Shown: piece after piece, positions 1 to 64,000 of the stretch
Layout: each line of letters begins with the position of its first letter
How positions within the stretch are numbered: position 1 is the first letter of the stretch
IMG/VR virus record: IMGVR_UViG_3300025869_002060
Coordinates: 164,349-228,348 of that record
Reading direction: 5' to 3' (one strand)
Length of the DNA stretch: 64,000 nucleotides
Program-made: the position numbers and the translations under genes
The notes under the pieces: generated by a model
The model's input: the letters and a program-made list of their open reading frames with translations, nothing else
Told to the model about the DNA's origin: nothing
Database searches by the model: none

Positions 1-32
1 ATCCACCAACAACATACAAGTAGGAGGCTACT

Positions 33-368
33 ATGAAGAAAACACTTGCCACAGTTGCATTAGTTGGCACCTTGATGATATCAAGTACTGCTCAAGCTGG
101 AGATAGAAACAACTGGATTGCTCCATTTGTAATTGGAACTATTATTGGCAACATACTGCACAATAATCAAGGACATACTACAACTTATGTTCAACCACAT
201 GTTACATATGTACAGCCGCCAGTGATACACGAAGTTAGGCCAGTTAGAAGACATGTACGTTGTGAGCGACACTGGGAAACTAGATATGATAGTTACGGTC
301 ATCCTTACCAAAGTTGGTATAAGGTTTGCACTCGTAACCACCGCAGACACAGTCATAGATACGATTAA
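33..368 (+). CDS. Small exported His/Arg-rich hypothetical protein
   Basis: GGAGG RBS; N-terminal signal-peptide-like MKKTLATVALVGTLMISSTAQA; basic His-rich C-terminus. Confidence 0.7.
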   Translation: MKKTLATVALVGTLMISSTAQAGDRNNWIAPFVIGTIIGNILHNNQGHTTTYVQPHVTYVQPPVIHEVRPVRRHVRCERHWETRYDSYGHPYQSWYKVCTRNHRRHSHRYD

Positions 369-382
369 AAGGACTGCAATAA

Positions 383-700
383 ATGTATCGACCATTGCCA
401 GACGGACTAACTATCCGTGATTCAAATGTACAAGGTCTTGGACTCTTTGCTACACAAGACTTTGTTGAAGATACGGTTTTTGGTATTGTACATATCAAAA
501 ACAAAAACTTTCCTCATGGTTATATAAGGACCGCATTAGGTGCTTTCTATAACCATTCCGAGGAACCTAATTGCAAAACTGTAAAAGGATTCTGGCATCA
601 AGTTCCTGTTGTATACCTTATGAGTACTAGCCCTATTCATGCCAATGACGAACTTACTGCAAAATATACTTTATACAACGATTTTAACGACATACCGTAA
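383..700 (+). CDS. Minimal SET-domain protein (putative lysine methyltransferase)
   Basis: SET motifs GLGLFA, YNHSEEPNC, ELTAKY. Confidence 0.85.
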   Translation: MYRPLPDGLTIRDSNVQGLGLFATQDFVEDTVFGIVHIKNKNFPHGYIRTALGAFYNHSEEPNCKTVKGFWHQVPVVYLMSTSPIHANDELTAKYTLYNDFNDIP

Positions 701-787
701 AAAATATTATTTTGGTTATCTAAATTGTAGACCTAAATAGGTTTATATGCTATAGTATATAAACAATCAACTTAAAGGTTTAGATGC

Positions 788-1417
788 ATGGACGACGAAG
801 CACTTATTAAATCTGTCAGGGTTACTGATAGGTCTGACAGCGATTTTATGGTGGGTAGAGAGATTGAACATACTCCAGCCTACAATATGCAAACTTTGTT
901 TTTGCCTAAAATATATCCAGTTAAATTTATTATGTCGGTTAAACCAAAACATTGTACACACCTTTACTTTGGTGCAAACAAAGGTTTTCCAGAAACTGTT
1001 GACTCTAAAGAGTTCAAGATATGGGAACTGACTGTACTTGCTTTTCTTAAGAAAGGCTTCTGGTGTACACTAGATTTTCAACCACACCATTGGAACTTGG
1101 TTATGAATTCCAAACTTATCAACGAACCGCGTTTTATTCCGTTGGTGTCTTTGGAAGTACCCGGAATTGAACGTGCAAATTATAATACTTGTATCAAACT
1201 TGACGACACAGGTATTGAAGCAACCAATGGTGGTGTATGGGTGCATGAACTTCACAACTTACGTACACGTGAAACATTTACACGTTGGGACGAATACCGA
1301 GGTGATAAGCATCATAAATTTTTAACTCAAGGTGTTAATGATCGTAAACGTGTTTATGGATTATGCATGGAAGACGATGTAATTAAAAACAAATCTACAA
1401 AGGAAGATGAACAATGA
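788..1417 (+). CDS. Hypothetical protein heading the 7-deazaguanine-associated cluster
   Basis: 209-aa ORF whose TGA overlaps the ATG of the QueD-like gene (ATGA coupling); no family recognised. Confidence 0.75.
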   Translation: MDDEALIKSVRVTDRSDSDFMVGREIEHTPAYNMQTLFLPKIYPVKFIMSVKPKHCTHLYFGANKGFPETVDSKEFKIWELTVLAFLKKGFWCTLDFQPHHWNLVMNSKLINEPRFIPLVSLEVPGIERANYNTCIKLDDTGIEATNGGVWVHELHNLRTRETFTRWDEYRGDKHHKFLTQGVNDRKRVYGLCMEDDVIKNKSTKEDEQ

Positions 1418-1848
1418 GCGCCAATGATAACATAGTCAGCTTAACTGGAAAAGGTATGGATAAGTCCAGCGAAGTTATTGGATTAGCAAAAAGAATGATT
1501 TGGGTTACTTTTACCAAAGAAGGTATGCATTGTTATCCTGCCGCGGCAACTGATCCTAACCTTGCCACTGGTGATGAATATGATGTAAGTTTTCTTGCTC
1601 ACCCACACAGACATATCTTTCATTTTCGTGTAGCTATTGAAGTATTTCATGACGATAGAGATATTGAATTCATTCAGTTTAAACGTTGGTTAATGAAACT
1701 GTTTGAAGGCGAACTAAACGTAGACTATAAGTCATGTGAGATGATTGCAGATGACTTATACAGAGAAATTGCAACCATTTATCCAGGACGTGATGTTACT
1801 ATTCATGTGTCTGAAGATGGTGAAAATGGTTGCGAAATTCAGTATTAG
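1414..1848 (+). CDS. QueD/PTPS-like T-fold protein (second QueD paralog)
   Basis: His-rich HPHRHIFHFRV metal-binding stretch, DRDIEF, SCEMIA and VSEDGENG motifs resemble QueD/PTPS T-fold enzymes. Confidence 0.7.
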   Translation: MSANDNIVSLTGKGMDKSSEVIGLAKRMIWVTFTKEGMHCYPAAATDPNLATGDEYDVSFLAHPHRHIFHFRVAIEVFHDDRDIEFIQFKRWLMKLFEGELNVDYKSCEMIADDLYREIATIYPGRDVTIHVSEDGENGCEIQY

Positions 1849-1852
1849 ACAC

Positions 1853-1881
1853 TTGACAAACTTGCTAGAACATATTACAAT
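1853..1881 (+). promoter_or_regulatory. Sigma70-type promoter
   Basis: TTGACA-17nt-TACAAT. Confidence 0.7.
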
Positions 1882-1925
1882 AATGAACTTCAACTTACTT
1901 ACACTCCAAAAGAAGGAACAAAACA

Positions 1926-2165
1926 ATGAAGTCCGAAGTCACAGCAATATTCGACGATCTCGATCAATACCGTCAGTTTTGTGTGCAGTTTGGGAGGCCC
2001 TATAATGAACGGGATCTCTACAATAAGTCCAACAATCACTATGTTGATTTTTTGGCATTCAAGGAAGGCAAACGAATTCGTAACCACTGGAATAGCCAGT
2101 CCAAGAAGAAGCGACCGTTTGTGAAAAAGAGCAATTATAAAATGGCCAAGAGGAAACATGCGTAA
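1926..2165 (+). CDS. Hypothetical basic protein
   Basis: 79-aa ORF downstream of a promoter, overlapping the next start. Confidence 0.7.
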   Translation: MKSEVTAIFDDLDQYRQFCVQFGRPYNERDLYNKSNNHYVDFLAFKEGKRIRNHWNSQSKKKRPFVKKSNYKMAKRKHA

Positions 2166-3339
2166 ATTATTCTATATGGGTTTAGAACCCTACGAAGGTC
2201 GATACACTTTACAACTTCAAGATTGGAGCACTGAAGTGTTCGACCGCCGGGGGATTGACTATGTTGTCGTTCCCGGAACTACAATAGATGACACTAAAGC
2301 AATTAGTGTTGGGCAAGTACTAGATGCACATGGTCGTTCATACTTTGGTATGAGTCAGTTGATGAACCTGGTACAGATGATGCGAAATGGAGAATGTACT
2401 GGTGAAGATGTTGTATTCTTTGAAGACATGTTTCAGCCTGGTATGGAATCATTACCTTATATCATGTGTCAGATACCAGAAGAGCAACGACCTAAGATTT
2501 TTCTACGTTGTTTAGCCCAGGCAATTGACCCAGATGACTTTGTTCATGTATGGGGTATGAGCAAGTGGATGTCATTGTACGAACAGATGTGCAACGAAAT
2601 TCCTAATGTTCATATTCTAGCAACCAATGAAGAGATGGTTGCACACATGAAGATTGCAAACTGGACTGCTCCAATTTATAACATCTCAGGTTTGAGTTTT
2701 GGTAAAGCAGAAGTTCAAAGACGTATTGATAACAAAATTAAACCGTGGACAGAACGTAGCGACAGAGTAGTATTTGCGGCTCGCTTTGACCAAGAGAAGC
2801 AACCAGACTTCTTTATGGATGTTATTGAAATGGTCAAAGAGAAAAGGCCTGATGTTGAGTTTGCAGTACTAAGTGGTGGTCCATTGCGTAGTAATAATGA
2901 AAAGTATTTGGATCGAGCACTTGCAATGCAGGCTGAAGGTAAACTTACAATACTGAAATACTTGCAAAAGAATGATTACTACTATACAGTAAATGATAGC
3001 AAAGTATTGTTTAATTGTGCATTGCAAGACTGGGTAAGCAATACTGTAAGTGAAGCAGATGCATTGGGTTGTAACGTGGTGTATCCTGCTTACAGAAGTT
3101 TTCCTGAAACGTTTGCAAATGATTATACACGTCTGTATACTCCGTGGAGCAAAGAAGATGCAGTAAGTAAAATCATGCAAGGTCTTTTGGAACCAAGTCC
3201 TAATATGGGTAAAATCAGTAACTGGACTGATGGTACTATTGATCGTATGATTGATATTATGGAAGGCAGTTACAAACACAATACTTGGTTACGAAGTGGT
3301 AACAGGTATCGTGATCATGTAGCGGAAGGGAAATACTAA
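2158..3339 (+). CDS. GT-B fold glycosyltransferase (GT4-like)
   Basis: C-terminal domain motifs VFAARFDQEKQP and NCALQDWVSNTVSEADALGCNVVYP. Confidence 0.8.
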   Translation: MRKLFYMGLEPYEGRYTLQLQDWSTEVFDRRGIDYVVVPGTTIDDTKAISVGQVLDAHGRSYFGMSQLMNLVQMMRNGECTGEDVVFFEDMFQPGMESLPYIMCQIPEEQRPKIFLRCLAQAIDPDDFVHVWGMSKWMSLYEQMCNEIPNVHILATNEEMVAHMKIANWTAPIYNISGLSFGKAEVQRRIDNKIKPWTERSDRVVFAARFDQEKQPDFFMDVIEMVKEKRPDVEFAVLSGGPLRSNNEKYLDRALAMQAEGKLTILKYLQKNDYYYTVNDSKVLFNCALQDWVSNTVSEADALGCNVVYPAYRSFPETFANDYTRLYTPWSKEDAVSKIMQGLLEPSPNMGKISNWTDGTIDRMIDIMEGSYKHNTWLRSGNRYRDHVAEGKY

Positions 3340-3340
3340 G

Positions 3341-4339
3341 ATGCCTGAAAACACCGTATTAATTACCGGCAGTGATGGCTACGTTGGTAGCCATGTTGCT
3401 AAAGCATTTAAAGATATCAGTTGGTATGTGTGCGGTTTAGATCGCACTGGTGCAAATGAAAATGCACGTTCATACTGTAACGAGTTTTTACGTGCTGATT
3501 ACGGTGAGAGTAAGGTCGTTGGAAAGTATATTGAAACTATCAAACCAGATGTTATTGTACATTGTGCTGGTACTAGTCTAGTAGGTCCAAGTGTTACAGA
3601 TCCGCATGCCTACTATCAGAACAATGTACTTGGTACAATCAATTTATTAGACAATATAATTAACGTACAAAAAGATAATTTACCTGTTGTGCTTTTTAGT
3701 AGTTCAGCAAGTGTTTATGGCAATCCCGAACAACTTCCAATCACAGAAGATAGCAAGATCAATCCTGTAAACCCATATGGTAATACAAAGTCAATAATTG
3801 AAACCATGCTCAAAGACTATGCTAGTGCATACGGATTGAACAGTGTATCATTTCGTTTCTTTAATGCCGCTGGTGCCAGTGAAGATCTTGGTCAAGTGTT
3901 TGGTGCTACTCATATTATTGCTCGCATACTTGAAGCCAAGTTACGCCAACGACAGTTTACTTTGTATGGTACAGATTATAAAACTGAAGATGGTACTTGT
4001 GTTAGAGATTATGTACACGTAAAAGATATTGCTCAGGCACACCTAAACGCCGTTACAAAATACACAGCCGTTGGTGCCAATGCATTTAATCTTGGCACTA
4101 GCAAAGGATTCAGTAACCAAGAGATTATTGATGCGGTGGTAGAACAAATTGGCGAATTCGAAGTAGAAAAAGGACCACGCAGAGAAGGTGATCCAGATAT
4201 GCTAATAGCCAGCAGTGATAAAGCAAAAACACAACTAGGTTGGGATCCAGTAAATAGTAACTTAGACACAATTATCAATGACGTATGGGCTTGGTATAAC
4301 GTACTACTAGAGAAACAAAAAGAGCAAGAACAGGCATGA
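3341..4339 (+). CDS. galE: UDP-glucose 4-epimerase
   Basis: TGSDGYVGSH Rossmann motif, FSSSASVYG, YGNTK (YxxxK), FRFFNAAGA, GTCVRDYVHV. Confidence 0.9.
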   Translation: MPENTVLITGSDGYVGSHVAKAFKDISWYVCGLDRTGANENARSYCNEFLRADYGESKVVGKYIETIKPDVIVHCAGTSLVGPSVTDPHAYYQNNVLGTINLLDNIINVQKDNLPVVLFSSSASVYGNPEQLPITEDSKINPVNPYGNTKSIIETMLKDYASAYGLNSVSFRFFNAAGASEDLGQVFGATHIIARILEAKLRQRQFTLYGTDYKTEDGTCVRDYVHVKDIAQAHLNAVTKYTAVGANAFNLGTSKGFSNQEIIDAVVEQIGEFEVEKGPRREGDPDMLIASSDKAKTQLGWDPVNSNLDTIINDVWAWYNVLLEKQKEQEQA

Positions 4340-4929
4340 GTTTTAGTCATATACAGGAGTTTGAGGAGCAATTAGCACTATATACTGGTGCCAAGTGGGC
4401 CGTAATGACAGACACCTGTACCAATGCATTAGAACTATGTTTTAGGTACGATGAAGTTAAAGAATGCCAGTTTAGTGCATATACCTACCTAAGCATTTAT
4501 CAGTTATTACATAGATTGGATATCTCTTATACACTTACAGAAGAAGTATGGAGAGGCCAATATCATTTTGAAAATACCCGTATTTGGGATAGTGCAAGAT
4601 TACTTAAAAAGAATATGTATCAACCAGGACAATTACAATGTTTAAGTTTTGGTTATGACAAACCCTTATATCTCGGTTGGGGTGGTGCGATCCTAACCGA
4701 CGACCCGGCGTTCTACAAACATACGATTCAGCAACGTTATGACGGGCGGAACCTCTCAGTTACTCCATGGGAAACAGAAATACTTCCACGTATTGCATTC
4801 CATATGAGACCTACCCCTGAGATTGCACTAGATGGACTAGAACGATTAAGGACCGGAGATATAAGTAAACTTCCACCAAAGGCCGCTGACGAATTATATC
4901 CAAATGGAAAAGATATAAAATGGAAATAA
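4336..4929 (+). CDS. Truncated DegT/DnrJ-like PLP-dependent protein
   Basis: FEEQLALYTGAKWAV, CTNAL, WDSA, SFGYDKPL (PLP lysine) and GGAILTDD; 197 aa versus about 370-400 aa for typical DegT proteins. Confidence 0.75.
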   Translation: MSFSHIQEFEEQLALYTGAKWAVMTDTCTNALELCFRYDEVKECQFSAYTYLSIYQLLHRLDISYTLTEEVWRGQYHFENTRIWDSARLLKKNMYQPGQLQCLSFGYDKPLYLGWGGAILTDDPAFYKHTIQQRYDGRNLSVTPWETEILPRIAFHMRPTPEIALDGLERLRTGDISKLPPKAADELYPNGKDIKWK

Positions 4930-4945
4930 AACCTAATATTACTAC

Positions 4946-4974
4946 TTGACAATAACTCTAAATAAAGGTATAAT
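4946..4974 (+). promoter_or_regulatory. Consensus sigma70 promoter upstream of the folE unit
   Basis: TTGACA-17nt-TATAAT. Confidence 0.85.
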
Positions 4975-4980
4975 AAGAAG

Positions 4981-5187
4981 ATGATAGACATTTATGCATT
5001 AATTATAGTATGTTCAATTGGACAACCATGTTACGAAGTAAGAGATAGAGTAGAAGAGTATACTACCATATCCGAATGTAAAAGTTCTATCGGACGATTA
5101 AAAAGGTTATATAATAGTACGATGGTTACCTGTCATAGAGGTAACATCTTAAGAGACAATCACGGACAACTACCAAAGTCCGCATAA
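4981..5187 (+). CDS. Small Cys-containing hypothetical protein
   Basis: 68-aa ORF with hydrophobic N-terminus and 4 Cys; ATG only 6 nt after the -10 box. Confidence 0.6.
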   Translation: MIDIYALIIVCSIGQPCYEVRDRVEEYTTISECKSSIGRLKRLYNSTMVTCHRGNILRDNHGQLPKSA

Positions 5188-5225
5188 TAAATGGCAATCC
5201 TCTGCCTTAACATCGGAGATTTTAA

Positions 5226-5924
5226 ATGAGTGAACTAATATCTAAAATTATCACAGATCGTGTAAAAGAATCAGGCGACCGCTACTGGGCTGGTGATAAT
5301 ATTTCTAAACATATCCATAACGAATACGAAAAACAAGATTTAATTAATGAAATTGCAGTAGCATTTGAAGATGTTCTTGATGCATTGGTTATTGATAGAT
5401 TCAATGACCCTAACAGTATGGATACTGCAAGACGTCTTGCTAAAATGTATATTAATGAAGTTATGAGTGGCAGGTACGACCCAATGCCTAAGGCAACAGC
5501 CTTTCCTAATCATGTAGATGATGGATACAAAGGTATGTTGGTTGTACGTTCAGAACTTAAAAGTATGTGTTCGCATCATCATCAACCAGTAAGCGGTGTT
5601 GCATACATTGGTATTATTGCCGCAGAAACACTAATTGGTCTTAGCAAGTATACACGTATTGCTCAATGGTGTGCAAGGCGAGGTACACTACAAGAAGAAC
5701 TTAATAATGTTATTGCTAACGAGATTCAAAAAGCAACAGGTAGTCCTAACATAGGTGTTTACGTTCAGGCCACTCATGGTTGTTGCGAAAACAGAGGCAT
5801 TATGGCACATAGTAGTTTAACACAAACAACTGTACTTAGAGGTGCATTTAGTGATGATCCAGGCACTAAGAAAGAGTTTATGGATAACATTAAACTGCAA
5901 CAAGAGTTTGCTTGTGGAAAATAA
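5226..5924 (+). CDS. folE: GTP cyclohydrolase I
   Basis: TARRLAKMY, SMCSHHHQP, GLSKYTRI, LQEEL, HGCCENRG; GGAG RBS. Confidence 0.95.
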   Translation: MSELISKIITDRVKESGDRYWAGDNISKHIHNEYEKQDLINEIAVAFEDVLDALVIDRFNDPNSMDTARRLAKMYINEVMSGRYDPMPKATAFPNHVDDGYKGMLVVRSELKSMCSHHHQPVSGVAYIGIIAAETLIGLSKYTRIAQWCARRGTLQEELNNVIANEIQKATGSPNIGVYVQATHGCCENRGIMAHSSLTQTTVLRGAFSDDPGTKKEFMDNIKLQQEFACGK

Positions 5925-6385
5925 AGAGCACAGTTTTTGGTGCTAGAAAGGAAGTTATGTTTTTAAAGTTACTTGATCGATTAGGTCGAAAAAGAATTGT
6001 TTACGATAGGTTGGATGACGAGCCTTATCTTGAACGTTACTATGTGTTTATTAAAGAAAGAAAACACTTTCCTTTCAATATTTTCCTACACAAATTTCTT
6101 AAAAGCGATCCAGATGATTTACACGATCATCCTTGGGGATATGCTACACTTATTCTTAAAGGTGGATATTGGGAGCATACCCCCGACGGAAAGTTTTGGA
6201 GAGGTCCCGGACATTTTAGAATGTGCAAGTCCAACAATACACACAGAATTGAACTAGACCCTGATGTTCAAGCCTGGACATTGTTTATGCCCGGACCACA
6301 AAGGAAAGACTGGGGATTTATCAAAGACGGTAAATGGATTCAACACGAAAAATATCTTTCATCTAGAAAAATGTTAAAGGAATGA
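5912..6385 (+). CDS. Cupin-fold protein
   Basis: LHDHPW...ILKGGYWE and later HRIEL cupin metal motifs. Confidence 0.7.
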   Translation: MWKIKSTVFGARKEVMFLKLLDRLGRKRIVYDRLDDEPYLERYYVFIKERKHFPFNIFLHKFLKSDPDDLHDHPWGYATLILKGGYWEHTPDGKFWRGPGHFRMCKSNNTHRIELDPDVQAWTLFMPGPQRKDWGFIKDGKWIQHEKYLSSRKMLKE

Positions 6386-6906
6386 CAATGAATAAACTCT
6401 ATATTGACGATACTCAGATTAAAAATGCATGTCATTCCATTGTAACAAAAATGTATAGAGATAACTTTAAACCTAAATACATTGTAGGAATTACACGCGG
6501 CGGGCTAGTTCCAGCTTTATACCTAAGTCATATGACTGGTATTACAATGCATACACTAGATGTTCGTTTACGTGATGGTGATGAACAAGAATCAAATCTA
6601 TGGATGGCCGAAGATGCATTTGGTTATCCTAATCAAGACAGTGGCGGACAAGGAAAAAATATTTTAATTGTAGATGATATAAATGACACTGGTGCAACGT
6701 TCAACTGGATTAAACAAGATTGGCCCTCAGGGTGCTTACCTAACGATCTTCGTTGGAATGAAGTATGGCATAACAATGTACGTTTTGCAAGTATTATTGA
6801 CAATATGGGTAGCAACTTCAAGGTTGACTATTCAGAAATTGAGATTAATAAATCCGAGGAGGATGTGTGGGTAGTATTTCCGTGGGAAGAACCTTTAAGG
6901 GTCTAG
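6382..6906 (+). CDS. Type I phosphoribosyltransferase (xanthine/guanine PRT-like)
   Basis: VGITRGGLVPA, PRPP-binding ILIVDDINDTGAT, C-terminal WVVFPWE. Confidence 0.9.
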   Translation: MTMNKLYIDDTQIKNACHSIVTKMYRDNFKPKYIVGITRGGLVPALYLSHMTGITMHTLDVRLRDGDEQESNLWMAEDAFGYPNQDSGGQGKNILIVDDINDTGATFNWIKQDWPSGCLPNDLRWNEVWHNNVRFASIIDNMGSNFKVDYSEIEINKSEEDVWVVFPWEEPLRV

Positions 6907-7109
6907 AAGGAAAATACAATGTGCATTATAACTTTGATGTGCGAGCAACTACCGATGGTGGAATTCCAGGTACGACAATTAACTGGTGTAAAGAAAATAT
7001 AACTAACGAATGGGGTTGGTACTTTGATCAAGACAATAAAGATATCGGGTACTGTACTTTTATTGATGAAAAAGACGCAATTTATTTTGCATTAAGGTAC
7101 TCAAAATAA
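6867..7109 (+). CDS. Hypothetical protein
   Basis: 80-aa ORF; W...W...F.DEKDA.YFAL pattern resembles 24101..24397. Confidence 0.6.
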   Translation: MGSISVGRTFKGLEGKYNVHYNFDVRATTDGGIPGTTINWCKENITNEWGWYFDQDNKDIGYCTFIDEKDAIYFALRYSK

Positions 7110-7678
7110 TGCTTGGATTTTATCCAAATTTTAAAATCACATGCAATGTAGATTGGACTGAACTGTCATTACGTGTCACTGACACGGCTATAAATTATGT
7201 TCACACAAACAAATACAAAGAAAATATATTATACGAAAGTGTAAACAGTATCGTAGCAAGTCTACCTACAGGTGGTTGGATAAGCAAGAGTGGTCCAAGT
7301 TTTGATTTCTTTGTAATGGGCGGAATACCCGAAACCGAAATATTAGATAATTGGTTTAAAAAACAATTTCCAAATTTAACATTTACCCCAGCAACAATTT
7401 GTTGGAGTAGTAAAAATGTTCCGTTGCACAGAGACAACATAAAGAACGGACAATCAAGTTTAGTATATCCTATATCAAATAATAGTGGATACGGAACTGT
7501 ATATAGCAACGATGCCAAGTTCACTTATGGTACCGAAAAACATAAACCTGTTGTAATCAATATAACTGTTGATCACGAGGTAGTAATTACTGAACCAAGA
7601 GTCTGGTTCAGTATTCATATGCAAGAACCAATTAAAATGGTTAAAGAAGTACTTGACAATTATGCAAATAACGTATAG
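7109..7678 (+). CDS. Putative 2OG-Fe(II) oxygenase-like protein
   Basis: PLHRD (HxD) plus distal His (VDHEV) in a beta-rich fold pattern. Confidence 0.5.
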   Translation: MLGFYPNFKITCNVDWTELSLRVTDTAINYVHTNKYKENILYESVNSIVASLPTGGWISKSGPSFDFFVMGGIPETEILDNWFKKQFPNLTFTPATICWSSKNVPLHRDNIKNGQSSLVYPISNNSGYGTVYSNDAKFTYGTEKHKPVVINITVDHEVVITEPRVWFSIHMQEPIKMVKEVLDNYANNV

Positions 7679-7706
7679 TATTAAATATTATAAAGGTGAT
7701 TTCTAA

Positions 7707-8198
7707 ATGACATACTACAGTACAAAAACATACGGACACAACATAGGACTAAGTGCAGTGTTCCGTCAACCAAATGCAGATCACTCACATTGCCATTTGT
7801 TACATGGTTATAGTTTGCAGTTTAAATTTACATTTGGTTGTTCTGAATTAGATAAAAAAAACTGGGCCGTTGACTTTGGTGGATTAAAACCACTCAAAGC
7901 ATGGCTTGAAGATAGCTTTGATCATAAGACAGCAATTGATATTGCTGATCCTCATAAACAAGAATTTTATGATTTGCAGGACAAAGACTTATGTGAAGTA
8001 AGAGAATTTGACGGGGTTGGTGCAGAGAAGTTTGCAGAACATGCATGGCGCTTTGCAGACAAACTCGTCAAAGAAATGACAAATGGACGTTGTTGGTGTG
8101 AGAGTTGTGAGTGTGCAGAACACGGGGCAAATTCTGCTATTTATTCTCCGTATGTCGTACAAAAAACCTCGTTCAAGGAGAACCATAATGAACAATAA
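7707..8198 (+). CDS. queD: 6-carboxy-5,6,7,8-tetrahydropterin synthase
   Basis: HCHLLHGY, WAVDFGGLK, FDHK, AEKFAEH, CAEHGANSA motifs. Confidence 0.9.
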   Translation: MTYYSTKTYGHNIGLSAVFRQPNADHSHCHLLHGYSLQFKFTFGCSELDKKNWAVDFGGLKPLKAWLEDSFDHKTAIDIADPHKQEFYDLQDKDLCEVREFDGVGAEKFAEHAWRFADKLVKEMTNGRCWCESCECAEHGANSAIYSPYVVQKTSFKENHNEQ

Positions 8199-8394
8199 AC
8201 TACTATTGGCATTGCAGGCAAGGTATCAAGCACAAAAGGCAGAAGGCCTTGCTAATATCGATGTCTACATGCAAAATCCAGCAGGTATTGGCGAGCATCC
8301 AGACATCACTGGTGCTATTGCTGAACAAATTGCTAAGATTGCAGAAGCAGACGATGGTTTGCTTGTGTTAGAAGAAAACTTCAGTGACAAGTAA
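8188..8394 (+). CDS. Small hypothetical phage protein
   Basis: GGAG RBS before ATG 8188 (the track start at 8083 is too far upstream); NPAGIGEHPDI motif. Confidence 0.75.
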   Translation: MNNKLLLALQARYQAQKAEGLANIDVYMQNPAGIGEHPDITGAIAEQIAKIAEADDGLLVLEENFSDK

Positions 8395-8512
8395 TACTGA
8401 CAAACAGTGGATATGCCCGGTTTGTGGGCATATCCATTATGGCGAAACTCACCCTGAGGTTGATTGCCCTATCTGTGCATTGCCTGGTGAAGAATACATT
8501 GAACAAGAATAG
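8384..8512 (+). CDS. Rubredoxin-like / zinc-ribbon micro-protein (42 aa, not in ORF track)
   Basis: Manual translation from GTG: MTSNTDKQWICPVCGHIHYGETHPEVDCPICALPGEEYIEQE; two CxxC knuckles. Confidence 0.8.
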   Translation: MTSNTDKQWICPVCGHIHYGETHPEVDCPICALPGEEYIEQE

Positions 8513-8523
8513 AAAGGCACACT

Positions 8524-9396
8524 ATGAACTGGCGTTATAGCGAAGAATTTTATAGTATACAAGGTGAAGGCAAATTTGTAGGAGTACCTAGTGTATTTTT
8601 ACGTATGTTTGGTTGCAACTTTCGTTGTAAGAACTTTGGTAGATCCAAAGACGAAACCTTTGCTAAAAACGAACCAAATCCTGAAGTGCAAGAAGTTATT
8701 GATAATATTGATCAATACGAGAATTTTGGAGATTTACCAATTGTGCATACTGGTTGCGATACGTATGCAAGTATCTATCCGCAGTTTAAACGTTTTATGA
8801 AAAATCTTAACACTGACGAGGTAGCTGAACGTTTACTAGCATTAACACCAAATGGTTCATGGACCATGCCCAATGGGCAAGATATTCATCTAATTATAAC
8901 TGGCGGAGAGCCATTGCTTGGTTGGCAAAAAAATTATGTTGAATTATTTAATCATCCGAAAATGAAAGATTTAAAAAATGTTACAATCGAAACAAATGGT
9001 ACTCAAGCTCTTAGACCGGAGTTTGTTGACTTTATCACACATCAAGAAAGAATATGTATTACTTTCTCGTGTAGCCCAAAGTTATCCGTTTCGGGAGAGT
9101 CTTGGAGTGATGCTATTAACCCTGACATTGTTAGCACTTACTATAATCTTCCTAATAGTGATTTGTATCTTAAGTTTGTGGTTAACGATGATGTGGATGT
9201 GGACGAAGTTAGCAGAGCTACTGAAGAGTATCGTGCGGCCGGGGTTGAGTGTCCAGTATATACTATGCCGCTTGGCGGACGGTATGACGAGTATAAAGCA
9301 ACGACTAAAAGGGTCGCAGAACTCGCAATGCAAAAAGGGTGGAGATATACACCCAGACTACACGTTGATATCTTCGGAAATGCATGGGGCACGTAA
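8524..9396 (+). CDS. queE: 7-carboxy-7-deazaguanine synthase (radical SAM)
   Basis: EFYSIQGEG, FLRMFGCNFRC...GCDT, ITGGEPLL, IETNGT, SPKL, PRLHVDIFG. Confidence 0.92.
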   Translation: MNWRYSEEFYSIQGEGKFVGVPSVFLRMFGCNFRCKNFGRSKDETFAKNEPNPEVQEVIDNIDQYENFGDLPIVHTGCDTYASIYPQFKRFMKNLNTDEVAERLLALTPNGSWTMPNGQDIHLIITGGEPLLGWQKNYVELFNHPKMKDLKNVTIETNGTQALRPEFVDFITHQERICITFSCSPKLSVSGESWSDAINPDIVSTYYNLPNSDLYLKFVVNDDVDVDEVSRATEEYRAAGVECPVYTMPLGGRYDEYKATTKRVAELAMQKGWRYTPRLHVDIFGNAWGT

Positions 9397-9469
9397 GAAA
9401 GAAACGCCATTAGAAAAGGCTATGAAAGCACCCATTGACATTGACAAACTGAGGAACCGAGGATTTTGA
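9380..9469 (+). CDS. Possible 29-aa micro-ORF
   Basis: MHGARKKETPLEKAMKAPIDIDKLRNRGF bridges the queE end and the next start with overlaps at both ends. Confidence 0.35.
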   Translation: MHGARKKETPLEKAMKAPIDIDKLRNRGF

Positions 9470-10137
9470 CCAAAGTAGTACACACCCAAATAGTATGTGG
9501 AATGCCACACCTACTATCAAATTTTGATTTGAACCTAAATCATCTTAGCAAAGAACTTGGAGACATACACTGGCATTTTATGTATGATCGTCCCGGTGAT
9601 GCAACAGTAAAAGGTGAGCGTGTTTATCAAAGTTTTCTACGTCTTGATTTTGACATTGTAGATACATTTAAAGAAGATGATGTACTTCATATTGTTACAA
9701 CAGGAGAACAAGTTGACGATGCTATCTTTAAGACTGTACATACATTTGGTAAAAATAAAATTACCTTGTACAGTATTGGGATAATTATTGATAAGGGTTC
9801 ACTTGTTAAAGCTATAACTGCAAAAAATAGAGACTTAGAGTTTTGGGCCAATCACAGAAATTTTAAACGTGTTACACGTTCAAAAGAAATATTAGCCTCA
9901 TTTAATACGTATCCTAGTATTGATTTTAATTGTGCTGGAATACTATATTGTGCAAACTATGTTAGGTACATATACCAGTTTGCAGATATACTAAAGAAAC
10001 AAGTTACTGTTAAAAATATGTACTTCTTTGGTAACATTAAACCATATCAAGTACTTGATATTGTTCAGGACGAACACGGCATACATATTATTAGTGAAGA
10101 CCGATTAATAGCAACTTGTATATGCGAACTAGAATAG
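9466..10137 (+). CDS. Double-hotdog protein resembling the Pnap_2097/LnmK-related biosynthetic family
   Basis: GMPHL...LSKELGDIHW, ERVYQSFL, DFNCAGILY, YFFGNI motifs recalled from that family. Confidence 0.55.
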   Translation: MTKVVHTQIVCGMPHLLSNFDLNLNHLSKELGDIHWHFMYDRPGDATVKGERVYQSFLRLDFDIVDTFKEDDVLHIVTTGEQVDDAIFKTVHTFGKNKITLYSIGIIIDKGSLVKAITAKNRDLEFWANHRNFKRVTRSKEILASFNTYPSIDFNCAGILYCANYVRYIYQFADILKKQVTVKNMYFFGNIKPYQVLDIVQDEHGIHIISEDRLIATCICELE

Positions 10138-10147
10138 GAGTAGAAAT

Positions 10148-10489
10148 ATGAATTCATTTTTTGATAAGTTTAAGAAGAAACCTGCTACAGCCACTCCTCC
10201 AAAGCAGAAGCCTAAGAAGACTCCAAAGGAAATTGCTACCGAAGCAGGTGAACCATGGGTTGAAGTTATCTCAATGGATATTGATCCGGATGATGTTGGC
10301 AACGGGGCATTTGAATTAGACTGGAATGATAAATTTATTGTTAATTTAGTCAGAGCAGGATACCAGGTCAAACCAGGCGAAGCCGAAGAATTAATTGTAG
10401 ATCGTTGGTTTCAATCTGTTTGTCGCAATGTTGTTATGGAAAACTATGAACAAGAACAAGCAGATCCTGATATTCGAAATCAGAAGTAA
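10148..10489 (+). CDS. Hypothetical protein
   Basis: GGAG RBS; 113 aa. Confidence 0.75.
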   Translation: MNSFFDKFKKKPATATPPKQKPKKTPKEIATEAGEPWVEVISMDIDPDDVGNGAFELDWNDKFIVNLVRAGYQVKPGEAEELIVDRWFQSVCRNVVMENYEQEQADPDIRNQK

Positions 10490-11217
10490 TGTCAAAGATA
10501 CTATACATTAACGGCGACAGTCATGCGGCCGGCGCTGAAGCAGTGGTTTCATTTGCATTTGCAGAAGATGATCCACATAACTATCCTCCGCCTAATCGTA
10601 AACCACACCCAGAAAACGAAATAGCAAGTTTTGGCAACGTATTAGCAGATCAATTGGGCATGACTCCTTACAATGATAGCGAGAGTGCTAGTAGCAATGA
10701 TCGTATTGTACGTACTACCCGGAAATGGCTTGAAGAAACATCAGAAAAACCTGGACTAGTATTAATTGGATGGAGTACTTGGGAAAGAGAAGAATGGTTC
10801 CATGATAATGAATATTTTCAGGTAAATTGTAGTGGAGTTGACCTGGTCCCACGAGATTTGCGAGATAAATACAAGCAGTGGATTATAACACAATCAAAAA
10901 AAGAACGTGAACTAGAATATAAATGGCATGATGAAATACATCAGTTCCATTTAGAATTATCAAGAAAGAACATAAATCACCTATTCTTTAATACATATCA
11001 GTATTTCTTTAACACTGTGTCGTTTAGTCGTGAAAAACTAAATTGGGACAACTGTTATATCAACCCATACGAACAAGACGGAACATATTACTATTACCTA
11101 AAGAAACAGGGTTATAGTACAGTAAACAAAAATAGTTATCATTACCCAAAATTAGCACATCGTGCTTGGGCAGACTATTTAAGACAATATCTCCAAAGAG
11201 GCGGAAATCACATTTAA
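10489..11217 (+). CDS. SGNH/GDSL-like protein
   Basis: Block I INGDSH; C-terminal HYPKLAH. Confidence 0.6.
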   Translation: MSKILYINGDSHAAGAEAVVSFAFAEDDPHNYPPPNRKPHPENEIASFGNVLADQLGMTPYNDSESASSNDRIVRTTRKWLEETSEKPGLVLIGWSTWEREEWFHDNEYFQVNCSGVDLVPRDLRDKYKQWIITQSKKERELEYKWHDEIHQFHLELSRKNINHLFFNTYQYFFNTVSFSREKLNWDNCYINPYEQDGTYYYYLKKQGYSTVNKNSYHYPKLAHRAWADYLRQYLQRGGNHI

Positions 11218-11222
11218 ATTGG

Positions 11223-11251
11223 TTGACTTAATCAAAAATATGTATTATACT
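11223..11251 (+). promoter_or_regulatory. Sigma70-type promoter
   Basis: (GG)TTGACT-17nt-TATACT. Confidence 0.75.
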
Positions 11252-11285
11252 ATATAAAATTTGAATATTATAATAGGATATACAC

Positions 11286-12275
11286 ATGAAGTATCTGTTA
11301 GTTGACACCGCAAATACGTTCTTTCGTGCCCGGCATGCGGCATTTAGAGGATCTGATACTTGGACTCGATTAGGTTTTGCAATGCATGTTACCTTAGCCG
11401 GACTCAACAAAGTTTGGCGTGATCAACAAGGTGAACATATTGTATTCTGTCTTGAAGGACGCAGTTGGCGTAAAGACTTTTATGATCCGTATAAGAAAAA
11501 TAGGGCAGTGGCTCGTGCCGCCCTTACAGAAGCAGAGCTAGAAGAAGATAAAGTATTCTGGGAGGCATTTGACGACTTTAAAGACTTTGTGTCAGAAAAA
11601 ACCAATTGTACTGTTATGCAACACCCCCAACTAGAGGCAGACGATCTTATTGCAGGTTGGATACAAAGTCACCCAGACGATGAACATATTATTGTTAGTA
11701 GCGACAGTGATTTTTACCAGCTACTATCAAGTAACGTAAAACAGTACAATGGCATAACCGACGAGTTGCATACACTCGAAGGTATCTTTGATAAGAAAGG
11801 TAACAGAGTATTGGATAAAAAGACTAAAGAACCTAAAGTAATTCCAGACCCTGAATGGTTATTGTTTGAAAAATGTATGCGAGGTGACTCTAGTGATAAT
11901 GTATTCAGTGCATATCCTGGGGTACGTAAGAAAGGTACTAAGAACAAAGTTGGTCTACTAGAAGCATATGCTGATAGAAAGACTAAAGGATATAATTGGA
12001 ATAACCTAATGTTACAACGTTGGGTTGACCATAACGAAATTGAGCACCGTGTGCTTGATGACTACGAACGTAATGTAACATTGGTTGATCTTTCTGCTCA
12101 ACCAGATGACGTTAAACAAATTATTGCTACTACTATTGCAGAAAATAGTGTAACAAAAAACATCTCACAAATAGGAACTAAGTTTCTTAAATTTTGCGGC
12201 AAGTATGAACTTAACCGCATGAGTGAAAATGCTCAGCAGTTTGCTGAGATACTATCATCGGAGTATAAAGAATGA
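11286..12275 (+). CDS. rnh: 5'-3' exonuclease / T4 RNase H-like flap nuclease
   Basis: LVDTAN, SWRKDFYDPYKKNR, EADDLIA, SSDSDFYQL, GDSSDNV. Confidence 0.88.
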   Translation: MKYLLVDTANTFFRARHAAFRGSDTWTRLGFAMHVTLAGLNKVWRDQQGEHIVFCLEGRSWRKDFYDPYKKNRAVARAALTEAELEEDKVFWEAFDDFKDFVSEKTNCTVMQHPQLEADDLIAGWIQSHPDDEHIIVSSDSDFYQLLSSNVKQYNGITDELHTLEGIFDKKGNRVLDKKTKEPKVIPDPEWLLFEKCMRGDSSDNVFSAYPGVRKKGTKNKVGLLEAYADRKTKGYNWNNLMLQRWVDHNEIEHRVLDDYERNVTLVDLSAQPDDVKQIIATTIAENSVTKNISQIGTKFLKFCGKYELNRMSENAQQFAEILSSEYKE

Positions 12276-12760
12276 CACAAAAAACAGCCACTCCAGTTCT
12301 AAAAAATAAATTTTGGATTGTAGAAGATAACGGTAAAAAGATTGCCACTATTCAAGCCGTTGAAGGCGGCGGGTTTACGTATGTTAAAGGAGCAACATAC
12401 AGAGAACGATTCCCGGCACTCAAAGATATTGAAGTGAAATATAACGTTAGTATCAGCGACGAAAACAATGAATCAGCTAAAACTAAAGACAATTCATTGT
12501 ACGGATATCCAGTTGGAGATACAAAAACTTTTAACGAAAGTTACAATGCTCAAACTAAAATGCCGGTATTTACTAAAACTCCAGCAAGTAAAAGTCAATA
12601 TTGTGCAGGGTTTTATTGTATTGAACTTGACAACGATCAATGGATCAGTCACTTCTGTCCCAAGCTAATTACGGTCAGAAGGTATGCATATATGGGTCCA
12701 TTTAAAAACGAAAATGAAATGTTGGAAGCATGGAAAACAGCCTACCCACACCTAAGTTAA
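12272..12760 (+). CDS. Hypothetical protein
   Basis: 162-aa ORF coupled to the exonuclease gene. Confidence 0.75.
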   Translation: MTQKTATPVLKNKFWIVEDNGKKIATIQAVEGGGFTYVKGATYRERFPALKDIEVKYNVSISDENNESAKTKDNSLYGYPVGDTKTFNESYNAQTKMPVFTKTPASKSQYCAGFYCIELDNDQWISHFCPKLITVRRYAYMGPFKNENEMLEAWKTAYPHLS

Positions 12761-12987
12761 CTCGTAACTTACAAACTTTAAGTGACCGTGTGCAAGTTGC
12801 ACAACAGACAGGTAAACGAGAAGTTGTATTGGATATAAAACTTGCTAGTGGTGTGGTAAGTGAAATTGTTAAACTATTATCGCTTAATATTGAATTACAC
12901 CAGCAGTATTTAGAAAACCAACTTATTCAAGTTGAGCTTGATGCCGGAAATTACATTTTAGATCCTAACGAAAAAATAGATAAATAA
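12730..12987 (+). CDS. Hypothetical protein
   Basis: 85-aa ORF in the same run. Confidence 0.6.
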   Translation: MENSLPTPKLTRNLQTLSDRVQVAQQTGKREVVLDIKLASGVVSEIVKLLSLNIELHQQYLENQLIQVELDAGNYILDPNEKIDK

Positions 12988-13039
12988 AAGTAGCATATAA
13001 TAGAGGTATGCGGTTAACTCAATAAAAGCGATTTAAACT

Positions 13040-13327
13040 ATGTCAAGACCTAAGCCAAATATCATCATAGAGCATGTAAATAAACAATCATTTAAAAGTG
13101 ATCAGGTACTCGCCAGTGAAGGAATTTGGGCAGTGTATTATGAAGGCAAACCGATCAATCTTAAAACTCATAATATTCTTATTAGTTATCCTGGACCAAA
13201 ATACAAAAAGGTTTCATTTAGCAATCCAGGACATGCAATTAATTTAGCAAAGAAACTAAACGAGTTATTTAACAATGACGGTTTTACAGTAGTACTGTTG
13301 AAAAAAGGTGAAACAATTTACCCCTAA
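13040..13327 (+). CDS. Hypothetical protein (MSRPKP...)
   Basis: 95 aa; preceded by ATAAATA late-promoter-like motif at 12980-12986. Confidence 0.8.
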   Translation: MSRPKPNIIIEHVNKQSFKSDQVLASEGIWAVYYEGKPINLKTHNILISYPGPKYKKVSFSNPGHAINLAKKLNELFNNDGFTVVLLKKGETIYP

Positions 13328-13694
13328 ACGTTACAGTCAATCACAAGTGGCTAAGATTATATTAACTTTGCCAGATTTGCCTCCTGAATTAAATTCCCTA
13401 CCAAAACTAAATTTAACAATTTGGAAGAATCCTCTCAATAAAGAGAGTTTACACCTTAGTCATCAAGGTTGGTTGCTTGCCAACAAACTAAAAATGACCA
13501 TGTACAAATTTGAGCTTCCCAGTGCCTTTACTCCCAAACAACTACTAGAGCTAGAGAGATATCTCGCTGGACCTTACCATGTATATCATAAAGGATTGCG
13601 TCTAGCAGTTCTCGATGAGTCAGATTCTGTGATGTTAAATCTTCAAAAAGACAATATTCCAGGATATTTAGACAATTTATCTAAATATTCGTAA
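13308..13694 (+). CDS. Hypothetical protein
   Basis: 128-aa ORF overlapping the previous stop. Confidence 0.7.
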   Translation: MKQFTPKRYSQSQVAKIILTLPDLPPELNSLPKLNLTIWKNPLNKESLHLSHQGWLLANKLKMTMYKFELPSAFTPKQLLELERYLAGPYHVYHKGLRLAVLDESDSVMLNLQKDNIPGYLDNLSKYS

Positions 13695-13702
13695 TTTTTT
13701 GG

Positions 13703-13731
13703 TTGACTTTTTGGGTATCTTATAGTACTAT
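13703..13731 (+). promoter_or_regulatory. Sigma70-type promoter
   Basis: (GG)TTGACT-17nt-TACTAT. Confidence 0.7.
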
Positions 13732-13831
13732 AAACTTATAACAGTAGAGAACTAGGACGACTACTGGTATTAAATAATAGTTAGAGACACACACTACGAA
13801 AGTTTACAATAAAAATACAGGAGGTTGTAAC

Positions 13832-14626
13832 TTGAAAAAACTAACATTTATTGCCTTGGTAGGTATTCTTGGATTTGTTTCTATTAACATCTCTGGGATT
13901 AATGTGAAATCTGATCAAGCTGGACTTAATCTCAATGAAGCAAAAGCACAACAACATAATATTGGCACAGACGAACTTGTTTCTGATCAAGAAATTGCAT
14001 CAGAACATAATTGCACAGACGATGGATGTGCAGAGTTTGATGCCCAATCCAAAATTGTTGACGCAACCATATCAACAAAGAATCAGATCGAAAATGAACT
14101 ACCGGCAATCATTTATTTAACTGGTACTTCCGAACATCAATCAATGGAAGATTTAAGTGATGCAATTAATGATGAAATTAAATGCATGGCAGAAAATATT
14201 TATTGGGAAGCCCGGAATCAATCCAAACTAGGAATGATTGCAGTTGGTCGTGTTGTAGTAAATCGTGTACGTAGCAAAAACTACCCTGACACAGTATGCG
14301 GAGTAATACTGCAAGGACCAACAAGAGAGAGCTGGAAAACTCGTCAACACAAACATCTTAAAGACAGTGAAAGACGTTATTACCCAGTACGTAATAGGTG
14401 CCAATTTAGTTGGTATTGTGATGGAAAAAATGACGAAGTTCGTCGCAATGAAGGGGACATATTTACTCAAGCATGGCATATTGCCAGTGCTATTGTCCTA
14501 GACAACAGATGGGATGGTTTTATTGGTGGTGCAACTCACTATCATGCAGACTATGTAACACCATCTTGGAGACATGAACTTGTAGTTGTTAGCAAGATTG
14601 ACAACCACATTTTTTATAGACCGTAG
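13832..14626 (+). CDS. SleB/Hydrolase_2-family cell wall hydrolase
   Basis: Signal/TM N-terminus; CMAENIYWEAR, VVVNRV, TVCGVI, CQFSWYCDG, GATHYHADYVTPSW; GGAGG RBS before TTG. Confidence 0.9.
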   Translation: MKKLTFIALVGILGFVSINISGINVKSDQAGLNLNEAKAQQHNIGTDELVSDQEIASEHNCTDDGCAEFDAQSKIVDATISTKNQIENELPAIIYLTGTSEHQSMEDLSDAINDEIKCMAENIYWEARNQSKLGMIAVGRVVVNRVRSKNYPDTVCGVILQGPTRESWKTRQHKHLKDSERRYYPVRNRCQFSWYCDGKNDEVRRNEGDIFTQAWHIASAIVLDNRWDGFIGGATHYHADYVTPSWRHELVVVSKIDNHIFYRP

Positions 14627-14655
14627 TTGACAAAAGAATAAAAGTTTGCTATAGT
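14627..14655 (+). promoter_or_regulatory. Sigma70-type promoter with extended -10
   Basis: TTGACA-17nt-TATAGT, TG at -15/-14. Confidence 0.8.
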
Positions 14656-14732
14656 GTAAAAATTATAGCAAACTTTATCCTTGCTAAAGGCATTGTGCTG
14701 ATAGCAGTTTTATTGTAAAATGGAGAAACACT

Positions 14733-15758
14733 ATGAGACTTACTCGTAAACTTACCGATGTCATTGAAGAAGTTCGTATTATATTACAAACAGACTTTGA
14801 CATAACCACAGAAAAACTTAAAGCCTTAAGAGAACGTGTAGAAAAGAATGGTCACGATTATCCTATAGGAACAAACTTTATTCCGTTTAGTGAACAATGG
14901 CTTGACTATGAAGTTCAACGTGCCGCTATTCCTCAACATATTCTTAACATCATGCGAAACTACGATCCACGACTTTGTGGGCCGGCTAGTGCATGTCAAA
15001 TTGAAGGTCAAGATATAACAACCATATATGATGGACAACAAAGAAGTATTGCAACTGCCTTACTAGGATATCAAGCAGGACCTTGTAATGTTGTACGTAC
15101 CGATGATGTTGCATTTCCAAGTTATGCATTTGAGATGTTAAACGAAACTGGAGTTAAACGATTAACACCAGGAGATCTTCATCGTAATGCTTTGACTCGT
15201 TACCGGTTAGGATCACGAGAAGAAAAGAATGTTCGTGCAAGGAGTTTACAAGATCAATTTGATGATTGTGAAATTGACTTAGAAGATAAGAATACCCGAA
15301 AAGGAAATAATCGAGGTGAACACGATTACTTCTTTAGTCATTTCAATTATGCATACAAGGCAATTGATCTTGACTCAACAGGCAATGTACTCTTTAATAT
15401 ATTAAACAGTATTAAAGATGTATTTCCGTTACAAGAAGAAATTGATCAAGGTGTTTTTATTGGACTATATGAGATTGCACGTCTTGATAAAAGACAAGAG
15501 CTACCTGAAGATTGGATGAATACAGTTCTTAGGTCTGCTAAAAAACTATTTCCTTCAAGTGCAATAGTTCACAGTAAAGGTAGAATGCAATGGGGACATA
15601 TTAACCCTGGTGCTTCATGGAGTGCTCCAAGTGCAATGGCTAACTTTCTAAGAGAGATTTATTTGCTCAATGAAAGCGATTTAAACTTGCCTTATCACGG
15701 AGAAGGTGCTATAATGCAGGTTGCTACTAACCCTGAGCCTTCTTTAATTAGGAATTGA
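14733..15758 (+). CDS. ParB/Srx-superfamily protein (DGQQR type)
   Basis: LDYEVQR...YDGQQR...AFEMLNETG...LTPGDLHR. Confidence 0.65.
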   Translation: MRLTRKLTDVIEEVRIILQTDFDITTEKLKALRERVEKNGHDYPIGTNFIPFSEQWLDYEVQRAAIPQHILNIMRNYDPRLCGPASACQIEGQDITTIYDGQQRSIATALLGYQAGPCNVVRTDDVAFPSYAFEMLNETGVKRLTPGDLHRNALTRYRLGSREEKNVRARSLQDQFDDCEIDLEDKNTRKGNNRGEHDYFFSHFNYAYKAIDLDSTGNVLFNILNSIKDVFPLQEEIDQGVFIGLYEIARLDKRQELPEDWMNTVLRSAKKLFPSSAIVHSKGRMQWGHINPGASWSAPSAMANFLREIYLLNESDLNLPYHGEGAIMQVATNPEPSLIRN

Positions 15759-15759
15759 A

Positions 15760-16044
15760 ATGGAACCTAACCTTTACAAATTTACTAAGGTATTACCAAA
15801 AGCATACGATAAAGTATTGCGAGAGGCTGTATGGAGCGAAGACGAATCTGAGTTATACGATTTGTGTTATCATTATCATAACAAAGATTCAGAACGCGAT
15901 GTACAAATGGCGGCTGAACGTTTATATGATCTAATGATGGATGTTGCTAGTGTACGTCAACTTGATATGAGTCTTAATGTAGTAGAAATACTTGAAGAAG
16001 TTCGTGAAGATCTAAGGAAGGAATATCCTCAAGATGGATCTTAA
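15760..16044 (+). CDS. Acidic hypothetical protein
   Basis: 94-aa ORF between two coupled genes. Confidence 0.7.
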   Translation: MEPNLYKFTKVLPKAYDKVLREAVWSEDESELYDLCYHYHNKDSERDVQMAAERLYDLMMDVASVRQLDMSLNVVEILEEVREDLRKEYPQDGS

Positions 16045-16591
16045 AGAAAGAATAAGCAAGTTTAGGCAACCCAAGTTTGCTAATCGTAAACGTAATAAAG
16101 AGTCCTACGTAAACATTGCCAAGTATGCATATGCCAATTTAGATAGGTTGTGCAAGGAATATAATAGTACTGTAAACAATGAAGATACTGTTAAACTAAT
16201 ACGAACAGATGTCGATCAAGTACTACGAAGGTTTCACAAGTACTGTATTAAAGAACGTATTGGATCTCATTATATTGAAATAGGAGTAGACATCGATGAT
16301 GCCGAATTTGAACATATGGTTCCTAATACCGTTACTTTGGATTTGCTTTTACACAATGTTATAACTGTGACAGATGCATGTAACATGCCAACTTGTACAT
16401 TAAGCAAAGAACGACATAATTCTCTTAGAGAAAAAGGTTGGGGTAGCAAGACACCAGACATATACGAGTTTTGGAAACGTTACGAATATTGTTTTGAAGT
16501 TGATGGACAGTTTACAACGTGGGACGGAATTCCAGTTGATGTTAATCAGACTTTGCTAAAGCATCTTCAAACAGAGTCTTCATGGATTTAG
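16034..16591 (+). CDS. Putative His-Me finger (HNH-like) nuclease
   Basis: FEHMVP (EHxxP) followed by PTCTLSKERHNSL. Confidence 0.5.
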   Translation: MDLKERISKFRQPKFANRKRNKESYVNIAKYAYANLDRLCKEYNSTVNNEDTVKLIRTDVDQVLRRFHKYCIKERIGSHYIEIGVDIDDAEFEHMVPNTVTLDLLLHNVITVTDACNMPTCTLSKERHNSLREKGWGSKTPDIYEFWKRYEYCFEVDGQFTTWDGIPVDVNQTLLKHLQTESSWI

Positions 16592-17552
16592 TATCCTGCC
16601 AGTCAGTGTTCATCATAACGTCATAATTGTGATCTAATATCTGTTGAGGCACTTCCGGGTCATGTGTCAGATTGTCTATTAGAGATGCTATACGATCTAC
16701 CCGAGAATACAAATTGGTAATTTTATCATATCCTTCGTCAATGATTCCATCGAATGTTTTAAATCCAAGATAATGTAATACTTGTAAACTAAAAGGATTG
16801 CCAACAATAATAAATGGCATCTTGGCCATTATAGGTTTAGCAATTTTTTCAGTGAAAAATACAAACTCGCTTTGATAATTTGTTTCTGCAACAATACACC
16901 AATTGGTTTTCTTATAAACATCAATTGGAACCACCTGACTTAAACTAACCTGTTCGCCATCATATTCGATATTGTCAATTGTATAACTAACTGGCTGTGG
17001 TTTTCCTTCCCATATAAATTGCGAGTTATCAAGAACTGCTTCATCAATTGTATGTTCTGATTGTATATATGTACTGAGTACCTGTTTATTCTTGTATATA
17101 CATTTGTATATCAAGTCACGGTGCTGTTTTTTACGACCCAACAGGGCATTAAAGTGTACAAGATTATCACCTATAGGAGTTTTATTGTGCAGTTCTTCTA
17201 GTATATGGAGGCGTTTCTTGTAGAAGTGTGTCGTTGTAGCAAACCAATCCATATACGGGTATTGATTTGCTTTTATATTGTGTATGCGACCACTAAGATA
17301 CACATGAGCCTTCTTGGGTAACGTGGATAACCAATCAACTGTAGGAGGATGTAGTTCAGTGCTGAACACTATAACATCTTTTGCTTTTTTAATTAACTTG
17401 TTGGCAGTTTCTACCCATGTAACGTCCCAAGGATAAGGTGTATGTAATAATAACACCGCACCCTTAGGATCGTTAGTTTGTGTAAATGGAATGTTTGCTT
17501 TAGACAGAATATGATTAAAAAAGTAAAAATCTCGATCTAAGCAATATATCAT
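16542..17552 (-). CDS. Glycosyltransferase-like protein with GT10-type motif
   Basis: IVAETN...FFTEKIAKPIMAKMPFIIVG...GFKTFDGIIDEGYD. Confidence 0.55.
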   Translation of the reverse strand: MIYCLDRDFYFFNHILSKANIPFTQTNDPKGAVLLLHTPYPWDVTWVETANKLIKKAKDVIVFSTELHPPTVDWLSTLPKKAHVYLSGRIHNIKANQYPYMDWFATTTHFYKKRLHILEELHNKTPIGDNLVHFNALLGRKKQHRDLIYKCIYKNKQVLSTYIQSEHTIDEAVLDNSQFIWEGKPQPVSYTIDNIEYDGEQVSLSQVVPIDVYKKTNWCIVAETNYQSEFVFFTEKIAKPIMAKMPFIIVGNPFSLQVLHYLGFKTFDGIIDEGYDKITNLYSRVDRIASLIDNLTHDPEVPQQILDHNYDVMMNTDWQDTKSMKTLFEDALAKSD

Positions 17553-17815
17553 TTTTTAGTAAGTTTAAGAACTTGATCTACTAGGTCAGATTTCTTAAGT
17601 CTTCTGTCTAGTTCATGATCCCATTCTTTACGAGCTAGGTCTTCAAGTTGAACTTTTGTAAGTTTGGTCAACGAAGCCTTTGTATGTTTAACTGCCTTCG
17701 AAGCTTTCTTTTCCATTAACGAAAATGAGCCTTCTGCACCAACTACTGTGGCAACTTCTTCGGCCTGCTTCTTTATCTTTGAAGGGCTAAACCAACTCAT
17801 AATTGATTTAAACAT
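17549..17815 (-). CDS. Small basic protein with C-terminal helix-extension-helix-like motif
   Basis: LTKLTKVQLEDLARKE...RRLKKSDLV; GGAG RBS. Confidence 0.7.
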   Translation of the reverse strand: MFKSIMSWFSPSKIKKQAEEVATVVGAEGSFSLMEKKASKAVKHTKASLTKLTKVQLEDLARKEWDHELDRRLKKSDLVDQVLKLTKK

Positions 17816-17842
17816 GTTTAGTCTCCTTTAAGGTTACGATTG

Positions 17843-17850
17843 TATTTATA
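17843..17850 (-). promoter_or_regulatory. T4-type late promoter
   Basis: Exact TATAAATA on the minus strand upstream of 17815. Confidence 0.7.
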
Positions 17851-17872
17851 AGGTAGTTAGAGCTAATCGTAG

Positions 17873-17898
17873 AAAAAGGTGCCCTGGAGCACCTTTTT
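17873..17898. terminator. Rho-independent terminator (bidirectional form) after dctP
   Basis: AAAAAGGTGC-cctgga-GCACCTTTTT perfect 10-bp inverted repeat. Confidence 0.85.
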
Positions 17899-17923
17899 CA
17901 ATTTTAAGATATTGAAACTTAAA

Positions 17924-18892
17924 TTAAGCTTCTTTAATCTTGTTAACTAGTCCGTCTGCGAACATATGATCTAGTGTGTCGTATACACTTTCAGTTTTTG
18001 CACGGAAGTCTTCCATGTCAGCTTGTGAAAGATAAACAACGTCAACATTGTCTGACTCAAGGCGTGCCTTGTTCTTTTCAATGTCTAGTAGAGCTTCGCG
18101 ACGCTCTTCTAAAGCGGCTTCTTGTGCGGCTTCTAGGAAAGCTTCTTTTAGCTCTGCATCAAATGATGCCCAAAGATCCTTATTAATTAACACTGTGGTT
18201 AAGAATAAGCTATGCTCTGTATTAATAACAGCCTTTGCAGTTTTGCTTGGCTGAATTGTTTGCTCAGAACCATATAAACGTGGGTATGTGCTTTCGCCAG
18301 CTACGATACGACCATCTCCGATAGCCGCTCCGATTTCTTCAATTAGAAGATCGCCAACAACGTCACAACCTAAGACTTTGAAAGTTTCTTTGGAAACTTC
18401 AGAGCCGGTACGTACTTTTTCTCCAGCTAGTTCAGAAAGGTTTTCAATTTTCTTACTAGAAGGTAGTACGCGGAAACCACCGGAGTAGGTAAAGCATAAT
18501 GGCTGAGCATTGGTTTTGGATGCAAAGCCGTCACGTAGATTGTCACCAATCTCGCCATCTAGTACGCGAGCAACATGATCGTGATCATTAAACAAGAAAG
18601 GCATGTCTAATGCTAGTAGATCTTTGTGGTACTGGCTACCTAGTGTAGTGGTATAAAGCTGAGTCATTTCTAGCTGACCTTCTTCAAGGTGCTTCATTAA
18701 CTCATAGCGATATTGTGTGTTAACTTGGTCAATATTATGATATTTCTTGGCATACTCGTCGCATGATAGAATTTCAATATTAATTGCGCCATCTGTCTTT
18801 TCACTGATTACTCTAGCGAAACGATTAGCGGCACGAATGAATATCTCAATTGGTTCATGTGCTAGTACCCAACGAAGTGTTCTTTTTTCCAT
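17924..18892 (-). CDS. dctP: TRAP transporter substrate-binding protein-like
   Basis: LDMPFLFNDHDH, YSGGFRVL, LAGEKVRT, NTEHSLF; GGGAG RBS supports start at ATG 18892 (MEKRTLRW). Confidence 0.85.
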   Translation of the reverse strand: MEKRTLRWVLAHEPIEIFIRAANRFARVISEKTDGAINIEILSCDEYAKKYHNIDQVNTQYRYELMKHLEEGQLEMTQLYTTTLGSQYHKDLLALDMPFLFNDHDHVARVLDGEIGDNLRDGFASKTNAQPLCFTYSGGFRVLPSSKKIENLSELAGEKVRTGSEVSKETFKVLGCDVVGDLLIEEIGAAIGDGRIVAGESTYPRLYGSEQTIQPSKTAKAVINTEHSLFLTTVLINKDLWASFDAELKEAFLEAAQEAALEERREALLDIEKNKARLESDNVDVVYLSQADMEDFRAKTESVYDTLDHMFADGLVNKIKEA

Positions 18893-19144
18893 TTTAAATA
18901 TTCTCCCGGGAATGTTAAAGATAAGCAATGTAATAACTCGATTTGGTACCATTGCTATTACTGTGCTTAGTAATATTATTTATGCTAGAAGCAGATTTAG
19001 ATACTTTTTAACTAGTATATTAAAAGGCCTTGTAATGATGGGGATCTGCTCTTTCAACTACATTTATTTATGGATAAAATATCAAAAAAATGTAATTTTT
19101 TTAGGTTTTCAATGATTTCAATAGGTTAGCACCCCATAAAAAGG

Positions 19145-19173
19145 TTGACCTTTTGGGAAAGATGCCGTATACT
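19145..19173 (+). promoter_or_regulatory. Early sigma70-type promoter
   Basis: (GG)TTGACC-17nt-TATACT. Confidence 0.75.
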
Positions 19174-19203
19174 GTATACATAATAAGGAATTAGGAGCAA
19201 GAC

Positions 19204-19548
19204 ATGAAATACCAAATTCACCAAGTGCAACTTACAGACGCTGAAGTAGATAAGATCAACGCCGAAGGGCACGATGCGGTAGAGCGTCATGCAATGAAGT
19301 TGAAGATGTCCTTTAGCGAAGATGCTGGTGGAATTGCTAGCCGCATGTATGGTCAGGGCTTTTATGATCACGTTGCTAACATTACTGCTGATAGCCTCGA
19401 GGGTGTGTTCCATACAGGTAACATGGGTCCTGAGGAGAACATCGAGCGTTTGGCGCAGATGAGCAGTGTTAGCGTTGGTGACTTAGTTATTGCTGAGAAC
19501 GGTGATAAGCATGTAGTTGCTAGTTTTGGTTTTAAGGAGGTATTCTAA
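19204..19548 (+). CDS. Early hypothetical protein
   Basis: GGAG RBS; SSVSVGDLV motif near the C-terminus. Confidence 0.8.
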   Translation: MKYQIHQVQLTDAEVDKINAEGHDAVERHAMKLKMSFSEDAGGIASRMYGQGFYDHVANITADSLEGVFHTGNMGPEENIERLAQMSSVSVGDLVIAENGDKHVVASFGFKEVF

Positions 19549-19549
19549 A

Positions 19550-19723
19550 ATGACTGTATACGAGCTGATTGATTTTCTTCAGGGTGCCAATCCCTTGGCC
19601 GAAGTATTCATTGAGACGTACTCATGCGGTGAAACGTTTCGTGAACCTCTAACTGGCGAATGGTTGGAATTTCACGATATTGATGACAAACGAGCTGTTG
19701 TAATTGACGCGGCCATCAACTAA
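19550..19723 (+). CDS. Early hypothetical protein
   Basis: GGAGG RBS before ATG 19550. Confidence 0.7.
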   Translation: MTVYELIDFLQGANPLAEVFIETYSCGETFREPLTGEWLEFHDIDDKRAVVIDAAIN

Positions 19724-19752
19724 CATCAACGAACACAAATAGAGGATTTGAC

Positions 19753-19908
19753 ATGTATTATTATAATGTTTATGCTGGCACCAAACATATTAATTTAGTT
19801 CGTGCAATTAGCGAACAAGATGCTATTAATCAGGTGTACATGAAGTTTGGTGGTGCTAGTAGATACACAGGATATAGTGCCGATAATTTTGTTGCAATCC
19901 GAGCATAA
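19753..19908 (+). CDS. 51-aa early hypothetical protein (not in ORF track)
   Basis: AGAGG RBS; MYYYNVYAGTKHINLVRAISEQDAINQVYMKFGGASRYTGYSADNFVAIRA. Confidence 0.7.
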   Translation: MYYYNVYAGTKHINLVRAISEQDAINQVYMKFGGASRYTGYSADNFVAIRA

Positions 19909-19913
19909 AAAGG

Positions 19914-19943
19914 TTGACCCTAAGGACCTTTTAGTGTTATAAT
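19914..19943 (+). promoter_or_regulatory. Early sigma70-type promoter
   Basis: (GG)TTGACC-18nt-TATAAT with TGn extension. Confidence 0.75.
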
Positions 19944-19978
19944 AAGTTATAGTTAAACAACTTGAGGTAATTATTAAA

Positions 19979-20227
19979 ATGTCTACATACACCACACAAC
20001 AACAACTTTTTCTGTTCCTAGGCGAGATTACCATTAACCCTAACGTTCCTGCAAGTGTGCAAGAGGACGCCCTAGCGTTACAAGCAAAAATGGGAGATTA
20101 TGCTAGTATGCAACTGCCTTACCACCCCAGCGAGGAGGAATTTGTAGCAGTTTATACTAACACAGCAAAAAAGCACCCCTGTGCTACTCTTAATCCCAAG
20201 CAATACATGTACACACACAAGGATTAA
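19979..20227 (+). CDS. Early hypothetical protein
   Basis: GAGG RBS; 82 aa. Confidence 0.7.
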   Translation: MSTYTTQQQLFLFLGEITINPNVPASVQEDALALQAKMGDYASMQLPYHPSEEEFVAVYTNTAKKHPCATLNPKQYMYTHKD

Positions 20228-20274
20228 AATCCACTTGTTGACTAAATTAATTTGATATTTTGGCAAGAAAATGG

Positions 20275-20303
20275 TTGACATATTACATTTTATCGTGTAC
20301 TAT
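20275..20303 (+). promoter_or_regulatory. Early sigma70-type promoter
   Basis: (GG)TTGACA-17nt-TACTAT. Confidence 0.75.
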
Positions 20304-20356
20304 GTATATATAAGCTAAAAAATTAGCTATTAACAGATAGAAAGGCCCGTGACGCT

Positions 20357-21466
20357 ATGACTACTATTACTACTGAAAGAACTGTTACTGTACGAGACGC
20401 AAAGACTCGTTTACTTCGTTGCTTTAAAAAACAACGTCCTGTATTTTTATGGGGACCTCCGGGTGTTGGCAAATCTGAGGTTGTTAATGACCTTACTACC
20501 GAACTTGGTGGGTTTATGATTGATCTTCGTTTAGGTCAAATGGATCCTACAGATATTCGAGGTATTCCATACTTCAACAAAGAACTTGGTGTAATGGATT
20601 GGGCACCGCCAATTGATCTTCCTACTGAAGAGATGGCCGCTGAGTACCCAATGGTTACTTTGTTCTTAGACGAAATGAACAGTGCCGCACCGGCTGTACA
20701 AGCCGCTGGTTATCAGCTAATTCTTAACAGACGAATTGGCAAGTACAAATTGCCCGACAACGTTGTGATTGTTGCCGCAGGTAACCGTGAAAGTGATAAA
20801 GGTGTTACTTACAGAATGCCTAGCCCACTTGCTAATCGTTTTGTACACCTTGAAGTCCGTCCAGAATTTGAAAGCTGGTTGGAGTGGGCAGTAAACAAGA
20901 AGATCCACAAAGATGTGGTTGGTTACTTGTCTTTTGCTAAATCAGACTTGTTTGATTTTGATCCTAAGAGCCCAAGCAGAGCTTTTGCTACACCACGTAC
21001 CTGGACTTTTATGTCAGATCTTCTTGAAGACGAAGATATTGGTGTTGACGAACTTGCTGACTTAGCATCTGGTACTATTGGTGAAGGGCTCGCTATTAGG
21101 TTCATGGCTCACCGTAAGGTTGCTAAAGATATGCCTAACCCAGAAGATATTCTTTCTGGCAAGGTTAAAACAATGAAGGTTACTGAAGTTTCAGCAATGT
21201 ATGCTTTGGTTACTGGAATGTGCTACGAACTGCAAGAGCAGTTTAAGAAGCCTGAGACCAAAACAGATATGACTGAGTGGCACAAAATGGCTGATAACTT
21301 CCTTCGCTTTATGATGGACAACTTCACTACTGAGTTGGTTGTTATGGGTGCAAAGGTTTCGTTGGCTACTTACAACCTTCCGTTAATTCCTGGAAAGCTC
21401 AAGAACTTTAACGAGTTCCACGAAAGTTATGGCAAGTACATAACGAATGCGAGTGCCAAAAACTAA
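20357..21466 (+). CDS. MoxR-like AAA+ ATPase
   Basis: Walker A GPPGVGKS, Walker B LFLDEMN, VAAGNR, PLANRF. Confidence 0.9.
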   Translation: MTTITTERTVTVRDAKTRLLRCFKKQRPVFLWGPPGVGKSEVVNDLTTELGGFMIDLRLGQMDPTDIRGIPYFNKELGVMDWAPPIDLPTEEMAAEYPMVTLFLDEMNSAAPAVQAAGYQLILNRRIGKYKLPDNVVIVAAGNRESDKGVTYRMPSPLANRFVHLEVRPEFESWLEWAVNKKIHKDVVGYLSFAKSDLFDFDPKSPSRAFATPRTWTFMSDLLEDEDIGVDELADLASGTIGEGLAIRFMAHRKVAKDMPNPEDILSGKVKTMKVTEVSAMYALVTGMCYELQEQFKKPETKTDMTEWHKMADNFLRFMMDNFTTELVVMGAKVSLATYNLPLIPGKLKNFNEFHESYGKYITNASAKN

Positions 21467-21550
21467 CTGAATCGCTGTCACGGGCGGTATGGGGGCAGGT
21501 TTTATCCGTAAGACCCCCACTTTATTACCGTTGATATCGACACTTTTTGG

Positions 21551-21579
21551 TTGACATTTGGTAAAAGATGTTATATAAT
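21551..21579 (+). promoter_or_regulatory. Consensus sigma70 promoter
   Basis: (GG)TTGACA-17nt-TATAAT. Confidence 0.88.
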
Positions 21580-21610
21580 GTATATAACAATTAGGAATTA
21601 GGAGTTTTTT

Positions 21611-22882
21611 ATGTCTCAGGCAAGTTCAACATTAGCAGAAAAATCTAAAGAAAAAACTGTTACAGATCCTGTTGCAGATAATAAAGCCAGAGAGATGCTG
21701 ATTACTGCTCGTGTTGGTTTGTTGCTTAAGGCACCATTCTTTGGTAACATTGCTACTAGAATGGATTTGATTAATGCAGACGATTGGTGCCCGACAGCGG
21801 CAACAGATGGCCGTCGTTTTTATTATAATTCCGCTTTTGTTAATTCACTTCCGTTGCGTCAGCTAGAGTTCTTAGTAGGACACGAAGTATTACATGCGGT
21901 ATATGATCACTGTGGTAGACGTATTGACCGTGATCCTAAGATATGGAATATTGCCGCTGACTATTGTGTGAACTCAGATCTATTAGAACAAAAAGTTGGT
22001 GAACGTATTACTGTGGTGCCAATTTTGTTTGCTCACAAATACGTTGGTTGGGCATGTGAAGGTGTATATGATGACCTTATTGAAAACTCATCTGAAGAGC
22101 AACTAAGCGAATTACTTCAGCAGGTACTTGACGAACACCTTGATGGTGATGATGGTATGGGTTCTGAAACTGATTCAAAGGATGGCAAAGGTCGTCCTAC
22201 AATGTCAGATGCTGAACGTAGACAGATACGTGATGACATTAAAGAGGCTGTTCTTAATGCGGCTGAAACTGTAGATGCTGGTGATTTGCCTAGTGGTGTT
22301 AAACGACTTATTCAAAATATGACTAAGCCAGTTATCCGTTGGCAGGATCTCATTGAGCAACAGATACAGAGTGTTATCCGCAATGATTTTTCATTCTCGA
22401 GAATCAGCCGTAAGGGTTGGCACAACGATGCAATTATGCCAGGTATGATTCCTGGAGAGCAGATTGATGTTTGTATTGCTTTTGATATGAGTGGGTCAAT
22501 TGGAGTAGAAGATGCGAGTGCCTTCCTAAGTGAGGTACAAGGTATTATGGAACAGTACACAGAATACAATATTCGTATTTGGAGTTTTGATACTGCCGTA
22601 TACAATGAGCAGATGTTTACAAGCGACAATATGAGAGATATTACTGAATATGAGCCACAAGGTGGTGGTGGTACCGACTTTATGTGTAACTGGGAATATA
22701 TGAAAGAACAAGGGATTGAACCCAAAAAATTCATTATGTTTACAGATGGTATGCCATGGGATAGTTGGGGTGATGAACACTATTGTGATACAGTATTCAT
22801 TATCAAAGGCAACGAAGATGTACAACCACCATTTGGTATTTGGGCTAGTTACGAAAAAGAAGTTAGTAAACAAGCGGCATAA
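21611..22882 (+). CDS. Zincin metallopeptidase-VWA domain protein (DUF2201-like)
   Basis: TAATDG, HEVLH (HExxH), WNIAADY; MIDAS DMSGS; GGGGTDF. Confidence 0.88.
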   Translation: MSQASSTLAEKSKEKTVTDPVADNKAREMLITARVGLLLKAPFFGNIATRMDLINADDWCPTAATDGRRFYYNSAFVNSLPLRQLEFLVGHEVLHAVYDHCGRRIDRDPKIWNIAADYCVNSDLLEQKVGERITVVPILFAHKYVGWACEGVYDDLIENSSEEQLSELLQQVLDEHLDGDDGMGSETDSKDGKGRPTMSDAERRQIRDDIKEAVLNAAETVDAGDLPSGVKRLIQNMTKPVIRWQDLIEQQIQSVIRNDFSFSRISRKGWHNDAIMPGMIPGEQIDVCIAFDMSGSIGVEDASAFLSEVQGIMEQYTEYNIRIWSFDTAVYNEQMFTSDNMRDITEYEPQGGGGTDFMCNWEYMKEQGIEPKKFIMFTDGMPWDSWGDEHYCDTVFIIKGNEDVQPPFGIWASYEKEVSKQAA

Positions 22883-22887
22883 AACGG

Positions 22888-22916
22888 TTGACTTTTCTTA
22901 AGAACTATCGTATACT
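22888..22916 (+). promoter_or_regulatory. Sigma70-type promoter
   Basis: (GG)TTGACT-17nt-TATACT. Confidence 0.75.
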
Positions 22917-22945
22917 ACAAGTATAATAAGGAATTGGAGAAGCTC

Positions 22946-23803
22946 GTGATTACGAAAACCTTAAAATTAATTGCAGTAGCTGGTTTACTAGCTGGAACTT
23001 CAGCATGTAATTCAGCTACACTTAGTACCGTTTATGAAGGTACTCACAAGGACCTTAGTTATAAGAGTTCACAGGCATATGGAATTGGAAACAGGATTTT
23101 CAAGCCTGCTAATTTTAACGGTGGAGCAGTATTGTTTCTTCCTAGTTGTACTGGTGTACAACATTTTAATTCAACAGACATTAAACGTAACTGGATTGAT
23201 CCGTTATTGGAGCAAGGTTACGTAGTTGCCGTTACTGATTACAACGAAGGTCGTAGTGCAAGCCGTCCTTGGAACTGTGGTAAGAATAAACATCTATCAC
23301 ATGATCGTTTAGTACGTGATGTATACAACGGTGTGCAGGCTCTTGCTGAAGTGCCAGGTGTAAACAAAAATCAAATCTTTACCATTGGAACCAGCCTAGG
23401 TGGACAGATTGGTGCCGCGGCAATTGATGGTCATGTTATTGACAAAGCCGAAAAGCAGGGTCTTGCTACTCCAAGAGCTCATGTAAGTTTGTATGCAGGT
23501 TGTGCTTACCCAAGCCAAACTTATCTTGATAGCAGTATTAAACGTCCGGTACTTTGGATGTCTGGAAGTGATGACGTTGAAGTTGGCGAAGGATGTAGCA
23601 GTTGGTTATATAGTAGTATCACAAAGAAGTTGCCTGAGAGCAAGTTTATTGAGTATGATGCAACTCACTGTTGGGATTGCCAACAACTAAATGGTTTTAG
23701 CAAAAACACTTACTACGGACATCAAGTTTATACATACAACGAAGATGTAACTGCAAAAAGCCAAGACGAAACTTTTAAATTTATTGATAGGTTTATGAAA
23801 TGA
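22946..23803 (+). CDS. Exported alpha/beta hydrolase (dienelactone hydrolase-like), probable lipoprotein
   Basis: Signal with ...GTSAC; nucleophile elbow GTSLGG; DDVEV; ATHCWD; GGAG RBS before GTG 22946. Confidence 0.75.
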   Translation: MITKTLKLIAVAGLLAGTSACNSATLSTVYEGTHKDLSYKSSQAYGIGNRIFKPANFNGGAVLFLPSCTGVQHFNSTDIKRNWIDPLLEQGYVVAVTDYNEGRSASRPWNCGKNKHLSHDRLVRDVYNGVQALAEVPGVNKNQIFTIGTSLGGQIGAAAIDGHVIDKAEKQGLATPRAHVSLYAGCAYPSQTYLDSSIKRPVLWMSGSDDVEVGEGCSSWLYSSITKKLPESKFIEYDATHCWDCQQLNGFSKNTYYGHQVYTYNEDVTAKSQDETFKFIDRFMK

Positions 23804-24114
23804 CAGCAATGGATCCAGAAACAACAAAAGAAGAAATTGATATTGGCCCCAAGTGGGCCAATATTCCTGAAGATTTAGAGAGTGCCATCGAACGAATTAA
23901 AAGACTTGAATGGGTACTTTCTGATCTAAGTCGTAGTGTTGAAATTGCAATAGCAATGGACAGGCCCGAGTTAATGAATGAGTTCATAGTTACTGCAAAC
24001 AAAGAACTTGAAACTAAAATTGATCAGATTCACAATGACGATCAACAGCCTATTAAAATTGTTCGTGTAGTAGACGACGTCAGTGATAAGGAAGAAAAAG
24101 ATGCTAAAGTTTAA
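23800..24114 (+). CDS. Hypothetical coiled-coil protein
   Basis: 104-aa ORF, ATGA-coupled. Confidence 0.7.
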   Translation: MTAMDPETTKEEIDIGPKWANIPEDLESAIERIKRLEWVLSDLSRSVEIAIAMDRPELMNEFIVTANKELETKIDQIHNDDQQPIKIVRVVDDVSDKEEKDAKV

Positions 24115-24397
24115 TGAGCCAAATGCTATTGAAGTACAAGGTCTCAGACGTTTATATCATCTTCCACCGCATTTTGACAGTGTAACATTCAATCTTTATG
24201 TACATGAAAAAGATGTTACAGATTGGATTTATGAAAACTTAAATAGTCGTTTCTATGTTGGACCTTTTGCACAAAAAGATATGCAAAATATTGGATCAAG
24301 AGAGATGACACATATAGCAGGATTTGAAGAAAATAGCGAAGCCAGTTACTTTGCTTTATTGATGGATACGTTCAATAGTTCAAAAATTACGTACTAA
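24101..24397 (+). CDS. Hypothetical protein
   Basis: Start refined to MLKFNE; resembles 6867..7109 in its C-terminal F.E..EA.YFAL pattern. Confidence 0.7.
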   Translation: MLKFNEPNAIEVQGLRRLYHLPPHFDSVTFNLYVHEKDVTDWIYENLNSRFYVGPFAQKDMQNIGSREMTHIAGFEENSEASYFALLMDTFNSSKITY

Positions 24398-24475
24398 CCG
24401 AAATAATATTTGGATACAGTACAAATACACGTTAAATAACAGAGTAGTTTATTCAATTAAAGGAGACTAAAAACT

Positions 24476-24832
24476 ATGAGTGATGAAGTAGAAAACGAAG
24501 TAGTTGAAGCACCAGAGCCAGTAAGTACTGAGCCAACTCCCCCAGGCGACACACCAAGTGCCGCAGGATTAGGCGTTAGTGACTTATTGTTAATGTTGCA
24601 AACTATCCAAGTTATTGCCAGACGCGGTGGTTTTCGTGCCGATGAAATGGCAAATGTAGGCGGACTTCATGACCGTTTACTTAACTTTCTGGAAACTAGC
24701 GGAGCAATCACCAGAGAAGCTCCTAAGACAGAAAGTACACAATCAGAAGGTTCTATCTCAGACGCACCAGCAGAAGGCGATAATATCGCTAGTGAATTAA
24801 GTGGTGACGATGAGGAGCCAGCAGGAGAATAA
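24476..24832 (+). CDS. Acidic hypothetical protein
   Basis: AAGGAG RBS; TTAAATA motif upstream at 24432. Confidence 0.75.
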   Translation: MSDEVENEVVEAPEPVSTEPTPPGDTPSAAGLGVSDLLLMLQTIQVIARRGGFRADEMANVGGLHDRLLNFLETSGAITREAPKTESTQSEGSISDAPAEGDNIASELSGDDEEPAGE

Positions 24833-24834
24833 AA

Positions 24835-25527
24835 ATGGCAGGTTTTACAAAACACGTAGCTCAGCATAATCAACGTAAATGTGTAGTCGCATTTAGACAA
24901 GTACCAGATGAAGCACATATGGCTCTCGTTGTATATACTGATGATTTACCAGCACAAGTACACGATGAATTAATTAAAGCAGTTGATAGCGAGCCGGCTC
25001 AAGCCACTCCAGATCTAGCTGATGTACTTCATCGTACAACTATGTCGGACAATAGAAATTTACTAGATGTTCTACACAACGAACATCGTATTAAAAAGGT
25101 ACCAACTAATCAGGTATTGTTGACTCCTAATGTTTCAACCAAGCAAAGATTAGATGAGGTTAATACATTACTAGCAGATATTAAAGCTGGTAATGAAGCC
25201 GCACAAAAGGCCAAAGCACTAGATGAAAATCAAGGTATGGCCGCTAATCATGCAAGGGCTTATAATAGAGGAAGAGATGTTGGTGAACCGCCAGCACCTA
25301 TGGAGACAGTTGCACCGCCAGTAATTAATGCACCGGATGGTGGAGTATTATCCAATGAGGCAATCGCAACTAATTTACTGGAACAAGCCAAAGCTCATGA
25401 AACCAATGCAAAGGGATTAATGGCTGAAGCAAAGCGATTAAAAGAAGAAGCTAAAGGGCTCAATCCAAATGTCAAAAGTACCACAACCCGCAAAAAGACG
25501 ACGAGGACCAAAAAGCAAACGGCTTAA
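24835..25527 (+). CDS. Hypothetical protein
   Basis: GGAG RBS; 230 aa with coiled-coil and basic tail. Confidence 0.75.
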   Translation: MAGFTKHVAQHNQRKCVVAFRQVPDEAHMALVVYTDDLPAQVHDELIKAVDSEPAQATPDLADVLHRTTMSDNRNLLDVLHNEHRIKKVPTNQVLLTPNVSTKQRLDEVNTLLADIKAGNEAAQKAKALDENQGMAANHARAYNRGRDVGEPPAPMETVAPPVINAPDGGVLSNEAIATNLLEQAKAHETNAKGLMAEAKRLKEEAKGLNPNVKSTTTRKKTTRTKKQTA

Positions 25528-25825
25528 GATTACCAAGAAAGACAAGTGGGAACGAATACTAAACGATGTTGATAAAGCTCAAGTTCCAATCACTTGTTTG
25601 GAGTCGTTAGACGTTAATCTTAAAGACGGGTCTGTAGTAAGAATTGATATTCAGGAATTGCTTGACGAAGGTCAGCTACACCCTGATGAAATTGAGCTAC
25701 AAATTAATACTCGTTTATCCGATATGGAAGATATTATACGAGATGTAGATTTTTATATTAATCTCGACTCAGTTGCAAATAGTGTGCAACCATTAACAGA
25801 TAAAATATTAAAGGATCTTACATGA
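25469..25825 (+). CDS. Hypothetical protein
   Basis: 118 aa, basic N-terminus and acidic body. Confidence 0.7.
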   Translation: MSKVPQPAKRRRGPKSKRLKITKKDKWERILNDVDKAQVPITCLESLDVNLKDGSVVRIDIQELLDEGQLHPDEIELQINTRLSDMEDIIRDVDFYINLDSVANSVQPLTDKILKDLT

Positions 25826-26328
25826 TATCAGCATTACTAGCAGTAGATTCAAGAGGAGGAATGGGATATAAAGGCACATTGCCTTGGTATGTTCCAGAAG
25901 ACTTGCAAAAGTTTAAAGACCTCACTATGAATAATGTTGTAGTAATGGGAAGAAAGACTTGGGACGATAAGAAGATGCCCAAGCCATTGGTAAACCGAAC
26001 TTGTTACGTAGTAACTTCTCGCCCTGATACACTAGGTGATCATGCTTTACCAATTAACGGAACTAACCTTGAGAAGTCCATATTAGATTTAGAATTCAAA
26101 CATCAAGATAAAAAAATATATGTTATTGGTGGACCTAAAATAATCATGCAGGTTCATAATATATTAGATCAAATACACATCACTCAAATTCAAGGTCAAT
26201 TTAAAACTGATGTTAGAATCAATGTTGACAATTTAGTAACTCGTGATTTTATTCCAAGAAGCAGTTCATCAGGGCCAGACCAAAAAGCGACATTTATACG
26301 TTATGAAAAATTATTTAAACGCCATTAA
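25822..26328 (+). CDS. folA: Dihydrofolate reductase
   Basis: GMGYKGTLPW..PEDLQKFK, VVMGRKTW, PLVNR, VIGG. Confidence 0.93.
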   Translation: MISALLAVDSRGGMGYKGTLPWYVPEDLQKFKDLTMNNVVVMGRKTWDDKKMPKPLVNRTCYVVTSRPDTLGDHALPINGTNLEKSILDLEFKHQDKKIYVIGGPKIIMQVHNILDQIHITQIQGQFKTDVRINVDNLVTRDFIPRSSSSGPDQKATFIRYEKLFKRH

Positions 26329-27133
26329 AGAAGTACTAATAAACGGACAAGAACGCAGAGATCGCACCGGCGTTGGTACCATTGGTTTATTTGGTATGCA
26401 ACAACGTTATGATCTAAACAAAGGTTTCCCAGCAGTAACTACAAAGAAACTTGCATGGAAAAGTGTAGTTAGCGAGTTGCTCTGGTTCTTAGAAGGCAGT
26501 GGCGACGAACGTAGACTAGCCGAAATATTACACAAAACAAGAGATGAAAACAAGAAAACTATCTGGTCTCCTAATGCAGAAGCAGACTACTGGTTACCTA
26601 ATGCGGAATACAAAGGCGACCTTGGTAGAGTGTATGGTGTACAATGGCGTGAATGGGGAACAGATCAAATTGAAAAACTAATTGAAGGTATTAAACAAGA
26701 TCCATTTTCACGTAGACATATACTAAGTGCATGGAATGTAGGCGAGCTAGATCTAATGGCATTACCACCATGTCATATTATGGCTCAGTTTTATGTTAGC
26801 ACAGACAACAAATTAAGTTGTCAAATGTACCAACGAAGTTGCGACATGTTTCTTGGAGTACCATTTAACATTGCAAGTTATAGTCTACTCACACATATGA
26901 TTGCCCAAGTATGCAATCTAAAAGTAGGCGAGTTTGTGCATACATTAGGCGATGCACATATATATCTTAACCATGTCAATCAAGTTAAAGAACAACTTGC
27001 AAGAGAACCGTTGCCTTTACCTACACTTTGGCTAAATCCAGAAAAAAGACATATTGATCATTTTACAATGGATGATATACGTTTGCAGAATTATCAAAGT
27101 CACGAAACAATTAAAGCGGAGATGGCAGTATGA
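26303..27133 (+). CDS. thyA: Thymidylate synthase
   Basis: DRTGVGT, TTKKL, ELLWFL, ALPPCH, YQRSCDMFLGVPFN, DAHIYLNH; start refined to MKNYLN. Confidence 0.95.
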   Translation: MKNYLNAIKEVLINGQERRDRTGVGTIGLFGMQQRYDLNKGFPAVTTKKLAWKSVVSELLWFLEGSGDERRLAEILHKTRDENKKTIWSPNAEADYWLPNAEYKGDLGRVYGVQWREWGTDQIEKLIEGIKQDPFSRRHILSAWNVGELDLMALPPCHIMAQFYVSTDNKLSCQMYQRSCDMFLGVPFNIASYSLLTHMIAQVCNLKVGEFVHTLGDAHIYLNHVNQVKEQLAREPLPLPTLWLNPEKRHIDHFTMDDIRLQNYQSHETIKAEMAV

Positions 27134-28137
27134 CCAGAGCATTAGTAACAGGCGGATTAGGACTTATTGGTCATAATATAGTACAAGAACTTGTTAGTCA
27201 AAATATCCCTACAGCCATTGTTGACAACCTAACAAATTATAACAATGCAATTAGTATGAAAGAATTAGGATATCTATTTGGTGAAAGACTTAAACTAGTA
27301 CACGACCTGCCACCTAATCTTGTTAGTTTAAATTACCTACACAAAGACATTGAAACAAACGATTTTGAATCTTGTTTTAACTTTGTAAAACCAACAGTTT
27401 TGTATCATTTGGCTTGTCCTCCTAGACAAAAGATTGTTGGACTAAGTCCACAGTTCTGCGGTAATACAATGATTGGCGGATTGCTTAATACTTTAAAACA
27501 CTGTGTCAAATACAATGTAGAAAGAATTGTTTATATTAGTTCTAGTATGGTATATGGAGACTTTGAAGATAATGTTACTGAAGATGCAGTACTAAATCCA
27601 CAAGGTGAATACGGTATTTTAAAACTTGCTGGTGAACAATTGGTCAAAGACTATCACAGAAAGTATGGACTAAATTATACTATCATTAGACCAAGTGCAG
27701 TTTATGGTCCGCTTGATTTAAGTGATAGAGTTATTAGTAAGTTTCTGTTAACTGCAATGGGAGGCGGAGAGCTTACTGTCAATGGTGAACACGAAACACT
27801 TGATTTTACATATGTTGGTGATGCCGCACAAGGTATTACGAGTGCCGGATTAAGCGAAGAAGCAGAAAATAAAACCTATAACATTACCAAGAGCCACAGT
27901 AAGACTTTATTAGCGGCCGCTGAACTAGCAGTTGAGATTGCTGGAAAAGGTACTATTAAGATCAATGAAAAAGATGATGATTTTCCAAGTCGTGGAGCAT
28001 TAGACATTACCGCGGCAAAACAAGACTTTGGGTTTGATCCCCAAGTTGATATTGAAGAAGGATTTGGCTTATATCATGAGTGGCTTTCAAATTCCGTTTA
28101 CTGGAACAAAGCGGCAATATCAAAGTTTGCGAAGTGA
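27130..28137 (+). CDS. NAD-dependent NDP-sugar epimerase/dehydratase
   Basis: TGGLGLIG, ISSSMVYG, YGILK (YxxxK), RPSAVYGP, LDFTYVGD. Confidence 0.9.
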   Translation: MTRALVTGGLGLIGHNIVQELVSQNIPTAIVDNLTNYNNAISMKELGYLFGERLKLVHDLPPNLVSLNYLHKDIETNDFESCFNFVKPTVLYHLACPPRQKIVGLSPQFCGNTMIGGLLNTLKHCVKYNVERIVYISSSMVYGDFEDNVTEDAVLNPQGEYGILKLAGEQLVKDYHRKYGLNYTIIRPSAVYGPLDLSDRVISKFLLTAMGGGELTVNGEHETLDFTYVGDAAQGITSAGLSEEAENKTYNITKSHSKTLLAAAELAVEIAGKGTIKINEKDDDFPSRGALDITAAKQDFGFDPQVDIEEGFGLYHEWLSNSVYWNKAAISKFAK

Positions 28138-29239
28138 GCTTCTTGATACTGCTGATAAAGTTTGGTCTACAGGACAACACCTAAACGGATACTACACAGA
28201 GACTTTTGAAAGTGTAATTGCTGAACGATGCAATCGCAAATATGCTATTGCTGTTAACAGCGGAACACAGGCGTTGATATTCGCTATTAGATCTCTCAAG
28301 CTACCCTTTCGTAGCAAGATAGCAATACCAGGTTTAAGTTTTGTTGCAACTCTTAACAGTATAATTGAAACTGGTTATATCCCACATTTAATTGATGTTG
28401 ACAAAGATGGTCTAATAGATCTGACAACCGATGAAGATATTGAAAAAACCTATGATGCTTTGGTATATGTTAACCTATATGGTAACATGGTTGATTATAG
28501 TAAAATTAAATTAATTACAGAATTTTTTGGACAAATTACAAAGTTACCTGTTATTGAAGATGCCGCTCAGAGTTTTGGATCCACGTTTCAAGGTAAACCA
28601 AGTGGTAGCTTTGGAGACATTAGTATATTAAGTTTTGATCCAATGAAAAACTTTAACAGTTATGGCAGTGGCGGAATGGTATTAACTGATGACATGGCTA
28701 TTGCATCAAGTGTTAGAGACCTTGCTACCAATGGCAAAGAAAATAACTATTCTCACAGTGGAACCAACAGTCGTATGAGCGAACTGGATTGTGCTTGTAT
28801 GTTAGTGAAGTTGGGCCACTTTGATAAATGGCAAGCACGCCGAAAGAAGATTGCAACTTACTGGAATGATGAATTTAACAATCATATTAGAACACTTGTT
28901 GTACATGATGATGTTGAATCAAGTTATCACAAATATCCAATATTTGTTAATCCAAATGTAACCAGTAGAAATAGATTAAAGTATAACCTACAAGAGTTAG
29001 GAATTGCAACAAAAGTACACTACGATAAAGCTCTTGGCAACTATCAATCCTTTATTGAATGTGCTTATAGTATTTACGATGCCGACCTTAGAGCCGGAAT
29101 AGAACACCAAGCCACACAAACCAACATGGCTGTAACTATAGCAAATAACCAATTGAGTTTACCTATATATCCTGAACTAACTGATGCTGAAGTTGAATTT
29201 ATTGCAGAACAAGTTAAAGATAATGCATCCAAGTACTAG
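28076..29239 (+). CDS. DegT/DnrJ/EryC1/StrS NDP-sugar aminotransferase
   Basis: AVNSGTQAL, EDAAQSFG, SFDPMKNF..YGSGG, NSRMSEL, LSLPIYP; start refined to MSGFQIP. Confidence 0.92.
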   Translation: MSGFQIPFTGTKRQYQSLRSELLDTADKVWSTGQHLNGYYTETFESVIAERCNRKYAIAVNSGTQALIFAIRSLKLPFRSKIAIPGLSFVATLNSIIETGYIPHLIDVDKDGLIDLTTDEDIEKTYDALVYVNLYGNMVDYSKIKLITEFFGQITKLPVIEDAAQSFGSTFQGKPSGSFGDISILSFDPMKNFNSYGSGGMVLTDDMAIASSVRDLATNGKENNYSHSGTNSRMSELDCACMLVKLGHFDKWQARRKKIATYWNDEFNNHIRTLVVHDDVESSYHKYPIFVNPNVTSRNRLKYNLQELGIATKVHYDKALGNYQSFIECAYSIYDADLRAGIEHQATQTNMAVTIANNQLSLPIYPELTDAEVEFIAEQVKDNASKY

Positions 29240-30014
29240 AAAACTTGATAAGTTTCTTTACAGTAACAAAGTACATGCTTCAGCATTTGAAAAAGGCTTG
29301 AACGGAGATATCCGTGACTTTAGAGGCCAAACCCTTGACTGGCTTCCAACGGATACCGAAAAGCTATACCTAACAAATATTAAAAAGTTTCCTGAGTTTT
29401 TTGCAGACAAGGAATGGACACAACCAGGAAATATTACATATCATATCAATGCACACGGGTTTCGTGGAGAGTTCTATACTGAGCCAGATATAGTAGCACT
29501 AGGATGTAGTAACACTATGGGCATTGGGTTACCCGAGGATAAGATATGGTGCTACCAACTTGGTCAAAAATTAAATATGACTGTAACCAATTTAGGAGTT
29601 GGCGGAATTGGTACAGACAGTATATATAATATTGTTAAGTCAATGATATTATCAAAGATAGTAAAACCTAAATTTGTTGCAATGCTTGTGCCACCAATTG
29701 GAAGACTTGAAATACGTACAAATCATCATGATGTTCAACAAGTGAACACTGCGTCAGATAGTGCTACATTAATAGGTAAACATTGGTGGCTTAATGATGA
29801 GAATAGCACACTGTTTGATGAAAGAAATATTATGGCAATTTACTTTCTACTAGAAAGTTTAAATATTCCAATTATACACTTAAACAGTAATCAACTCCTG
29901 CACCGGCAACACCCCAAGGGAGATCTTGCAAGAGACATGATGCATCCTGGTCCTGTATCACACAACGGACTATCTCAACTTATGGCAAACCTAGTAGAAG
30001 CAAAACTAACTTGA
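29223..30014 (+). CDS. SGNH-like protein
   Basis: ALGCSNT (block I), NLGVGG (block II), RDMMHPG (DxxH). Confidence 0.65.
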   Translation: MHPSTRKLDKFLYSNKVHASAFEKGLNGDIRDFRGQTLDWLPTDTEKLYLTNIKKFPEFFADKEWTQPGNITYHINAHGFRGEFYTEPDIVALGCSNTMGIGLPEDKIWCYQLGQKLNMTVTNLGVGGIGTDSIYNIVKSMILSKIVKPKFVAMLVPPIGRLEIRTNHHDVQQVNTASDSATLIGKHWWLNDENSTLFDERNIMAIYFLLESLNIPIIHLNSNQLLHRQHPKGDLARDMMHPGPVSHNGLSQLMANLVEAKLT

Positions 30015-32657
30015 CTCAAACTTTTCTTTGAGCCACGCCCAATCAAAACTCTTTTGTAGCTCTATAGGATCACCATCTACTTCTTCATAATATCTAAGTG
30101 CATCACTTGCACCTTGTATACTATAAACACCATTCAAACTATCTCGACCTTTTGTTAGCCAAGAAGTAAGTCTAGCTTCATTTTCAATACTAGGGTTTAT
30201 GTCATCAAACTGTTTCAGTTTCAATACTTCACGAAATGCTGTACGCCAAGTCATCCACGGGTCTGTATTGTAATGAGCAGTGCCGCTAAGAACTGGTACA
30301 ACTTCATGTGGAGCACTCAGTGTAAAGTCCAGTCCTGGTTGGTTTGTGGCTAGTGTAAGACGCTTATTATAAGCTATAACCCCCATGTGTCCGTATTCTA
30401 ATCCGTTTACTGGATTACGTGCATTAAAAATATAGTGCTTTGCTTGTTGGAAATAGTCTGGTTGCCAAGTAAAATCAAAGTCTCGTTCTACTTCAATTTT
30501 AGCAAACACTGCAAAGAACCATTCAGTGTTTGATGCATGGGCCGCGGCTTGGTATGCTTTTACACGACCATCAATACCTTCAATGTGATGTATTGTATTC
30601 TTATGTTCTAATGCTCCTGCTGGATCTTTTGTAATTGCTACATCTATTAGATGTGTGTACCAACGATTTGCTTCAGTCTCGCCGTTACTGATAAAACATA
30701 TATCCAATGGTCGTGGTATAAAATCAGAACGTCCCGGAGACTTTTTATTAATATAAGGAAAGTCATATACCTGTTCAATTTGACGTTTACTAATATCACG
30801 AGGTATAACAGCCAAGCTATTGTCGCTGGTTAAACTTACAACCTCACGGTCTTTTTGCCTCCACAAACATATAGCACCATATACTTCGGAAGTGTAACGT
30901 ATTGATGCCCCCATGTTAGGTAATAGATTATCTTGTTTCTGAAAAACGGCATATGGAAAATTGGACCAAACATAATTGTTAATTGTATCAACCATGTTAT
31001 CAGTGGTGTATTCAACAACAGGCATTGGCCATCTTTTTAGTTCTTGTTCTAATGTATAATTAATAACGTTGAACCAATCCAGTATTTCTAAATCATACAT
31101 CTGAGTTTTAAAACTCTCAACGTGTATATAAAAAGTATCTCCTCGTTTTTGTCCGTTACTAGGAAATACGTGTATCATTTCGTTTTGCCAAGGCTCAGGT
31201 TGCCAACTAAAATCAAAACGAGCATAGTCACAAATACTGTTGATGATCCAAATGTATTCATGTCCTTCGTGGTTGTTAATAATTCTTTTGAATGTATCCA
31301 GATAGTTGTCAACAAAACGTGTAACAGTTATATTATTGTGTTGACTTTGCAGTTTGTCAAGTTGAACTTGACTTTGTTCATTACCCCAATCAACATATAC
31401 AATAGCATGTAGATCATCAGGTACAGTAACAGATTGTTCTTTAACAAAATTTAAATTTGGAAACTCCGTTATGGAGTTGGCCCATTGACTTGATCGTTGA
31501 AATTCAAACTTGTTAATTAAAAAAGTATCACTCCATTTTTGCCATTGGCTACCAAACACATGAGTCATATAACTTTGCCAACTCTCAGGACGCCAATCAA
31601 AATCAAATTCATCATATACATTTTCGCTACTAATAATCCAAAATCTATTGGTACTACTACGACTAACACATCTGCGTACTGTTTCCAACATTGAGTTGGC
31701 GTAGCGAATCTTTTGCATTCCAGGGTACTTTTCTAGTAGTTTTTCGTACCTTGCCTTAGCTAAACTATTGTTTTTATCTACGTAAAATACATCTATTTCT
31801 TTGAAGGTGCCAATGTCGTGTCCTGGAAAATAATCCATCAATTTAACTTCTGTAGCACCTTCAACAGTGTACATCAATCCGCTTGATTGTATATCACCAA
31901 TTGGAAAATGGTATATGTACGGAGGATCAAGTACATTGGGTTTCCATGTAAAGTCAACTGTTGATTCATCAACATCGTCGGGTATTGTCCAACATTCTTT
32001 GCTTTCGTCTTGCGTACTTATAAAGTCTGCAATTTTAATTTGTTCACCCATTCCGTATGTAATGCCACCTGCACTTTGCCACTTAGTAGGAAAATGGTAT
32101 GTGTATTCTGGATCTAATATGTTAGGATGCCAACTGGTATCAATTGACATGTCATTGGGAATATGCCAATTATCTAATACTGGAAATGCTGTTGCTATTT
32201 GTGCATCAACTAACTTAACTCCAGCAGTGCCAGAATACACAGGACCTCCTGCACTTTGGTGTTGTGTAGGAAAGTAATAACTGTAGTCAGGTTCATGTGG
32301 ATCAGGATGCCAACTATAATCAAAATTTTCTGTATATTCAGTATTAATAAATTTTGATTTGTCTGACAAACGTGTTACAGTTTGATCTGTGCAGAAATGG
32401 TATTGCATTTCTTGTATACGTTTACTCACAAGATATACTTCGCCATCACGTTGCCATTGGCTGGCCCAACAATGTACATACTTTTCCATCCAAGGCTCTG
32501 GAACCACATGAAAGTTAAAGTTTGAGTAGTCATTACCGCCATATAAATAGAAACAATACCTAGTACGACTTAGTTTGATAGCTTCAGTTAAACTTGAAGC
32601 AGGCTTCTCAAACTCAAATAAACCAGGCTTAGGGCCAAAGTAAAAAACATCAAACAT
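30006..32657 (-). CDS. Large repeat-containing protein with C-terminal GT-A-like domain
   Basis: Seven copies of an (F/V/I)DxxWxP...H/Y.F motif; C-terminal DICFISNGE...AWRTAFRE-like domain paralogous to 47138..48070. Confidence 0.65.
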   Translation of the reverse strand: MFDVFYFGPKPGLFEFEKPASSLTEAIKLSRTRYCFYLYGGNDYSNFNFHVVPEPWMEKYVHCWASQWQRDGEVYLVSKRIQEMQYHFCTDQTVTRLSDKSKFINTEYTENFDYSWHPDPHEPDYSYYFPTQHQSAGGPVYSGTAGVKLVDAQIATAFPVLDNWHIPNDMSIDTSWHPNILDPEYTYHFPTKWQSAGGITYGMGEQIKIADFISTQDESKECWTIPDDVDESTVDFTWKPNVLDPPYIYHFPIGDIQSSGLMYTVEGATEVKLMDYFPGHDIGTFKEIDVFYVDKNNSLAKARYEKLLEKYPGMQKIRYANSMLETVRRCVSRSSTNRFWIISSENVYDEFDFDWRPESWQSYMTHVFGSQWQKWSDTFLINKFEFQRSSQWANSITEFPNLNFVKEQSVTVPDDLHAIVYVDWGNEQSQVQLDKLQSQHNNITVTRFVDNYLDTFKRIINNHEGHEYIWIINSICDYARFDFSWQPEPWQNEMIHVFPSNGQKRGDTFYIHVESFKTQMYDLEILDWFNVINYTLEQELKRWPMPVVEYTTDNMVDTINNYVWSNFPYAVFQKQDNLLPNMGASIRYTSEVYGAICLWRQKDREVVSLTSDNSLAVIPRDISKRQIEQVYDFPYINKKSPGRSDFIPRPLDICFISNGETEANRWYTHLIDVAITKDPAGALEHKNTIHHIEGIDGRVKAYQAAAHASNTEWFFAVFAKIEVERDFDFTWQPDYFQQAKHYIFNARNPVNGLEYGHMGVIAYNKRLTLATNQPGLDFTLSAPHEVVPVLSGTAHYNTDPWMTWRTAFREVLKLKQFDDINPSIENEARLTSWLTKGRDSLNGVYSIQGASDALRYYEEVDGDPIELQKSFDWAWLKEKFESS

Positions 32658-33738
32658 GTATAATATTCACTCTCATTATGAAAACATCTTCGCGTTAGCA
32701 AACCAACATTGGCCCGAAGGTGTTGTGTTAGTATATCCGTTTCCTTTTGGTTCTAGCACTGTTGAAAGCCTCGAATGGTTAAACAGTGGCGACGATGGCC
32801 CTGTATTGTTTTGCTATGATCAAGAACCTCTTATTCCAGGTTACAATGATCCGTTATTTGATTACGTTAGAGACTCATGGCCTAATAGACGTATAATATT
32901 ACTTAACACTGAATACCACAGTGAGTCAAAAAACTATTTCAACGACAAGTACGGCTTTGAAGATTGCTATTACTTTTATCATGTATTTGCCGCACATGAT
33001 TGGTTCCGCGGTTATCAATACTGTCCAGATATTATAGCACCAGTTGATCGAAAAGTCAAGAAGAAATTTATTACATTTAACCGAATTACAGGTAATGCTA
33101 GAAGTTATCGTAGTTTGCACGTTGCTGATTTAAAACGCAACAATCTATTACAACACGGAAATATCAGTTATAGTGTTGATTGTCCAGAACACGGAAACAA
33201 CATTAAACAACTTGATTGGGCAGAAGATACTTACAAGTATGATTTTACCTGGGCTAAAAACGAACTAAAAGATTTAGAAGAGTTACGTATTGATACAGAA
33301 TCATTGAGTCATATACCAAACGGAAGTATGGTACTTAGTGCAGTTAAACAATGCATGGAAAGTTTCTTGTTTGTTGTTACAGAGACTGAATTTTGGACTA
33401 ACAAATGTCACTTAACAGAAAAGATATTCAAACCTATAATCAGCGAAATGCCATTTGTATTACTTGGTCCTCCGGGTAACTTGTTATACTTTAGAAGTCA
33501 CGGATTTAAAACGTTCAATGACTGGTGGGACGAAAGTTACGATAATATAGTTGACCCTGTTGATCGTTTGTTGGCTGTTAATAAAGTTATTAAAGATATC
33601 TGTGCAATGCCACATAGTGAATTAGAATCTATGCTTAAAGATATGGCTCCTGCACTAAAGTCTAATAGACAAAAGTTTGAAAGTCAATGTTTTCTTAATT
33701 CTATGTGGGACGAATTAAAACACAATCTATTTAAGTAA
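32656..33738 (+). CDS. Glycosyltransferase-like protein with GT10-type motif
   Basis: FVVTETE...LTEKIFKPI..EMPFVLLG...GFKTF..WWDESYD; paralog of 16542..17552. Confidence 0.55.
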   Translation: MYNIHSHYENIFALANQHWPEGVVLVYPFPFGSSTVESLEWLNSGDDGPVLFCYDQEPLIPGYNDPLFDYVRDSWPNRRIILLNTEYHSESKNYFNDKYGFEDCYYFYHVFAAHDWFRGYQYCPDIIAPVDRKVKKKFITFNRITGNARSYRSLHVADLKRNNLLQHGNISYSVDCPEHGNNIKQLDWAEDTYKYDFTWAKNELKDLEELRIDTESLSHIPNGSMVLSAVKQCMESFLFVVTETEFWTNKCHLTEKIFKPIISEMPFVLLGPPGNLLYFRSHGFKTFNDWWDESYDNIVDPVDRLLAVNKVIKDICAMPHSELESMLKDMAPALKSNRQKFESQCFLNSMWDELKHNLFK

Positions 33739-34224
33739 CTTCTTTGCTTTCTTTGTAGCCATATCCCATTTTAGTTTACTACATCGATCTTTGAATGTAA
33801 TACCCATTAAATGATCAAACTCATGCAAGTAGCACCTGGCAGTATAACCAGTTAATGTTTCTGTTTGCAACTCAAGTTTTTCATTATAAAACTCAGCAAT
33901 AACAGTTTTAGGTCTGGCAATCTTAACAAACACCATTGGAAAACTTAAACAACCTTCATAGTCTACTACAACCTCATCATCAGTTGTTTCGTCAATACGT
34001 ATTGTTGGATTGATACACAATGTACTATTTTCTTTGCTGTCGCCAATAACAAACAAACGGTGATCAATTCCAACTTGATTAGCACTTAAACCCATGCCTT
34101 CATGTTGTACCATCAAGTCTACCATTTCGTTTTTCATTTGCCCAGGATCAAATCCTGGGTTATCAATATCCACTGCGGTTACTGCTTTCGCTAACCAAGG
34201 ATCTGGTGCTAGTATTAATTCCAT
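33727..34224 (-). CDS. def: Peptide deformylase
   Basis: GMGLSANQVG, EGCLS, HEFDH; start refined to MELILAP. Confidence 0.95.
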   Translation of the reverse strand: MELILAPDPWLAKAVTAVDIDNPGFDPGQMKNEMVDLMVQHEGMGLSANQVGIDHRLFVIGDSKENSTLCINPTIRIDETTDDEVVVDYEGCLSFPMVFVKIARPKTVIAEFYNEKLELQTETLTGYTARCYLHEFDHLMGITFKDRCSKLKWDMATKKAKKLLK

Positions 34225-34643
34225 TATTGCCTTCCTGCCCAAAAGTCTCTGTTAAAATGTTGCTTTTCAGCAATCGTTGTTTTAGTTTCAAGTGGTTCAA
34301 GATCTTTATCAATATGTATACGTTCAACATCATAACCAATTGTACGTCCGTAGAAAACATTAGTAATATTTGGAACTTGAATTATTTCAATCATTTTAGG
34401 ATAATCAACTTTGAGATCATCTTCGATTGTTTTTTTAATTTGTTCAAATGTGTAAGGATCTTTCTTGTGTGGTGCTCGCACCATTATAACAACTTGTTGA
34501 GCTTTGCTTGTTCTATACATTTCTGGAGTTTCGATTCTACCTTTATAGATCATAGAATCAAGTATAGCACGATGTCCTGGATCCCAAGGTTGAAATCTTC
34601 CTAAGAATTGAGCAGTGGGTCTACTCCAATCTTCAATACTCAT
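34224..34643 (-). CDS. Cytidyltransferase-like (HxGH superfamily) protein
   Basis: FLGRFQPWDPGH; IIQVPNITNVFYGRTIGY. Confidence 0.65.
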   Translation of the reverse strand: MSIEDWSRPTAQFLGRFQPWDPGHRAILDSMIYKGRIETPEMYRTSKAQQVVIMVRAPHKKDPYTFEQIKKTIEDDLKVDYPKMIEIIQVPNITNVFYGRTIGYDVERIHIDKDLEPLETKTTIAEKQHFNRDFWAGRQ

Positions 34644-34655
34644 TTTATTGTCCTC

Positions 34656-36140
34656 TTAACTGCAAACATCTATGCCGTATTGATCTTCAAAACGATCAGC
34701 ATCAGCTCTAGTGTTTACTATTGGTTCACCTCTGATATTTAAACTGGTGTTTAGTAACATTGGGCATCCAGTTAGTATAAACCATTTTTCTAACATCTCT
34801 CTAATATGTTTAAACTCTGGCTCTTTACCTACAGTTTGTACTCTGCTTGAATTGTCAACATGACATATAGCAGGAAACTTTTTTGGAGATTTACATATTC
34901 CAACACTTTGCATATACGGACTATGAACCCAAGCCTTGGGCAAATCAAAATATGCTTGTGCTTGTTCTTCTAATATCATTGGAGCAAACGGCCTAAACTT
35001 TTGTCTACGTTTAATTTCGTTTACTCTATCTTTAATATCATCTCCTCTTGGATCTGCTAGTAAACTTCTATTGCCTAATGCTCGTGGTCCAAACTCTGCA
35101 CGACCACTTGCTACACCTACAATTTGTTTTTCTAATAATAGATCAAGTAATTGGTCCACTGGATATTCACCCGGGATATCACAGCCCAAAAACGGACCTT
35201 GCCAGTTAAGTTTCTTTTTATAACTCAATGCCGCCGCACCTAAACTGCTACCTGCATCACCTGGGTTAGGCATAATCCAAATATTATCAAAACTATCAAT
35301 TTTACTATTAGCGACACAATTGAGAGCAACACCACCCATTAATACCAAGTTGTTGCTGTAAAAACTATGCCTTGCTCTATTGCATAAACGAGTTACCAAG
35401 TGTTCAGTTATAGCTTGTACACTAGCCGCAAGATCAATATCCAATGCTCCTGGCAAATAATCTTCGTCAATACCAGCATGACAATTTTGTCTAAATGTAA
35501 AGTCTCGTGAGTTTAGAATAAAGTCGTTGTATATTGTATCAAAATGTTTATTCTCACCCCAAGCGGCCATGCCCATAAAAATATACTCTTCGTCCATTGG
35601 CTTTAAACCAACATGTTTTGTCATTGCACTATAGAATAATCCCAAACTATGAGGATAACCTTGCTTCCATATTTGACGGTATCGTGCAATGCCTTGGTTA
35701 TCATACATTGCTCGCCATATACTAGCGGTTGTAAATTCGCCAATGGCATCTATTACAACTACTGTAGCAACATCATATGGTGATGTTTGAAACCCTGCGG
35801 CCGCATGTGATAAGTGATGATCATACTTATGAATTTTAGTGTTACACTGAAAAGGAACGCCTTGATTCTTTAATACATGCCTTACTGTAATGTTTGACCA
35901 ATCAATTTTTTGGCCTGCATAACACTGTCTTACTTGTTTCTTAATTGGATCTTCGTAGTATGCAATAGTATCAATATCGTCAAAATCAACTTCGCTCAAC
36001 AGCTCACGACATAAGTCTTTATCATTTTTATTTCTACTATATCTTTCGCTATGACTTGCAAATGAAATATTTCCTTGTTCGTCTACAACGCTTACTGCCG
36101 CATCATGAAATCCAGCTGATATTCCTAATATACTCATCAA
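34656..36140 (-). CDS. Carbamoyltransferase (NodU/CmcH/TobZ family)
   Basis: GISAGFHDAA, HHLSHAA, VIDAIGE, GGVALNC, GDAGSSLG, EFGPRALGNRS, FRPFAP, LLNTSLN. Confidence 0.95.
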   Translation of the reverse strand: MMSILGISAGFHDAAVSVVDEQGNISFASHSERYSRNKNDKDLCRELLSEVDFDDIDTIAYYEDPIKKQVRQCYAGQKIDWSNITVRHVLKNQGVPFQCNTKIHKYDHHLSHAAAGFQTSPYDVATVVVIDAIGEFTTASIWRAMYDNQGIARYRQIWKQGYPHSLGLFYSAMTKHVGLKPMDEEYIFMGMAAWGENKHFDTIYNDFILNSRDFTFRQNCHAGIDEDYLPGALDIDLAASVQAITEHLVTRLCNRARHSFYSNNLVLMGGVALNCVANSKIDSFDNIWIMPNPGDAGSSLGAAALSYKKKLNWQGPFLGCDIPGEYPVDQLLDLLLEKQIVGVASGRAEFGPRALGNRSLLADPRGDDIKDRVNEIKRRQKFRPFAPMILEEQAQAYFDLPKAWVHSPYMQSVGICKSPKKFPAICHVDNSSRVQTVGKEPEFKHIREMLEKWFILTGCPMLLNTSLNIRGEPIVNTRADADRFEDQYGIDVCS

Positions 36141-36759
36141 TAACCTTTGCTATTCTTTTGTGTCCAAGTTCTAAAGGATGACCTCCAGGACCTTTAACAC
36201 AATTTCCTTGCCATTCTAGTATGCCGTCTTTAGGCCAACCAACAAAGAATCTTTTATCAATTTCTCTAAACTGAGCTTCAAGAAGTTGATAGTATTCGTC
36301 ATAGTAACCTTGTAAACCAGCTACATTATACATTAGATAACGTTGATTACGATTTAGTAAAAATCCTTGCAATGCAATTATCTGATTAAACTGTTTTCGA
36401 AATCCCCAAGCGATATCATAACTATACTTATAATAGTCTGTTATCCAGTCTGGTTCTTTTTGTGTTCGAGCACGAATTGACATGAACTGCGAAGGTTCTG
36501 TATTTGGTAAATCAAGTGCTTCAAAACGACTTTGTTCCGGCCAACTTATTAATACTAAATCAAATGTTTCGTTGATTAAAGTTTCAATTGTTGTTCTAAA
36601 AACATAATCAGAACTAGCACCGCAAAGTCCTAGATTAACTACTTCGTCAAAGCCCAATAAGTTTTTCATTAGATATGGGTAGGCATCAACTTCTCTATTA
36701 GGAAGTTCATCTCCATATGTAAAACTATCACCAACGGTTAATAATCTACGTTTACTCAT
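36103..36759 (-). CDS. SGNH-like protein
   Basis: VGDSFTYG, NLGLCGASSD, GGHPLELGH. Confidence 0.65.
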   Translation of the reverse strand: MSKRRLLTVGDSFTYGDELPNREVDAYPYLMKNLLGFDEVVNLGLCGASSDYVFRTTIETLINETFDLVLISWPEQSRFEALDLPNTEPSQFMSIRARTQKEPDWITDYYKYSYDIAWGFRKQFNQIIALQGFLLNRNQRYLMYNVAGLQGYYDEYYQLLEAQFREIDKRFFVGWPKDGILEWQGNCVKGPGGHPLELGHKRIAKVIDEYIRNISWIS

Positions 36760-36860
36760 TTATAGATAAACGGATCCCGTTTGCGTAATTCTTTAAGTTT
36801 TTTGCGATATGCAATCTCTAATTTCACACGGTTAATTAAACTCTTAAACCATTTGATCAT
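36756..36860 (-). CDS. 34-aa basic micro-protein (not in ORF track)
   Basis: MIKWFKSLINRVKLEIAYRKKLKELRKRDPFIYK; stop overlaps the next ATG (ATGA). Confidence 0.75.
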   Translation of the reverse strand: MIKWFKSLINRVKLEIAYRKKLKELRKRDPFIYK

Positions 36861-37626
36861 TGAAAAACTCCTGCATTAGGTTTGCGGCTGATTTATGTGC
36901 ATCTTCTAAGGGGTGTGTAGTGCCTACCTTGTATTTATTCTCTAGTGCCCACTGGTAAAAACCTCTAGGGTTCTGAGTTTCACCATTCTTTGTTCCTTCT
37001 GGAAACCAAAACCATTTGTTCATATCTATTAGATTGTACAAAGTTTTGATTGACACATCGGCATTTTCTATTGTATAATTGTATAATATACAGTTGTCAG
37101 CACAGGTAAACATGTAGGGAATACTATTAGATTTTAAGTAGTTTTGTAAGTACACTATTTCTTTTAGTGTGCTATATATTTCCCAGTATTCACTGCTACC
37201 AACATGTTTATAGAATGTTTGAGCAAAGCCAGCAACACCTGTCTCGTTTGCTCTTTTAATAGTATCTTGTTGAGCCGTTAGAATACCATCATCTTGGGTA
37301 TGGAACTCTTTTTCAATTGAAGATAAGTCACTTTCAATTGTCCACGAGTTAATTGAATACCAATGCCCTGTACGTTGTTTGGTATCGTAATTGAAACGAA
37401 ACTCATAGCGTCCTGGAAATGTCCAACTAACTATAGCAAACTTATCTTTTGTTAATGACTCTAATGCATTAATTGTTTGTCTAGCGATTGCTTCGTTGCT
37501 ATTGCCAGGTGTTGCTACATTTATATAATTGGTATATTGTTGACTAACCAACTTTGTAAAATTATTATCAGAGTGTTCTAGTTCACTTCCTGCAACAAAA
37601 CTATCACCCCCGGCTACTATAATCAT
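36844..37626 (-). CDS. SGNH-like protein
   Basis: AGGDSFVAG, NVATPGNSNE, TTHPLEDAH. Confidence 0.65.
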   Translation of the reverse strand: MIIVAGGDSFVAGSELEHSDNNFTKLVSQQYTNYINVATPGNSNEAIARQTINALESLTKDKFAIVSWTFPGRYEFRFNYDTKQRTGHWYSINSWTIESDLSSIEKEFHTQDDGILTAQQDTIKRANETGVAGFAQTFYKHVGSSEYWEIYSTLKEIVYLQNYLKSNSIPYMFTCADNCILYNYTIENADVSIKTLYNLIDMNKWFWFPEGTKNGETQNPRGFYQWALENKYKVGTTHPLEDAHKSAANLMQEFFNDQMV

Positions 37627-38677
37627 AACCTGGTTTTAACCTTTCAATTTGTACGTCATAATAATCCTTGTCTGTCCAGCAATAATCAAAATCACATGAA
37701 GCCTCAAGTGTTTCAATTTTTACAATGTCTAAGTGTTCGCCAATGATCTCCCACACTGTTTCAGGATTGTCTGTACCAAAACTACCTACTAGATCAACTT
37801 GTCCAACTGAATGATATCCATAGTTGTATTGTGTGTCATTGTGATTAAAACCATTACGCTCTAACCAATCTGCATATTCATCCATTCGTTGCTTGTGCCA
37901 CGGATATTCACCAGCATAGGTAATATCACGTGACCATTCAATGTCAAACTCGCCACTGTAGTAACGCAAATGAGTAATCTCTTCACACATTGCGTCTGTT
38001 AAATCAGGTGCGCCTTCATCAACGAACACTTCATATAATGTTTTTCCTACTTGAGTCCAGTGTTGGTAAACAGTACCAAAGGTACGATCATATCTTTCCT
38101 TGTTGAATGTCCGCTTATGCTCGTCGGGATAATCAAATCTAGGAGCATTTAAAAATGTTGTGATCTGAGACGGACGCATCCACTGCGGTGCCTCAATTTG
38201 TTTCTTCTGGCTCAGCATTAATGATTCTGCTTCGTGACACAAATTGTTTAACTGTCTAATAGCAAACTTAGTTTCGTGATTTGCTTTTTTATACCAGTCA
38301 CTCAATCCCCATGCACTACCTTGTAGTACTTCAAAATGATTATGCAATCTGTTCATAATATCCTGATTTGGGTTCATGCCATCTCTCAATGTTTTTGGTG
38401 TAAATATTTCTCTTATTATATACTCCTTGTTAAAAAAATCATTGATAGTATTTTTGACCCACTGTAACTCTTTACATATGAAGTTAATATCTCTAGCAGT
38501 ATTAGGAAAACCCAAGAATAAAAAGTTCTTTTCTAAGTAGGAATCATTTATTAATAATCCATTTAATGCACCTAGCCAGTTACGTCCCATTATAGTTTGC
38601 TCAACGTCAATATGAAAATCAACTGTTTTACTTTTGTTAACTGGATTTCTTAATACTACTTTAACTTCTCGTGTCAT
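37604..38677 (-). CDS. Hypothetical protein downstream of the radical SAM array
   Basis: About 357 aa, ATGA-coupled to radical SAM gene 38674; start refined to MTREVKV. Confidence 0.75.
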   Translation of the reverse strand: MTREVKVVLRNPVNKSKTVDFHIDVEQTIMGRNWLGALNGLLINDSYLEKNFLFLGFPNTARDINFICKELQWVKNTINDFFNKEYIIREIFTPKTLRDGMNPNQDIMNRLHNHFEVLQGSAWGLSDWYKKANHETKFAIRQLNNLCHEAESLMLSQKKQIEAPQWMRPSQITTFLNAPRFDYPDEHKRTFNKERYDRTFGTVYQHWTQVGKTLYEVFVDEGAPDLTDAMCEEITHLRYYSGEFDIEWSRDITYAGEYPWHKQRMDEYADWLERNGFNHNDTQYNYGYHSVGQVDLVGSFGTDNPETVWEIIGEHLDIVKIETLEASCDFDYCWTDKDYYDVQIERLKPGYDYSSRG

Positions 38678-39972
38678 ATTTCTAACCACCAATCTAATAT
38701 ATCATGCCGTGAAGATAGAATATCTGTCATCGTCAGATCTTGTGTTCTAATTTGTTCTAATTTTAATATACGTGCTTTGCCTTTTTGTAGTCCTGCTTCA
38801 TACTGATCTGGCCATTGTTCTGCAAATGTTGGTCTATTCTTTAGTTGTACTAGCACATCTTTTAACGCACCATCAACTGAAGGAATAAGTTCATCTAACC
38901 ATTTATCCAACAGGTTACGAGGCAATGCCAATGGCGACATTACAATGTCAGGACTAAAACTAAAGATTACTTTAGCAAGTATTCCTACACCTAATCTTTT
39001 TGCGAGTTCTTGTATTTTTTGGACTTCAAAGAGTCCTGGTAAGGTAAGAGTGAAGTCAATACGAATTTGGCGCGAGTGGTTGCTGACCTCAACTCCTTTA
39101 TTGAAGTTTTCAAGCCACTGGTCAAAATTGAGACCTGTTCGAATATACTCTCCAATTCGTCCCGTGCCATCGAGGCTTGCACATATTTGCCAATCACGTA
39201 GCCTAGCCAAAATATCAGTATAAAGATTAGTGCCAGAATAACTAATCCTAGATAAGTTAGTGTTATATCTTGCATAAACATTTGGTCCATCTCCTAGCTC
39301 TATAATTCTCTTCATATACCTCCAATGCTGTTCATACATTAAAGGTTCGCCACCTACCCAGTAGACTTCTTCTACGCGGTGACTTTCAACTGCTTCAGCA
39401 AACTCCTGTTCTATCTGAGTTGACTGAAATTTTTCTATTTGTTTTTTGAGATTAGGTCGCATCCAGTTGTTCTTAGGATCTTCCCAATTTATCATATTAT
39501 GCTTACGTTGCTCGGCTTCCCAACTTGAACTGAGCATATCACCACACATACGACATTTGAAGTTGCATAGGTTTGAAAACCTATAATCCCAACTAACTGG
39601 CTTTAAACGGGTCGTACCATCAGGATCGGTGTGATCCCATATACTATCATATTTATGTCCAAATAGGTTATTAAAATAACTTCTGTAAACATCTGTGTTT
39701 AATAACTTGTTAGTACAAACTTCACATTCACTAAGTTCTTCACCAGACATCATTCTACGCCTAACACTTTTCATGTGTTCGCTGTTCCAGTGTTCGTCTA
39801 GTGTGGTAGGTTTATATTCACCTGTTCCTGAGTCTGTATCAATATACTGCTCAAAGTTCTGTGCTGGTTCTCTACTAGCACAACAAAGTCTGCGTTCTGT
39901 TTGCGGACTTAGGTAGGTATGTGTCCACGGAGCCATACACAAATTTTCAGGTTTTTTGTCTGGTTTTATCAT
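38674..39972 (-). CDS. Radical SAM protein with N-terminal SPASM/twitch-like domain (copy 1)
   Basis: CMAPW...CC...CEVC; CNFKCRMC; VGGEPL; YNTN. Confidence 0.9.
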   Translation of the reverse strand: MIKPDKKPENLCMAPWTHTYLSPQTERRLCCASREPAQNFEQYIDTDSGTGEYKPTTLDEHWNSEHMKSVRRRMMSGEELSECEVCTNKLLNTDVYRSYFNNLFGHKYDSIWDHTDPDGTTRLKPVSWDYRFSNLCNFKCRMCGDMLSSSWEAEQRKHNMINWEDPKNNWMRPNLKKQIEKFQSTQIEQEFAEAVESHRVEEVYWVGGEPLMYEQHWRYMKRIIELGDGPNVYARYNTNLSRISYSGTNLYTDILARLRDWQICASLDGTGRIGEYIRTGLNFDQWLENFNKGVEVSNHSRQIRIDFTLTLPGLFEVQKIQELAKRLGVGILAKVIFSFSPDIVMSPLALPRNLLDKWLDELIPSVDGALKDVLVQLKNRPTFAEQWPDQYEAGLQKGKARILKLEQIRTQDLTMTDILSSRHDILDWWLEI

Positions 39973-39973
39973 A

Positions 39974-40483
39974 TTAAAAATTTACATATAAAGATTTTCG
40001 AATAACATTGTTAGGAACTTTACCTTTCATGCCGTGTTGTATTGTGTGCGAATTTAATAACATTAGTCCAGTATTTACTTCATAGTCAACTTCGTACTTG
40101 ATATCATTTTCATACCAGTAAGTACCCATTGATTCACTGTTACTTTCTTCTCCTAAGTACAACATAATAATATTACAAACACTATTAGGATCATCAGTAT
40201 GCATTGCGTTTTCATAGCCAGCATGATCAAACCATATTTCAACACCACGCACCTTTTGCTTGTCAATATCAAGGCTAGAAAATCTACCTGCTATTTCATT
40301 GCGTACAATACTATCACGATCAATATCTAACCACCACAACTCTCTGTAGCCTCCAAGATGCCATGTTTCAGTAATAGGGTCAAATTGCGTTGTATGATTA
40401 AACAACTTATTTTTAACACCATTGGGGATATTGTGTTTTAACTTGTATCCGTTTGTGGATATTTGTTGTACCTCACGTATCAC
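39974..40483 (-). CDS. 2OG-Fe(II) oxygenase-like protein
   Basis: MHTD (HxD), IMLYL, TIQHGM, RKSLYVNF. Confidence 0.6.
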   Translation of the reverse strand: MIREVQQISTNGYKLKHNIPNGVKNKLFNHTTQFDPITETWHLGGYRELWWLDIDRDSIVRNEIAGRFSSLDIDKQKVRGVEIWFDHAGYENAMHTDDPNSVCNIIMLYLGEESNSESMGTYWYENDIKYEVDYEVNTGLMLLNSHTIQHGMKGKVPNNVIRKSLYVNF

Positions 40484-41696
40484 TGTAACCCATTGCCTTT
40501 GCTATTTGTGTATGTGTTTCTAAAAAGTTTTCTTTACGATATGTATCTGTTTGTTTCATTAATCTAACAAAGTCTTTACCATTACTGCTAGGTCCATTGT
40601 CAATAAACTTTATTAGTTTATCAATTTCATTTTTATCGTGTGGATGAAATTGATCTTGTTTTAAACGATTGGTTACTATTTGTTTTGCTTCTATTGTCAT
40701 TTCACCAATGTTTTGGTGGCGCGGATCATGTAACATATTAAAGTGATGATAATCAAAGTCCTGTGTACGCATCCAGTCACATAAATCTTTCAAGTAGTAG
40801 ACATTCTGAATATTTACAGTTAAACAAATCTGTAACTTAATATTGTTATTCTGATCACGCAAGTCTCTAAAACGTTTTATATTTTCGCATACTTCGTCCC
40901 AGCGAGCTCCAAAACGTTCGTACTCAAATCGTTTGCCTACGTTATCAATACTAAATGCAATCTCAACATACTTAAACTCTTTCCATAAATGTACAAACTC
41001 TTCTGGATATTGTGTGCCGTTGGTATTGTAATGTATTTCAATATCTTTTGCAAAGCCGCCGTCAACTGCTTGTTGTAGCAATTGAAAGTGTTCTTTGATC
41101 ATAAAAGGTTCACCACCTGTAAACTCAAAGTATTTTATGTTAGGCAGTAAGTCAATCATGTTCTCCCAAAATACTTCAGACTCACGAGGCCACTTGCCAT
41201 CTTTAAGCCACTTGTATGCAATATGATCCTTGGCATTTCTATTTTTGTATTTGCGTATATAATCAATTTCTTCTCTTGCCCATTTACTGCTTGACCAACT
41301 TCCACATATACGACATTTAAGATTACAAATGTTTCCAAGTTTTAGATCAATAAACCATAAACTGTCAGGATTGGTGTCAGAAAAATCTATCAACGGGCGT
41401 TCATGTTTGAAACGCACATCTGTGTTCATGCGTTTGCTTGTGCGTCCTGCATCTTCTTCATCCCAACAGCGACTACATGTTTTAGGTTTTTCTCCACGCA
41501 AAAACTGTTCACGTAAATCAACCATGTATTCGCTTTTATATATTTCTTCAAGTGTATTTTCTCGTAGTGCATACTTTGTACCATCTGGTTTTGTAATTTC
41601 GTCCATTGCTAAACAACAAGGTCGACTGGTACCCATTGGTGTTGTTTCCATACTAACCCAAGGTAACATACATATTGTCTTGGAATTATTATCCAC
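40473..41696 (-). CDS. Radical SAM protein with N-terminal SPASM/twitch-like domain (copy 2)
   Basis: CMLPW...CC...CSRC; CNLKCRIC; TGGEPF; YNTNG. Confidence 0.9.
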   Translation of the reverse strand: MDNNSKTICMLPWVSMETTPMGTSRPCCLAMDEITKPDGTKYALRENTLEEIYKSEYMVDLREQFLRGEKPKTCSRCWDEEDAGRTSKRMNTDVRFKHERPLIDFSDTNPDSLWFIDLKLGNICNLKCRICGSWSSSKWAREEIDYIRKYKNRNAKDHIAYKWLKDGKWPRESEVFWENMIDLLPNIKYFEFTGGEPFMIKEHFQLLQQAVDGGFAKDIEIHYNTNGTQYPEEFVHLWKEFKYVEIAFSIDNVGKRFEYERFGARWDEVCENIKRFRDLRDQNNNIKLQICLTVNIQNVYYLKDLCDWMRTQDFDYHHFNMLHDPRHQNIGEMTIEAKQIVTNRLKQDQFHPHDKNEIDKLIKFIDNGPSSNGKDFVRLMKQTDTYRKENFLETHTQIAKAMGYSDT

Positions 41697-43014
41697 GTGC
41701 CGACTCCAACTCCGGAAATGTTTTCCAAAAATCTTCGTTGCGTATGCGATCTAACTTTGTAATTTCTTCTTCAAACCTTGGCCATTCTTTTGATCCATCG
41801 TTGCTCATCATAAAGTTAATAGCACTTTCAAATCCTGTTGTTGCTCTACGTAACTTATCTTGTGGATCTAACCATTCAATGTGTTTGCGATATGCAGGTT
41901 CAATAACTTCTTTTTTAAACTTCTCTGGAAAAATATCAATACGATACCATTCAGGACTTTGACAAATATTAACATTAAAATCCTGTGGTTGAATAAACCC
42001 TTTTTCAACCCAGTCTTTGTGAAAGTCTAGTACATGTAAAACGTTTTGACTAGTGACTGTAGCACTAACATAAAAGTCAACATGTGGCACTTCAGCCATC
42101 ATACGTACTCTGTTTTCTTCAGTCTGTTTCCAATCTGCACCTTTGCGTATTAGCTCTGCTTGTGGACCCATGCCATCAAGACTAGCACCAACATTTACTG
42201 TTTTAAACTGTTTCCAATAATCAAATACATGCTTTTTCTTGTAACGCATTTCACTAAAGTTTGTATTGTATACCAAACGCACATCAGTCTTGCCTAGTTC
42301 AATTAAACGCTCAAGCAAGTAATAATGCTCCTTCATAATCAAAGGTTCACCACCTGCAAAATATACTTGTTCTAAATACGGAATATGTTCTTCCATTTGA
42401 TTCAGCATTCCGTCTTCATCGCCAGTTGTGTACTCTACTCTGGCCATGTCTCTTTTAAGCACATCAGGTACTCTTCCGTACAGTTTTACATGATCGTTGA
42501 ACCAGTTACTGCTAAAAATAGGACCACAAGAACGGCATTTAAAGTTACATAGGTTACTGAAGCGTATATCCCAATAACGCAACTTAAACTCAGGATGTTC
42601 GCCATCTTCTGTTGTTTGATTTACTTCTTCGATCAAATGTCCGTAGTTTCTATTAGCATCATTTCGCATACTAAAGAAACCGTTTTGTTCTTGTTCATAG
42701 CATTTAGTACATTCTTTACATGGCTTGTCTTCAAGCATGTTTTTACGCATTGTTTTATACGCATCTTGATTCCATACTTCACGCATTGTGTCTTTGCGTA
42801 AGTCTCCAATTGGATGCCAGTAATCACCTAAACAACAAGGATACACTCTACCATCTGGAAAGGCATGCATGTGAACCCAAGGCAACATACAAAAGTTATC
42901 CTCTTTGACAAGTCTGCTAAGTTGCTTGTCTGTTAAATCTTCAGGCTTGACAAAGTGCGGAGTTCTTTCGTTATAATCATATTTTTCATAAAAGTCTTTT
43001 TTACTTGAGTCCAT
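41689..43014 (-). CDS. Radical SAM protein with N-terminal SPASM/twitch-like domain (copy 3)
   Basis: CMLPW...CC...CTKC; CNFKCRSC; AGGEPL; YNTN. Confidence 0.9.
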   Translation of the reverse strand: MDSSKKDFYEKYDYNERTPHFVKPEDLTDKQLSRLVKEDNFCMLPWVHMHAFPDGRVYPCCLGDYWHPIGDLRKDTMREVWNQDAYKTMRKNMLEDKPCKECTKCYEQEQNGFFSMRNDANRNYGHLIEEVNQTTEDGEHPEFKLRYWDIRFSNLCNFKCRSCGPIFSSNWFNDHVKLYGRVPDVLKRDMARVEYTTGDEDGMLNQMEEHIPYLEQVYFAGGEPLIMKEHYYLLERLIELGKTDVRLVYNTNFSEMRYKKKHVFDYWKQFKTVNVGASLDGMGPQAELIRKGADWKQTEENRVRMMAEVPHVDFYVSATVTSQNVLHVLDFHKDWVEKGFIQPQDFNVNICQSPEWYRIDIFPEKFKKEVIEPAYRKHIEWLDPQDKLRRATTGFESAINFMMSNDGSKEWPRFEEEITKLDRIRNEDFWKTFPELESARG

Positions 43015-44356
43015 TGTACCACTCCGCTAAGGTTGGAAACGTAGCGGTAAAGTCTTTACCTCTGCGTTGGTCGTATTGTGAATAAAATTGTTTAAAATCG
43101 TTGTGAAGTTTAGGCATTTCAAATGTTTCTCTATGTGGAGTTTTAACAACATCTAAGTAATCAATTAAACGCTGTACATGATTAATTTCGTGTTCATGTA
43201 ACATTGCATGGTTACGAAAATTAGATAACCAATCTTGTAATCTTTGCTTGTGATGTTCCCTAATCTCGTCAGGTAACACAAGAGGTGATTGGAAACTTGG
43301 AAAGCGTAAAATATTGAGTGTAAAGTTTGGAAAGTCTCTGCCAAACTTTGATTTCCATTCTAGCATCCACGTTAAGAACTCAGGTAAACTTTCTAAGCAT
43401 AATGCATTAATGGTATTCATTACATGCAATCCTCGTAGTTTACCACTTCGTATCAGTAGCTCTACGTTTGCTGTCCATTGTTTCCATTCTAATCCATCAC
43501 GTATATATTCGGCTTGTAGACCCATACTCTCGTTGCTGGTATATAAGTCTAATTCAAGATGTTCTGCCGCATCAAGCAATTTCTCAACTTTTTCGCTTTC
43601 AAATCCCAAGTTGCTGTTAATAGCAATTCGAGTTTTTGACTTACCTTTGTTTTCTTTAAACCAATCAAACAGGTCCCATGTGTGACCGCTCATCAACGGC
43701 TCTCCGCCAGTGATACGTAATTCTTGTAATGTTTCGTGCAAGTCACTTTCCCACCATTTGAAAAATGCTTCAACGTATGGGTTGGTTTCGGAATACTTGT
43801 ACAAACTTGCTTCGTTGTGTTCATGTGTAAAGTGATTACGACCATCGCTTTCTAGACCGGCATATGCTCCATTCTTTTTAATATCTTTAACCCATGTAGT
43901 ACTGAACGCTGGGTTACAATAACTACATGCAAACTGACAAGTTCTATCAAAAGCAATTTCAAGTGTACGCAAGTTAACATCATCTTCCGGAGGTGTATTG
44001 TATGCATCTTGTAATAATTTGTCACTGTAGATTACACTTTTGTAAACTCTATCACTGATATTATCTCGTTTAATATCTTCAATCTTCCAGCAGTATTCGC
44101 AACCTTTGGGCCTTACACCTGTGAGCATATCAGCACGATCTTGTTTCTTTTGTGAACTGTTGTGCAATGCTCTTGGATTAAATTTAACTTCATCAACATC
44201 AACTTTGTGTGCTGGTGGATGATGACAACTTGTAGTCATACCACTGCCTAACCATATAGTAGCATTATACCATTTGGCTCCACAAAAACTTGCACTCTTT
44301 GGATCAAGAATTCTTTTTCTAAATTCTAAATCTGTTTCATTAACTAACTTAGGCAA
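43001..44356 (-). CDS. Radical SAM protein with N-terminal SPASM/twitch-like domain (copy 4, AKW subtype)
   Basis: CGAKW...SCHHP...CEYC; CQFACSYC; TGGEPL. Confidence 0.9.
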   Translation of the reverse strand: MPKLVNETDLEFRKRILDPKSASFCGAKWYNATIWLGSGMTTSCHHPPAHKVDVDEVKFNPRALHNSSQKKQDRADMLTGVRPKGCEYCWKIEDIKRDNISDRVYKSVIYSDKLLQDAYNTPPEDDVNLRTLEIAFDRTCQFACSYCNPAFSTTWVKDIKKNGAYAGLESDGRNHFTHEHNEASLYKYSETNPYVEAFFKWWESDLHETLQELRITGGEPLMSGHTWDLFDWFKENKGKSKTRIAINSNLGFESEKVEKLLDAAEHLELDLYTSNESMGLQAEYIRDGLEWKQWTANVELLIRSGKLRGLHVMNTINALCLESLPEFLTWMLEWKSKFGRDFPNFTLNILRFPSFQSPLVLPDEIREHHKQRLQDWLSNFRNHAMLHEHEINHVQRLIDYLDVVKTPHRETFEMPKLHNDFKQFYSQYDQRRGKDFTATFPTLAEWYNGLK

Positions 44357-45440
44357 AGTGTTCCTCCATTTCGGATATATAGTTTACTATCTTTGTGCCA
44401 CGATGTCTATCTCTAATAGTAATCATATCTAAAAATTCTTTCCAGTTTTCTTCATTGGAGTTATCCAATGTATTGATAATTCCTTCTAAACCATTTTGTG
44501 CTTCGTAGTCAACAGCACGAAGTCTATCTTGTGCAAGTTGAGCTAATTCTTTTGGCAAACATACAGGTGCCAGATAATGAGGCTTTGTTAATATATCAAA
44601 CTGTACAAAAAGCTCTTCCTGTTCAGCCCACTCTAATAATCTATCAATATATAATACATTTAAATTTTGTACGACTGTGTTTACAAAAATATTAGCATCG
44701 GGTATTTGACGCATCAACTCTATATTATTAGTTATAACATTCCATTTACTTGGATATCTTATGTAATGATTAAGTTCTGCATATCCGTCAATACTTAAAC
44801 ACATCTTAATGTCGTGTGCTGACAATACATCAACCCAACTTTGATCAAATTTAGTTCCATTTGTTGCAATCATTATTTCTTTACGTTGTGTCAATGATGA
44901 AAGAATATCGCGAACCCAAGGCAACATAAACGGTTCGCCTCCTCTTAGAATAAAACTATCACAGTGTTCCATTATTTCAAGTATCTTGTAATTGTCTTTT
45001 TCATTCCAATCGTATTTCTTCTGATCCCATACCTTGTCAAACAGTTTGTTTTCTTCAACTAAAAATTGACTACTAGATTGCGGATTACACATCAAGCATT
45101 TCAAGTTACATAAATTTGATAACTGTATTTCCCAATCCAGTGGCTGTTCTGTTTGTTCTGTTATGTCACTCCAACGTTCATTGCTGTACTGTCGAAAACT
45201 TTTTGATCCTTGCTCCTCTTGTTTATAACAACGAACACATTCATCACTGTGTTCATTGTTCTTTATACGCTTTCTTAGATCATTGAGATAATCGCTATTC
45301 CACCACTCGTCAACAGAGTGTGTTTTCATATTAAAATCTGTTGTAACAAAACTACGACAACAAGGCATAAAACGTCCTTGGGTGTCTACTAGACTATGCA
45401 TAAACGGACGCACACAAAATTTATCGTTATCTTTGAGCAT
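44349..45440 (-). CDS. Radical SAM protein with N-terminal SPASM/twitch-like domain (copy 5)
   Basis: CVRPF...CC...CVRC; CNLKCLMC; RGGEPF; ATNGT. Confidence 0.9.
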   Translation of the reverse strand: MLKDNDKFCVRPFMHSLVDTQGRFMPCCRSFVTTDFNMKTHSVDEWWNSDYLNDLRKRIKNNEHSDECVRCYKQEEQGSKSFRQYSNERWSDITEQTEQPLDWEIQLSNLCNLKCLMCNPQSSSQFLVEENKLFDKVWDQKKYDWNEKDNYKILEIMEHCDSFILRGGEPFMLPWVRDILSSLTQRKEIMIATNGTKFDQSWVDVLSAHDIKMCLSIDGYAELNHYIRYPSKWNVITNNIELMRQIPDANIFVNTVVQNLNVLYIDRLLEWAEQEELFVQFDILTKPHYLAPVCLPKELAQLAQDRLRAVDYEAQNGLEGIINTLDNSNEENWKEFLDMITIRDRHRGTKIVNYISEMEEHFA

Positions 45441-46833
45441 AATATCTACACTGTTTCCAAAACTCTTCCATCTCAGGAAATGTTGCTAAAAAGTTTGTGT
45501 CTCTGCGTTTATCGTGTTCAGTAAAGAACCTATAAAAGTCTGCACGATTGTTTTGCAAATATTGTTCAGGTAATTCATCTCCTTTACGCATCCACGCTAT
45601 ATCTCTACGCATACGCTGTACTTCATAATCTTTAAATCCGTGGAATGGATCGTCTTTGGTTTCTAAGTTTCGTTCCATCCAATTTGCAACTTCTTCTAAT
45701 TTTTCAGCATAAGGCCATGGCAATATCTGTAGACTTTGCCAAGTTGGTTGACGCAACAATGGTGTATCAAACCATATACGCTGATAAGTTGAACTAAACG
45801 CTTTACGTAAATCAAGTATCCATTCTAACTGCTTTTTAATTCCACTCACACTCAAGTTATTCATTGTAATAATAAATGTTAAACTATTACGCTCGGGCAC
45901 CTCTCCTAAATACCTATATACATTATGATGCATACGAGTCCATTGAAGTCCGTGCCTAATATATTCTGCTTGTTCTGGCACACCAGTGTCAAGGCTAACA
46001 TATTGCATAAAATGTTCTATTTGTGTTTTACATAACTTTTTTACGTAACCAATATACTTTTCAAACAGTTTATCTTCAACACTGAAGTTGCTTGTTACAT
46101 TTAGATGTAACTCTGGATTTGGTAATGCTAGTACATAATCAAACACACGATATGTATTGTTATCCATCAACGGTTCACCACCAGTCATACGGAAATGTTT
46201 TAGGTGTGGGTATAACGAGGGCCACCATTCCCAAAACGCATCAACATATGGATTTTCTTCTCTGTGTGGAATTGGTCTATTACGCCCAACAAAATGTTCA
46301 GGTGCATTATGCGGAACACTAGTAGGATATGCTCCTACTTTTTTAGTTTCCTTCATCCATGTGCTACTAAATTGTGGACTGCAATACGAACAGGCCAAGT
46401 TACATGCATTATTAAAATTAACTTCAACGTAACTAGGTTTCCAGTCTTCGTCACCAGTACTGTTTTTAATTGCTTCGTAATCACTGGCCGCCCAAGGTTC
46501 TCCACTGCGATAATGTCTATCGCTTAGGTTACCTGAATCCTCAATGTTCCAGCAATACTGACACTCTGGAGGACGTTCACCTTTGAGCATCATTTTACGC
46601 TGTTCTTTTTTGTGTTCTGTATTGTGCAATGCATTAGGATCGAGTTTTACTTTCTCGCGATCCATTTGATGCAACGGAGGATGATAGCAACTATTATTCA
46701 GCCCTGTTGGTAAATGAAAACTTACTTGTTTCCATTTTGCTAAACACAAGCCGTGGCCAAGATTATCTTTCATAAACTCGGCACTAGCCATAAACTTACT
46801 TTTATTACCTACGGATTCGTCACCCTTGTTCAT
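45427..46833 (-). CDS. Radical SAM protein with N-terminal SPASM/twitch-like domain (copy 6, AKW subtype)
   Basis: CLAKW...SCYHP...CQYC; CNLACSYC; TGGEPL. Confidence 0.9.
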   Translation of the reverse strand: MNKGDESVGNKSKFMASAEFMKDNLGHGLCLAKWKQVSFHLPTGLNNSCYHPPLHQMDREKVKLDPNALHNTEHKKEQRKMMLKGERPPECQYCWNIEDSGNLSDRHYRSGEPWAASDYEAIKNSTGDEDWKPSYVEVNFNNACNLACSYCSPQFSSTWMKETKKVGAYPTSVPHNAPEHFVGRNRPIPHREENPYVDAFWEWWPSLYPHLKHFRMTGGEPLMDNNTYRVFDYVLALPNPELHLNVTSNFSVEDKLFEKYIGYVKKLCKTQIEHFMQYVSLDTGVPEQAEYIRHGLQWTRMHHNVYRYLGEVPERNSLTFIITMNNLSVSGIKKQLEWILDLRKAFSSTYQRIWFDTPLLRQPTWQSLQILPWPYAEKLEEVANWMERNLETKDDPFHGFKDYEVQRMRRDIAWMRKGDELPEQYLQNNRADFYRFFTEHDKRRDTNFLATFPEMEEFWKQCRYYAQR

Positions 46834-47136
46834 TTACCATCCCATCATAAATCGAGTTTCTTCAGGTACCATTTCTATTGTAAACGGTGGATCAAATGTT
46901 GTGTTAACAATAACACTCAACACTTCTGGTGCATACCCTGCTTGTTGTATATCACTAACAATTTGATCTGCAAACGGACAGAATGCACTTGTTAATGTGT
47001 GCGTGATTGTAACTTCGTATTCGCTTTGATCTATCGCAATATCGTATATCAATCCTAAATCATATACATTACAACTTATTTCTGGATCAAAAACTTTACG
47101 TAAGTTTTCAATAACAATATCTTTATCTATTGCCAT
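46834..47136 (-). CDS. SufT/PaaD-like (DUF59) Fe-S assembly protein
   Basis: LRKVFDPEI..NVYDLGLIYDI; TLTSAFCP; FDPP. Confidence 0.9.
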   Translation of the reverse strand: MAIDKDIVIENLRKVFDPEISCNVYDLGLIYDIAIDQSEYEVTITHTLTSAFCPFADQIVSDIQQAGYAPEVLSVIVNTTFDPPFTIEMVPEETRFMMGW

Positions 47137-47137
47137 T

Positions 47138-48070
47138 TTACCAACCCTCTATTCTGCGAATAACATCAATTTCTTTTGTCATTAGCTCTAAGTTTTTATG
47201 ACCAGTTGCATAGTGATATTTAAAGAAAGCACTTTGTTCTGCATCAAGTTCAACAATATTTAATGCTAATCTATTATTAAGTAATTCTGTAATAGTTTCC
47301 ATGTCATTATGATTTCCTATTGCAGTAACTTCGAGGTATTCTTCATGTAAGTATGCAAGTTTATCAAAGTCTTGTACTTGAGTAAAATCCCAATCCGACA
47401 ACATTGTTTTGTATGTGCCGTACCGAGCTCCGTTGATTGCTTCTTCTCCGTGTTCAACATCACGACCAATTGTTTGCCAAATCTGCAAGTGATCTAGATT
47501 ACGTTTCTTTGCGTTATCATCGAACTCTTGCAGACTTGGCTTGCGTCCACGATCTAAGCACATTTTAACACCTTCGCGAAAACCAGCCCTCCAGGCATGA
47601 TATTGACTTCCGTTAGGATATGTAGTGCTATAGCAGTTGTGCATAGGGTAGTAAGTTTCCTCGAAACAAAACTCTACAGCCGTTTCGTGACTCCCGTCAC
47701 TTGCTTCGTGGGTTCGCATATTGTTAACAAAGCCTTTGCTCCAGACACTCATGCCACCATTACCATACATTAATCCATTAATGTGGTTACGTGCTTTCCA
47801 TCTAAAAGCAGAGTCTTCGCCAGGCGTTTCAATTTGTAAATTAAAAAACTCTGGATCTGGAATATTATCGCCATCAATTAAAACAAAAAAGTTAGTGTCA
47901 CTTGCATCAGCACACGCCTTATGAGCCGCATCTGATCCTTTAACGTTATCTACTCGTTTTGCCCATGGAACAATATTCTGTATTTGTAGCCAGAATTCTT
48001 CTTTCTGAGGTTCGTCATAACTTAAATAGATGCAGTCTAAATCTGCAACATCAGTGATTTTCAAATCCAT
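47138..48070 (-). CDS. GT-A fold glycosyltransferase-like protein
   Basis: DCIYLSYDEP, KGSDAAHKAC, FVLIDGDN (DxD), AWRAGFREGVK. Confidence 0.7.
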   Translation of the reverse strand: MDLKITDVADLDCIYLSYDEPQKEEFWLQIQNIVPWAKRVDNVKGSDAAHKACADASDTNFFVLIDGDNIPDPEFFNLQIETPGEDSAFRWKARNHINGLMYGNGGMSVWSKGFVNNMRTHEASDGSHETAVEFCFEETYYPMHNCYSTTYPNGSQYHAWRAGFREGVKMCLDRGRKPSLQEFDDNAKKRNLDHLQIWQTIGRDVEHGEEAINGARYGTYKTMLSDWDFTQVQDFDKLAYLHEEYLEVTAIGNHNDMETITELLNNRLALNIVELDAEQSAFFKYHYATGHKNLELMTKEIDVIRRIEGW

Positions 48071-48338
48071 AGTATTGCCCTTCTCCGGAGTTAATTAATA
48101 TACCAGCATGATTCTTAGCAGACTTATACGAACTGATTTTACATTTTTGTAATAACATTTGATCAGGATTATCTGTTGCACGAGTAAGTTTTCCATTGAC
48201 TACTCTTAGGCGTGTATACTCAGGTCTATCGTACATTGCTTTATTGATACGAATAAATCTACCAGGAACCTCTTCATTGACTGTTATCCTAATAGGCATT
48301 CCTGCCTCATCATAGTATAACCTGTAGATAAAATCCAT
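48051..48338 (-). CDS. Hypothetical protein
   Basis: Start refined to MDFIYRLYY (TAATG overlap with the upstream micro-ORF). Confidence 0.7.
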   Translation of the reverse strand: MDFIYRLYYDEAGMPIRITVNEEVPGRFIRINKAMYDRPEYTRLRVVNGKLTRATDNPDQMLLQKCKISSYKSAKNHAGILINSGEGQYYGFENH

Positions 48339-48463
48339 TATTTTAAAATCCATAGCAGAGTTAATCCCACTGTAAGGAATGCAAGTAAATGCCATATCTT
48401 AAGTTTAGGATACACAACGTGGCCTTTGTTTTCGTCTTGTAAATCATCCCATATGTTTTTCAT
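48338..48463 (-). CDS. 41-aa membrane micro-protein (not in ORF track)
   Basis: MKNIWDDLQDENKGHVVYPKLKIWHLLAFLTVGLTLLWILK; C-terminal TM helix; fills the gap between two genes. Confidence 0.65.
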   Translation of the reverse strand: MKNIWDDLQDENKGHVVYPKLKIWHLLAFLTVGLTLLWILK

Positions 48464-49298
48464 AGTCTTGTATTAACTCCTTAACTTTAAATTTTTTATC
48501 ATGATAATGTACTGGTTGAAGTTGTTGTACGTTATTAATACGCAATTCATTTAATTCATTTTCAACCAGCACACTATCAAATATTTGTGTACTCTCAGCC
48601 CAACCTTGTATACCCGGTTTCATATGTGCAAATGTAAAGAAATCTAAGCTAGGAACATAAGGCTCAATTTCTAACATTGCTGATACAATACTGTAAACAA
48701 CATCAGTTGTAGGATTTTCATCACGTATATTAGTAAGTGCAAAATCACGCACTTCAGTCCAGTTACGATATACGTCACGAGCTAGGGTAAAAAACTCTGT
48801 TGCTTCGCGACTGTACCGGAAATACATCATACCATTATATACATCAGGTAAATTATTATCACTGAATAACTTACGATAGCGATTGCCTGTGTATAAACGT
48901 TGTTGCAGATCTACTACTCCATGACTTAAAACTACATTTCTTAATCTAAGTGCTGGCCACCAATGGGAGATATTCCTTGGAAACAGCAAATCAGATTCAA
49001 GTTTGATGGTCTCTTTAAACGGCGTTAACCAGAATGATTGCCATTCGTTGGCCAACTTCCATTCATCATTTTCAGCTTCATCAATTTCTAGGGTAATAAC
49101 GTAGTCGAACGCACGGCGTTGAGTGTCTGTTATTTGAGACTTAGTAAACTCGTCAACTATGACAGCATATAGACTGTCGGGCTGAGTTACCTTTATATTT
49201 AGCGCCTGAAGGTAGGCCAGCTCTAAATAATCCACATCATTTGTGTTCTGTGCAATAGTTAGAAATCCTCTTTGAGCACAATGTGGTTGTTTACGCAT
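48444..49298 (-). CDS. GT-A glycosyltransferase-like protein (GT8-like)
   Basis: GFLTIA, YLELAYLQALNIK, TPFKETIKLESDLLF, VYNGMMYF. Confidence 0.65.
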   Translation of the reverse strand: MRKQPHCAQRGFLTIAQNTNDVDYLELAYLQALNIKVTQPDSLYAVIVDEFTKSQITDTQRRAFDYVITLEIDEAENDEWKLANEWQSFWLTPFKETIKLESDLLFPRNISHWWPALRLRNVVLSHGVVDLQQRLYTGNRYRKLFSDNNLPDVYNGMMYFRYSREATEFFTLARDVYRNWTEVRDFALTNIRDENPTTDVVYSIVSAMLEIEPYVPSLDFFTFAHMKPGIQGWAESTQIFDSVLVENELNELRINNVQQLQPVHYHDKKFKVKELIQDYEKHMG

Positions 49299-50037
49299 TT
49301 AATACCTCTTCAAACTCTATACTTTGTAGATATTGTTTGTCGTGGAAATGCAAAGATATGTATGGTAAAACATATGCTCCGTCGTCTGTAATAACTTTGA
49401 TCCAATCGTCTATAATAATTTGGTTAACTTTGCCTTGAATAGTTTGTATACTCCACGGTATTTTAGTAGAAGTATCTTCAACATAACCATTTACTAACCT
49501 ATCTGCAATAGTAAAAGCGGCATCATTGCGAAAATTACTTGTCTGTAATTTATACAATGCACGATAATAAGGATAGTTGTTTTGTATCATTTTAGCAAAC
49601 TCAAATAAATCCTTTGACTTCTGTGTCTTATTAAATACAATTACTGTAGCCCATAACATAGGACCAATCGATAACTGTCCAAGAGTATCAACCAAGTTTT
49701 CTTTGTTAACATAAGTGTTCTTGTCTACTATAGCATAATCTTGTACAGTGTCAAGTACTTTGAGTAAATTACTATCAAATATTAGATAATCGCCGTCAAC
49801 TAATATAGTTTGATCATATGGAGATAAGTCGTATGCTTCACACCTTCCGGTATTTTGCCATTCGACTATTTCATTGTCCACTCTTCTTTTATTACTTGAC
49901 TTTGTACCACTTACAATAGTTGTTGGCAATCCAAGATACTTTTTAATTAGTTTAGCATTAATTTTTGCAATCTTTATATAATCAATTTCTTTTGTATTAG
50001 TTGCAAATATTAATACACCTTTAGACTTTTCTGACAC
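49291..50037 (-). CDS. GT-A glycosyltransferase-like protein (GT8-like)
   Basis: YDLSPYDQTILVDGDYL (DxD), WATVIVFNK, FRND. Confidence 0.7.
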   Translation of the reverse strand: MSEKSKGVLIFATNTKEIDYIKIAKINAKLIKKYLGLPTTIVSGTKSSNKRRVDNEIVEWQNTGRCEAYDLSPYDQTILVDGDYLIFDSNLLKVLDTVQDYAIVDKNTYVNKENLVDTLGQLSIGPMLWATVIVFNKTQKSKDLFEFAKMIQNNYPYYRALYKLQTSNFRNDAAFTIADRLVNGYVEDTSTKIPWSIQTIQGKVNQIIIDDWIKVITDDGAYVLPYISLHFHDKQYLQSIEFEEVLNA

Positions 50038-50326
50038 GTTTTAGTTCCTGGTGTTGAGTATGCCAATCATTCATTACTGCTTGGTAACGTTGATTGGCTA
50101 ACTCTAATAATTCATAACGTTTAATAGCAATAGGATTATTATACGTATCTTCGAGGAACATGTCTTCGTCGTTCCAGGTTGACAAAAAAGAAATTAGTTC
50201 AGGTGTGATATAAAACAGTCCACCATTATAGGTTACATGTAACTCTGTAACCATTTTTTCTCTAAGTGCTTTTTTATTTGTTTGGAATTTAGTAGCTGAC
50301 TTAACACGTTCTACTATATCAGTCAT
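50021..50326 (-). CDS. Hypothetical protein
   Basis: 101-aa ORF directly after ACP in the same run. Confidence 0.75.
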   Translation of the reverse strand: MTDIVERVKSATKFQTNKKALREKMVTELHVTYNGGLFYITPELISFLSTWNDEDMFLEDTYNNPIAIKRYELLELANQRYQAVMNDWHTQHQELKRVRKV

Positions 50327-50327
50327 A

Positions 50328-50582
50328 TTATTTTCCTTGAACTTTTCTTACATTCTCTATAAAGGTAATTGCATCCTCTACGGTATGAAAATTTTCAGCA
50401 TCGCTATCATCTATTTCAATCTGAAATTCTTCTTCAAATGCCATAGCCAACTCAATGGTATCCAGGCTATCGGCCCCCAGATCATCAACAAAGTCTGAAT
50501 TTAAATATATATTTTGTTCTTCAACACCTAGGTGTTCTTCTAAGATATTGATTATTCTAGGTAAAGTGTCTTCGTAAACCAT
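50328..50582 (-). CDS. acpP: Acyl carrier protein
   Basis: DDLGADSLDTIELAMAFEEEF phosphopantetheine-attachment motif; acidic 84 aa; GGAG RBS. Confidence 0.93.
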   Translation of the reverse strand: MVYEDTLPRIINILEEHLGVEEQNIYLNSDFVDDLGADSLDTIELAMAFEEEFQIEIDDSDAENFHTVEDAITFIENVRKVQGK

Positions 50583-50610
50583 GTAATACTCCTAAACGAA
50601 AGTTGCTAGT

Positions 50611-50639
50611 AGTATATAACAAAAAACCCACTCTGTCAA
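50611..50639 (-). promoter_or_regulatory. Sigma70-type promoter for the ACP-led transcript
   Basis: Minus strand TTGACA-17nt-TATACT. Confidence 0.8.
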
Positions 50640-50658
50640 GTGGGTTTTTCTTTTTTTG
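50621..50658. terminator. Rho-independent terminator ending the virion-gene block
   Basis: AAAAACCCACT-ctgtca-AGTGGGTTTTT inverted repeat with U-tracts on both strands. Confidence 0.85.
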
Positions 50659-50678
50659 GTTTAATTAGTGGAAATTTA

Positions 50679-51602
50679 TTAACCTGGAGTAATGGATCCC
50701 CATGTATTTGCTAAATTAGTTGTTTCTGGTGGGCGAACAGTAAGAGAAGTAACAACATTTACACTAACCGCATCATCAAATCCATCAGCGGCTGTATCAG
50801 TTAATTCTACAGTCAATGTTACAATCTGACCAACGTCTGCGTTAGAACCTTGTACACCATTTGTATGGATTTTAACTTGTACATCGTTGTTGTTATAGTC
50901 TGCTGTACCTGTGGCACCGAATAGTCTTAGAATTGATGCGGCGCTTGTGCCTGCATTCCAATATCCTAATGCTGTATTAGATGAGTTTAATGTACCACCT
51001 GTTCCTGTACGACTGTTAGTTTGACCGCCAATGACAATAGTTCCAATGTGGCCTAGTAATGTAACCCAGTCACCACTTTTTGATGTACTGTTTTGATTAG
51101 TTGATGAAAAGTTCCAAATTAGTTTACCACCTGCGTTAAAGAAATAACGTGCTTGGTCCGCACTAGCGAATGTTGCTGTACGTGTAAAACTTTGTGTTCC
51201 AGTATTAGTTGTATAGTTGTATGTTGAACTGCCTGTTGCAGTTGCATCAGATCCGTTTGAATTTGCATCTAAACGATTGTTCATTCCGTCTGTAATCTTA
51301 GAACTTAGTGTGCTTAGGAAAGCAATGTTACTTCCTGCTGTCGGAGCACTAATTCCTGATCCAGATCCTGCTTGGTGTGTTAGGATAGAATCAAGTCTAG
51401 CAATCAATGTAGCCCATTGCGTTGCTGTTACGGTTTCAACTCCAACTGTTGATAGTGTTGATGTTTGGCCGTATCCTTTGTTTCCTGTTCCGACACCCCA
51501 AACTGTGTTAATGTTCGCAGTTGTATGCGTTACAGACGCACCACCTTGTGCGAATGTATTGTAATCAACCGCTTGGATTAATCCACCTTGGCTATATGTC
51601 AT
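50679..51602 (-). CDS. Thr/Gly/Ser-rich putative virion protein
   Basis: Composition and position in the structural block. Confidence 0.65.
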   Translation of the reverse strand: MTYSQGGLIQAVDYNTFAQGGASVTHTTANINTVWGVGTGNKGYGQTSTLSTVGVETVTATQWATLIARLDSILTHQAGSGSGISAPTAGSNIAFLSTLSSKITDGMNNRLDANSNGSDATATGSSTYNYTTNTGTQSFTRTATFASADQARYFFNAGGKLIWNFSSTNQNSTSKSGDWVTLLGHIGTIVIGGQTNSRTGTGGTLNSSNTALGYWNAGTSAASILRLFGATGTADYNNNDVQVKIHTNGVQGSNADVGQIVTLTVELTDTAADGFDDAVSVNVVTSLTVRPPETTNLANTWGSITPG

Positions 51603-51620
51603 TTTGTTTTTACCCTATAA

Positions 51621-53165
51621 TTATGATGTTAATTTAACAATGGCTTCGACTTGGCCTTCCTCGTCTGTCCATTTATCTTCTAAAGAACGTCCGATGACGT
51701 TCCAAGGGGTAATTTCATCTTTAGTAGCGGATCTAGCACGGCCATCACCTGCACTCACTAATCTGTCACCCTTATTGACTGTTCCAACTACTGTTACCGG
51801 AACTCTTCCACTAACTGCAATCGCTGGATGCGTTTCATCGTCTCCGGCACCACTATTCATTAAGTATGCCGCTCTACTACTTACCACGCCAAAGACATCG
51901 TCTGATAAATCATTGGCCACTTTGGTAATTTCTTCTGCTCCACCTAGTGCAACAACTGTTCCAGGAGCATAACTGCCATCACTGGCAAAACGCTCCGCCA
52001 AGTCAGCGTATTGTGCTTGGGTTGAAGTTCCATTAAATGTGGAAGCATAAATTGTGTTAAATTTGTGTGTAGCATTACCTAAACTAAATGAGTTTCCTGT
52101 TGAAACTCTAATACTACCTGTAATTTCATTTGTACCGTCATGTTTTAGTAATGACGCTAACTGTGTTTGAATATCTGAAATGCTACTACCTGAACCAGCA
52201 ATAGCGTTTGTTAATGTAGTAATTTCACCATCAACATAACCTTTAGTCGCAATACCATTTGTAGTTGTTGGAACACCAACTGGAACTTCTGCACGGCCTG
52301 CGCCTGTTAATGAAAGTACTTTGGTGTTAACGTTGCTTGATTTAACATAAAAATCAAGATCATTTCCGTTTGTTACACTAGTAACGTTACTAGCACCCGA
52401 TGTAACAGTTAAACTCATATCGTTACTTGAACCAATGTTTAGTCCGCTGTTATTCTGAATTGATTGTGCGGCTGTAAATGCTGTGGTTCCTGCTAGTGTA
52501 GCATATGCTGTTGCCGCAACACCGTTAAGTGAAGTAGCGTTATCTGCATCGCCCCAATATTTAAGTCCTGAAATTGCTGTACTTAAATTAAAGCCTGGTT
52601 TGATTGTAGTGAAACCTGGAGCAGAACCTGCTGTTAATGGAGTAAACTCTGCATCTCTACTTAGTATACTAGTTAATTGGTTATTAACGAAGAACTTAAC
52701 AACAACGTGAGTAGCGTTACTAACTGTGTTATCAGCAATAATATCTGCTACTGCACCTGTTTGTCCTGATGTTGCTGTAAATGCTGGGCCAATTGTTACA
52801 AAGCTAGTTCCGGAGTAAACTTTAAGCTGAGTATTTGTGGTATCCCACCATAAATCGCCAACAACTGGATCAGCTGGGGCGGATGAACTACTAATTGAAC
52901 TCGAAATAACTTTCCAAGCACTTCCTGTGAACACTTTAAGTAGTTTGTTAGCACTATCATACCAAAGTTGTCCAGTAAGTGGATCATCTGGGGCGGCAGA
53001 GTTTGAAAAGTTCTCTAATATTTTGACAAAGTTCTGGTTAAGGAAAGCACCGTAACCTGAATAGTTTTTTCCGATTAGTACAAGACTTGTGGTTGTTTCG
53101 TCAGTCAACCCGTCTGCTAAGTTAATTAGCGTAGTACCATCTGTTTTGGTAATTGTATATGGCAT
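51621..53165 (-). CDS. Fibre/baseplate-appendage-like protein with C-terminal autoprocessing-chaperone-like domain
   Basis: N-terminal Y.I..TDG...G(K/R)NY.GYG..LN.NF..LLENF; C-terminal YADLAERF...AVSGRVPV..GD.L. Confidence 0.7.
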   Translation of the reverse strand: MPYTITKTDGTTLINLADGLTDETTTSLVLIGKNYSGYGAFLNQNFVKILENFSNSAAPDDPLTGQLWYDSANKLLKVFTGSAWKVISSSISSSSAPADPVVGDLWWDTTNTQLKVYSGTSFVTIGPAFTATSGQTGAVADIIADNTVSNATHVVVKFFVNNQLTSILSRDAEFTPLTAGSAPGFTTIKPGFNLSTAISGLKYWGDADNATSLNGVAATAYATLAGTTAFTAAQSIQNNSGLNIGSSNDMSLTVTSGASNVTSVTNGNDLDFYVKSSNVNTKVLSLTGAGRAEVPVGVPTTTNGIATKGYVDGEITTLTNAIAGSGSSISDIQTQLASLLKHDGTNEITGSIRVSTGNSFSLGNATHKFNTIYASTFNGTSTQAQYADLAERFASDGSYAPGTVVALGGAEEITKVANDLSDDVFGVVSSRAAYLMNSGAGDDETHPAIAVSGRVPVTVVGTVNKGDRLVSAGDGRARSATKDEITPWNVIGRSLEDKWTDEEGQVEAIVKLTS

Positions 53166-53226
53166 TTACATGTTCTCCGTACAAGTATATTTCACTTTAT
53201 ATGTTTTATTTATCAACATCGTAGTC

Positions 53227-54756
53227 TTACTGATCAACGACAAACCAAAAATCTCCATCAACTCCAGTAGCACTATCTGGCGTTTCTGTGGAAACAAATT
53301 TCTTAGATCCATGCCATTTTTCATCATTGATAATTGCCTGCGTAACAAACTCTGTATTTGCAATCTGCTGATCGCTTTGGTTTGCTGTTGCAGTAGGCGT
53401 TAATGGTTGACCTGCAAGTTGAGGTGATGCAAGAGGTGCTTTTGGTGTGATTTGAGCTATTACCTCAGATCTTACTTCGTTGTCTCTATTTTGTGCCCAG
53501 TTTTGTATTTCTGCTATAACTTGAGCTTTGATTGCTTGAACATAAGCCGTTGTTGCTAACTTTTGACTGTTATCAGTTAGGTTTGGTGTTGCGGCTTGTG
53601 GTGTCCCAATGAACACTGGGGCATTCAATGGTGCTTTAGTATTCAATACTGTATTGATTGTTGATATATCTGCTGTATGACCTGATATAGTAGTTTCAGC
53701 TGAAATCAATCGAGTATTAATTCTACTAATAGTATTGTTTAATTCATCTTTAGCAGTGTTAATTGCTGTTGTATAATCTGCTGTAATATCACTTCTAACA
53801 CTTGTAACATATCCTCTATGAGCAACTCCTTGCTCAGTTGAAGGTTGTGTACCAGCAAAACTTGGACCCACTTGGATTTCTCCTGTGTTTCCTTGAATAG
53901 TCATTGCTCTAGTTCGTGTTCCATTAAAATTAATAAAGAATTCAAAATCAGCATTTAATTGTTCGTTATCAAAACTTATGCTTTTAATATTTTGATCAGT
54001 GTATATTCTACCGTGTGTAGTTCCACCAGATGCAATCTTTAATCCTTGAGATCCATTGATTGTTACATTGGCATTGATTGTGCTATCTTGATTCTTTCTA
54101 ACATATTCAGTTGCTAGTTGATTTCCCAATTTGGTTGAATCTTCGCTTATGCCGTGGAAATGAAAGTTTGGTGTTGATTTGTTAATATTAATTCCGTTTT
54201 TAATAGTATCAAATCCAACTAGTGCTGGTTGAGGAACAAATTCAGCATCTTGGTTAATAATTGCGGCAATAGTGCCGCCTGTAACTATTTTAAGAACAAC
54301 GTGTGGAATAGTATTGTTGTCAGGTACAATAAAAGGTATACATCCTGACTCGCCCCAGTTCTTTTCATAATCTGGACCAATAACTTTAAAGCCTGATCCG
54401 CTGTATACTTTTAATTGATCTTTACCTGTGTCCCACCAAAAATCACCAACTGCTGGGTTTGCTGGTGTTTCAAGTGATATACTTTCAGATGCCAATGGCT
54501 TCCAACCTGCAGATGATCCTTTAAATACATAAAGTATCTTGTGTGCGGTATTATACCAAACTTGCCCAGTAACTGGTCCAACTGGAGCACTAGGGGAAGC
54601 AAAGTTTTCAGCTAATTTGTATGTATTTTCGTTTAAGACTTTACCATAACCTGCAAAGTTACGCCCTGCAAGAATAACAGGTGCGTCATTAACTGTGGTA
54701 GTTGTACCATCAGCTAGTGTAGTAAATAAGTCTCCGTTACTCTTGTAAATATCCAT
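53227..54756 (-). CDS. Tail-fibre-like protein
   Basis: Same N-terminal module; coiled coil; two APL.SP...G.P..PT...Q.A.T.(F/Y)V fibre repeats. Confidence 0.75.
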   Translation of the reverse strand: MDIYKSNGDLFTTLADGTTTTVNDAPVILAGRNFAGYGKVLNENTYKLAENFASPSAPVGPVTGQVWYNTAHKILYVFKGSSAGWKPLASESISLETPANPAVGDFWWDTGKDQLKVYSGSGFKVIGPDYEKNWGESGCIPFIVPDNNTIPHVVLKIVTGGTIAAIINQDAEFVPQPALVGFDTIKNGININKSTPNFHFHGISEDSTKLGNQLATEYVRKNQDSTINANVTINGSQGLKIASGGTTHGRIYTDQNIKSISFDNEQLNADFEFFINFNGTRTRAMTIQGNTGEIQVGPSFAGTQPSTEQGVAHRGYVTSVRSDITADYTTAINTAKDELNNTISRINTRLISAETTISGHTADISTINTVLNTKAPLNAPVFIGTPQAATPNLTDNSQKLATTAYVQAIKAQVIAEIQNWAQNRDNEVRSEVIAQITPKAPLASPQLAGQPLTPTATANQSDQQIANTEFVTQAIINDEKWHGSKKFVSTETPDSATGVDGDFWFVVDQ

Positions 54757-54780
54757 TGATGCTCTCTATCTTTGTAGTAT

Positions 54781-54966
54781 TTATGTTATCTTATGAGACT
54801 TTGCTTGTGCAAGCCTAGGCATGCCTTCAAATAATTCAGGACCAAGAATTTTAATTAATGTAGTTGCATGTTCTTCGCGTACTGCTTCTCTGATATGTTC
54901 TTTTTCTACTTCTGATAGTGCATCATACCTACTTTTAACAGCTATTTTATATTCGTCGAATGTCAT
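54781..54966 (-). CDS. Small hypothetical protein
   Basis: GGAG RBS before MTFDEY; ATAAATA upstream at 55012-55018. Confidence 0.65.
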   Translation of the reverse strand: MTFDEYKIAVKSRYDALSEVEKEHIREAVREEHATTLIKILGPELFEGMPRLAQAKSHKIT

Positions 54967-55031
54967 TGATTGATCTCCTATGTGATTGTACACAGTTCTC
55001 TTAATATAAACTATTTATGGTCTTTTATTCA

Positions 55032-56147
55032 TCAAAAATCCATGCCGCTGAAGTCACCATCACCAGTGTTTGGATTGTTTGGTTCACGTACTGGCGGCGG
55101 TGGGGGTGGTGGGGGTGGATCAACATATTGAGCACTTGCAGGAGCATGGCCAAAAATACCATCGTTGGGTACAAAAGTTAAATCTGGTTCTTCACCGTAG
55201 TTGTTAACTATATTCCAAGATCCAGTGGCAAAATGATCGCCTTGTGTTTTTAAATAAGCTGATTGTATCTTTTTCCAATCTCCATTAATTTTTTGATGTG
55301 CAGTAACAATTTCTTGCCACTCACCTGATCTTTTGACGTGTCCAATCTTTCCAATTGTAAATTCTATTTCAGCATAACCGTTGGCACCAAGTTCGTAATT
55401 AGTAAGTCCACCTTGACCGTATCTAAATGTTCCATCATCAAATTTGACTGGTGTACGACCAATTCCAAGTTCAGCGAACCCTCCACCGGTGGCACTTAAT
55501 ATGTATCCGCCGGAACTTCCACCGCCTCCACCAGAGACATTATCTGCACCAAAGTGTCCGCCGCGTCCAGAGTTTGGGCCGCCACCACCGCCTCCGCCTC
55601 CGGCGCCATTGCCAATCATTTCCTGTCCTTGTTGACCGGGGCCAAATGCGTAATCACCAGGTGTTGTGGTTCCATGGCCGCCTGCGTGTCCAACACTTGC
55701 ACCTCCACCACCACCGCCGCCTCCTGCGGCGGCAAGAACTAGGTTATTAACTAATACTAAACTTGCACCTCCGCCGGCGCCACCTCTACCCATAGAATTA
55801 TTAGAGTTTTTGTGCCCGTGCCAGCCGCCAGCACCTCCAGATGTTTTAAAACCGTTTTCTTCGTATAAGGACTTACCACCTAGTGCTAAGTTACTTCCAG
55901 GATGGGAGCCAGATTGTCCGCCGCCTGCACCTACAGCAACTGTCATAGTTATATGTTTTTTTAGATAAAATAAATTGGTTCTTATATGAACTCCAGCCGC
56001 ACCACTTCCACCTGCTTGACCAGTACTATTGGCACCGGCCCCGCCGCCGCCTCCCCATAATCGTACTTTTGCATATGCTTCTATTCCTTCAGGAAGAGTA
56101 ATAGTGTAAACACCTGGATGCGGAAAAGTAATTAATTTTCTAGACAC
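55032..56147 (-). CDS. Glycine-rich putative tail/receptor-binding protein
   Basis: Many GGGGG tracts, WGGGGGAG motif, C-terminal poly-Pro. Confidence 0.7.
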   Translation of the reverse strand: MSRKLITFPHPGVYTITLPEGIEAYAKVRLWGGGGGAGANSTGQAGGSGAAGVHIRTNLFYLKKHITMTVAVGAGGGQSGSHPGSNLALGGKSLYEENGFKTSGGAGGWHGHKNSNNSMGRGGAGGGASLVLVNNLVLAAAGGGGGGGGASVGHAGGHGTTTPGDYAFGPGQQGQEMIGNGAGGGGGGGGPNSGRGGHFGADNVSGGGGGSSGGYILSATGGGFAELGIGRTPVKFDDGTFRYGQGGLTNYELGANGYAEIEFTIGKIGHVKRSGEWQEIVTAHQKINGDWKKIQSAYLKTQGDHFATGSWNIVNNYGEEPDLTFVPNDGIFGHAPASAQYVDPPPPPPPPPVREPNNPNTGDGDFSGMDF

Positions 56148-56161
56148 TTAGTTGATCCTAT

Positions 56162-57970
56162 TTACGAATTTAGTCGAACAATAGCTTCAATTGTTCCAAA
56201 GGCCTCATCATCTTTATTTTCTAAACTGCGACCAATAACATTCAAGTTTGTTATTTCTTCTTTAGTCGCTCCTTTTGCAATGCCATTGCCGGCACTTATA
56301 AGTCTTTGACCTTTTTTAACTTTGCCTACTACTTTAACAGGAACTCTTCCGCTAACAGCTACAGCCGGGTGTGTTCCGTTTGTACCTGCACCGGCATTCA
56401 TTAAATGTGCTGGTTTAGTACTAATAACTCCAAATACTTCTTCACTGGCTTCTTCAACTGCCGCTGTAATTTCATTTACACCGCCTAACGCAACCACTGT
56501 GCCTGCATCATATAAACCATCTGCATGAAAACGTTCTGCAACGTCAGCGTATTGTGCAGTAGTGGAAGTTCCGTTGAATGTGCCAGCATAGACTGTACTA
56601 AAAGTCTTAGATGACGATCCAAGATCCAGTGTACCATCAGCAATAGGAACTATGTTACCAGTTAGTGCGGCCGTTCCAGCTAGTGGAATAGACGTGTTTC
56701 CAGTTAAGTCTGCGTAAGCACCAGTTGTGGCTACCGTAGCAAAGGCTGGCTGATTGATTAAATCTCCATAATCTCCTGTGGTAGCCACAGTAGCGAAAGA
56801 TGGTTTTCCAGTAATTTCTGTCCATGCATTTGATCCTGCTGGTCCTTCAGGTCCAACTGGTCCTTCAACTCCTTGAACTCCTTGTGGTCCAGTTGCTCCC
56901 TGAGCTCCTGTGGCTCCTTGTGATCCAGTAAGTCCAGTTGGTCCTTGTGGTCCTGCCGGTCCTTGTGGTCCAGTTGCTCCTGTGGGTCCTGCAACTCCTT
57001 GACTACCTGTTGGTCCAGCATCTCCTTGAGAGCCAGTGGGTCCTGCTGGTCCTTGTGGTCCGGTTGGTCCTGCAATTCCTTGCGGTCCTGTGGGTCCAGT
57101 TGGTCCTTGAATACTACCAACATTCTCCCAAGCTGTTCCATTCCATACATATAAACTACCACTGATTAAATATCCATCTCCAAGTGTACCTAATGCGGGT
57201 AAATCAACCTCAGCCGCTACGCTTCCAAGAATAGTAATACTAGTACCATCAGTACCTTCAGCACCAGTTGCACCTTGTGGTCCAGTAGCACCTTGTATTC
57301 CTTGTTCGCCTTGTATTCCTTGAATACCTCTAAGTCCTTGTACACCAGCTGATCCTGCTGGGCCTGCAACTCCTTGTGGTCCTTGGTCTCCAGTAGAGCC
57401 TTGCGGTCCAGCTGGGCCTGTAGGTCCTTGTACTTCACCAACATTAGTCCAACGCTCAGTGTCCCAAATATGTAAGTCACCGTCAATTAAGTATGCATCG
57501 CCTGCAACTTGTCCTGATGTAGGTAGCTGGGCTACATTGGTTAGTGTTCCTTTAATAAAGACACTTGCTAATCTAGATAAATCAGTTGGACCAATTAATG
57601 TCCAACTTGTACCATTCCACATATAAAATTCGTTTTGATCAGTGTTGAACCATTGGTCGCCAATATTAGTATTTAAAGGCCTGCCTAATTCACCTGCCAC
57701 TGTCAAGTTACTAATTGGTTTAAAAACACTACCGTTGTAATATTTCAAAGAACCAGTTGCTGTATCATACCAAAGTTGCCCTGTCATTGCTTGACTAGGT
57801 CTTGTTGAATTTGCAAAGTTCTCTAACAACTTAATAAAGTTTTCTTGTTGGATTTCGCCATAGCCGATATAATTTCGACCAACCAGCGACAATCCTGTAC
57901 TATTATCCAATGCACCATCGGGTAAGTTAATTAATATATCACCATTGGTTCTGTTTATAACGTATGACAT
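56162..57970 (-). CDS. Collagen-repeat fibre protein with C-terminal chaperone-like domain
   Basis: Shared N-terminal module, two G-X-Y runs, two FATVATTG.Y.DL repeats, YADVAERF C-terminal domain. Confidence 0.8.
   Translation of the reverse strand: MSYVINRTNGDILINLPDGALDNSTGLSLVGRNYIGYGEIQQENFIKLLENFANSTRPSQAMTGQLWYDTATGSLKYYNGSVFKPISNLTVAGELGRPLNTNIGDQWFNTDQNEFYMWNGTSWTLIGPTDLSRLASVFIKGTLTNVAQLPTSGQVAGDAYLIDGDLHIWDTERWTNVGEVQGPTGPAGPQGSTGDQGPQGVAGPAGSAGVQGLRGIQGIQGEQGIQGATGPQGATGAEGTDGTSITILGSVAAEVDLPALGTLGDGYLISGSLYVWNGTAWENVGSIQGPTGPTGPQGIAGPTGPQGPAGPTGSQGDAGPTGSQGVAGPTGATGPQGPAGPQGPTGLTGSQGATGAQGATGPQGVQGVEGPVGPEGPAGSNAWTEITGKPSFATVATTGDYGDLINQPAFATVATTGAYADLTGNTSIPLAGTAALTGNIVPIADGTLDLGSSSKTFSTVYAGTFNGTSTTAQYADVAERFHADGLYDAGTVVALGGVNEITAAVEEASEEVFGVISTKPAHLMNAGAGTNGTHPAVAVSGRVPVKVVGKVKKGQRLISAGNGIAKGATKEEITNLNVIGRSLENKDDEAFGTIEAIVRLNS
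56833..57427 (-). repeat. Collagen-like G-X-Y repeats (two segments)
   Basis: Segments at about 57245-57427 and 56833-57106, rich in GPT/GPQ/GAT, separated by a 40-aa globular spacer. Confidence 0.9.
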
Positions 57971-57983
57971 TTTATTCTATTCC

Positions 57984-58637
57984 TCAACTAATACTACTTA
58001 GATTTGTTAATGTTTGAATTCTAACAGTATAATCGATTTGGATAAGTCTATTCAATGACTTTTGCACGGGGTGAAACACAACGTGAGTAAGTAGTTTGCC
58101 TGTTGTTGTTAATCCGCTTGTACCATCTGTACTCCTGGCTCTTAGACCTAATTCATCAAACACATAATCTCCGTTTAAATCTTGTACGTTATCAAATGCA
58201 CTTTGATCACTTGGTTCACCATAATCAAGTAAGCATGTTACTAATATATCTGTATATGGCTGACCTGGTGTGTGTCTAATTTCCATTTTATTCCTTGTTG
58301 CATCAAGGTTGTTACTGTCTGTATCGTCTACAATTTTACTGTATGTTGGATTGTATAAACTACTGTTCTGTGCATTGGTGTTTGCAGGGTTGTATGTAAT
58401 AACACCAGTAGCATTAACAGTTGTGCCACCATTTCCAAAATGCATTTCGTAAACGTAATTACTATTTTTATTTGCTAAATTGAACGCTAGTGCTTCACTT
58501 ATGTTTTCATAATGAATTGCATTACGTTTATTAACAAATACTTCACCAGAATCTGGATCGTGTATTTTGATATGCCCTTGAAGATGGAAACCACCTTGTT
58601 CGTCGGGCACTCTAGTTGTTTTTGTATCATTTTTCAT
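57984..58637 (-). CDS. Putative baseplate/tail structural protein
   Basis: GHIKI.D...V.K.NAIH, FGNGG, VFDELGL, KSLNRLIQIDY; start refined to MKNDTK because an ATAAATA motif lies at 58673-58679. Confidence 0.7.
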   Translation of the reverse strand: MKNDTKTTRVPDEQGGFHLQGHIKIHDPDSGEVFVNKRNAIHYENISEALAFNLANKNSNYVYEMHFGNGGTTVNATGVITYNPANTNAQNSSLYNPTYSKIVDDTDSNNLDATRNKMEIRHTPGQPYTDILVTCLLDYGEPSDQSAFDNVQDLNGDYVFDELGLRARSTDGTSGLTTTGKLLTHVVFHPVQKSLNRLIQIDYTVRIQTLTNLSSIS

Positions 58638-58678
58638 ATTATCAGTATCCTGCTCTACTGTTGTATTATCATTATTTA

Positions 58679-61600
58679 TCATGGGTTATAAGCCGTTGCT
58701 TTGGATAAGAAAGTGGCTTGCTCAGATGCACCTCCACCCGACGAAATACTAATACTGTAATCGAATGGTGCATCACCTGGATCACTGTCTGCATCGTTTG
58801 GACTATCTGGGAAACTTTGGTTGAATGCATAACCAAATCCTGGACCAATGTAGTCAAAATCGCCAACTTCAATAAATCCAAATTCATTCAAACCATTCAT
58901 CCAGTCTGTGTGATCTGAATTGTCTGGTAATGATTGTAAGTATCCTAGATCGTCTGCTCTAGTACCGACTGCGATAGTAGCCGGTACACTAGTTCCTAGT
59001 ACACCTCTGCGTATTCTACCAACGGTATTATTAACAGTATCTTTTTCATAGTAGTATATGATTTCTCCCTGACAATACAGTACTCCTGGTTTTCCAAGTC
59101 CTGGGTCTGGGTCTGGAATTTTACTAACATCTTGTAGATGTAGTGTAGTATCCGACCAATCAAAGGGTTGTGTTAATACTGTTGAACGTGCTTCTGCAAT
59201 TCTATAATACTTACGTGAAGTTTCTGGAGCAAATTTAACCGGACATGTTCCTGTATTACTTTCAACATTGACCTGTTGCCATATAATTGGCATACTTAAT
59301 GGTGTACTACCTAACGTTTCTGAAATCTGTGTTAATCCTAACCAAAAAGCTGGTTGGTTGGCTGGAGTTGATCCAGCTACTGCCCAATTAAAGCCATTCC
59401 AGTAATAATAGTTTGATTGATCTGTAACAAAATGTACATCACTTTCAAGTTGGTCAGTTGATGGCAATGAAGCTATATCAGCAACTTCTGTTTTGTAATT
59501 AAATCCACGTCGTGATTTATAAAGTGTTCCATTGTATACAATGCTATCACCTTTTCTATAGACAGACTTGGGTACCCAAGTGTCAGCACTTGCAACTAGC
59601 CATGCATTGTCAGTATCTTTCCAGTAATAGTGTGTTGATTCTGCTGTTACGTAGTACAGATCAAAATCTATATTTGATGCTGACACCGGTAAGTCTGCTG
59701 TTTGTGCTACTGTGCCTTTATGATCTATTTTATGCCTGGTTACATATGTATGTCCATTATAGGTAGCGTATGCCGTTTTGTCATAATCAGCATCACTATT
59801 CCATGCAACCGGAGGCTTCCAAACAAATCTCCAACGTGCATTAGTATCTGGTGTTAATGTAAGTTTATTTTTAACATCTGCAATAGCAACATAATAAATT
59901 CCGTTGTATTTTACATAATCGCCTTTGTTGTATGTTATAGACGAAGTCCAATCGGTTGGACATAACTCTTGACTTCCAGTTAAATCATGCACAACTCTAT
60001 ATCCTAGTGGAGGTCCACTAACTATTGCACCTGTGTTATCTGTTACTCTTGTAAACACACTTAAAATTAATGTATCAAAATTAATTCCTGGAACTAATTC
60101 TTCTGGGGCATGCGAGCTATACTTGTCAACAAATGCTCCACCGTCAATGCTGATATCTTCAGCACGAGTACCCAAAGCAGTATCAAGATACGTACTTTGA
60201 ATGTATGAGTCAATAAAGTCTCCTGCAACATTTTCATCACTAAATTTTAACCCTGTGACTATTACACCTGGGTAGTTGATACCAATGATCAAGTTTGTAA
60301 GTAAATCTTCACCAGCTACTCCATCTTCATTGACATAGTACGCAACAATTCTATCAAGTGCGTTTCCATATTCATGACTTAGTTGTGTAAAAAATCTAAA
60401 ATCAAATATTGTACTTGCTGGTACATCTTGCGTGGCTTGGTAAATTTCGTTTTGGTAATAAACATAATCACCAGACACAACATCTAATGTAGATGTCCAT
60501 TTAACCAAGTTACTTCTATATGTTGTTCTATCAAATTTAATTGTAGTGTTTAGTCCTCTAACTTTGTTATTAACCATAACAGGATATGCTTTGCCACCTG
60601 TTCCGTTACCGTTAATGTTAATGATTGGACTAGAATTAAATGTGTATGTTCCACTGAATGTAATACTTGTAACTTTTCCTGTTGATGGATTAATCTTAGC
60701 AATTGGTTTAACACTAGACAATGCTCCAGTTACACCATCGTTAACTGTAACAACCGGAGGAACTGTATAGCCTTCTCCACCTTGTGCAACTTGAATACTT
60801 TCAAGTGTCAATGCTTTATTTGATACCCAATCCTGGTATTGTGTTTGCTCAAGTAATGTATTATCATTGATACCTTCTCCTGACGGACTACGGAAAGCAT
60901 CAATAGTTTCCTCGTAGTATGAAGGTAAATCAAAGTCTGACACGTTGCCAAAGAAAGTATCGTTACCAGCATAACTAATTAAATATTCACGTATCTTACT
61001 TCTATACGGTTTAACCTCATTGATATAATCAATGTAATAATTTTGATTGTCTTTAACATAACTTGGATACTGAGTTAATTCACGTAACTGATGGAAAACA
61101 GTTATGAAACTGGTTTTAAATATCCAGTCAGTATTTCTTTGTGTGTAAAGAATATAGTAAACCAATGTAAAGAATAACTTGTTAAACTCTTCACGTAGTT
61201 CACCAATGTAGATATCAAATCTAAGTGCATTAAAGATATTGCGTATTTCAACACTAGGATTAATATCAAATCTTTCACTGTCAAAGTTTTCAGTAGCAAA
61301 TCCTAATGTATACTTTGAACTATCATAAAGTTTATCTGTTATTTGAACTGTTCCGTTACCAAGACCAATTAATGTTAGATTATTAACGTCGTTGTAATTT
61401 ATAGTCCTGTATAGTGTAAATGTCCCAATTTGGTTGTATCTAACTTTAATAACACTTCCTGCTGGAACTAGACTTAGTTTTTTAACATCTGCTTCGTAAT
61501 CAACAGTATAGTCTGGCCTATTTGTTACTGACCAACCTTCAGCGTACCAATCAACATAATCCCAAAAGAAATTTGTATCATATGATTGTACTCTAGTTAA

Positions 61601-64000
61601 AACAAAATCATTTGCACTGTTCAATGTATATATTGACCAACGGTTTTCAATCGTACTATCAACCTTAACATATACTCTATGTCCTGCAGATAATGCTGTT
61701 AAATCAAGATATGCTAATTCATCATAAATGTCAACCACTGAATCAAATTCAGTTACTCCTGGTACAGGCTCAGAACTAAGTAGTCTAGTTAAAATCTTTT
61801 GTTGTCTAATAGGATGTTTTATTAATACAGCATTGGCTGAACCAACAAAGTTTTTTAGTGCTTCTTGTCTATTAATAATCATTGTCTGTCGAGGTCTAAC
61901 ATTGATGCCGTAACGATCCTGCTCAAGTAATCCAGAGTCTGGAACAACAAAACCTGATGAATCTTCACCTGCTAAACTATCAATTAATTTACTAATAATA
62001 CTTTCTGGAATATTACTATCAGGATTGCCTTCTTGTATCAATTCATATTCAGTGTGTACAGTATTAGAGTTGCGTATCTTATCGTAACGAATTTGTAAGA
62101 CTGTGTCTGTACCACTTAGTTTATCATTTACATTGTATAAACTTATTGCGTTTTCTGCAACCAATGCGGCATACGGAATACCTTGTAATTCAGGTTGCTC
62201 AATCATTTCTGCAATACCAACAATACTTCTAGTTTTGTTAATAGCACTATTTTTATTTGTTACCCAATAATAGTATTTTTCTTTAACAATTCCTGTGCTT
62301 TCGTCAACGGCAGTAGTAGTAACAAATGTTCCTTCGCCAGTATATTTTGGCACTCCGTCTGCATCAGTTAATGAAGTATATTCACTTGGCTTAACAGTAC
62401 TTTCAATCCATTCGCTAACACTTACTACACTTCCTGGGAATAATTTACCCCAGTTCTTAATACGATAAGTTAAGGAATCTTGTTCGTAGTCTACGTACCT
62501 AACCAAACTTAAATCCCACCAAGTTGTTCCAACTTGATCTTCACCCCAGTGCATGTTTTCGTCAACCTGTACGTCAACTCTGCTACTTGGGTTAGTTGTA
62601 TAAAAAGCAGGATCAGTTGCTGTTTTGTAATCAAGGTTTATTTCAGCTTGTCCTAGTACCTTTCCTTTAGCAGGATCAATATAATCAAAGTTTGAAATAA
62701 TTGAATTTGATTCTTTGCTATATATCAACATACGACTTAGTGTATCAATATCAACATGTGTACCTTCTTGCCTTGTACGTGACCAGATTCTGGTGTTATT
62801 AGTTTTGTATAACCAAGCAGTACCACCATTGGGCACAATATTGTCATCACCTGGATCGCCTACAATAATATATTGGTTTTTAAGATCAAGTCCCAGACCA
62901 AAGAAATCAAATCTACGATTCTTTATTAAGTCAAATTTCTGTGCAAATATTTGTAATCCTGTATTGGATACGTGAGTTTCTTTGTTTTCAAATAGTTCGT
63001 AAATGTATGCATTACTTCCAAAGATTTGATCAATAAATGCAGTACTGTTTCCATCAAATGTAGTAGTTGATTCTGTAGTATCTTCTGCTTTGTCAATTAT
63101 TAATGCTTGTAATGTTTTACTATTTCCGCTTCCAATTAGTAGCGTTTCATCTGAGTCGCCAACGCTGATACTTAATCCAAAGCTCTCACTACGTGCTCCG
63201 CCTGGCACTGCAATAGTTTGTTCGTATTCAAATTTACCAATATCTAAATCATCACATATTGTATGATCCATACCAGTAACAAATAGTTTGTTTCTTTTTA
63301 GTTTACTAGTGCTTTCAATAGTTAACAAACCATTGGCAATTGAACTGCTAATTCCTGGAATGCCGCTGGCATTAATCTGTTCACTCAATGTTTCAATTGA
63401 AGTGTCGTTTAGTGTAATTCTAAATCCATTAACGTACAAGTTGTCACCAGCAGTGAGTGATGGGTTTGCAACCTTAGCTGTTGCTTTACCAAGATATCTA
63501 TTTTTCTTTGTGTATCTGTAAACCTTACCACTATCATAAAAACTTGTTTTATATCCTGGTGCAGTAACATAAACACCTGCACCACTAGAGTCAACTGCAA
63601 TCTGCGATCCAAACAATGTATTAGCAATATTATCTTCGCTTGGAGCAGTAAGTTCTTGTACTTTGTCCCAATGTGTAGAACTAAATTTAATCTTTTGTCC
63701 TGATTCAACTGTTTCGGTTAAAATAATTTCTGACGTACTTGATAATGCATCTGTATAGCTTGTGCCATCAAGTAGTTCTTGTTCACCAACATAAACATTT
63801 GCCATGCTAGTAATATCAGGTGTTGGAGTATATGAAGTTGTGAGTGAATTAGATTTTTGGAATTCAACTCTTCGTTGATAGCAATATACTTTACCTGCGT
63901 CTGCTAAACCACCAACTGTTTCGCTTGGTGCTCCAACAAATAACTCTGACCCATCTTTGTTGCAATAAAGAAACTTGCCAAACTCTGCATCTGCATTAAT
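58679..64000 (-). CDS. Very large virion/baseplate-like protein, 5'-partial (>1770 aa)
   Basis: Reading frame stays open from ATG 63805 to the window edge (INADAEFGK...DGSELFVGAP); FG-GAP-like repeats and CBM5/12-like repeats. Confidence 0.8.
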   Translation of the reverse strand: MNADAEFGKFLYCNKDGSELFVGAPSETVGGLADAGKVYCYQRRVEFQKSNSLTTSYTPTPDITSMANVYVGEQELLDGTSYTDALSSTSEIILTETVESGQKIKFSSTHWDKVQELTAPSEDNIANTLFGSQIAVDSSGAGVYVTAPGYKTSFYDSGKVYRYTKKNRYLGKATAKVANPSLTAGDNLYVNGFRITLNDTSIETLSEQINASGIPGISSSIANGLLTIESTSKLKRNKLFVTGMDHTICDDLDIGKFEYEQTIAVPGGARSESFGLSISVGDSDETLLIGSGNSKTLQALIIDKAEDTTESTTTFDGNSTAFIDQIFGSNAYIYELFENKETHVSNTGLQIFAQKFDLIKNRRFDFFGLGLDLKNQYIIVGDPGDDNIVPNGGTAWLYKTNNTRIWSRTRQEGTHVDIDTLSRMLIYSKESNSIISNFDYIDPAKGKVLGQAEINLDYKTATDPAFYTTNPSSRVDVQVDENMHWGEDQVGTTWWDLSLVRYVDYEQDSLTYRIKNWGKLFPGSVVSVSEWIESTVKPSEYTSLTDADGVPKYTGEGTFVTTTAVDESTGIVKEKYYYWVTNKNSAINKTRSIVGIAEMIEQPELQGIPYAALVAENAISLYNVNDKLSGTDTVLQIRYDKIRNSNTVHTEYELIQEGNPDSNIPESIISKLIDSLAGEDSSGFVVPDSGLLEQDRYGINVRPRQTMIINRQEALKNFVGSANAVLIKHPIRQQKILTRLLSSEPVPGVTEFDSVVDIYDELAYLDLTALSAGHRVYVKVDSTIENRWSIYTLNSANDFVLTRVQSYDTNFFWDYVDWYAEGWSVTNRPDYTVDYEADVKKLSLVPAGSVIKVRYNQIGTFTLYRTINYNDVNNLTLIGLGNGTVQITDKLYDSSKYTLGFATENFDSERFDINPSVEIRNIFNALRFDIYIGELREEFNKLFFTLVYYILYTQRNTDWIFKTSFITVFHQLRELTQYPSYVKDNQNYYIDYINEVKPYRSKIREYLISYAGNDTFFGNVSDFDLPSYYEETIDAFRSPSGEGINDNTLLEQTQYQDWVSNKALTLESIQVAQGGEGYTVPPVVTVNDGVTGALSSVKPIAKINPSTGKVTSITFSGTYTFNSSPIININGNGTGGKAYPVMVNNKVRGLNTTIKFDRTTYRSNLVKWTSTLDVVSGDYVYYQNEIYQATQDVPASTIFDFRFFTQLSHEYGNALDRIVAYYVNEDGVAGEDLLTNLIIGINYPGVIVTGLKFSDENVAGDFIDSYIQSTYLDTALGTRAEDISIDGGAFVDKYSSHAPEELVPGINFDTLILSVFTRVTDNTGAIVSGPPLGYRVVHDLTGSQELCPTDWTSSITYNKGDYVKYNGIYYVAIADVKNKLTLTPDTNARWRFVWKPPVAWNSDADYDKTAYATYNGHTYVTRHKIDHKGTVAQTADLPVSASNIDFDLYYVTAESTHYYWKDTDNAWLVASADTWVPKSVYRKGDSIVYNGTLYKSRRGFNYKTEVADIASLPSTDQLESDVHFVTDQSNYYYWNGFNWAVAGSTPANQPAFWLGLTQISETLGSTPLSMPIIWQQVNVESNTGTCPVKFAPETSRKYYRIAEARSTVLTQPFDWSDTTLHLQDVSKIPDPDPGLGKPGVLYCQGEIIYYYEKDTVNNTVGRIRRGVLGTSVPATIAVGTRADDLGYLQSLPDNSDHTDWMNGLNEFGFIEVGDFDYIGPGFGYAFNQSFPDSPNDADSDPGDAPFDYSISISSGGGASEQATFLSKATAYNP

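What the first reader, a model, noticed from the sequence alone, without database searches (positions are those of the whole stretch)
9466..10137. LnmK/Pnap_2097-like hotdog protein plus a phage ACP: a possible acyl-loading route
Motifs GMPHL...KELGD.HW and DFN.AG.LY...FFGN resemble, from memory, the Pnap_2097 family related to LnmK. LnmK is a double-hotdog acyltransferase/decarboxylase that loads an ACP in leinamycin biosynthesis (established). The window also encodes an ACP (50328) and four SGNH-like proteins (seen). Together these could form an acyl-CoA to ACP to sugar acylation relay, which I do not know from phages (inference).
Basis: partly seen in the sequence, partly recalled or inferred. 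Interest (0 to 1): 0.6.

Follow-up and report, generated by a model that had tools for sequence, protein, structure and literature searches.

The report
Phage LnmK-like double-hotdog accessory enzyme
A jumbo phage carries a real, rare, shortened relative of the acyl-loading enzyme LnmK that keeps LnmK's two catalytic residues, but it is an optional gene dropped into a variable slot beside QueE, and its proposed link to the phage acyl carrier protein remains unproven.

Summary
It hits TIGR04098 (LnmK) and TIGR04099 (Pnap_2097) at E 1e-12 to 1e-13, but at half or less of their curated cut-offs. An AlphaFold model (pLDDT 82.5) is a double hotdog: Z 18.9 to acyl-ACP thioesterases and 17.4 to LnmK. 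A family profile aligns window Y54 and F57 with LnmK's catalytic Tyr62 and Phe65. The homology claim therefore holds.

The genomic context does not tie the gene to one pathway. It sits after FolE, an XGPRT-like phosphoribosyltransferase, QueD and QueE. However, 75 related phage loci keep that backbone without it, and 47 related records, one of them 92% complete, lack it entirely. In other relatives the gene lies beside B12-radical-SAM genes, NifU/IscA or fatty-acid-desaturase paralogues.

The phage ACP (50328-50582, - strand) is 40 kb away. One relative has an ACP 3 kb upstream of the gene. The record has no other ACP loader.

The best reading is an accessory acyl-thioester acyltransferase/decarboxylase, possibly an ACP loader. 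This is unproven, and the sugar-acylation relay is speculation.

The parts
9466..10137 (+). The finding itself: a 223-aa double-hotdog protein, a divergent phage branch of the LnmK/Pnap_2097 superfamily. Y54 and F57 align to LnmK Tyr62 and Phe65.
8524..9396 (+). QueE-like radical SAM gene immediately upstream (69-nt gap). It is a neighbour, not an obligate partner.
   Evidence: phrog_2076 E 2e-51 and QueE NCBIfam hits below cut-off; 75 related loci keep it without the hotdog gene
8384..8512 (+). 42-aa rubredoxin-like zinc/iron ribbon (context)
   Evidence: PF21349 E 3e-9
7707..8198 (+). QueD-like 6-carboxytetrahydropterin synthase (context); its motif reads CxxxHGY
   Evidence: PF01242 46.7 bits, phrog_2389 E 2e-38
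6382..6906 (+). Purine-type (XGPRT-like) phosphoribosyltransferase (context)
   Evidence: PF00156 E 1e-11; NF006613 E 8.5e-14, below cut-off
5912..6385 (+). Cupin-like protein; the matching PHROG family is named 'cysteine dioxygenase' (context)
   Evidence: phrog_4786 E 7e-38
5226..5924 (+). GTP cyclohydrolase I FolE (context)
   Evidence: PF01227 130 bits
10148..10489 (+). 113-aa conserved backbone gene that forms the downstream edge of the variable slot holding the hotdog gene
   Evidence: phrog_13349 E 1e-12; follows QueE directly in most relatives
10489..11217 (+). DUF6071, an SGNH-like protein with a GDSH motif. It is a backbone gene, present in relatives that lack the hotdog gene.
   Evidence: PF19547 E 8e-8
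50328..50582 (-). Acyl carrier protein with a DSL phosphopantetheine-site motif. It is the candidate acceptor; the link is inferred only.
   Evidence: PF00550 E 3.6e-14; 46% identical ACP sits beside desaturase paralogues in a sister phage
38674..47136 (-). Downstream of the ACP on the same strand: an FeS_assembly_P protein (46834-47136), six paralogous radical SAM genes with an N-terminal SPASM domain, and one unannotated 169-aa ORF (39974-40483) (context)
34656..37626 (-). Carbamoyltransferase (34656-36140) and two SGNH-like genes (36103-36759 with DUF6071/GDSL hits; 36844-37626 by motif only) at the end of the same minus-strand run (context)

Best explanation
The gene encodes a compact (223 aa) double-hotdog enzyme. 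It is a phage-borne, fast-evolving offshoot of the LnmK/Pnap_2097 superfamily. By analogy with LnmK, it most likely binds an acyl- or carboxyacyl-thioester (CoA or ACP-bound), forms an acyl-O-Tyr54 intermediate, possibly after decarboxylation with the F57 region stabilising the enolate, and passes the acyl group to a thiol acceptor. The phage's own ACP is the most plausible acceptor, because the record encodes no other ACP loader. The gene is accessory cargo in a variable slot between QueE and a conserved backbone gene. It is not a component of the FolE/PRT/QueD/QueE deazapurine module. Shown: the gene, the homology, the fold, the conserved Tyr/Phe pair, and the patchy, mobile distribution. 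Inferred: thioester substrate, acyl transfer, ACP as acceptor, and any downstream use by desaturase-like, hydroxylase-like, radical SAM or SGNH-like enzymes.
For: Homology: TIGR04098 E 2.2e-13 and TIGR04099 E 3.1e-12. All 45 profile-found relatives hit both families. The nearest Atlas clusters are named Pnap_2097 (0.94). Fold: pLDDT 82.5, pTM 0.82. Matches are LnmK Z 17.4 at 17% identity, and acyl-ACP thioesterases Z 18.5-18.9 (Foldseek). Catalytic residues: the A2 profile hits LnmK 4hzn at E 1.6e-12, and Y54/F57 fall on the Tyr and Phe of LnmK's Y-L-A-F. These are Tyr62 (nucleophile) and Phe65 (enolate stabilisation) according to PMC11350588. Both are invariant in A1. Y54 and F57 are at least 90% conserved in A2. 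ACP logic: a bacterial relative (L029) is followed by an ACP-like 97-aa gene and a ketosynthase. In L020 an ACP lies 3 kb upstream on the same strand. The record has an ACP but no PPTase, AMP-ligase, ketosynthase or malonyl-transacylase. Acyl-chain context: the gene is directly adjacent to fatty-acid-desaturase paralogues in L025 and L026. A sister phage's ACP is directly followed by such paralogues. Accessory status.
Against: Scores are half or less of the curated cut-offs (50 vs 100 bits; 47 vs 125 bits). The protein is about 50-100 residues shorter than LnmK and Pnap_2097 proteins. The family-invariant H35 is Thr in LnmK, so the chemistry may differ. The ACP is 40 kb away on the opposite strand. 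No ACP was found within 10 kb of the gene in L004, L006, L010, L018 or L023-L026, nor in four hotdog-bearing records of 73-171 kb, although these are fragments. None of LnmK's own β-branching partners was seen beyond an ACP: no ketosynthase was found, and HMG-CoA-synthase-like and enoyl-CoA-hydratase genes were not searched for. Fold similarity cannot separate a transferase from a hydrolase (Z values are tied within 1.5). No activity has been tested.
Confidence: 0.5

Rival explanations
1. Fat-type acyl-ACP (or acyl-CoA) thioesterase. It hydrolyses host or phage acyl-ACP and releases free fatty acids that the phage's desaturase-like and hydroxylase-like enzymes or the host membrane then use.
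For: The two best structural matches are bacterial acyl-ACP thioesterases: 4gak Z 18.9 and 2ess Z 18.5 (Foldseek E 2.6e-9). The gene is adjacent to FA_desaturase paralogues in L025 and L026. Some Atlas neighbours carry PF01643/PF20791.
Against: No Pfam Acyl-ACP_TE hit even at E 0.1. Sequence profiles reach LnmK at E 1.6e-12; apart from LnmK they reach only single-hotdog thioesterases, weakly (E 0.007 or worse), and no Fat-type enzyme. Identity is 8-10% to Fat-type structures (15% to 2ess) against 16-17% to LnmK. The C-terminal D-x-N motif lacks the His that, from my knowledge of plant FatB, completes the thioesterase catalytic set; it matches LnmK's version instead.
Confidence: 0.15
2. Deazapurine-pathway enzyme. 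It acts on 7-carboxy-7-deazaguanine or its ribonucleotide, made by FolE/QueD/QueE and the phosphoribosyltransferase. One example is the decarboxylase role that a UbiD enzyme (TubF) plays in tubercidin synthesis.
For: The gene sits 69 nt after QueE. The QueE-hotdog adjacency is seen in seven lineages that fall in three places on a QueE tree. The cluster has FolE, QueD, QueE and an XGPRT-like PRT but no QueC or TGT/DpdA. LnmK is a decarboxylase. Tubercidin synthesis uses CDG plus PRPP and then a decarboxylase (PMC6112128).
Against: 75 of 80 QueE loci keep FolE-QueE-orf10148-exonuclease with no hotdog gene. 47 related records, including a 342 kb, 92%-complete one, have none anywhere, and the positive control was 5 of 5. 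Equally close homologues (46-47% identity) sit in clusters with no Que genes nearby. The same slot carries MetK or other cargo in other phages. Decarboxylating a pyrrole carboxylate is chemically unlike a thioester enolate decarboxylation (inference).
Confidence: 0.08
3. Accessory factor for radical SAM / Fe-S enzymes, for example handling a by-product or a cofactor precursor, rather than an acyl-carrier enzyme.
For: Immediate neighbours in independent contexts are QueE (window), a B12-radical-SAM pair (L004), radical SAM-NifU and IscA (L010/L024), B12-radical-SAM (L025), and SufE plus SAM synthetase (L020/L021).
Against: Records of these phages show up to 11 radical-SAM-like matches (5 in the window's phage), and auxiliary genes cluster together, so such adjacency is expected often by chance. 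L023, L026 and L006/L018 have no radical SAM gene next to it. No hotdog protein is known to me in such a role. The conserved LnmK Tyr/Phe argue for thioester chemistry.
Confidence: 0.1

Closest known systems
LnmK (Streptomyces atroolivaceus leinamycin pathway; PDB 4HZN, 6X7L; NCBIfam TIGR04098)
   Same: Double-hotdog fold over the whole length (Z 17.4, 217 residues aligned, 17% identity). Profile-level homology (E 1.6e-12). The Y-x-[SA]-F motif with the catalytic Tyr and Phe is conserved, as are the C-terminal D-x-N...L-Y-x-A-x-Y and G-N motifs.
   Different: 223 aa against 319 aa. Scores half the family cut-off. His35 replaces LnmK's Thr in the G-D-x-H-W motif. It is phage-encoded. No ketosynthase or other polyketide-type gene was found in the record (HMG-CoA-synthase and enoyl-CoA-hydratase not searched for), and no ACP gene is adjacent.
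Pnap_2097 family (NCBIfam TIGR04099, uncharacterised bacterial proteins)
   Same: Nearest by language-model features (0.94). Shares the invariant H-W, N, Y and N columns. One bacterial relative sits beside an ACP-like gene and a ketosynthase.
   Different: Scores 46.6 bits against a cut-off of 125. About 40-60 residues shorter. The family itself has no known function, so membership would not assign one.
Fat-type acyl-ACP thioesterases (PDB 4GAK, 2ESS, plant FatA/FatB; Pfam PF01643)
   Same: Best overall structural superposition (Z 18.5-18.9).
   Different: No sequence-family hit. 8-15% identity. The thioesterase His of the D-x-N-x-H motif is absent (direct reading of the sequence, using my knowledge of FatB).
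DpdL (proposed CDG decarboxylase of phage 7-deazaguanine systems, Hutinet et al. 2023, PMC10516641)
   Same: Both lie beside FolE/QueD/QueE in phages that lack QueC.
   Different: DpdL is a QueD (T-fold) paralogue and comes with a DpdA transglycosylase. This protein is a hotdog, no DpdA/TGT was found, and it is absent from most phages with the same Que module.

Membership tests
LnmK family, TIGR04098 | Score at or above the curated NCBIfam cut-off (100 bits) | tested here: not met
   50.1 bits, E 2.2e-13, two stretches
LnmK family, TIGR04098 | Double-hotdog fold | tested here: met
   AF2 pLDDT 82.5; LnmK Z 17.4, rmsd 4.0, 217 aligned; Foldseek E 6e-7
LnmK family, TIGR04098 | Catalytic Tyr62 (acyl acceptor) and Phe65 (enolate stabilisation) | tested here: met
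   Y54 and F57 align to them in the profile-to-4hzn/4hzo alignment. Their roles are taken from PMC11350588. Both are invariant in A1.
LnmK family, TIGR04098 | Methylmalonyl-CoA decarboxylation and acyl transfer to a dedicated ACP | not testable with these tools
   Needs enzymology. The interface prediction gave no verdict and is not used as evidence.
LnmK family, TIGR04098 | Genomic partnership with an adjacent ACP and β-branching / polyketide genes | tested here: not met
   The ACP is 40 kb away on the other strand. No ketosynthase, malonyl-transacylase, PPTase or AMP-ligase in the 228 kb record. HMG-CoA-synthase and enoyl-CoA-hydratase families were not searched. Only L020 has an ACP within 3 kb.
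Pnap_2097 family, TIGR04099 | Score at or above the curated cut-off (125 bits) | tested here: not met
   46.6 bits, E 3.1e-12
Pnap_2097 family, TIGR04099 | Shared invariant core (P-H-L, G-D-x-H-W, D-F-N, L-Y-x-A-N-Y, G-N) | tested here: met
   H35, W36, N155, Y161 and N190 are invariant in 45 sequences that all hit TIGR04099
Fat-type acyl-ACP thioesterase, PF01643 | Pfam family match | tested here: not met
   No Pfam family at E up to 0.1
Fat-type acyl-ACP thioesterase, PF01643 | Catalytic Asp/Asn/His of the C-terminal hotdog | tested here: inconclusive
   D153 and N155 are present, but no His follows. The residue roles come from my knowledge of FatB and were not aligned residue by residue here.
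Phage 7-deazaguanine DNA-modification system (Dpd) | DpdA/TGT transglycosylase present | tested here: not met
   PF01702 found nothing in the own record or in 15 related records, including a 92%-complete one. Very divergent DpdA3/4 types could escape this model.
Phage 7-deazaguanine DNA-modification system (Dpd) | The gene co-conserved with the FolE/QueD/QueE module | tested here: not met
   75 of 80 QueE loci lack it. 0 of 47 related records have it, with a 5/5 positive control.

The most novel reading that the evidence does not exclude
In the subset of these ~350 kb phages that carry it, the hotdog protein is a tailoring enzyme of a transglycosylase-free, nucleotide-level 7-deazapurine pathway (FolE, QueD, QueE, then an XGPRT-like phosphoribosyltransferase). 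For example, it could decarboxylate or acyl-activate 7-carboxy-7-deazaguanine ribonucleotide. That would be a hotdog-fold solution to the step done by a UbiD enzyme in tubercidin synthesis, and it would change which deazapurine the phage makes.
Probability: 0.07. Interest if true: 0.85.

Novelty: new variant of a known kind. Interest (0 to 1): 0.42.

Why it matters
LnmK-type double-hotdog acyltransferase/decarboxylases are known from bacterial polyketide pathways. I found no homologue in 50,697 GenBank phage records and no double-hotdog fold match in the BFVD viral structure library. Only 207 cluster representatives among 1.84 billion proteins match the profile. If the protein loads the phage ACP, these jumbo phages would have a self-contained way to charge their own carrier protein. 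That would give a handle on what phage ACPs and the many phage radical SAM, desaturase-like and hydroxylase-like genes are for. The negative result also matters: sitting next to QueE is not evidence of a role in deazaguanine synthesis, because the junction is a cargo slot.

Tried and rejected
1. Pfam and PHROGs scans of the protein gave nothing.

2. tblastn against 50,697 phage records gave no match.

3. The narrow profile (A1) against PDB sequences gave only a chance hit, E 0.12. The broader A2 profile was needed to reach LnmK.

4. Complex prediction of the hotdog protein with the window's ACP scored 0.17, under the mark of 0.32: no verdict. I use it neither for nor against binding.

5. I first favoured a role in the deazapurine pathway, as a CDG decarboxylase comparable to DpdL or TubF, because of the FolE-PRT-QueD-QueE neighbourhood. 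I demoted this after mapping 80 QueE loci and finding no hotdog gene in 47 related records.

6. Co-occurrence of the ACP with the hotdog gene is inconclusive. Five large hotdog-free relatives have no ACP. But two hotdog-free fragments do have one, and most hotdog-bearing fragments show none. Nearly all records are fragments.

7. FA_desaturase co-occurrence does not discriminate: the paralogues also occur in hotdog-free phages.

8. The primary LnmK papers (PMC3567400, PMC8515504) are not held. Residue roles are taken from a review.

9. Promoter and terminator scans around the gene were not above shuffled expectation for promoters and gave nothing usable.

10. The careful QueE tree did not finish in time, so only the quick tree is reported.

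Full report
**The observation**

The ORF listing gives a 223-aa ORF at 9466..10137 on the + strand. It starts with TTG, with GAGGA about 10 nt upstream and AGGA 2 nt upstream. Homologues begin at the same alignment column, so the start is credible.

They are the invariant columns of the family.

Both are far below the curated cut-offs of 100 and 125 bits. Pfam and PHROGs give nothing.

**Where the window comes from**

The window is the last 64 kb of a 228 kb IMG/VR virus record estimated 65% complete. That implies a phage of about 350 kb. By DNA similarity of its 5'-3' exonuclease gene it is distantly related to PA5oct- and RaK2-like jumbo phages.

**Fold and catalytic residues**

An AlphaFold2 model built on 11 homologues has mean pLDDT 82.5 and pTM 0.82, with two β-α-β4 halves.

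- Foldseek against the PDB gives acyl-ACP thioesterases (2ess at E 2.6e-9, FatA, 4gak) and LnmK (6x7p at E 6e-7).
- VIA-align gives 4gak Z 18.9, 2ess Z 18.5, LnmK Z 17.4 (217 residues, 17% identity) and FatA Z 16.9.
- These values are tied within 1.5, so the fold alone does not choose between a hydrolase and a transferase.

Sequence does choose. A profile of 45 relatives hits LnmK chains at E 1.6e-12, and no Fat-type enzyme appears among its PDB matches.

- In that alignment the LnmK segment Y-L-A-F lies on window Y54-Q-S-F57.
- Counting from the printed 4hzo and 6x7l numbering, these are LnmK Tyr62 and Phe65.
- A 2024 review describes Tyr62 as the acyl-accepting nucleophile and Phe65 as stabilising the enolate after decarboxylation of (2R)-methylmalonyl-CoA (PMC11350588).
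- Y54 and F57 are invariant in the close family and at least 90% conserved in the wide alignment.
- The C-terminal D-x-N...L-Y-x-A-x-Y and G-N motifs are also shared with LnmK.
- The family-invariant His35 is Thr in LnmK, so the chemistry need not be identical.

**How rare the family is**

- The word-index search found 12 clusters among 5.8 billion.
- The exhaustive profile search found 207 representatives at E ≤ 1e-3 and 28 at E ≤ 1e-10 among 1.84 billion.
- All 45 members I aligned hit both TIGR04098 and TIGR04099.
- The nearest ESM-Atlas clusters are named Pnap_2097.
- tblastn found nothing in 50,697 GenBank phage records.
- The BFVD viral structure library has no match at E ≤ 0.001.

**Neighbourhood in the window**

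On the + strand the genes run as follows:

| Coordinates | Gene |
|---|---|
| 2158-3339 | GT1 glycosyltransferase |
| 3341-4339 | NDP-sugar epimerase/dehydratase |
| 4336-4929 | Short DegT-like protein |
| 5226-5924 | FolE |
| 5912-6385 | Cupin-like protein |
| 6382-6906 | XGPRT-like phosphoribosyltransferase |
| 6867-7109, 7109-7678 | Two unknowns |
| 7707-8198 | QueD |
| 8188-8394 | 68-aa ORF |
| 8384-8512 | Rubredoxin-like protein |
| 8524-9396 | QueE-like radical SAM |
| 9466-10137 | The hotdog gene |
| 10148-10489 | 113-aa gene |
| 10489-11217 | DUF6071 (SGNH-like) |
| 11286-12275 | 5'-3' exonuclease |

No QueC and no TGT/DpdA were found in the record.

This looked like a tubercidin-type route. 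There, TubE joins 7-carboxy-7-deazaguanine (CDG) to PRPP and a decarboxylase follows (PMC6112128). LnmK is a decarboxylase. I therefore tested whether the hotdog gene belongs to this module.

**The test of the QueE link**

A scan of IMG/VR with the window's QueE found 135 relatives, of which 80 were kept. Mapping the window's proteins and 15 diverse hotdog sequences onto them gave the following:

- Five loci carry the hotdog gene: four copies of this same phage, plus L034.
- The other 75 loci, with QueE 60-69% identical, keep FolE, QueE, the 113-aa gene and the exonuclease, usually with the phosphoribosyltransferase upstream, and have no hotdog gene.
- In many of them the 113-aa gene follows QueE within about 70-200 nt.
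- In others the junction holds SAM synthetase (L093, L099-L102) or unknown genes.
- In L020 and L021 it holds the hotdog gene, overlapped by a 370-aa unknown, then SufE and SAM synthetase.

A profile search of the whole records found no hotdog homologue in 47 related records, including one of 342 kb estimated 92% complete. The same search found it in 5 of 5 positive controls.

On a quick QueE tree the hotdog-bearing loci fall in three places: the window clade, L019, and L020/L021. That needs at least three gains or losses, although well-supported branches alone force only one.

The Que module therefore works without this gene, and the QueE/113-aa junction is a variable cargo slot.

**Other contexts of the gene**

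All the other contigs come from related jumbo phages; for example, the L010 helicase is 67% identical to this phage's.

- L004: the gene sits between a B12-radical-SAM gene and an Asp/Asn-hydroxylase-like gene, in a cluster with more radical SAM genes and a CTP_transf_3 cytidylyltransferase.
- L006 and L018: it follows unannotated genes near a hydroxylase-like gene.
- L010 and L024: the order is radical SAM, NifU, hotdog, IscA.
- L025: it overlaps the end of a fatty-acid-desaturase paralogue that follows a B12-radical-SAM gene.
- L026: a desaturase paralogue follows it, with hydroxylase-like genes nearby.
- The L004/L006/L018 homologues are 46-47% identical to the window protein, as close as those at the QueE slot in L016 and L017. 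The gene has therefore moved between positions.

Records of these phages show up to 11 radical-SAM-like matches each, with 5 in the window's phage. The window's phage also has five tandem desaturase paralogues at 14-18 kb of the record. Adjacency to such genes is therefore only weak evidence.

**The ACP**

The ACP at 50328-50582 (-) is solid: PF00550 at E 3.6e-14, with a DSL motif. On the same strand, downstream of it, lie:

- five unannotated genes;
- an FeS_assembly_P protein (46834-47136);
- six paralogous radical SAM genes with an N-terminal SPASM domain, with one unannotated 169-aa ORF among them (38674-46833);
- a 362-aa unknown;
- two SGNH-like genes (36844-37626 and 36103-36759);
- a carbamoyltransferase (34656-36140).

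For a link to the hotdog gene:

- The record has no PPTase, AMP-ligase, ketosynthase or malonyl-transacylase, so the hotdog protein is the only candidate loader.
- In L020 a radical SAM gene, an ACP, a cupin and a 352-aa gene form a tight run 3 kb upstream of the hotdog gene on the same strand.
- A bacterial relative is followed by an ACP-like gene and a ketosynthase.
- A sister phage's ACP, 46% identical, is directly followed by desaturase paralogues. The hotdog gene is adjacent to such paralogues in L025 and L026.

Against a link:

- The ACP is 40 kb away on the opposite strand.
- No ACP lies within 10 kb of the gene in eight other phage loci.
- ACPs occur in 89 GenBank phage records that have no hotdog homologue.
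- The co-occurrence counts are inconclusive because nearly all records are fragments.
- The interface prediction gave no verdict and counts neither way.

**Conclusion**

The homology, the fold and the catalytic pair support an LnmK-like acyl-thioester enzyme that forms an acyl-Tyr intermediate, with or without decarboxylation. I put that at about 0.5. ACP loading specifically I put at roughly 0.25-0.3.

The rivals are:

- a Fat-type thioesterase (0.15);
- a radical SAM / Fe-S accessory role (0.1);
- a deazapurine tailoring enzyme (0.08).

The DUF6071 gene beside the hotdog gene is a backbone gene that is present without it.

The protein is a new, shortened, phage-borne variant of a known superfamily, not a member of either curated family by score. 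The finding is moderately interesting. What would raise it is a demonstration that it charges the phage ACP.

Noticed in passing
window 5226-9396 (+); also L035-L109 and the related records G011-G015: FolE, a cupin, an XGPRT-like phosphoribosyltransferase, QueD and QueE occur together with no QueC above cut-off and no TGT/DpdA. This holds in this record and in related records, including a 342 kb, 92%-complete one. QueE relatives were found in 135 IMG/VR contigs, and FolE and usually the PRT lie beside QueE in most of the 80 loci mapped. It resembles the tubercidin route (CDG plus PRPP via TubE) rather than the DpdA-based phage DNA modification. It may mark a nucleotide-level deazapurine pathway in jumbo phages. 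Divergent DpdA types could have been missed.
   Followed up: partly
window 9397-10147 and the equivalent junction in L035-L109: The junction between QueE and the conserved 113-aa gene is a variable cargo slot. It is empty in many relatives. Elsewhere it holds SAM synthetase (L093, L099-L102), unknown genes, the hotdog gene, or the hotdog gene plus a 370-aa unknown, SufE and SAM synthetase (L020/L021).
   Followed up: partly
window 38674-47136 (-): Six tandem paralogous radical SAM genes have the SPASM domain at the N-terminus. They are preceded by an FeS_assembly_P protein and lie downstream of the ACP. Two more paralogues lie elsewhere in the record (G000 46757-47791 and 90430-91470). The substrate is unknown.
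   Followed up: partly
G000:C1:14235-18375 (outside the window); L111 (G026 65755-68220): Five tandem fatty-acid-desaturase-family paralogues occur in this phage. In a sister phage an ACP 46% identical to the window's is directly followed by two such paralogues, which hints at ACP-linked acyl-chain chemistry in this phage group.
   Followed up: partly
window 7707-8198 (+): The QueD-like protein has CxxxHGY where the QueD signature is CxxxHGH. The second zinc-binding His is replaced by Tyr. It is not the DpdL variant (LxxxHRHxF) described by Hutinet et al. 2023.
   Followed up: no
window 2158-4929 (+): A GT1 glycosyltransferase, an NDP-sugar epimerase/dehydratase and a DegT-like protein of only 197 aa (the Pfam profile is 360 long, and only its N-terminal part matches) sit just upstream of FolE. 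They are conserved together with the Que genes in L016 and L017.
   Followed up: no
L004 1-13816 (ENA contig; a related phage): A dense cluster holds five radical SAM genes (at least one B12-dependent by Pfam/NCBIfam), a CTP_transf_3 cytidylyltransferase and two Asp/Asn-hydroxylase-like genes around a hotdog homologue. It is an uncharacterised phage tailoring pathway.
   Followed up: partly
window 34656-36140 (-): A full-length carbamoyltransferase (Carbam_trans_N and Carbam_trans_C, E 1e-40 to 1e-50) ends the minus-strand run that also contains two SGNH-like genes.
   Followed up: no

What the first reader, a model, noticed from the sequence alone, without database searches (positions are those of the whole stretch)
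14627..16591. Promoter-driven three-gene unit with DGQQR and EHxxP motifs: split GmrSD/SspE-like module in a phage
One strong promoter precedes a ParB-like protein with YDGQQR, a 94-aa acidic ORF and a protein with FEHMVP (seen). DGQQR (DUF262) plus EHxxP (DUF1524 HNH) is the signature of the modification-sensing nucleases GmrSD and SspE (established). In a phage that probably modifies its own DNA, this could discriminate self from host or competitor DNA, with the small acidic ORF as regulator or inhibitor (inference). The ParB-like protein may instead belong to a different DGQHR-type family.
Basis: partly seen in the sequence, partly recalled or inferred. Interest (0 to 1): 0.6.

Follow-up and report, generated by a model that had tools for sequence, protein, structure and literature searches.

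The report
Conserved ParB-like plus EHxxP phage gene pair
A clade of marine and freshwater jumbo phages always carries two adjacent genes, a ParB-like DGQQR protein and a small EHxxP protein. Together they look like a split GmrSD-type nuclease, but the acidic gene between them here is a passenger, in a slot that homing endonuclease genes occupy in other phages.

Summary
The sequence features are real: a near-consensus promoter, three coupled ORFs (341, 94 and 185 aa), YDGQQR and FEHMVP.

The conserved unit is two genes, not three.
- In 80 of 80 related viral loci the 185-aa homologue lies downstream of the 341-aa homologue on the same strand.
- It is directly adjacent in 31 loci. In 49 it is separated by unrelated inserts, several of them homing endonucleases.
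- The acidic ORF occurs only in this lineage and changes position.

P1 is a ParB/Srx-fold protein with all three motifs shared by GmrS and the DndB/DpdB "DGQHR" proteins. It is as close to DGQHR proteins (hhalign 70%) as to GmrSD_N (59.5%). No curated profile reaches its threshold.

P3 is a new family of about 137 clusters, almost all viral. Its link to DUF1524 is weak but in register. Fold searches gave no significant His-Me match.

The phage also encodes FolE, QueD and QueE, but I found no DpdA.

Best reading is a split GmrSD/SspE-like NTPase plus nuclease, at moderate confidence. A conserved leader hairpin precedes P1. I class it as a new variant of a known kind.

The parts
14627..14655 (+). 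Sigma-70-type promoter, TTGACA-17-TATAGT with an extended -10 TG
   Evidence: 11 of 12, the best site in the region. A promoter at an equivalent position occurs in 38 of 69 distinct related loci. No transcription start was shown experimentally.
14689..14699 (+). Leader hairpin 1, with apex A-T[T/G/A]G-T on a GC stem (GGCA-TTG-TGCT)
   Evidence: In 28 related leaders 90.9% of cells pair, against 66.5% in shuffles (0 of 500 reach it). The covariation score is 0.59 against 0.195, and slid controls stay at or below 0.21. Five of 6 pairs show compensatory changes, and one pair has 6 G-U. GCATNGTGC occurs in the window only here plus one chance-level hit.
14707..14721 (+). Leader hairpin 2 (GTTTTA-TTG-TAAAAT), directly before the GGAG ribosome-binding site at 14722-14725
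   Evidence: A second hairpin with a T(T/A)G apex lies at the same place in the five nearest relatives (L027, L029, L031, L034, L035), and their stems differ.
14733..15758 (+). P1, 341 aa: a ParB/Srx-fold domain (residues about 45-141) with QR (62-63), DGQQR (100-104) and FxxxN (133-137), followed by an all-helical C-terminal domain without EHxxP
15760..16044 (+). P2, 94 aa, acidic (pI 4.5): a lineage-specific passenger ORF in the P1|P3 slot
   Evidence: Only 4 database relatives were found. It lies between P1 and P3 here and in the 72% relative, where a further 56-aa ORF joins it. It lies after P3 in the 57% relatives. It is absent from the other related loci. No family matches it.
16034..16591 (+). 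P3, 185 aa: a helical hairpin (22-74), then a core with strand-EH(93-94)xxP, two short helices, a strand (120-124) and a helix carrying D/H128. Y80, H94 and H177 are invariant.
   Evidence: The model has pLDDT 94. The family has 137 clusters at 50% identity, almost all about 180 aa and stand-alone. hhalign to GmrSD_C is in register, with score 23-24 against 8-20 for other pairs. A GmrSD_C HMM hits the family members P0199, P0245 and P0275.

Best explanation
P1 and P3 form a conserved two-gene module of a clade of uncultured marine and freshwater jumbo phages (complete relatives are 337-374 kb). I read it as a split GmrSD/SspE-like enzyme.

- P1 is the nucleotide-binding, DNA-sensing subunit. 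It is a ParB/Srx fold of the DGQ(Q/H)R kind with a helical domain that lacks a nuclease motif.
- P3 supplies, in trans, a DUF1524-like His-Me active site: E93-H94 on the first strand and D/H128 on the following helix.
- Both genes are transcribed from an early, host-type promoter. A leader carries a conserved hairpin that probably sets the level of expression.
- The 94-aa acidic ORF is not part of the module.

What is shown and what is inferred:
- Shown: fold and motifs of P1; family-wide conservation of EHxxP in P3; strict synteny; hairpin covariation.
- Inferred: that P3 is a nuclease; that the two proteins act together; that the target is non-self DNA (host or rival phage) while the phage's own DNA is spared, perhaps by a 7-deazaguanine base.
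For: Synteny:
- In 80 of 80 IMG/VR loci P3 follows P1 on the same strand, 31 of them within 0-30 nt.
- The pairing holds in a deep branch at 27% and 20% identity (L170).
- Gene order equals the domain order of GmrSD.

P1:
- It has the ParB/Srx fold.
- It carries the three motifs that PMC4619093 lists for GmrS and DGQHR domains.
- hhalign gives 59.5% to GmrSD_N and 70% to DGQHR. The known pair GmrSD_N against DGQHR gives 84%, and unrelated pairs 0.7% or less.
- P1 is the best of 917 ORFs for a GmrSD_N HMM, E 0.002 against 0.71 for the next.

P3:
- EHxxP is conserved across the family.
- hhalign to 23-49 real GmrSD_C domains aligns EHxxP to EHxxP, strand LSK to LTLL, and D/H128 to the catalytic N. 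The score is 24.4, against 11.3 +/- 2.0 (maximum 17.2) in 100 column shuffles.
- A GmrSD_C HMM hits P0199 at E 1e-5, P0245 at 2e-4 and P0275 at 5e-4 among 104 family members. The best reversed-sequence null is 0.19.
- P3's weak Foldseek rows include Cas9, 4H9D, Endonuclease I and seven viral HNH proteins. These are the templates reported for GmrD.
Against: - No curated model reaches its threshold. Pfam, NCBIfam and PADLOC gave nothing for P1, and nothing meaningful for P3.
- The window's own P3 is not hit by the GmrSD_C HMM, and hhalign probability is only 2.6-5%.
- The whole-chain fold searches of P3 (PDB Foldseek, two VIA searches, Atlas, BFVD) gave no significant His-Me match. The helical hairpin dominated the VIA rows, and the core could not be folded alone.
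- The first N of E/D-H-N-N (N117) is not conserved in the wider family.
- The Arg of DGQQR is not invariant.
- A core, highly conserved gene pair flanking a homing-endonuclease slot is unusual for a defence-type gene.
- No fusion of P1 with P3 was seen among 137 clusters.
Confidence: 0.45

Rival explanations
1. P1 is a DpdB/DndB-like ATPase that serves DNA modification, not restriction. It would help insert or control a 7-deazaguanine base made by the phage's FolE-QueD-QueE genes. P3 would be an accessory factor or a still unrecognised partner enzyme.
For: - The best profile match of P1 is to TIGR03187-type proteins: 70%, 137 columns, DGQQR on DGQHR.
- FolE, QueD and QueE lie at window 5226-9396.
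- FolE is present in 5 of 5 complete relatives, and none has a PF01702 TGT.
Against: - No DpdA of any known kind was found: PF01702, DUF6610, and the phiST DpdA3 as query.
- FolE and P1 are 73-82 kb apart in three complete relatives, so linkage is not conserved.
- NCBIfam DGQHR and DndB models do not hit P1.
- According to PMC10164549, DpdB lacks EHxxP because it is not a nuclease. Here a partner with EHxxP is always present.
Confidence: 0.2
2. P1 is a KorB/ParB-like DNA clamp or repressor. It would load at the inverted repeats in its own leader and autoregulate the operon. P3 would be a non-catalytic partner.
For: - KorB, Noc and ParB are the best structural matches, some over 170-190 residues.
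- One or two inverted repeats lie between the promoter and the start codon in most relatives.
- DndB is described as an autoregulator in the reference list of PMC10164549.
Against: - The repeats keep pairing through G-U (6 sequences at one pair) and have an asymmetric 3-nt centre. That fits RNA better than a DNA palindrome.
- There is no genome-wide excess of the motif, so it is not parS-like.
- The ParB GxxRxxA box is replaced by DGQQR.
- This reading does not explain the invariant EH and H177 of P3.
Confidence: 0.1
3. One reading: a three-gene unit in which the acidic 94-aa protein regulates or inhibits the nuclease.
For: - P2 is acidic and translationally coupled on both sides here.
- A 72% homologue also lies between P1 and P3.
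Against: - P2 is absent from the other related loci.
- It lies after P3 in L020-L022.
- The slot holds at least 9 unrelated ORF clusters elsewhere.
- 31 loci have no insert at all.
Confidence: 0.07

Closest known systems
GmrSD / BrxU / SspE (DUF262 + DUF1524 type IV restriction and phosphorothioate-sensing nucleases)
   Same: - A ParB/Srx domain with QR, DGQQR and FxxxN comes first.
- An EHxxP unit followed by a strand and a helix with a metal-ligand-type residue comes second.
- The order is the same.
   Different: - Two polypeptides instead of one, with no fusion seen.
- P1 lacks the roughly 100-residue insert between DGQQR and FxxxN.
- Neither Pfam model hits.
- The last N of E/D-H-N-N is D or H, and the first N is not conserved family-wide.
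- It is encoded as a core gene pair of phages, not in bacterial defence islands.
DpdB and DndB (DGQHR domain, TIGR03187/PF14072)
   Same: - Stand-alone proteins of about 350-390 aa.
- ParB fold with DGQ(Q/H)R and compact spacing to FxxxN.
- Helical C-terminal domain without EHxxP.
- Best profile match of P1.
   Different: - No dpd or dnd partner genes were found.
- Curated models do not hit P1.
- A partner with EHxxP is always present.
ParB / KorB / Noc CTPase clamps
   Different: The GxxRxxA box is replaced by DGQQR. No ParA partner or parS-like repeats were found. The helical C-domain has no significant match.
Free-standing homing endonuclease slots between conserved genes of T-even phages (my own knowledge)
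   Same: Unrelated HNH, EndoVII-like and other endonuclease ORFs occupy one intergenic junction between two highly conserved genes.
   Different: The flanking genes here are the P1/P3 pair. Target sites and mobility were not tested.

Membership tests
GmrS / DUF262 (PF03235) | ParB/Srx fold | tested here: met
GmrS / DUF262 (PF03235) | QR pair, (I/V)DGQQR and FxxxN motifs (PMC4619093) | tested here: met
   VQR at 61-63, YDGQQR at 99-104, FEMLN at 133-137. QR and FxxxN are invariant in 28 sequences. The last two residues of DGQQR vary.
GmrS / DUF262 (PF03235) | Match to the curated Pfam model at or above its threshold | tested here: not met
   no hit at E up to 1. Only hhalign at 59.5% and a home-made HMM at E 0.002.
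GmrD / DUF1524 (PF07510) | E/D-H-N-N catalytic residues of a His-Me finger | tested here: inconclusive
   E93 and H94 are conserved. N117 is at least 90% conserved only in the close family. Position 128 is D or H, and N in a few members.
GmrD / DUF1524 (PF07510) | Match to the curated Pfam model | tested here: not met
   no hit for P3, for ten divergent members, or anywhere in the 228-kb record.
GmrD / DUF1524 (PF07510) | Beta-beta-alpha metal-finger fold | tested here: inconclusive
   The secondary-structure order fits. No fold search gave a significant match, only weak HNH, Cas9 and Endonuclease I rows.
GmrSD system | Both parts present together (fused or adjacent) | tested here: met
   80 of 80 loci, plus L170.
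GmrSD system | NTP-stimulated cleavage of modified DNA | not testable with these tools
   Needs biochemistry.
DGQHR domain proteins (DndB/DpdB, TIGR03187) | Match to the curated model | tested here: not met
   no NCBIfam hit at E up to 1. hhalign to 21 real members (the two proteins of about 790 aa were left out) gives 70%, E 4e-5, 137 columns.
DGQHR domain proteins (DndB/DpdB, TIGR03187) | Architecture: ParB fold, then a helical domain without EHxxP, about 350-400 aa | tested here: met
   and PMC10164549.
Dpd 7-deazaguanine DNA modification system | A DpdA transglycosylase in the same genome | tested here: not met
   none in the record (65% complete), and no PF01702 match in 5 complete relatives. 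Divergent DpdA kinds could be missed.
Canonical ParB | GxxRxxA arginine box | tested here: not met
   DGQQR stands in its place.
Classical HNH (PF01844/PF13392) | Pfam match or HNH motif with a zinc-binding Cys pair | tested here: not met
   no Pfam hit, and hhalign to two HNH clusters gives 0.1% or less.

The most novel reading that the evidence does not exclude
These jumbo phages make a 7-deazaguanine precursor but have no recognisable DpdA. The P1-P3 pair could be the DNA-level machinery that works with that base. One version is a new ATP-driven insertion system. The other is an offensive type IV-like nuclease that destroys unmodified host or rival DNA while the phage's own deazaguanine DNA is immune. 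That second version would be a phage-side mirror image of GmrSD.
Probability: 0.15. Interest if true: 0.8.

Novelty: new variant of a known kind. Interest (0 to 1): 0.55.

Why it matters
GmrSD, SspE and BrxU are bacterial weapons against modified phage DNA. A split relative kept as a core gene pair by a whole clade of ocean and lake jumbo phages would show the same toolkit used from the phage side. It would also define two protein families that no curated library covers: P1 with more than 1000 database clusters, and P3 with about 137 clusters at 50% identity.

The module comes with two testable extras:
- a covarying leader hairpin;
- a recurrent landing slot for homing endonuclease genes.

It also bears on an open point. 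These phages carry FolE, QueD and QueE but no known DpdA.

Tried and rejected
- **Complex prediction.** Complex prediction on P1+P3 gave no verdict (score 0.00). It is not evidence either way.
- **Sequence against PDB.** Profiles of both families found nothing.
- **Cultured phages.** INPHARED gave no DNA or protein match for P1, P3, or two divergent P3 members.
- **Curated libraries.** PADLOC and NCBIfam found nothing.
- **BrxU as a single sequence.** hhalign was uninformative.
- **DpdA.** PF01702, DUF6610 and phiST DpdA3 as queries found nothing.
- **DUF6551.** No match in 301 bacterial genomes and none in the controls, so this is uninformative.
- **Rfam on the leader.** Only chance-level rows.
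- **Leader motif as a multi-copy site.** Rejected: 15+10 hairpins genome-wide against about 8 per strand in shuffles, and none clustered.
- **Transcription.** Contigs from three metatranscriptome runs cover genes and spacers of both strands evenly, so they do not prove transcription or give ends.
- **Covariance model of the hairpin.** Not built, because a 15-nt motif would not give usable E-values.

Full report
**Where the window lies.** It is the last 64 kb of a 228-kb IMG/VR virus record that CheckV rates 65% complete. Near-identical DNA occurs in marine metagenomes of at least ten studies. Related contigs reach 317-374 kb. Five of them are 99-100% complete and two have terminal repeats. So this is an uncultured aquatic jumbo phage. 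It has no relative in the INPHARED collection at the level of these genes.

- The promoter TTGACA-17-TATAGT, with TG before the -10, lies at 14627-14655 (11 of 12).
- P1 is 14733-15758, P2 is 15760-16044 and P3 is 16034-16591. They are tightly coupled: a 1-nt spacer, then an 11-nt overlap.
- YDGQQR is P1 residues 99-104. FEHMVP is P3 residues 92-97.
- P2 is acidic, pI 4.5.

**The unit is two genes, not three.**
- A profile search of IMG/VR returned 80 loci with a P1 homologue at 52-100% identity. In all 80, a P3 homologue (HMM E mostly 1e-57 to 1e-101; 6e-16 for one copy cut by its contig end) lies downstream on the same strand.
- In 31 loci the two genes are 0-30 nt apart, often with overlapping stop and start. 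In 49 loci a gap of 279-1130 nt separates them.
- The gap ORFs fall into at least nine unrelated clusters.
- PHROGs names several of them: HNH endonuclease (phrog_14736), endonuclease/endonuclease VII (phrog_3322, phrog_1035, E to 1e-24), homing endonuclease (phrog_655, E 3e-44) and endonuclease (phrog_681). Pfam gives weak HNH hits.
- So the P1|P3 junction is a recurrent landing slot for free-standing homing endonuclease genes.
- The window's P2 is one more occupant. It has four database relatives.
- In the 72% relative it shares the slot with a further 56-aa ORF. In the 57% relatives it lies after P3. It is absent elsewhere.
- The pairing of P1 and P3 also holds in a deep branch. In L170 a 390-aa protein matches the P1 profile at 99.6% (27% identity, motif DGQHG). 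It overlaps the start of a P3 member with 20% identity to the window's.
- At the deepest level the pairing is not universal. One P3-like gene follows a DUF2201 gene instead, although that contig ends just after it.

**P1.** No Pfam, NCBIfam or PADLOC model hits it. PHROG 1033 "ParB-like" hits at E 7e-4.
- The AlphaFold model (pLDDT 89.9) has a beta/alpha domain at residues 45-141 and then helices.
- In an exhaustive alignment against 48,161 PDB chains the eight best are all ParB/Srx proteins: KorB 8.5, PadC 8.3, sulfiredoxins 7.5 and 7.2, pNOB8 ParB 6.6, serine kinase 6.5, Atu1540 5.8 and SbnI 5.7. Everything else scores 5.3 or less.
- Machnicka et al. (PMC4619093) define GmrS and the DGQHR domain by a QR pair, DGQ(Q/H)R and FxxxN. 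P1 has all three. QR and FxxxN are invariant, while the pentapeptide varies in its last two positions.
- I collected real family members from bacterial genomes and ran hhalign:
  - P1 against GmrSD_N: 59.5%, core FEmLNETGvkkLtPgDlHRN on FEtlNxRGxxLsxxDLLKN;
  - P1 against TIGR03187-type proteins: 70%, 137 columns, with DGQQR on DGQHR;
  - the known pair GmrSD_N against DGQHR: 84%;
  - ten unrelated pairs: 0.7% or less.
- Column-shuffle nulls never reached the observed score, 0 of 100.
- A GmrSD_N HMM ranks P1 first among all 917 ORFs of the record, E 0.002 against 0.71 for the next.
- P1 is therefore a new family inside the DGQ(Q/H)R branch of ParB/Srx proteins. It is not assignable to GmrS rather than to DndB/DpdB.

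**P3.** No library hits it.
- The full HMMER scan of 1.84 billion representatives found 137 clusters. Nearly all are about 180-200 aa and stand-alone, and none is fused to P1.
- The ESM Atlas clusters are 78-98% viral.
- The model (pLDDT 94) has a long helical hairpin, then strand-EH-xxP, two short helices, a strand and a helix.
- Across 44 members down to 17% identity, Y80, H94 and H177 are invariant. R65, E93, P97, P119, R149 and Y150 are at least 90% conserved. Position 128 on the helix after the second strand is almost always D or H.
- That is the layout of a His-Me finger. It is in register with DUF1524: hhalign aligns EHxxP to EHxxP, LSK to LTLL, and D/H128 to the catalytic N.
  - The score is 23-24 (probability 2.6-5%).
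  - Shuffles give 11.3 +/- 2.0 and unrelated pairs 8-20.
  - With these small alignments even known His-Me families score only 8-16 against each other.
- A GmrSD_C HMM run without filters hits three divergent P3 members at E 1e-5 to 5e-4, in the same register. The best reversed null is 0.19.
- The limits are clear:
  - the window's own P3 is not hit;
  - Pfam PF07510 hits none of eleven members tried;
  - no fold search gives a significant His-Me match.
- Among the weak Foldseek rows are Cas9, 4H9D, Endonuclease I and seven viral HNH proteins. The same templates were reported for GmrD.
- I put the chance that P3 is a DUF1524-like His-Me protein at about 0.6.

**Context.**
- FolE (5226-5924), QueD (7707-8198) and a QueE-like radical SAM enzyme (8524-9396), with a phosphoribosyltransferase among them, lie 5-9 kb upstream.
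- All five complete relatives have FolE and none has a PF01702 TGT.
- DUF6610 and phiST DpdA3 also find nothing in the record.
- In three relatives FolE lies 73-82 kb from P1, so there is no conserved linkage.
- Whether the phage modifies its DNA remains open.

**Leader.** Between the promoter and the start codon, most relatives carry one or two hairpins with the apex A-T[T/G/A]G-T on a GC-rich stem that covaries.
- On 28 leaders, 90.9% of cells pair against 66.5% in shuffles. The covariation score is 0.59 against 0.195, and slid controls stay at or below 0.21. Five of six pairs show double changes and one pair has six G-U.
- The motif is not repeated elsewhere in the genome, and Rfam has nothing like it.
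- It is most simply an RNA operator or processing site for this operon. A DNA operator for P1 is a weaker alternative.

**Verdict.** The best-supported reading is a split, phage-borne GmrSD/SspE-like pair (confidence 0.45). A DpdB-like modification role for P1 is the main rival (0.2). The middle gene is a passenger. These are new families and a new arrangement of a known kind.

Noticed in passing
P1|P3 junction: window 15759-16033; for example L040:5043-5447, L054:2829-3392, L057:3466-3819, L067:5044-6033, L080:5007-5552: In 49 of 80 related loci the gap between the two conserved genes holds unrelated ORFs. At least four clusters are homing-type endonucleases (HNH, EndoVII-like, phrog_655). 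The junction is a recurrent landing slot for mobile endonuclease genes.
   Followed up: partly
window 14689-14699 and 14707-14721: Conserved, covarying hairpin or hairpins with apex AT(T/G/A)GT in the 5' leader of P1. They are found in most relatives and nowhere else in the genome. No Rfam family matches.
   Followed up: partly
window 5226-9396: FolE, a phosphoribosyltransferase, QueD and a QueE-like enzyme form a 7-deazaguanine precursor cluster. No QueC was recognised among the ORFs scanned, and no DpdA in the record. Five complete relatives also have FolE but no PF01702 TGT.
   Followed up: partly
window 17924-18952 (-), 20357-21466 (+), 21611-22882 (+): A DctP-type TRAP solute-binding protein and a MoxR-like AAA ATPase with a DUF2201 metallopeptidase/VWA protein lie next to the module. 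In a distant marine contig (L172) a P3-like gene directly follows a DUF2201 gene.
   Followed up: no
window 13832-14626 (+): A SleB-type cell wall hydrolase (PF07486) with a hydrophobic N-terminus lies directly upstream. It keeps this place in several relatives (L006, L020).
   Followed up: no
window 2158-4929: A group 1 glycosyltransferase, a nucleotide-sugar epimerase and a DegT-type aminotransferase fragment form a sugar-modification cluster of unknown target.
   Followed up: no
window 15102-15148: In the laid contigs this stretch (the FEMLNETG coding part of P1) collects extra short contigs with unlike flanks from relatives. It is the most conserved DNA of the module.
   Followed up: no
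L104, L105, L106, L107 (genome contigs): P1 homologues at 53-56% identity sit on contigs binned into MAGs named Haliscomenobacter, Chitinophagales, Polynucleobacter and a deltaproteobacterium. These are probably phage contigs caught in bins, and at best a weak host hint.
   Followed up: no
G000:C1:127336-128235 (-), outside the window: A second ORF of the phage record gives a weak match (E 0.064) to the home-made DGQHR HMM. It may be another ParB-like protein.
   Followed up: no
L170:2339-4112: The deep-branch P1/P3 pair (motif DGQHG) lies between a polysaccharide deacetylase and a CTP-synthase-like gene plus a DNA ligase. That is a nucleotide and DNA metabolism neighbourhood.
   Followed up: no

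Follow-up and report, generated by a model that had tools for sequence, protein, structure and literature searches.

A conserved phage gene island beside tail-fibre genes, carrying six radical SAM enzymes of one unstudied family and most likely building and decorating a sugar chain

We analysed a stretch of 64,000 nucleotides (positions 164,349 to 228,348) of IMG/VR virus record IMGVR_UViG_3300025869_002060, a large uncultured aquatic phage, and refer to this whole stretch as the window. Beside the tail-fibre genes, and beginning directly after the nucleotide-metabolism genes frd and td, the window carries a tightly packed block of about 25 soluble enzymes, whose boundaries at 27130 and 50582 coincide with the start of an SDR gene and the start of a minus-strand ACP gene, respectively. 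The genes and features of the block and of its fibre-side boundary are as follows:

27130..28137 (+), extended SDR of the NAD-dependent epimerase/dehydratase family, epimerase-type
28028..29239 (+), DegT/DnrJ/EryC1 PLP aminotransferase (sugar aminotransferase); the true start is probably downstream of the listed TTG
29184..30014 (+), u276, a possible SGNH-like protein
30006..32657 (-), rep883, an 883-aa multi-domain protein with six FDxxWxP motifs and a C-terminal u310-like GT-A-type domain that lacks DxD
32656..33738 (+), u360, a conserved orphan
33727..34242 (-), peptide deformylase, accessory and probably unrelated to the glycan
34224..34643 (-), u139, a small NMNAT/NadM-like nucleotidyltransferase
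34656..36140 (-), NodU/CmcH-family carbamoyltransferase
36103..36759 (-), SGNH/DUF6071-like protein of 218 aa
36844..37626 (-), u260, an SGNH-like protein
37604..38692 (-), u362, a conserved orphan with no known fold, likely a partner of the radical SAM enzymes
38674..39972 (-), rSAM1, N-terminal-twitch radical SAM enzyme
39974..40483 (-), u169, a possible 2OG-Fe(II) oxygenase, accessory
40473..41696 (-), rSAM2, N-terminal-twitch radical SAM enzyme
41689..43014 (-), rSAM3, N-terminal-twitch radical SAM enzyme
43001..44356 (-), rSAM4, N-terminal-twitch radical SAM enzyme of the 4/6 subtype shared with phage RsoM2USA and Bdellovibrionota
44349..45440 (-), rSAM5, N-terminal-twitch radical SAM enzyme, accessory
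45427..46833 (-), rSAM6, N-terminal-twitch radical SAM enzyme
46834..47136 (-), SufT/DUF59-type Fe-S assembly protein, accessory
47138..48070 (-), u310, a predicted GT-A-fold glycosyltransferase-like protein with DEP and DGD motifs and a new helical C-terminal part
48051..48395 (-), u114, a small orphan
48444..49298 (-), u284, a GT8-like (glycogenin-like) GT-A candidate
49291..50037 (-), u248, a GT8-like GT-A candidate
50021..50326 (-), u101, a small conserved protein between the fibre-like gene and the transferases (a fibre chaperone is only a guess)
50328..50582 (-), acyl carrier protein, accessory
50583..50678, intergenic boundary with a G+C-rich hairpin with T/A runs and a sigma-70-like promoter facing the island
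50679..51602 (-), fib307, a Ser/Thr/Gly-rich fibre-associated protein

The minus-strand run from 33727 to 50582 holds 20 genes, with a largest gap of 84 nt. No island protein has a transmembrane segment. In the intergenic boundary, the hairpin (50622-50649) has 11 pairs and the promoter-like site (50639-50611 on the minus strand, TTGACA-17-TATACT) matches 11 of 12 positions, although both are consensus matches only.

To establish the identity of these genes, we first searched their translations against Pfam and NCBIfam. The SDR matched Pfam Epimerase (1.2e-36); its translation shows TGGLGLIG, SSSMVYG and YGILK, and lacks the Asp-Glu pair associated with 4,6-dehydratases. The aminotransferase matched Pfam DegT (5.8e-74) from residue 34, and its best NCBIfam matches were PseC-, LegC- and DesI-like, all below their equivalog cut-offs. 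The carbamoyltransferase carries both the N and C domains (Carbam_trans_N, 5.5e-40; Carbam_trans_C, 1e-49), and the deformylase (Pep_deformylase, 2.9e-36), the SufT-like protein (FeS_assembly_P, 4.4e-11, with SUF_assoc, SufT and PaaD-like hits all below their cut-offs) and the ACP (PP-binding, 3.7e-14, with an intact DSL serine at residue 38) were likewise recognised. All six radical SAM enzymes belong to a single uncharacterised family with an N-terminal twitch domain, NCBIfam NF033640, with scores of 299 (rSAM1; cut-off 170), 351 (rSAM2), 406 (rSAM3), 307 (rSAM4), 281 (rSAM5) and 319 bits (rSAM6). All six keep CxxxCxxC, four N-terminal Cys and GGEP, yet they are only 22-32% identical to each other, with rSAM4 and rSAM6 sharing 32% identity.

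The assignments of the remaining proteins are weaker. The SGNH-like calls rest on a GDS or GCS block I motif (GCS at residue 107 of u276, GDS at residue 10 of the 218-aa protein and at residue 7 of u260), together with a DUF6071 hit (29.0 bits, cut-off 27) and a sub-threshold Lipase_GDSL_2 hit (22.8 bits, cut-off 32.9) for the 218-aa protein; u260 gave only a faint DUF6071 match (E 0.014) and no PDB hit, and u276 had no Pfam or PHROG hit. The possible oxygenase u169 has an HxD motif (HTD at residue 95) but no family hit. A profile of u139 hit NMN adenylyltransferases at 1.3e-08, but this copy has Asp in place of the first His of HxGH (GRFQPWDPGH, against WHPGH in the consensus of the relatives). 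u101 and u114 had no family hits, and u360 had no Pfam, PHROG or PDB profile hit.

Given that several of these orphans were candidate glycosyltransferases, we next turned to structure prediction and sensitive profile comparison. The AF2 model of u310 (pLDDT 87.1) retrieved a Foldseek PDB list dominated by GT-A glycosyltransferases, and in a viral library the matches, after two rep883-like proteins, were also mostly GTs, including mycobacteriophage ones (Che8 and Ardmore proteins, of which the Che8 protein is named a glycosyltransferase). The u310 family comprises at least 8000 clusters in metagenomes. The u310 HMM matched residues 689-882 of rep883 (iE 7e-41) and, weakly, residues 286-350; BLASTP of rep883 against u310 gave 2e-11, and large uncultured-phage proteins of 804 and 1076 aa are the top viral fold matches of u310. 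The paralogues u284 and u248 have weak but specific support: the u284 profile hit only glycogenins (GT8; E 0.03-0.05), through the DxD region, as did a joint profile of the two, and u248 has a DGD motif at residue 81. In contrast, the AF2 model of u362 (pLDDT 82.8) had no Foldseek PDB match (best E = 2). This family spans 651 clusters at 50% identity, lies beside rSAM1 in the relatives checked, and in one protein, P0246, is fused to an N-twitch radical SAM enzyme, suggesting that it is a partner of these enzymes.

We then asked whether the block is conserved as a unit, one of the points on which the earlier note had proposed that its reading could fail. The block is co-conserved in many uncultured phages, across IMG/VR relatives and mis-binned phage contigs, down to about 35-60% amino-acid identity, which shows that it is not a chance assortment. 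The SDR lies next to DegT in relatives L024, L027-L029 and L031; the carbamoyltransferase is conserved at 53-81% identity, u360 at 31-68% and u101 at 30-73% (including in RsoM2USA), rep883 and u260 are also conserved, and rSAM6 has orthologues at 56-90% identity in phage relatives. Other genes are accessory. The ACP, the SufT-like gene, the oxygenase, the deformylase and the nucleotidyltransferase-like gene occur only in the closest relatives: the deformylase was found only in contigs identical to ours, the ACP only in relative L003 and the identical contigs, u169 only in these and L028, and the SufT-like gene in only some relatives. An orthologue of rSAM5 was found only in L003 and the identical contigs, u276 was seen only in the closest relatives, with homologues in few loci, and u114 is weakly conserved in some relatives. 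fib307 accompanies the u101-u248-u284-u310 block in most relatives. A sub-module also recurs in the soil Ralstonia jumbo phage RsoM2USA, where ORF355, which matches fib307 (27% over 233 aa, E 4e-08) and the N-terminal motif of fib509, immediately precedes u101-u248-u284-x-u310-radical SAM, next to the tail sheath and structural genes.

Outside phages, cellular relatives of the family, and specifically those of rSAM4/6, are concentrated in Bdellovibrionota (36-50% identity to rSAM6), where they form tandem arrays of up to 10 copies in these predatory bacteria. In 25 of 39 loci of at least 15 kb, they have GT1, GT2, ABC-2 exporter or NDP-sugar dehydratase neighbours, and in one isolate genome four radical SAM genes are interleaved with four GT2 genes. 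However, several arrays of 7-10 radical SAM genes have none of the six counted glycan-type neighbour families within 10 kb, so the radical SAM enzymes need not act on sugars.

Taken together, the observation made in the earlier note, a packed biosynthetic island at 27130-50582, is confirmed, and its parts list is mostly right, with one epimerase, one DegT, one carbamoyltransferase, three SGNH-like proteins, an oxygenase-like and a SufT-like protein, an ACP and six intact radical SAM enzymes. Of its five GT-like proteins, u310 is supported at the level of predicted fold and u248 and u284 weakly, whereas u360 is unsupported by any tool and the u310-like domain of rep883 lacks DxD; it did not list the deformylase or the orphans u362, u114 and u101. 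Its interpretation, an unusual acylated and carbamoylated glycan for virion proteins or the host surface, is only partly supported. A glycan-type biosynthetic and tailoring island next to the fibre genes is supported, with independent backing from the cellular neighbourhoods and the u310 model. In contrast, the parallel drawn with aminoglycoside pathways (BtrN/NeoN, TobZ, BtrI) is only a loose analogy, because all six radical SAM enzymes form one distinct family and no island ORF hit a cyclitol-forming enzyme family. As the ACP is restricted to the closest relatives, acylation is not a core property, and the NMNAT-like protein may serve NAD metabolism rather than sugar activation. The claim that no phage pathway of this scale has been characterised is fair, although such cassettes have already been noticed in marine T4-like phage genomes, without a mechanism being given (PMC7029224, PMC5332604).

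Several alternatives to glycosylation of a virion protein were considered, of which host envelope remodelling is the main one, although we regard it as unlikely. In this scenario, the island would change the O-antigen, capsule or another surface glycan of the host during infection, by altering nucleotide-sugar pools and lipid-linked intermediates at the cytoplasmic face and relying on the flippase or exporter of the host, so as to block superinfection or stop progeny sticking to infected cells and debris. The cellular relatives sit in typical surface-polysaccharide clusters, exactly this role has been proposed for the GTs of the pelagimyophage host recognition cluster, in which radical SAM cassettes were also noted (PMC7029224), and the sigma-70-like promoter is compatible with expression before the late genes. 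Yet no polyprenyl-phosphate transferase, flippase, polymerase, ligase or exporter was found in the island, nor any membrane segment, and the fibre-protein-plus-transferase sub-module is conserved between marine phages and a soil Ralstonia phage whose hosts must have unrelated surface glycans.

Less likely still, the radical SAM enzymes might act on a protein or peptide and, like their SPASM/twitch relatives in RiPP pathways, install cross-links or epimerised residues in the adjacent fibre proteins, with the transferases serving a separate function. The PDB neighbours of the radical SAM profile include the RiPP enzymes TvgB (8vpo), SkfB and YydG, and some cellular arrays lack counted glycan-type neighbours; however, the best neighbours also include enzymes acting on nucleotides and sugars (viperin, BlsE, MoaA and BtrN), no precursor-like small Cys-rich ORF was noted, no RiPP recognition element was found (the u362 model matches no known fold, including RRE structures), and radical SAM and GT genes are roughly 1:1 and interleaved in Bdellovibrio sp. 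HCB2-146. Hypermodification of phage DNA to evade restriction appears very unlikely. The position after frd and td and the solubility of all the enzymes would fit, phage GTs that build glycans on DNA are known (Pyle 2024, cited in PMC12619734), and a carbamoyltransferase making a carbamoylated hydroxymethyl-cytosine is reported to exist. But the thymidylate synthase homologue has the dUMP-specific Asn (PFNIASY) and the catalytic Cys and is thus an ordinary dTMP synthase, no base hydroxymethylase or DNA transferase-type protein was seen in the window, the cellular context of the radical SAM enzymes is polysaccharide, and the phage appears to have a separate 7-deazaguanine route (FolE plus a QueE-like enzyme). 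A diffusible aminoglycoside-like or nucleoside-sugar metabolite acting on the host or on competitors, which the earlier note held conceivable, is the least likely: DegT, radical SAM enzymes, carbamoyltransferase and ACP are also found in antibiotic pathways, and BlsE and BtrN are among the profile neighbours, but in addition to the absence of cyclitol-forming enzymes, no exporter or resistance gene was seen among the island ORFs, the ACP is not conserved, and there are several glycosyltransferase-like proteins and a fibre protein in the conserved module.

We therefore tentatively favour a fully cytoplasmic, phage-encoded glycan assembly and tailoring system. In this view, the epimerase-type SDR and DegT would make an amino sugar from a host nucleotide-sugar, and GT-A-type transferases (the GT8-like pair u248/u284 and the new u310 family, whose inactive-looking relative is embedded in rep883) would add sugars to an acceptor. 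The carbamoyltransferase and up to three SGNH-like proteins would add or trim carbamoyl and acyl groups, and the six deeply diverged radical SAM enzymes, with u362 as likely partner, would each perform a distinct radical tailoring step on the sugars, for example oxidation to a keto group, epimerisation or deoxygenation, the SufT-like protein, the ACP and the oxygenase being lineage-specific add-ons. Our analysis itself establishes the family memberships, the GT-A fold (as a model), the co-conservation, the glycan context of the cellular relatives and the absence of membrane proteins, whereas the chemistry of the radical SAM enzymes, the order of steps and the acceptor are inferred; no glycan or glycoprotein has been observed, and every functional statement rests on homology, fold or context. 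Several observations also weigh against this reading: the ABC-2 exporters of the cellular clusters point to surface polysaccharide rather than protein glycosylation, fibre adjacency could simply reflect a hypervariable host recognition cluster where accessory genes accumulate (PMC7029224), the promoter and hairpin separating the island from fib307 hint at separate, possibly earlier, expression, the SDR residues leave no clear source of the keto-sugar for DegT, and u360 and rep883 are not demonstrably active transferases. Nevertheless, the lack of transmembrane segments, the position beside the fibre genes, the recurrence of a fib307 homologue with the module in RsoM2USA and the precedent of phage-encoded virion glycosylation in mycobacteriophages (Freeman 2023, cited in PMC12619734) point to a virion acceptor, of which fib307 or neighbouring fibres appear the most likely, and this would make the island a system for virion glycosylation.

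The island proposed in the earlier note holds up as an observation, and its coordinates match gene boundaries. The genes are arranged as follows:
27130-30014, plus strand: three genes
30006-32657, minus strand: one gene encoding an 883-aa protein, rep883
32656-33738, plus strand: one gene, the orphan u360
33727-50582, minus strand: an uninterrupted run of 20 genes, in which most neighbours overlap by 8-38 nt and the largest gap is 84 nt

The rep883 and u360 genes start back to back, with start codons overlapping by 2 nt (32656-32657), so that both promoters must lie inside coding sequence. The T4 late promoter motif TATAAATA occurs twice in the 64 kb, fewer than the chance expectation of about 8, and therefore gives no information on timing; one of the two sites lies at 32542-32549, 107 nt upstream of u360. 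G+C content is even across the window, at about 35-38%. Dihydrofolate reductase (frd) and thymidylate synthase (td) genes lie upstream of the island, whereas tail-fibre genes and a 1708-aa virion protein lie downstream. Other features of the surrounding sequence are:
2158-3339: a GT1 (GT-B) glycosyltransferase, the first gene of a second small sugar cluster (2158-4929) about 22 kb upstream of the island
3341-4339: a nucleotide-sugar epimerase of the same cluster
4336-4929: a 197-aa ORF of the same cluster matching only the N-terminal part of DegT, possibly a truncated aminotransferase
5226-5924: GTP cyclohydrolase I
8524-9396: a QueE-like radical SAM enzyme
10489-11217: another DUF6071 (SGNH-like) protein, of the same Pfam family as the 218-aa island protein
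21611-23803: a 423-aa HNH-endonuclease-family protein (phrog_1314) and a dienelactone-hydrolase/S9-like alpha/beta hydrolase, between the ATPase gene and the frd-td pair
51621-53165: a fibre protein with a C-terminal Peptidase_G2/IMC-type autoproteolytic domain
53227-54756: a fibre protein sharing with the preceding one an N-terminal region at 35% identity over about 300 aa
56162-57970: a 602-aa protein with collagen-like tail-fibre repeats

To place the phage, we compared its 1708-aa virion protein with those of cultured phages and found the closest relatives in jumbo phages such as PA5oct, Atu_ph07 and Rak2-like phages, rather than in cultured pelagi- or cyanomyophages. The window is identical to IMG/VR contigs of up to 228 kb, and related contigs reach 338-359 kb; it therefore belongs to an uncultured aquatic jumbo myovirus. 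Megablast of the whole island against 50,697 phage records found no match. In tblastn searches, the orphan u362 found none, the orphan u310 found only Ralstonia phage RsoM2USA, and rSAM3, one of the six radical SAM proteins, found only distant hits in Vibrio and Ralstonia jumbo phages.

We next investigated which enzymes the island encodes. Curated models confirmed an extended SDR of the epimerase/dehydratase family, a DegT aminotransferase, a two-domain NodU/CmcH carbamoyltransferase, a peptide deformylase, six radical SAM proteins, a DUF59/SufT-type protein and an acyl carrier protein (ACP). The DegT/DnrJ/EryC1 match is full length (250 bits over profile positions 3-359 of 360), although it reaches no equivalog cut-off that would name the sugar. 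The SDR does not qualify as an NDP-hexose 4,6-dehydratase: it scores 109 bits against an equivalog cut-off of 365, and instead of the Asp-Glu acid/base pair after the catalytic Ser/Thr it reads SSSMVYG, as in 4-epimerases, together with YGILK. The carbamoyltransferase carries both the N-terminal (Kae1-like; 138 bits, cut-off 24) and C-terminal (YrdC-like; 169 bits, cut-off 27) Pfam domains, but is not a NodU equivalog (134 bits against a cut-off of 1000). The ACP has the PP-binding domain (53 bits, cut-off 20.8) and the DSL serine at residue 38. Other assignments of the earlier note received less support. Of the three proteins it called SGNH-like, the 218-aa protein and u260 carry a GDS block near the N-terminus whereas u276 has GCS at residue 107, and only the 218-aa protein reaches a family cut-off (DUF6071, 29.0 bits against 27), with Lipase_GDSL_2 falling below its cut-off. 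The supposed oxygenase, u169, has an HTD motif at residue 95, with later His and Arg-x-Ser candidates visible in the sequence, but gave no Pfam or PHROG hit even at E 10. The supposed nucleotidyltransferase, u139, is NMNAT/NadM-like (1.3e-08), has Asp in place of the first His of HxGH, and may belong to NAD metabolism rather than to the glycan.

All six radical SAM proteins fall into a single NCBIfam family, NF033640 (N_Twi_rSAM), in which the twitch domain is N-terminal to the radical SAM core, with scores of 281-406 bits against a curated cut-off of 170. The CxxxCxxC cluster motif, the GGEP SAM-binding motif and four N-terminal cysteines are invariant in an alignment of the six paralogues plus the RsoM2USA homologue. 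Consistent with an auxiliary-cluster domain ahead of the core, Pfam SPASM matches at residues 9-105 precede the Radical_SAM match in four of the six, and the twitch region of BtrN aligns to profile positions 16-93. The six are only 22-32% identical to one another and are therefore old paralogues with, presumably, six different jobs. No paper in the literature searched characterises this family, and searches for its name, and for radical SAM enzymes in O-antigen synthesis or in Bdellovibrio, returned nothing relevant.

Several island proteins have no curated family, and for these we turned to predicted structures and profile comparisons. The u310 family has at least 8000 clusters in public metagenomes, none of them named. 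An AlphaFold model built from 22 sequences (pLDDT 87.1) predicts a Rossmann-like GT-A fold: its structural neighbours in the PDB are almost all GT-A glycosyltransferases (RmlT, GlyE, SunS, TarP and B4GalT), with probability up to 0.98, although E-values (only 2e-3) and TM-scores (about 0.3) are modest. In a library of viral structures the neighbours are rep883-like proteins followed by a long list of phage and giant-virus glycosyltransferases, with mycobacteriophage Che8 and Ardmore proteins, Che8's named a glycosyltransferase, among them. The family keeps DEP and DGD motifs, the latter (residues 66-68) being near-invariant and fulfilling the DxD metal/nucleotide-sugar criterion. By sequence, however, u310 belongs to no curated glycosyltransferase family, since only Glyco_tranf_2_3 was hit at E 0.092 and 13 bits (cut-off 27) and no PDB sequence was found. 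The rep883 protein carries a u310-like domain at residues 689-882 that lacks the DxD motif, plus six FDxxWxP motifs. The joint profile of the paralogues u248 and u284 hits only glycogenins (GT8), weakly (E 0.03-0.05) and over the N-terminal half through the DxD region, without a Pfam Glyco_transf_8 hit; u248 has DGD and u284 has ESD at the aligned position, and an invariant His followed by a near-invariant Lys lies near the C-terminus, where GT8 enzymes have a metal-binding His. PDB profile searches with u310, u360, u260 and u362 returned nothing usable, which leaves the 'GT-like' label that the note gave u360 without support.

The orphan u362 yielded a confident model (pLDDT 82.8) that matches no solved structure. 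Its family has 651 clusters at 50% identity, and one member, P0246, is a fusion of u362 with an N-twitch radical SAM enzyme, which links u362 functionally to the adjacent radical SAM genes. Seven further proteins of about 710-775 aa carry the u362 domain at the C-terminus; their N-terminal part of about 400 aa matches no island protein by BLASTP, and the six of the seven that were scanned against Pfam gave no hit.

Given that the note had named lack of co-conservation as grounds for rejecting its reading, we searched 30 IMG/VR loci with all island proteins by tblastn. A core was found in fixed order: u101, u248, u284, u310, rSAM6, rSAM4, rSAM3, rSAM2, rSAM1, u362, (u260, the 218-aa SGNH-like protein), carbamoyltransferase, (u360), rep883, (DegT, SDR). 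It is conserved down to about 35-60% identity and is flanked by the fibre-associated protein fib307 and by fib514 in most relatives whose contigs reach that far. Thus the block is co-conserved, although the ACP, SufT, rSAM5, u169, the deformylase, u139 and u276 occur only in the closest relatives. The cultured soil phage RsoM2USA (344 kb) has a mini-version, ORF346-354, comprising u101, u248, u284, one extra gene, u310, a radical SAM enzyme of the 4/6 subtype and a rep883-like gene, all annotated as hypothetical. The gene directly upstream, ORF355, combines the conserved N-terminal fibre motif with a body homologous to fib307 (27% identity over 233 aa, E 4e-08), and the next genes are a confirmed structural protein and the tail sheath. 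A fibre-like protein is thus part of the conserved module in two very different phages.

We then asked whether the radical SAM family has cellular relatives. Because an alignment of all six paralogues plus the RsoM2USA homologue was too divergent, 185,579 species genomes were scanned with the rSAM4/6 subtype, to which the distribution reported here applies. The scan returned 79 loci. Thirteen were classed as phage-like and set aside; at least six of them, binned into MAGs named Haliscomenobacter, Betaproteobacteria TMED41, Rickettsiales, Neomarinimicrobiota and Fischerella, carry the fibre genes and the whole module and are evidently mis-binned phage contigs. The other 66 are almost all Bdellovibrionota, including an isolate and complete chromosomes. 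In those loci the family forms tandem arrays of up to 10 paralogues, and the recurrent neighbours are GT1 and GT2 transferases, ABC-2 exporter pairs and an NDP-sugar dehydratase, at least one of which is present in 25 of the 39 loci that are 15 kb or longer. In Bdellovibrio sp. HCB2-146, four radical SAM genes are interleaved with four GT2 genes and an acetyltransferase. A Peptidase_S74 fibre protein also lies beside that cluster, but this turned out to be a single case rather than a pattern and is not used as evidence. These neighbourhoods are the strongest independent evidence that the family works on glycans, yet the association is not universal, since several arrays of 7-10 copies have none of the six counted glycan-type neighbour families within 10 kb. 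In one array (L111 6380-17915, Bdellovibrionales chromosome OZ220490; also loci L065 and L062), eight tandem radical SAM genes sit in a row between a PhoH-like gene and an asparagine-synthase-like gene, and the roughly 840-bp gap after the first copy holds only short, unconvincing ORFs; other loci have 9-10 copies. The most recurrent neighbour, an unnamed family of about 320 aa found in 17 loci (for example L037:3724-4659), has no Pfam hit and shows no relation to any island protein by profile-profile comparison.

The family memberships, conservation and genomic contexts described so far rest on sequence comparison, and the u310 fold was predicted by modelling, whereas the pathway, its chemistry and its acceptor are inferred. 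No island protein has a hydrophobic segment convincing as a membrane helix, and no initiating phosphotransferase, flippase, polymerase, ligase or exporter was found among the Pfam families of the island ORFs, so that the system does not fit a Wzx/Wzy- or ABC-dependent surface polysaccharide locus and is taken to be cytoplasmic and soluble. In this view, the SDR and DegT would make an amino sugar, the keto intermediate for which might come from a radical SAM dehydrogenase, as with BtrN and its aminotransferase; GT-A-type enzymes would transfer the sugars; and these would be tailored by carbamoylation, by acyl transfer or removal, and by up to six radical reactions. The solved structures nearest to the radical SAM profile are mixed (viperin, BlsE, MoaA, BtrN, and also the RiPP enzymes TvgB and SkfB) and do not single out one chemistry. 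For the acceptor, the soluble enzyme set, the fibre adjacency and the fib307-containing module shared with RsoM2USA favour the phage's own fibre protein. We consider the glycan nature of the product likely, but the virion acceptor remains tentative. The interpretation offered in the note is partly supported.

The main alternative is remodelling of the host surface glycan, as proposed for pelagimyophage islands (PMC7029224); it is favoured by the exporter-containing cellular clusters and by a sigma-70-like promoter with a hairpin between fib307 and the island. Modification of phage DNA is a weak alternative: the only thymidylate-synthase-family protein in the window, which covers part of a roughly 200-kb genome, is a canonical dTMP synthase, so that no support was found there for a hydroxymethyl-pyrimidine pathway, and GTP cyclohydrolase I together with the QueE-like enzyme suggests a separate 7-deazaguanine (preQ0-type) route and hence DNA modification independent of the island. 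As for a RiPP-type pathway, the small conserved proteins u101 and u114 are not Cys-rich or leader-like, and the u362 model matches no known fold. The aminoglycoside analogy drawn in the note holds at the level of enzyme classes, namely a twitch-type radical SAM enzyme, a DegT-family aminotransferase, a NodU/CmcH carbamoyltransferase and an ACP, and a radical SAM dehydrogenase feeding a DegT aminotransferase is a known logic; the pathway proteins in question are BtrN/BtrS, NeoN, TobZ and BtrI. However, the twitch domain here is N-terminal and the family is a different one, no island ORF hit a cyclitol-forming family in Pfam (2-deoxy-scyllo-inosose or inositol-phosphate synthase), the ACP is not conserved, several GT-like proteins are present, and a fibre protein is in the module.

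Related arrangements have been noticed before. Marine T4-like environmental phage genomes with many radical SAM genes and PaaD/SufT-like and other Fe-S helpers were noted in 2017 (Nishimura 2017, PMC5332604), and the host recognition cluster of marine T4-like myophages, pelagimyophages and cyanomyophages, in 2020 (Zaragoza-Solas 2020, PMC7029224). There too, a variable island in the structural region holds tail fibres together with glycosyltransferases, GT8 being the most common, and radical SAM cassettes, and peptide deformylase is a common phage gene. Those papers list gene categories and propose O-chain modification, but give no mechanism and do not define the module, the radical SAM family, the conserved order or the cellular relatives. 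In mycobacteriophages, virion glycosylation by soluble phage-encoded GT-A enzymes acting in the cytoplasm is established (Freeman et al. 2023, as cited in PMC12619734). Those systems, whose hosts are Actinobacteria, are known to comprise a few transferases only, without radical SAM enzymes, carbamoyltransferase, aminotransferase or SGNH proteins. Mimivirus and other giant viruses decorate their own surface fibrils using virus-encoded nucleotide-sugar pathways (SDR plus DegT-type aminotransferase) and several glycosyltransferases, with clade-specific gene content, and many giant-virus glycosyltransferases appear among the fold neighbours of u310; these are eukaryotic viruses, however, and no radical SAM array or carbamoyltransferase is known there. 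The Bdellovibrionota arrays share the radical SAM family (36-50% identical to rSAM6) in tandem sets of diverged paralogues often interleaved with glycosyltransferases, but use ordinary GT1/GT2 enzymes, have ABC-2 exporters, lack u310, u248, u284, u362, the carbamoyltransferase and fib307, and are likewise uncharacterised. What the island adds to these precedents, besides its much larger size, is the array of N-twitch radical SAM enzymes, the u310 family of predicted transferases, the putative partner u362 and the link to predatory bacteria.

A more far-reaching possibility, which we regard as unlikely but not excluded, is that tandem arrays of N-terminal-twitch radical SAM enzymes are a new class of radical glycan (or glycoprotein) tailoring enzymes, each paralogue being paired with a transferase step. 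Two kinds of bacterial predators, jumbo phages and Bdellovibrionota, would then use them to build chemically unusual sugar coats, in phages on a dedicated fibre protein (fib307) and with the fold-orphan u362 as an obligate partner.

The N-terminal-twitch radical SAM family, unstudied in the literature searched yet forming arrays of up to ten paralogues in predatory bacteria, is now linked to glycan clusters, and the presence of a compact conserved module in a cultivable phage, RsoM2USA, gives a direct experimental route to its chemistry, while u362 and the C-terminal part of u310 offer new folds, as judged from their models. If the virion reading is right, this would be the largest glycosylation machinery known in a bacteriophage, and the first known to use radical SAM chemistry. 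Given the at least 8000 sequence clusters of u310 alone in public metagenomes, fibre glycosylation in such phages would bear on host recognition, virion stability and grazing or decay in the sea.
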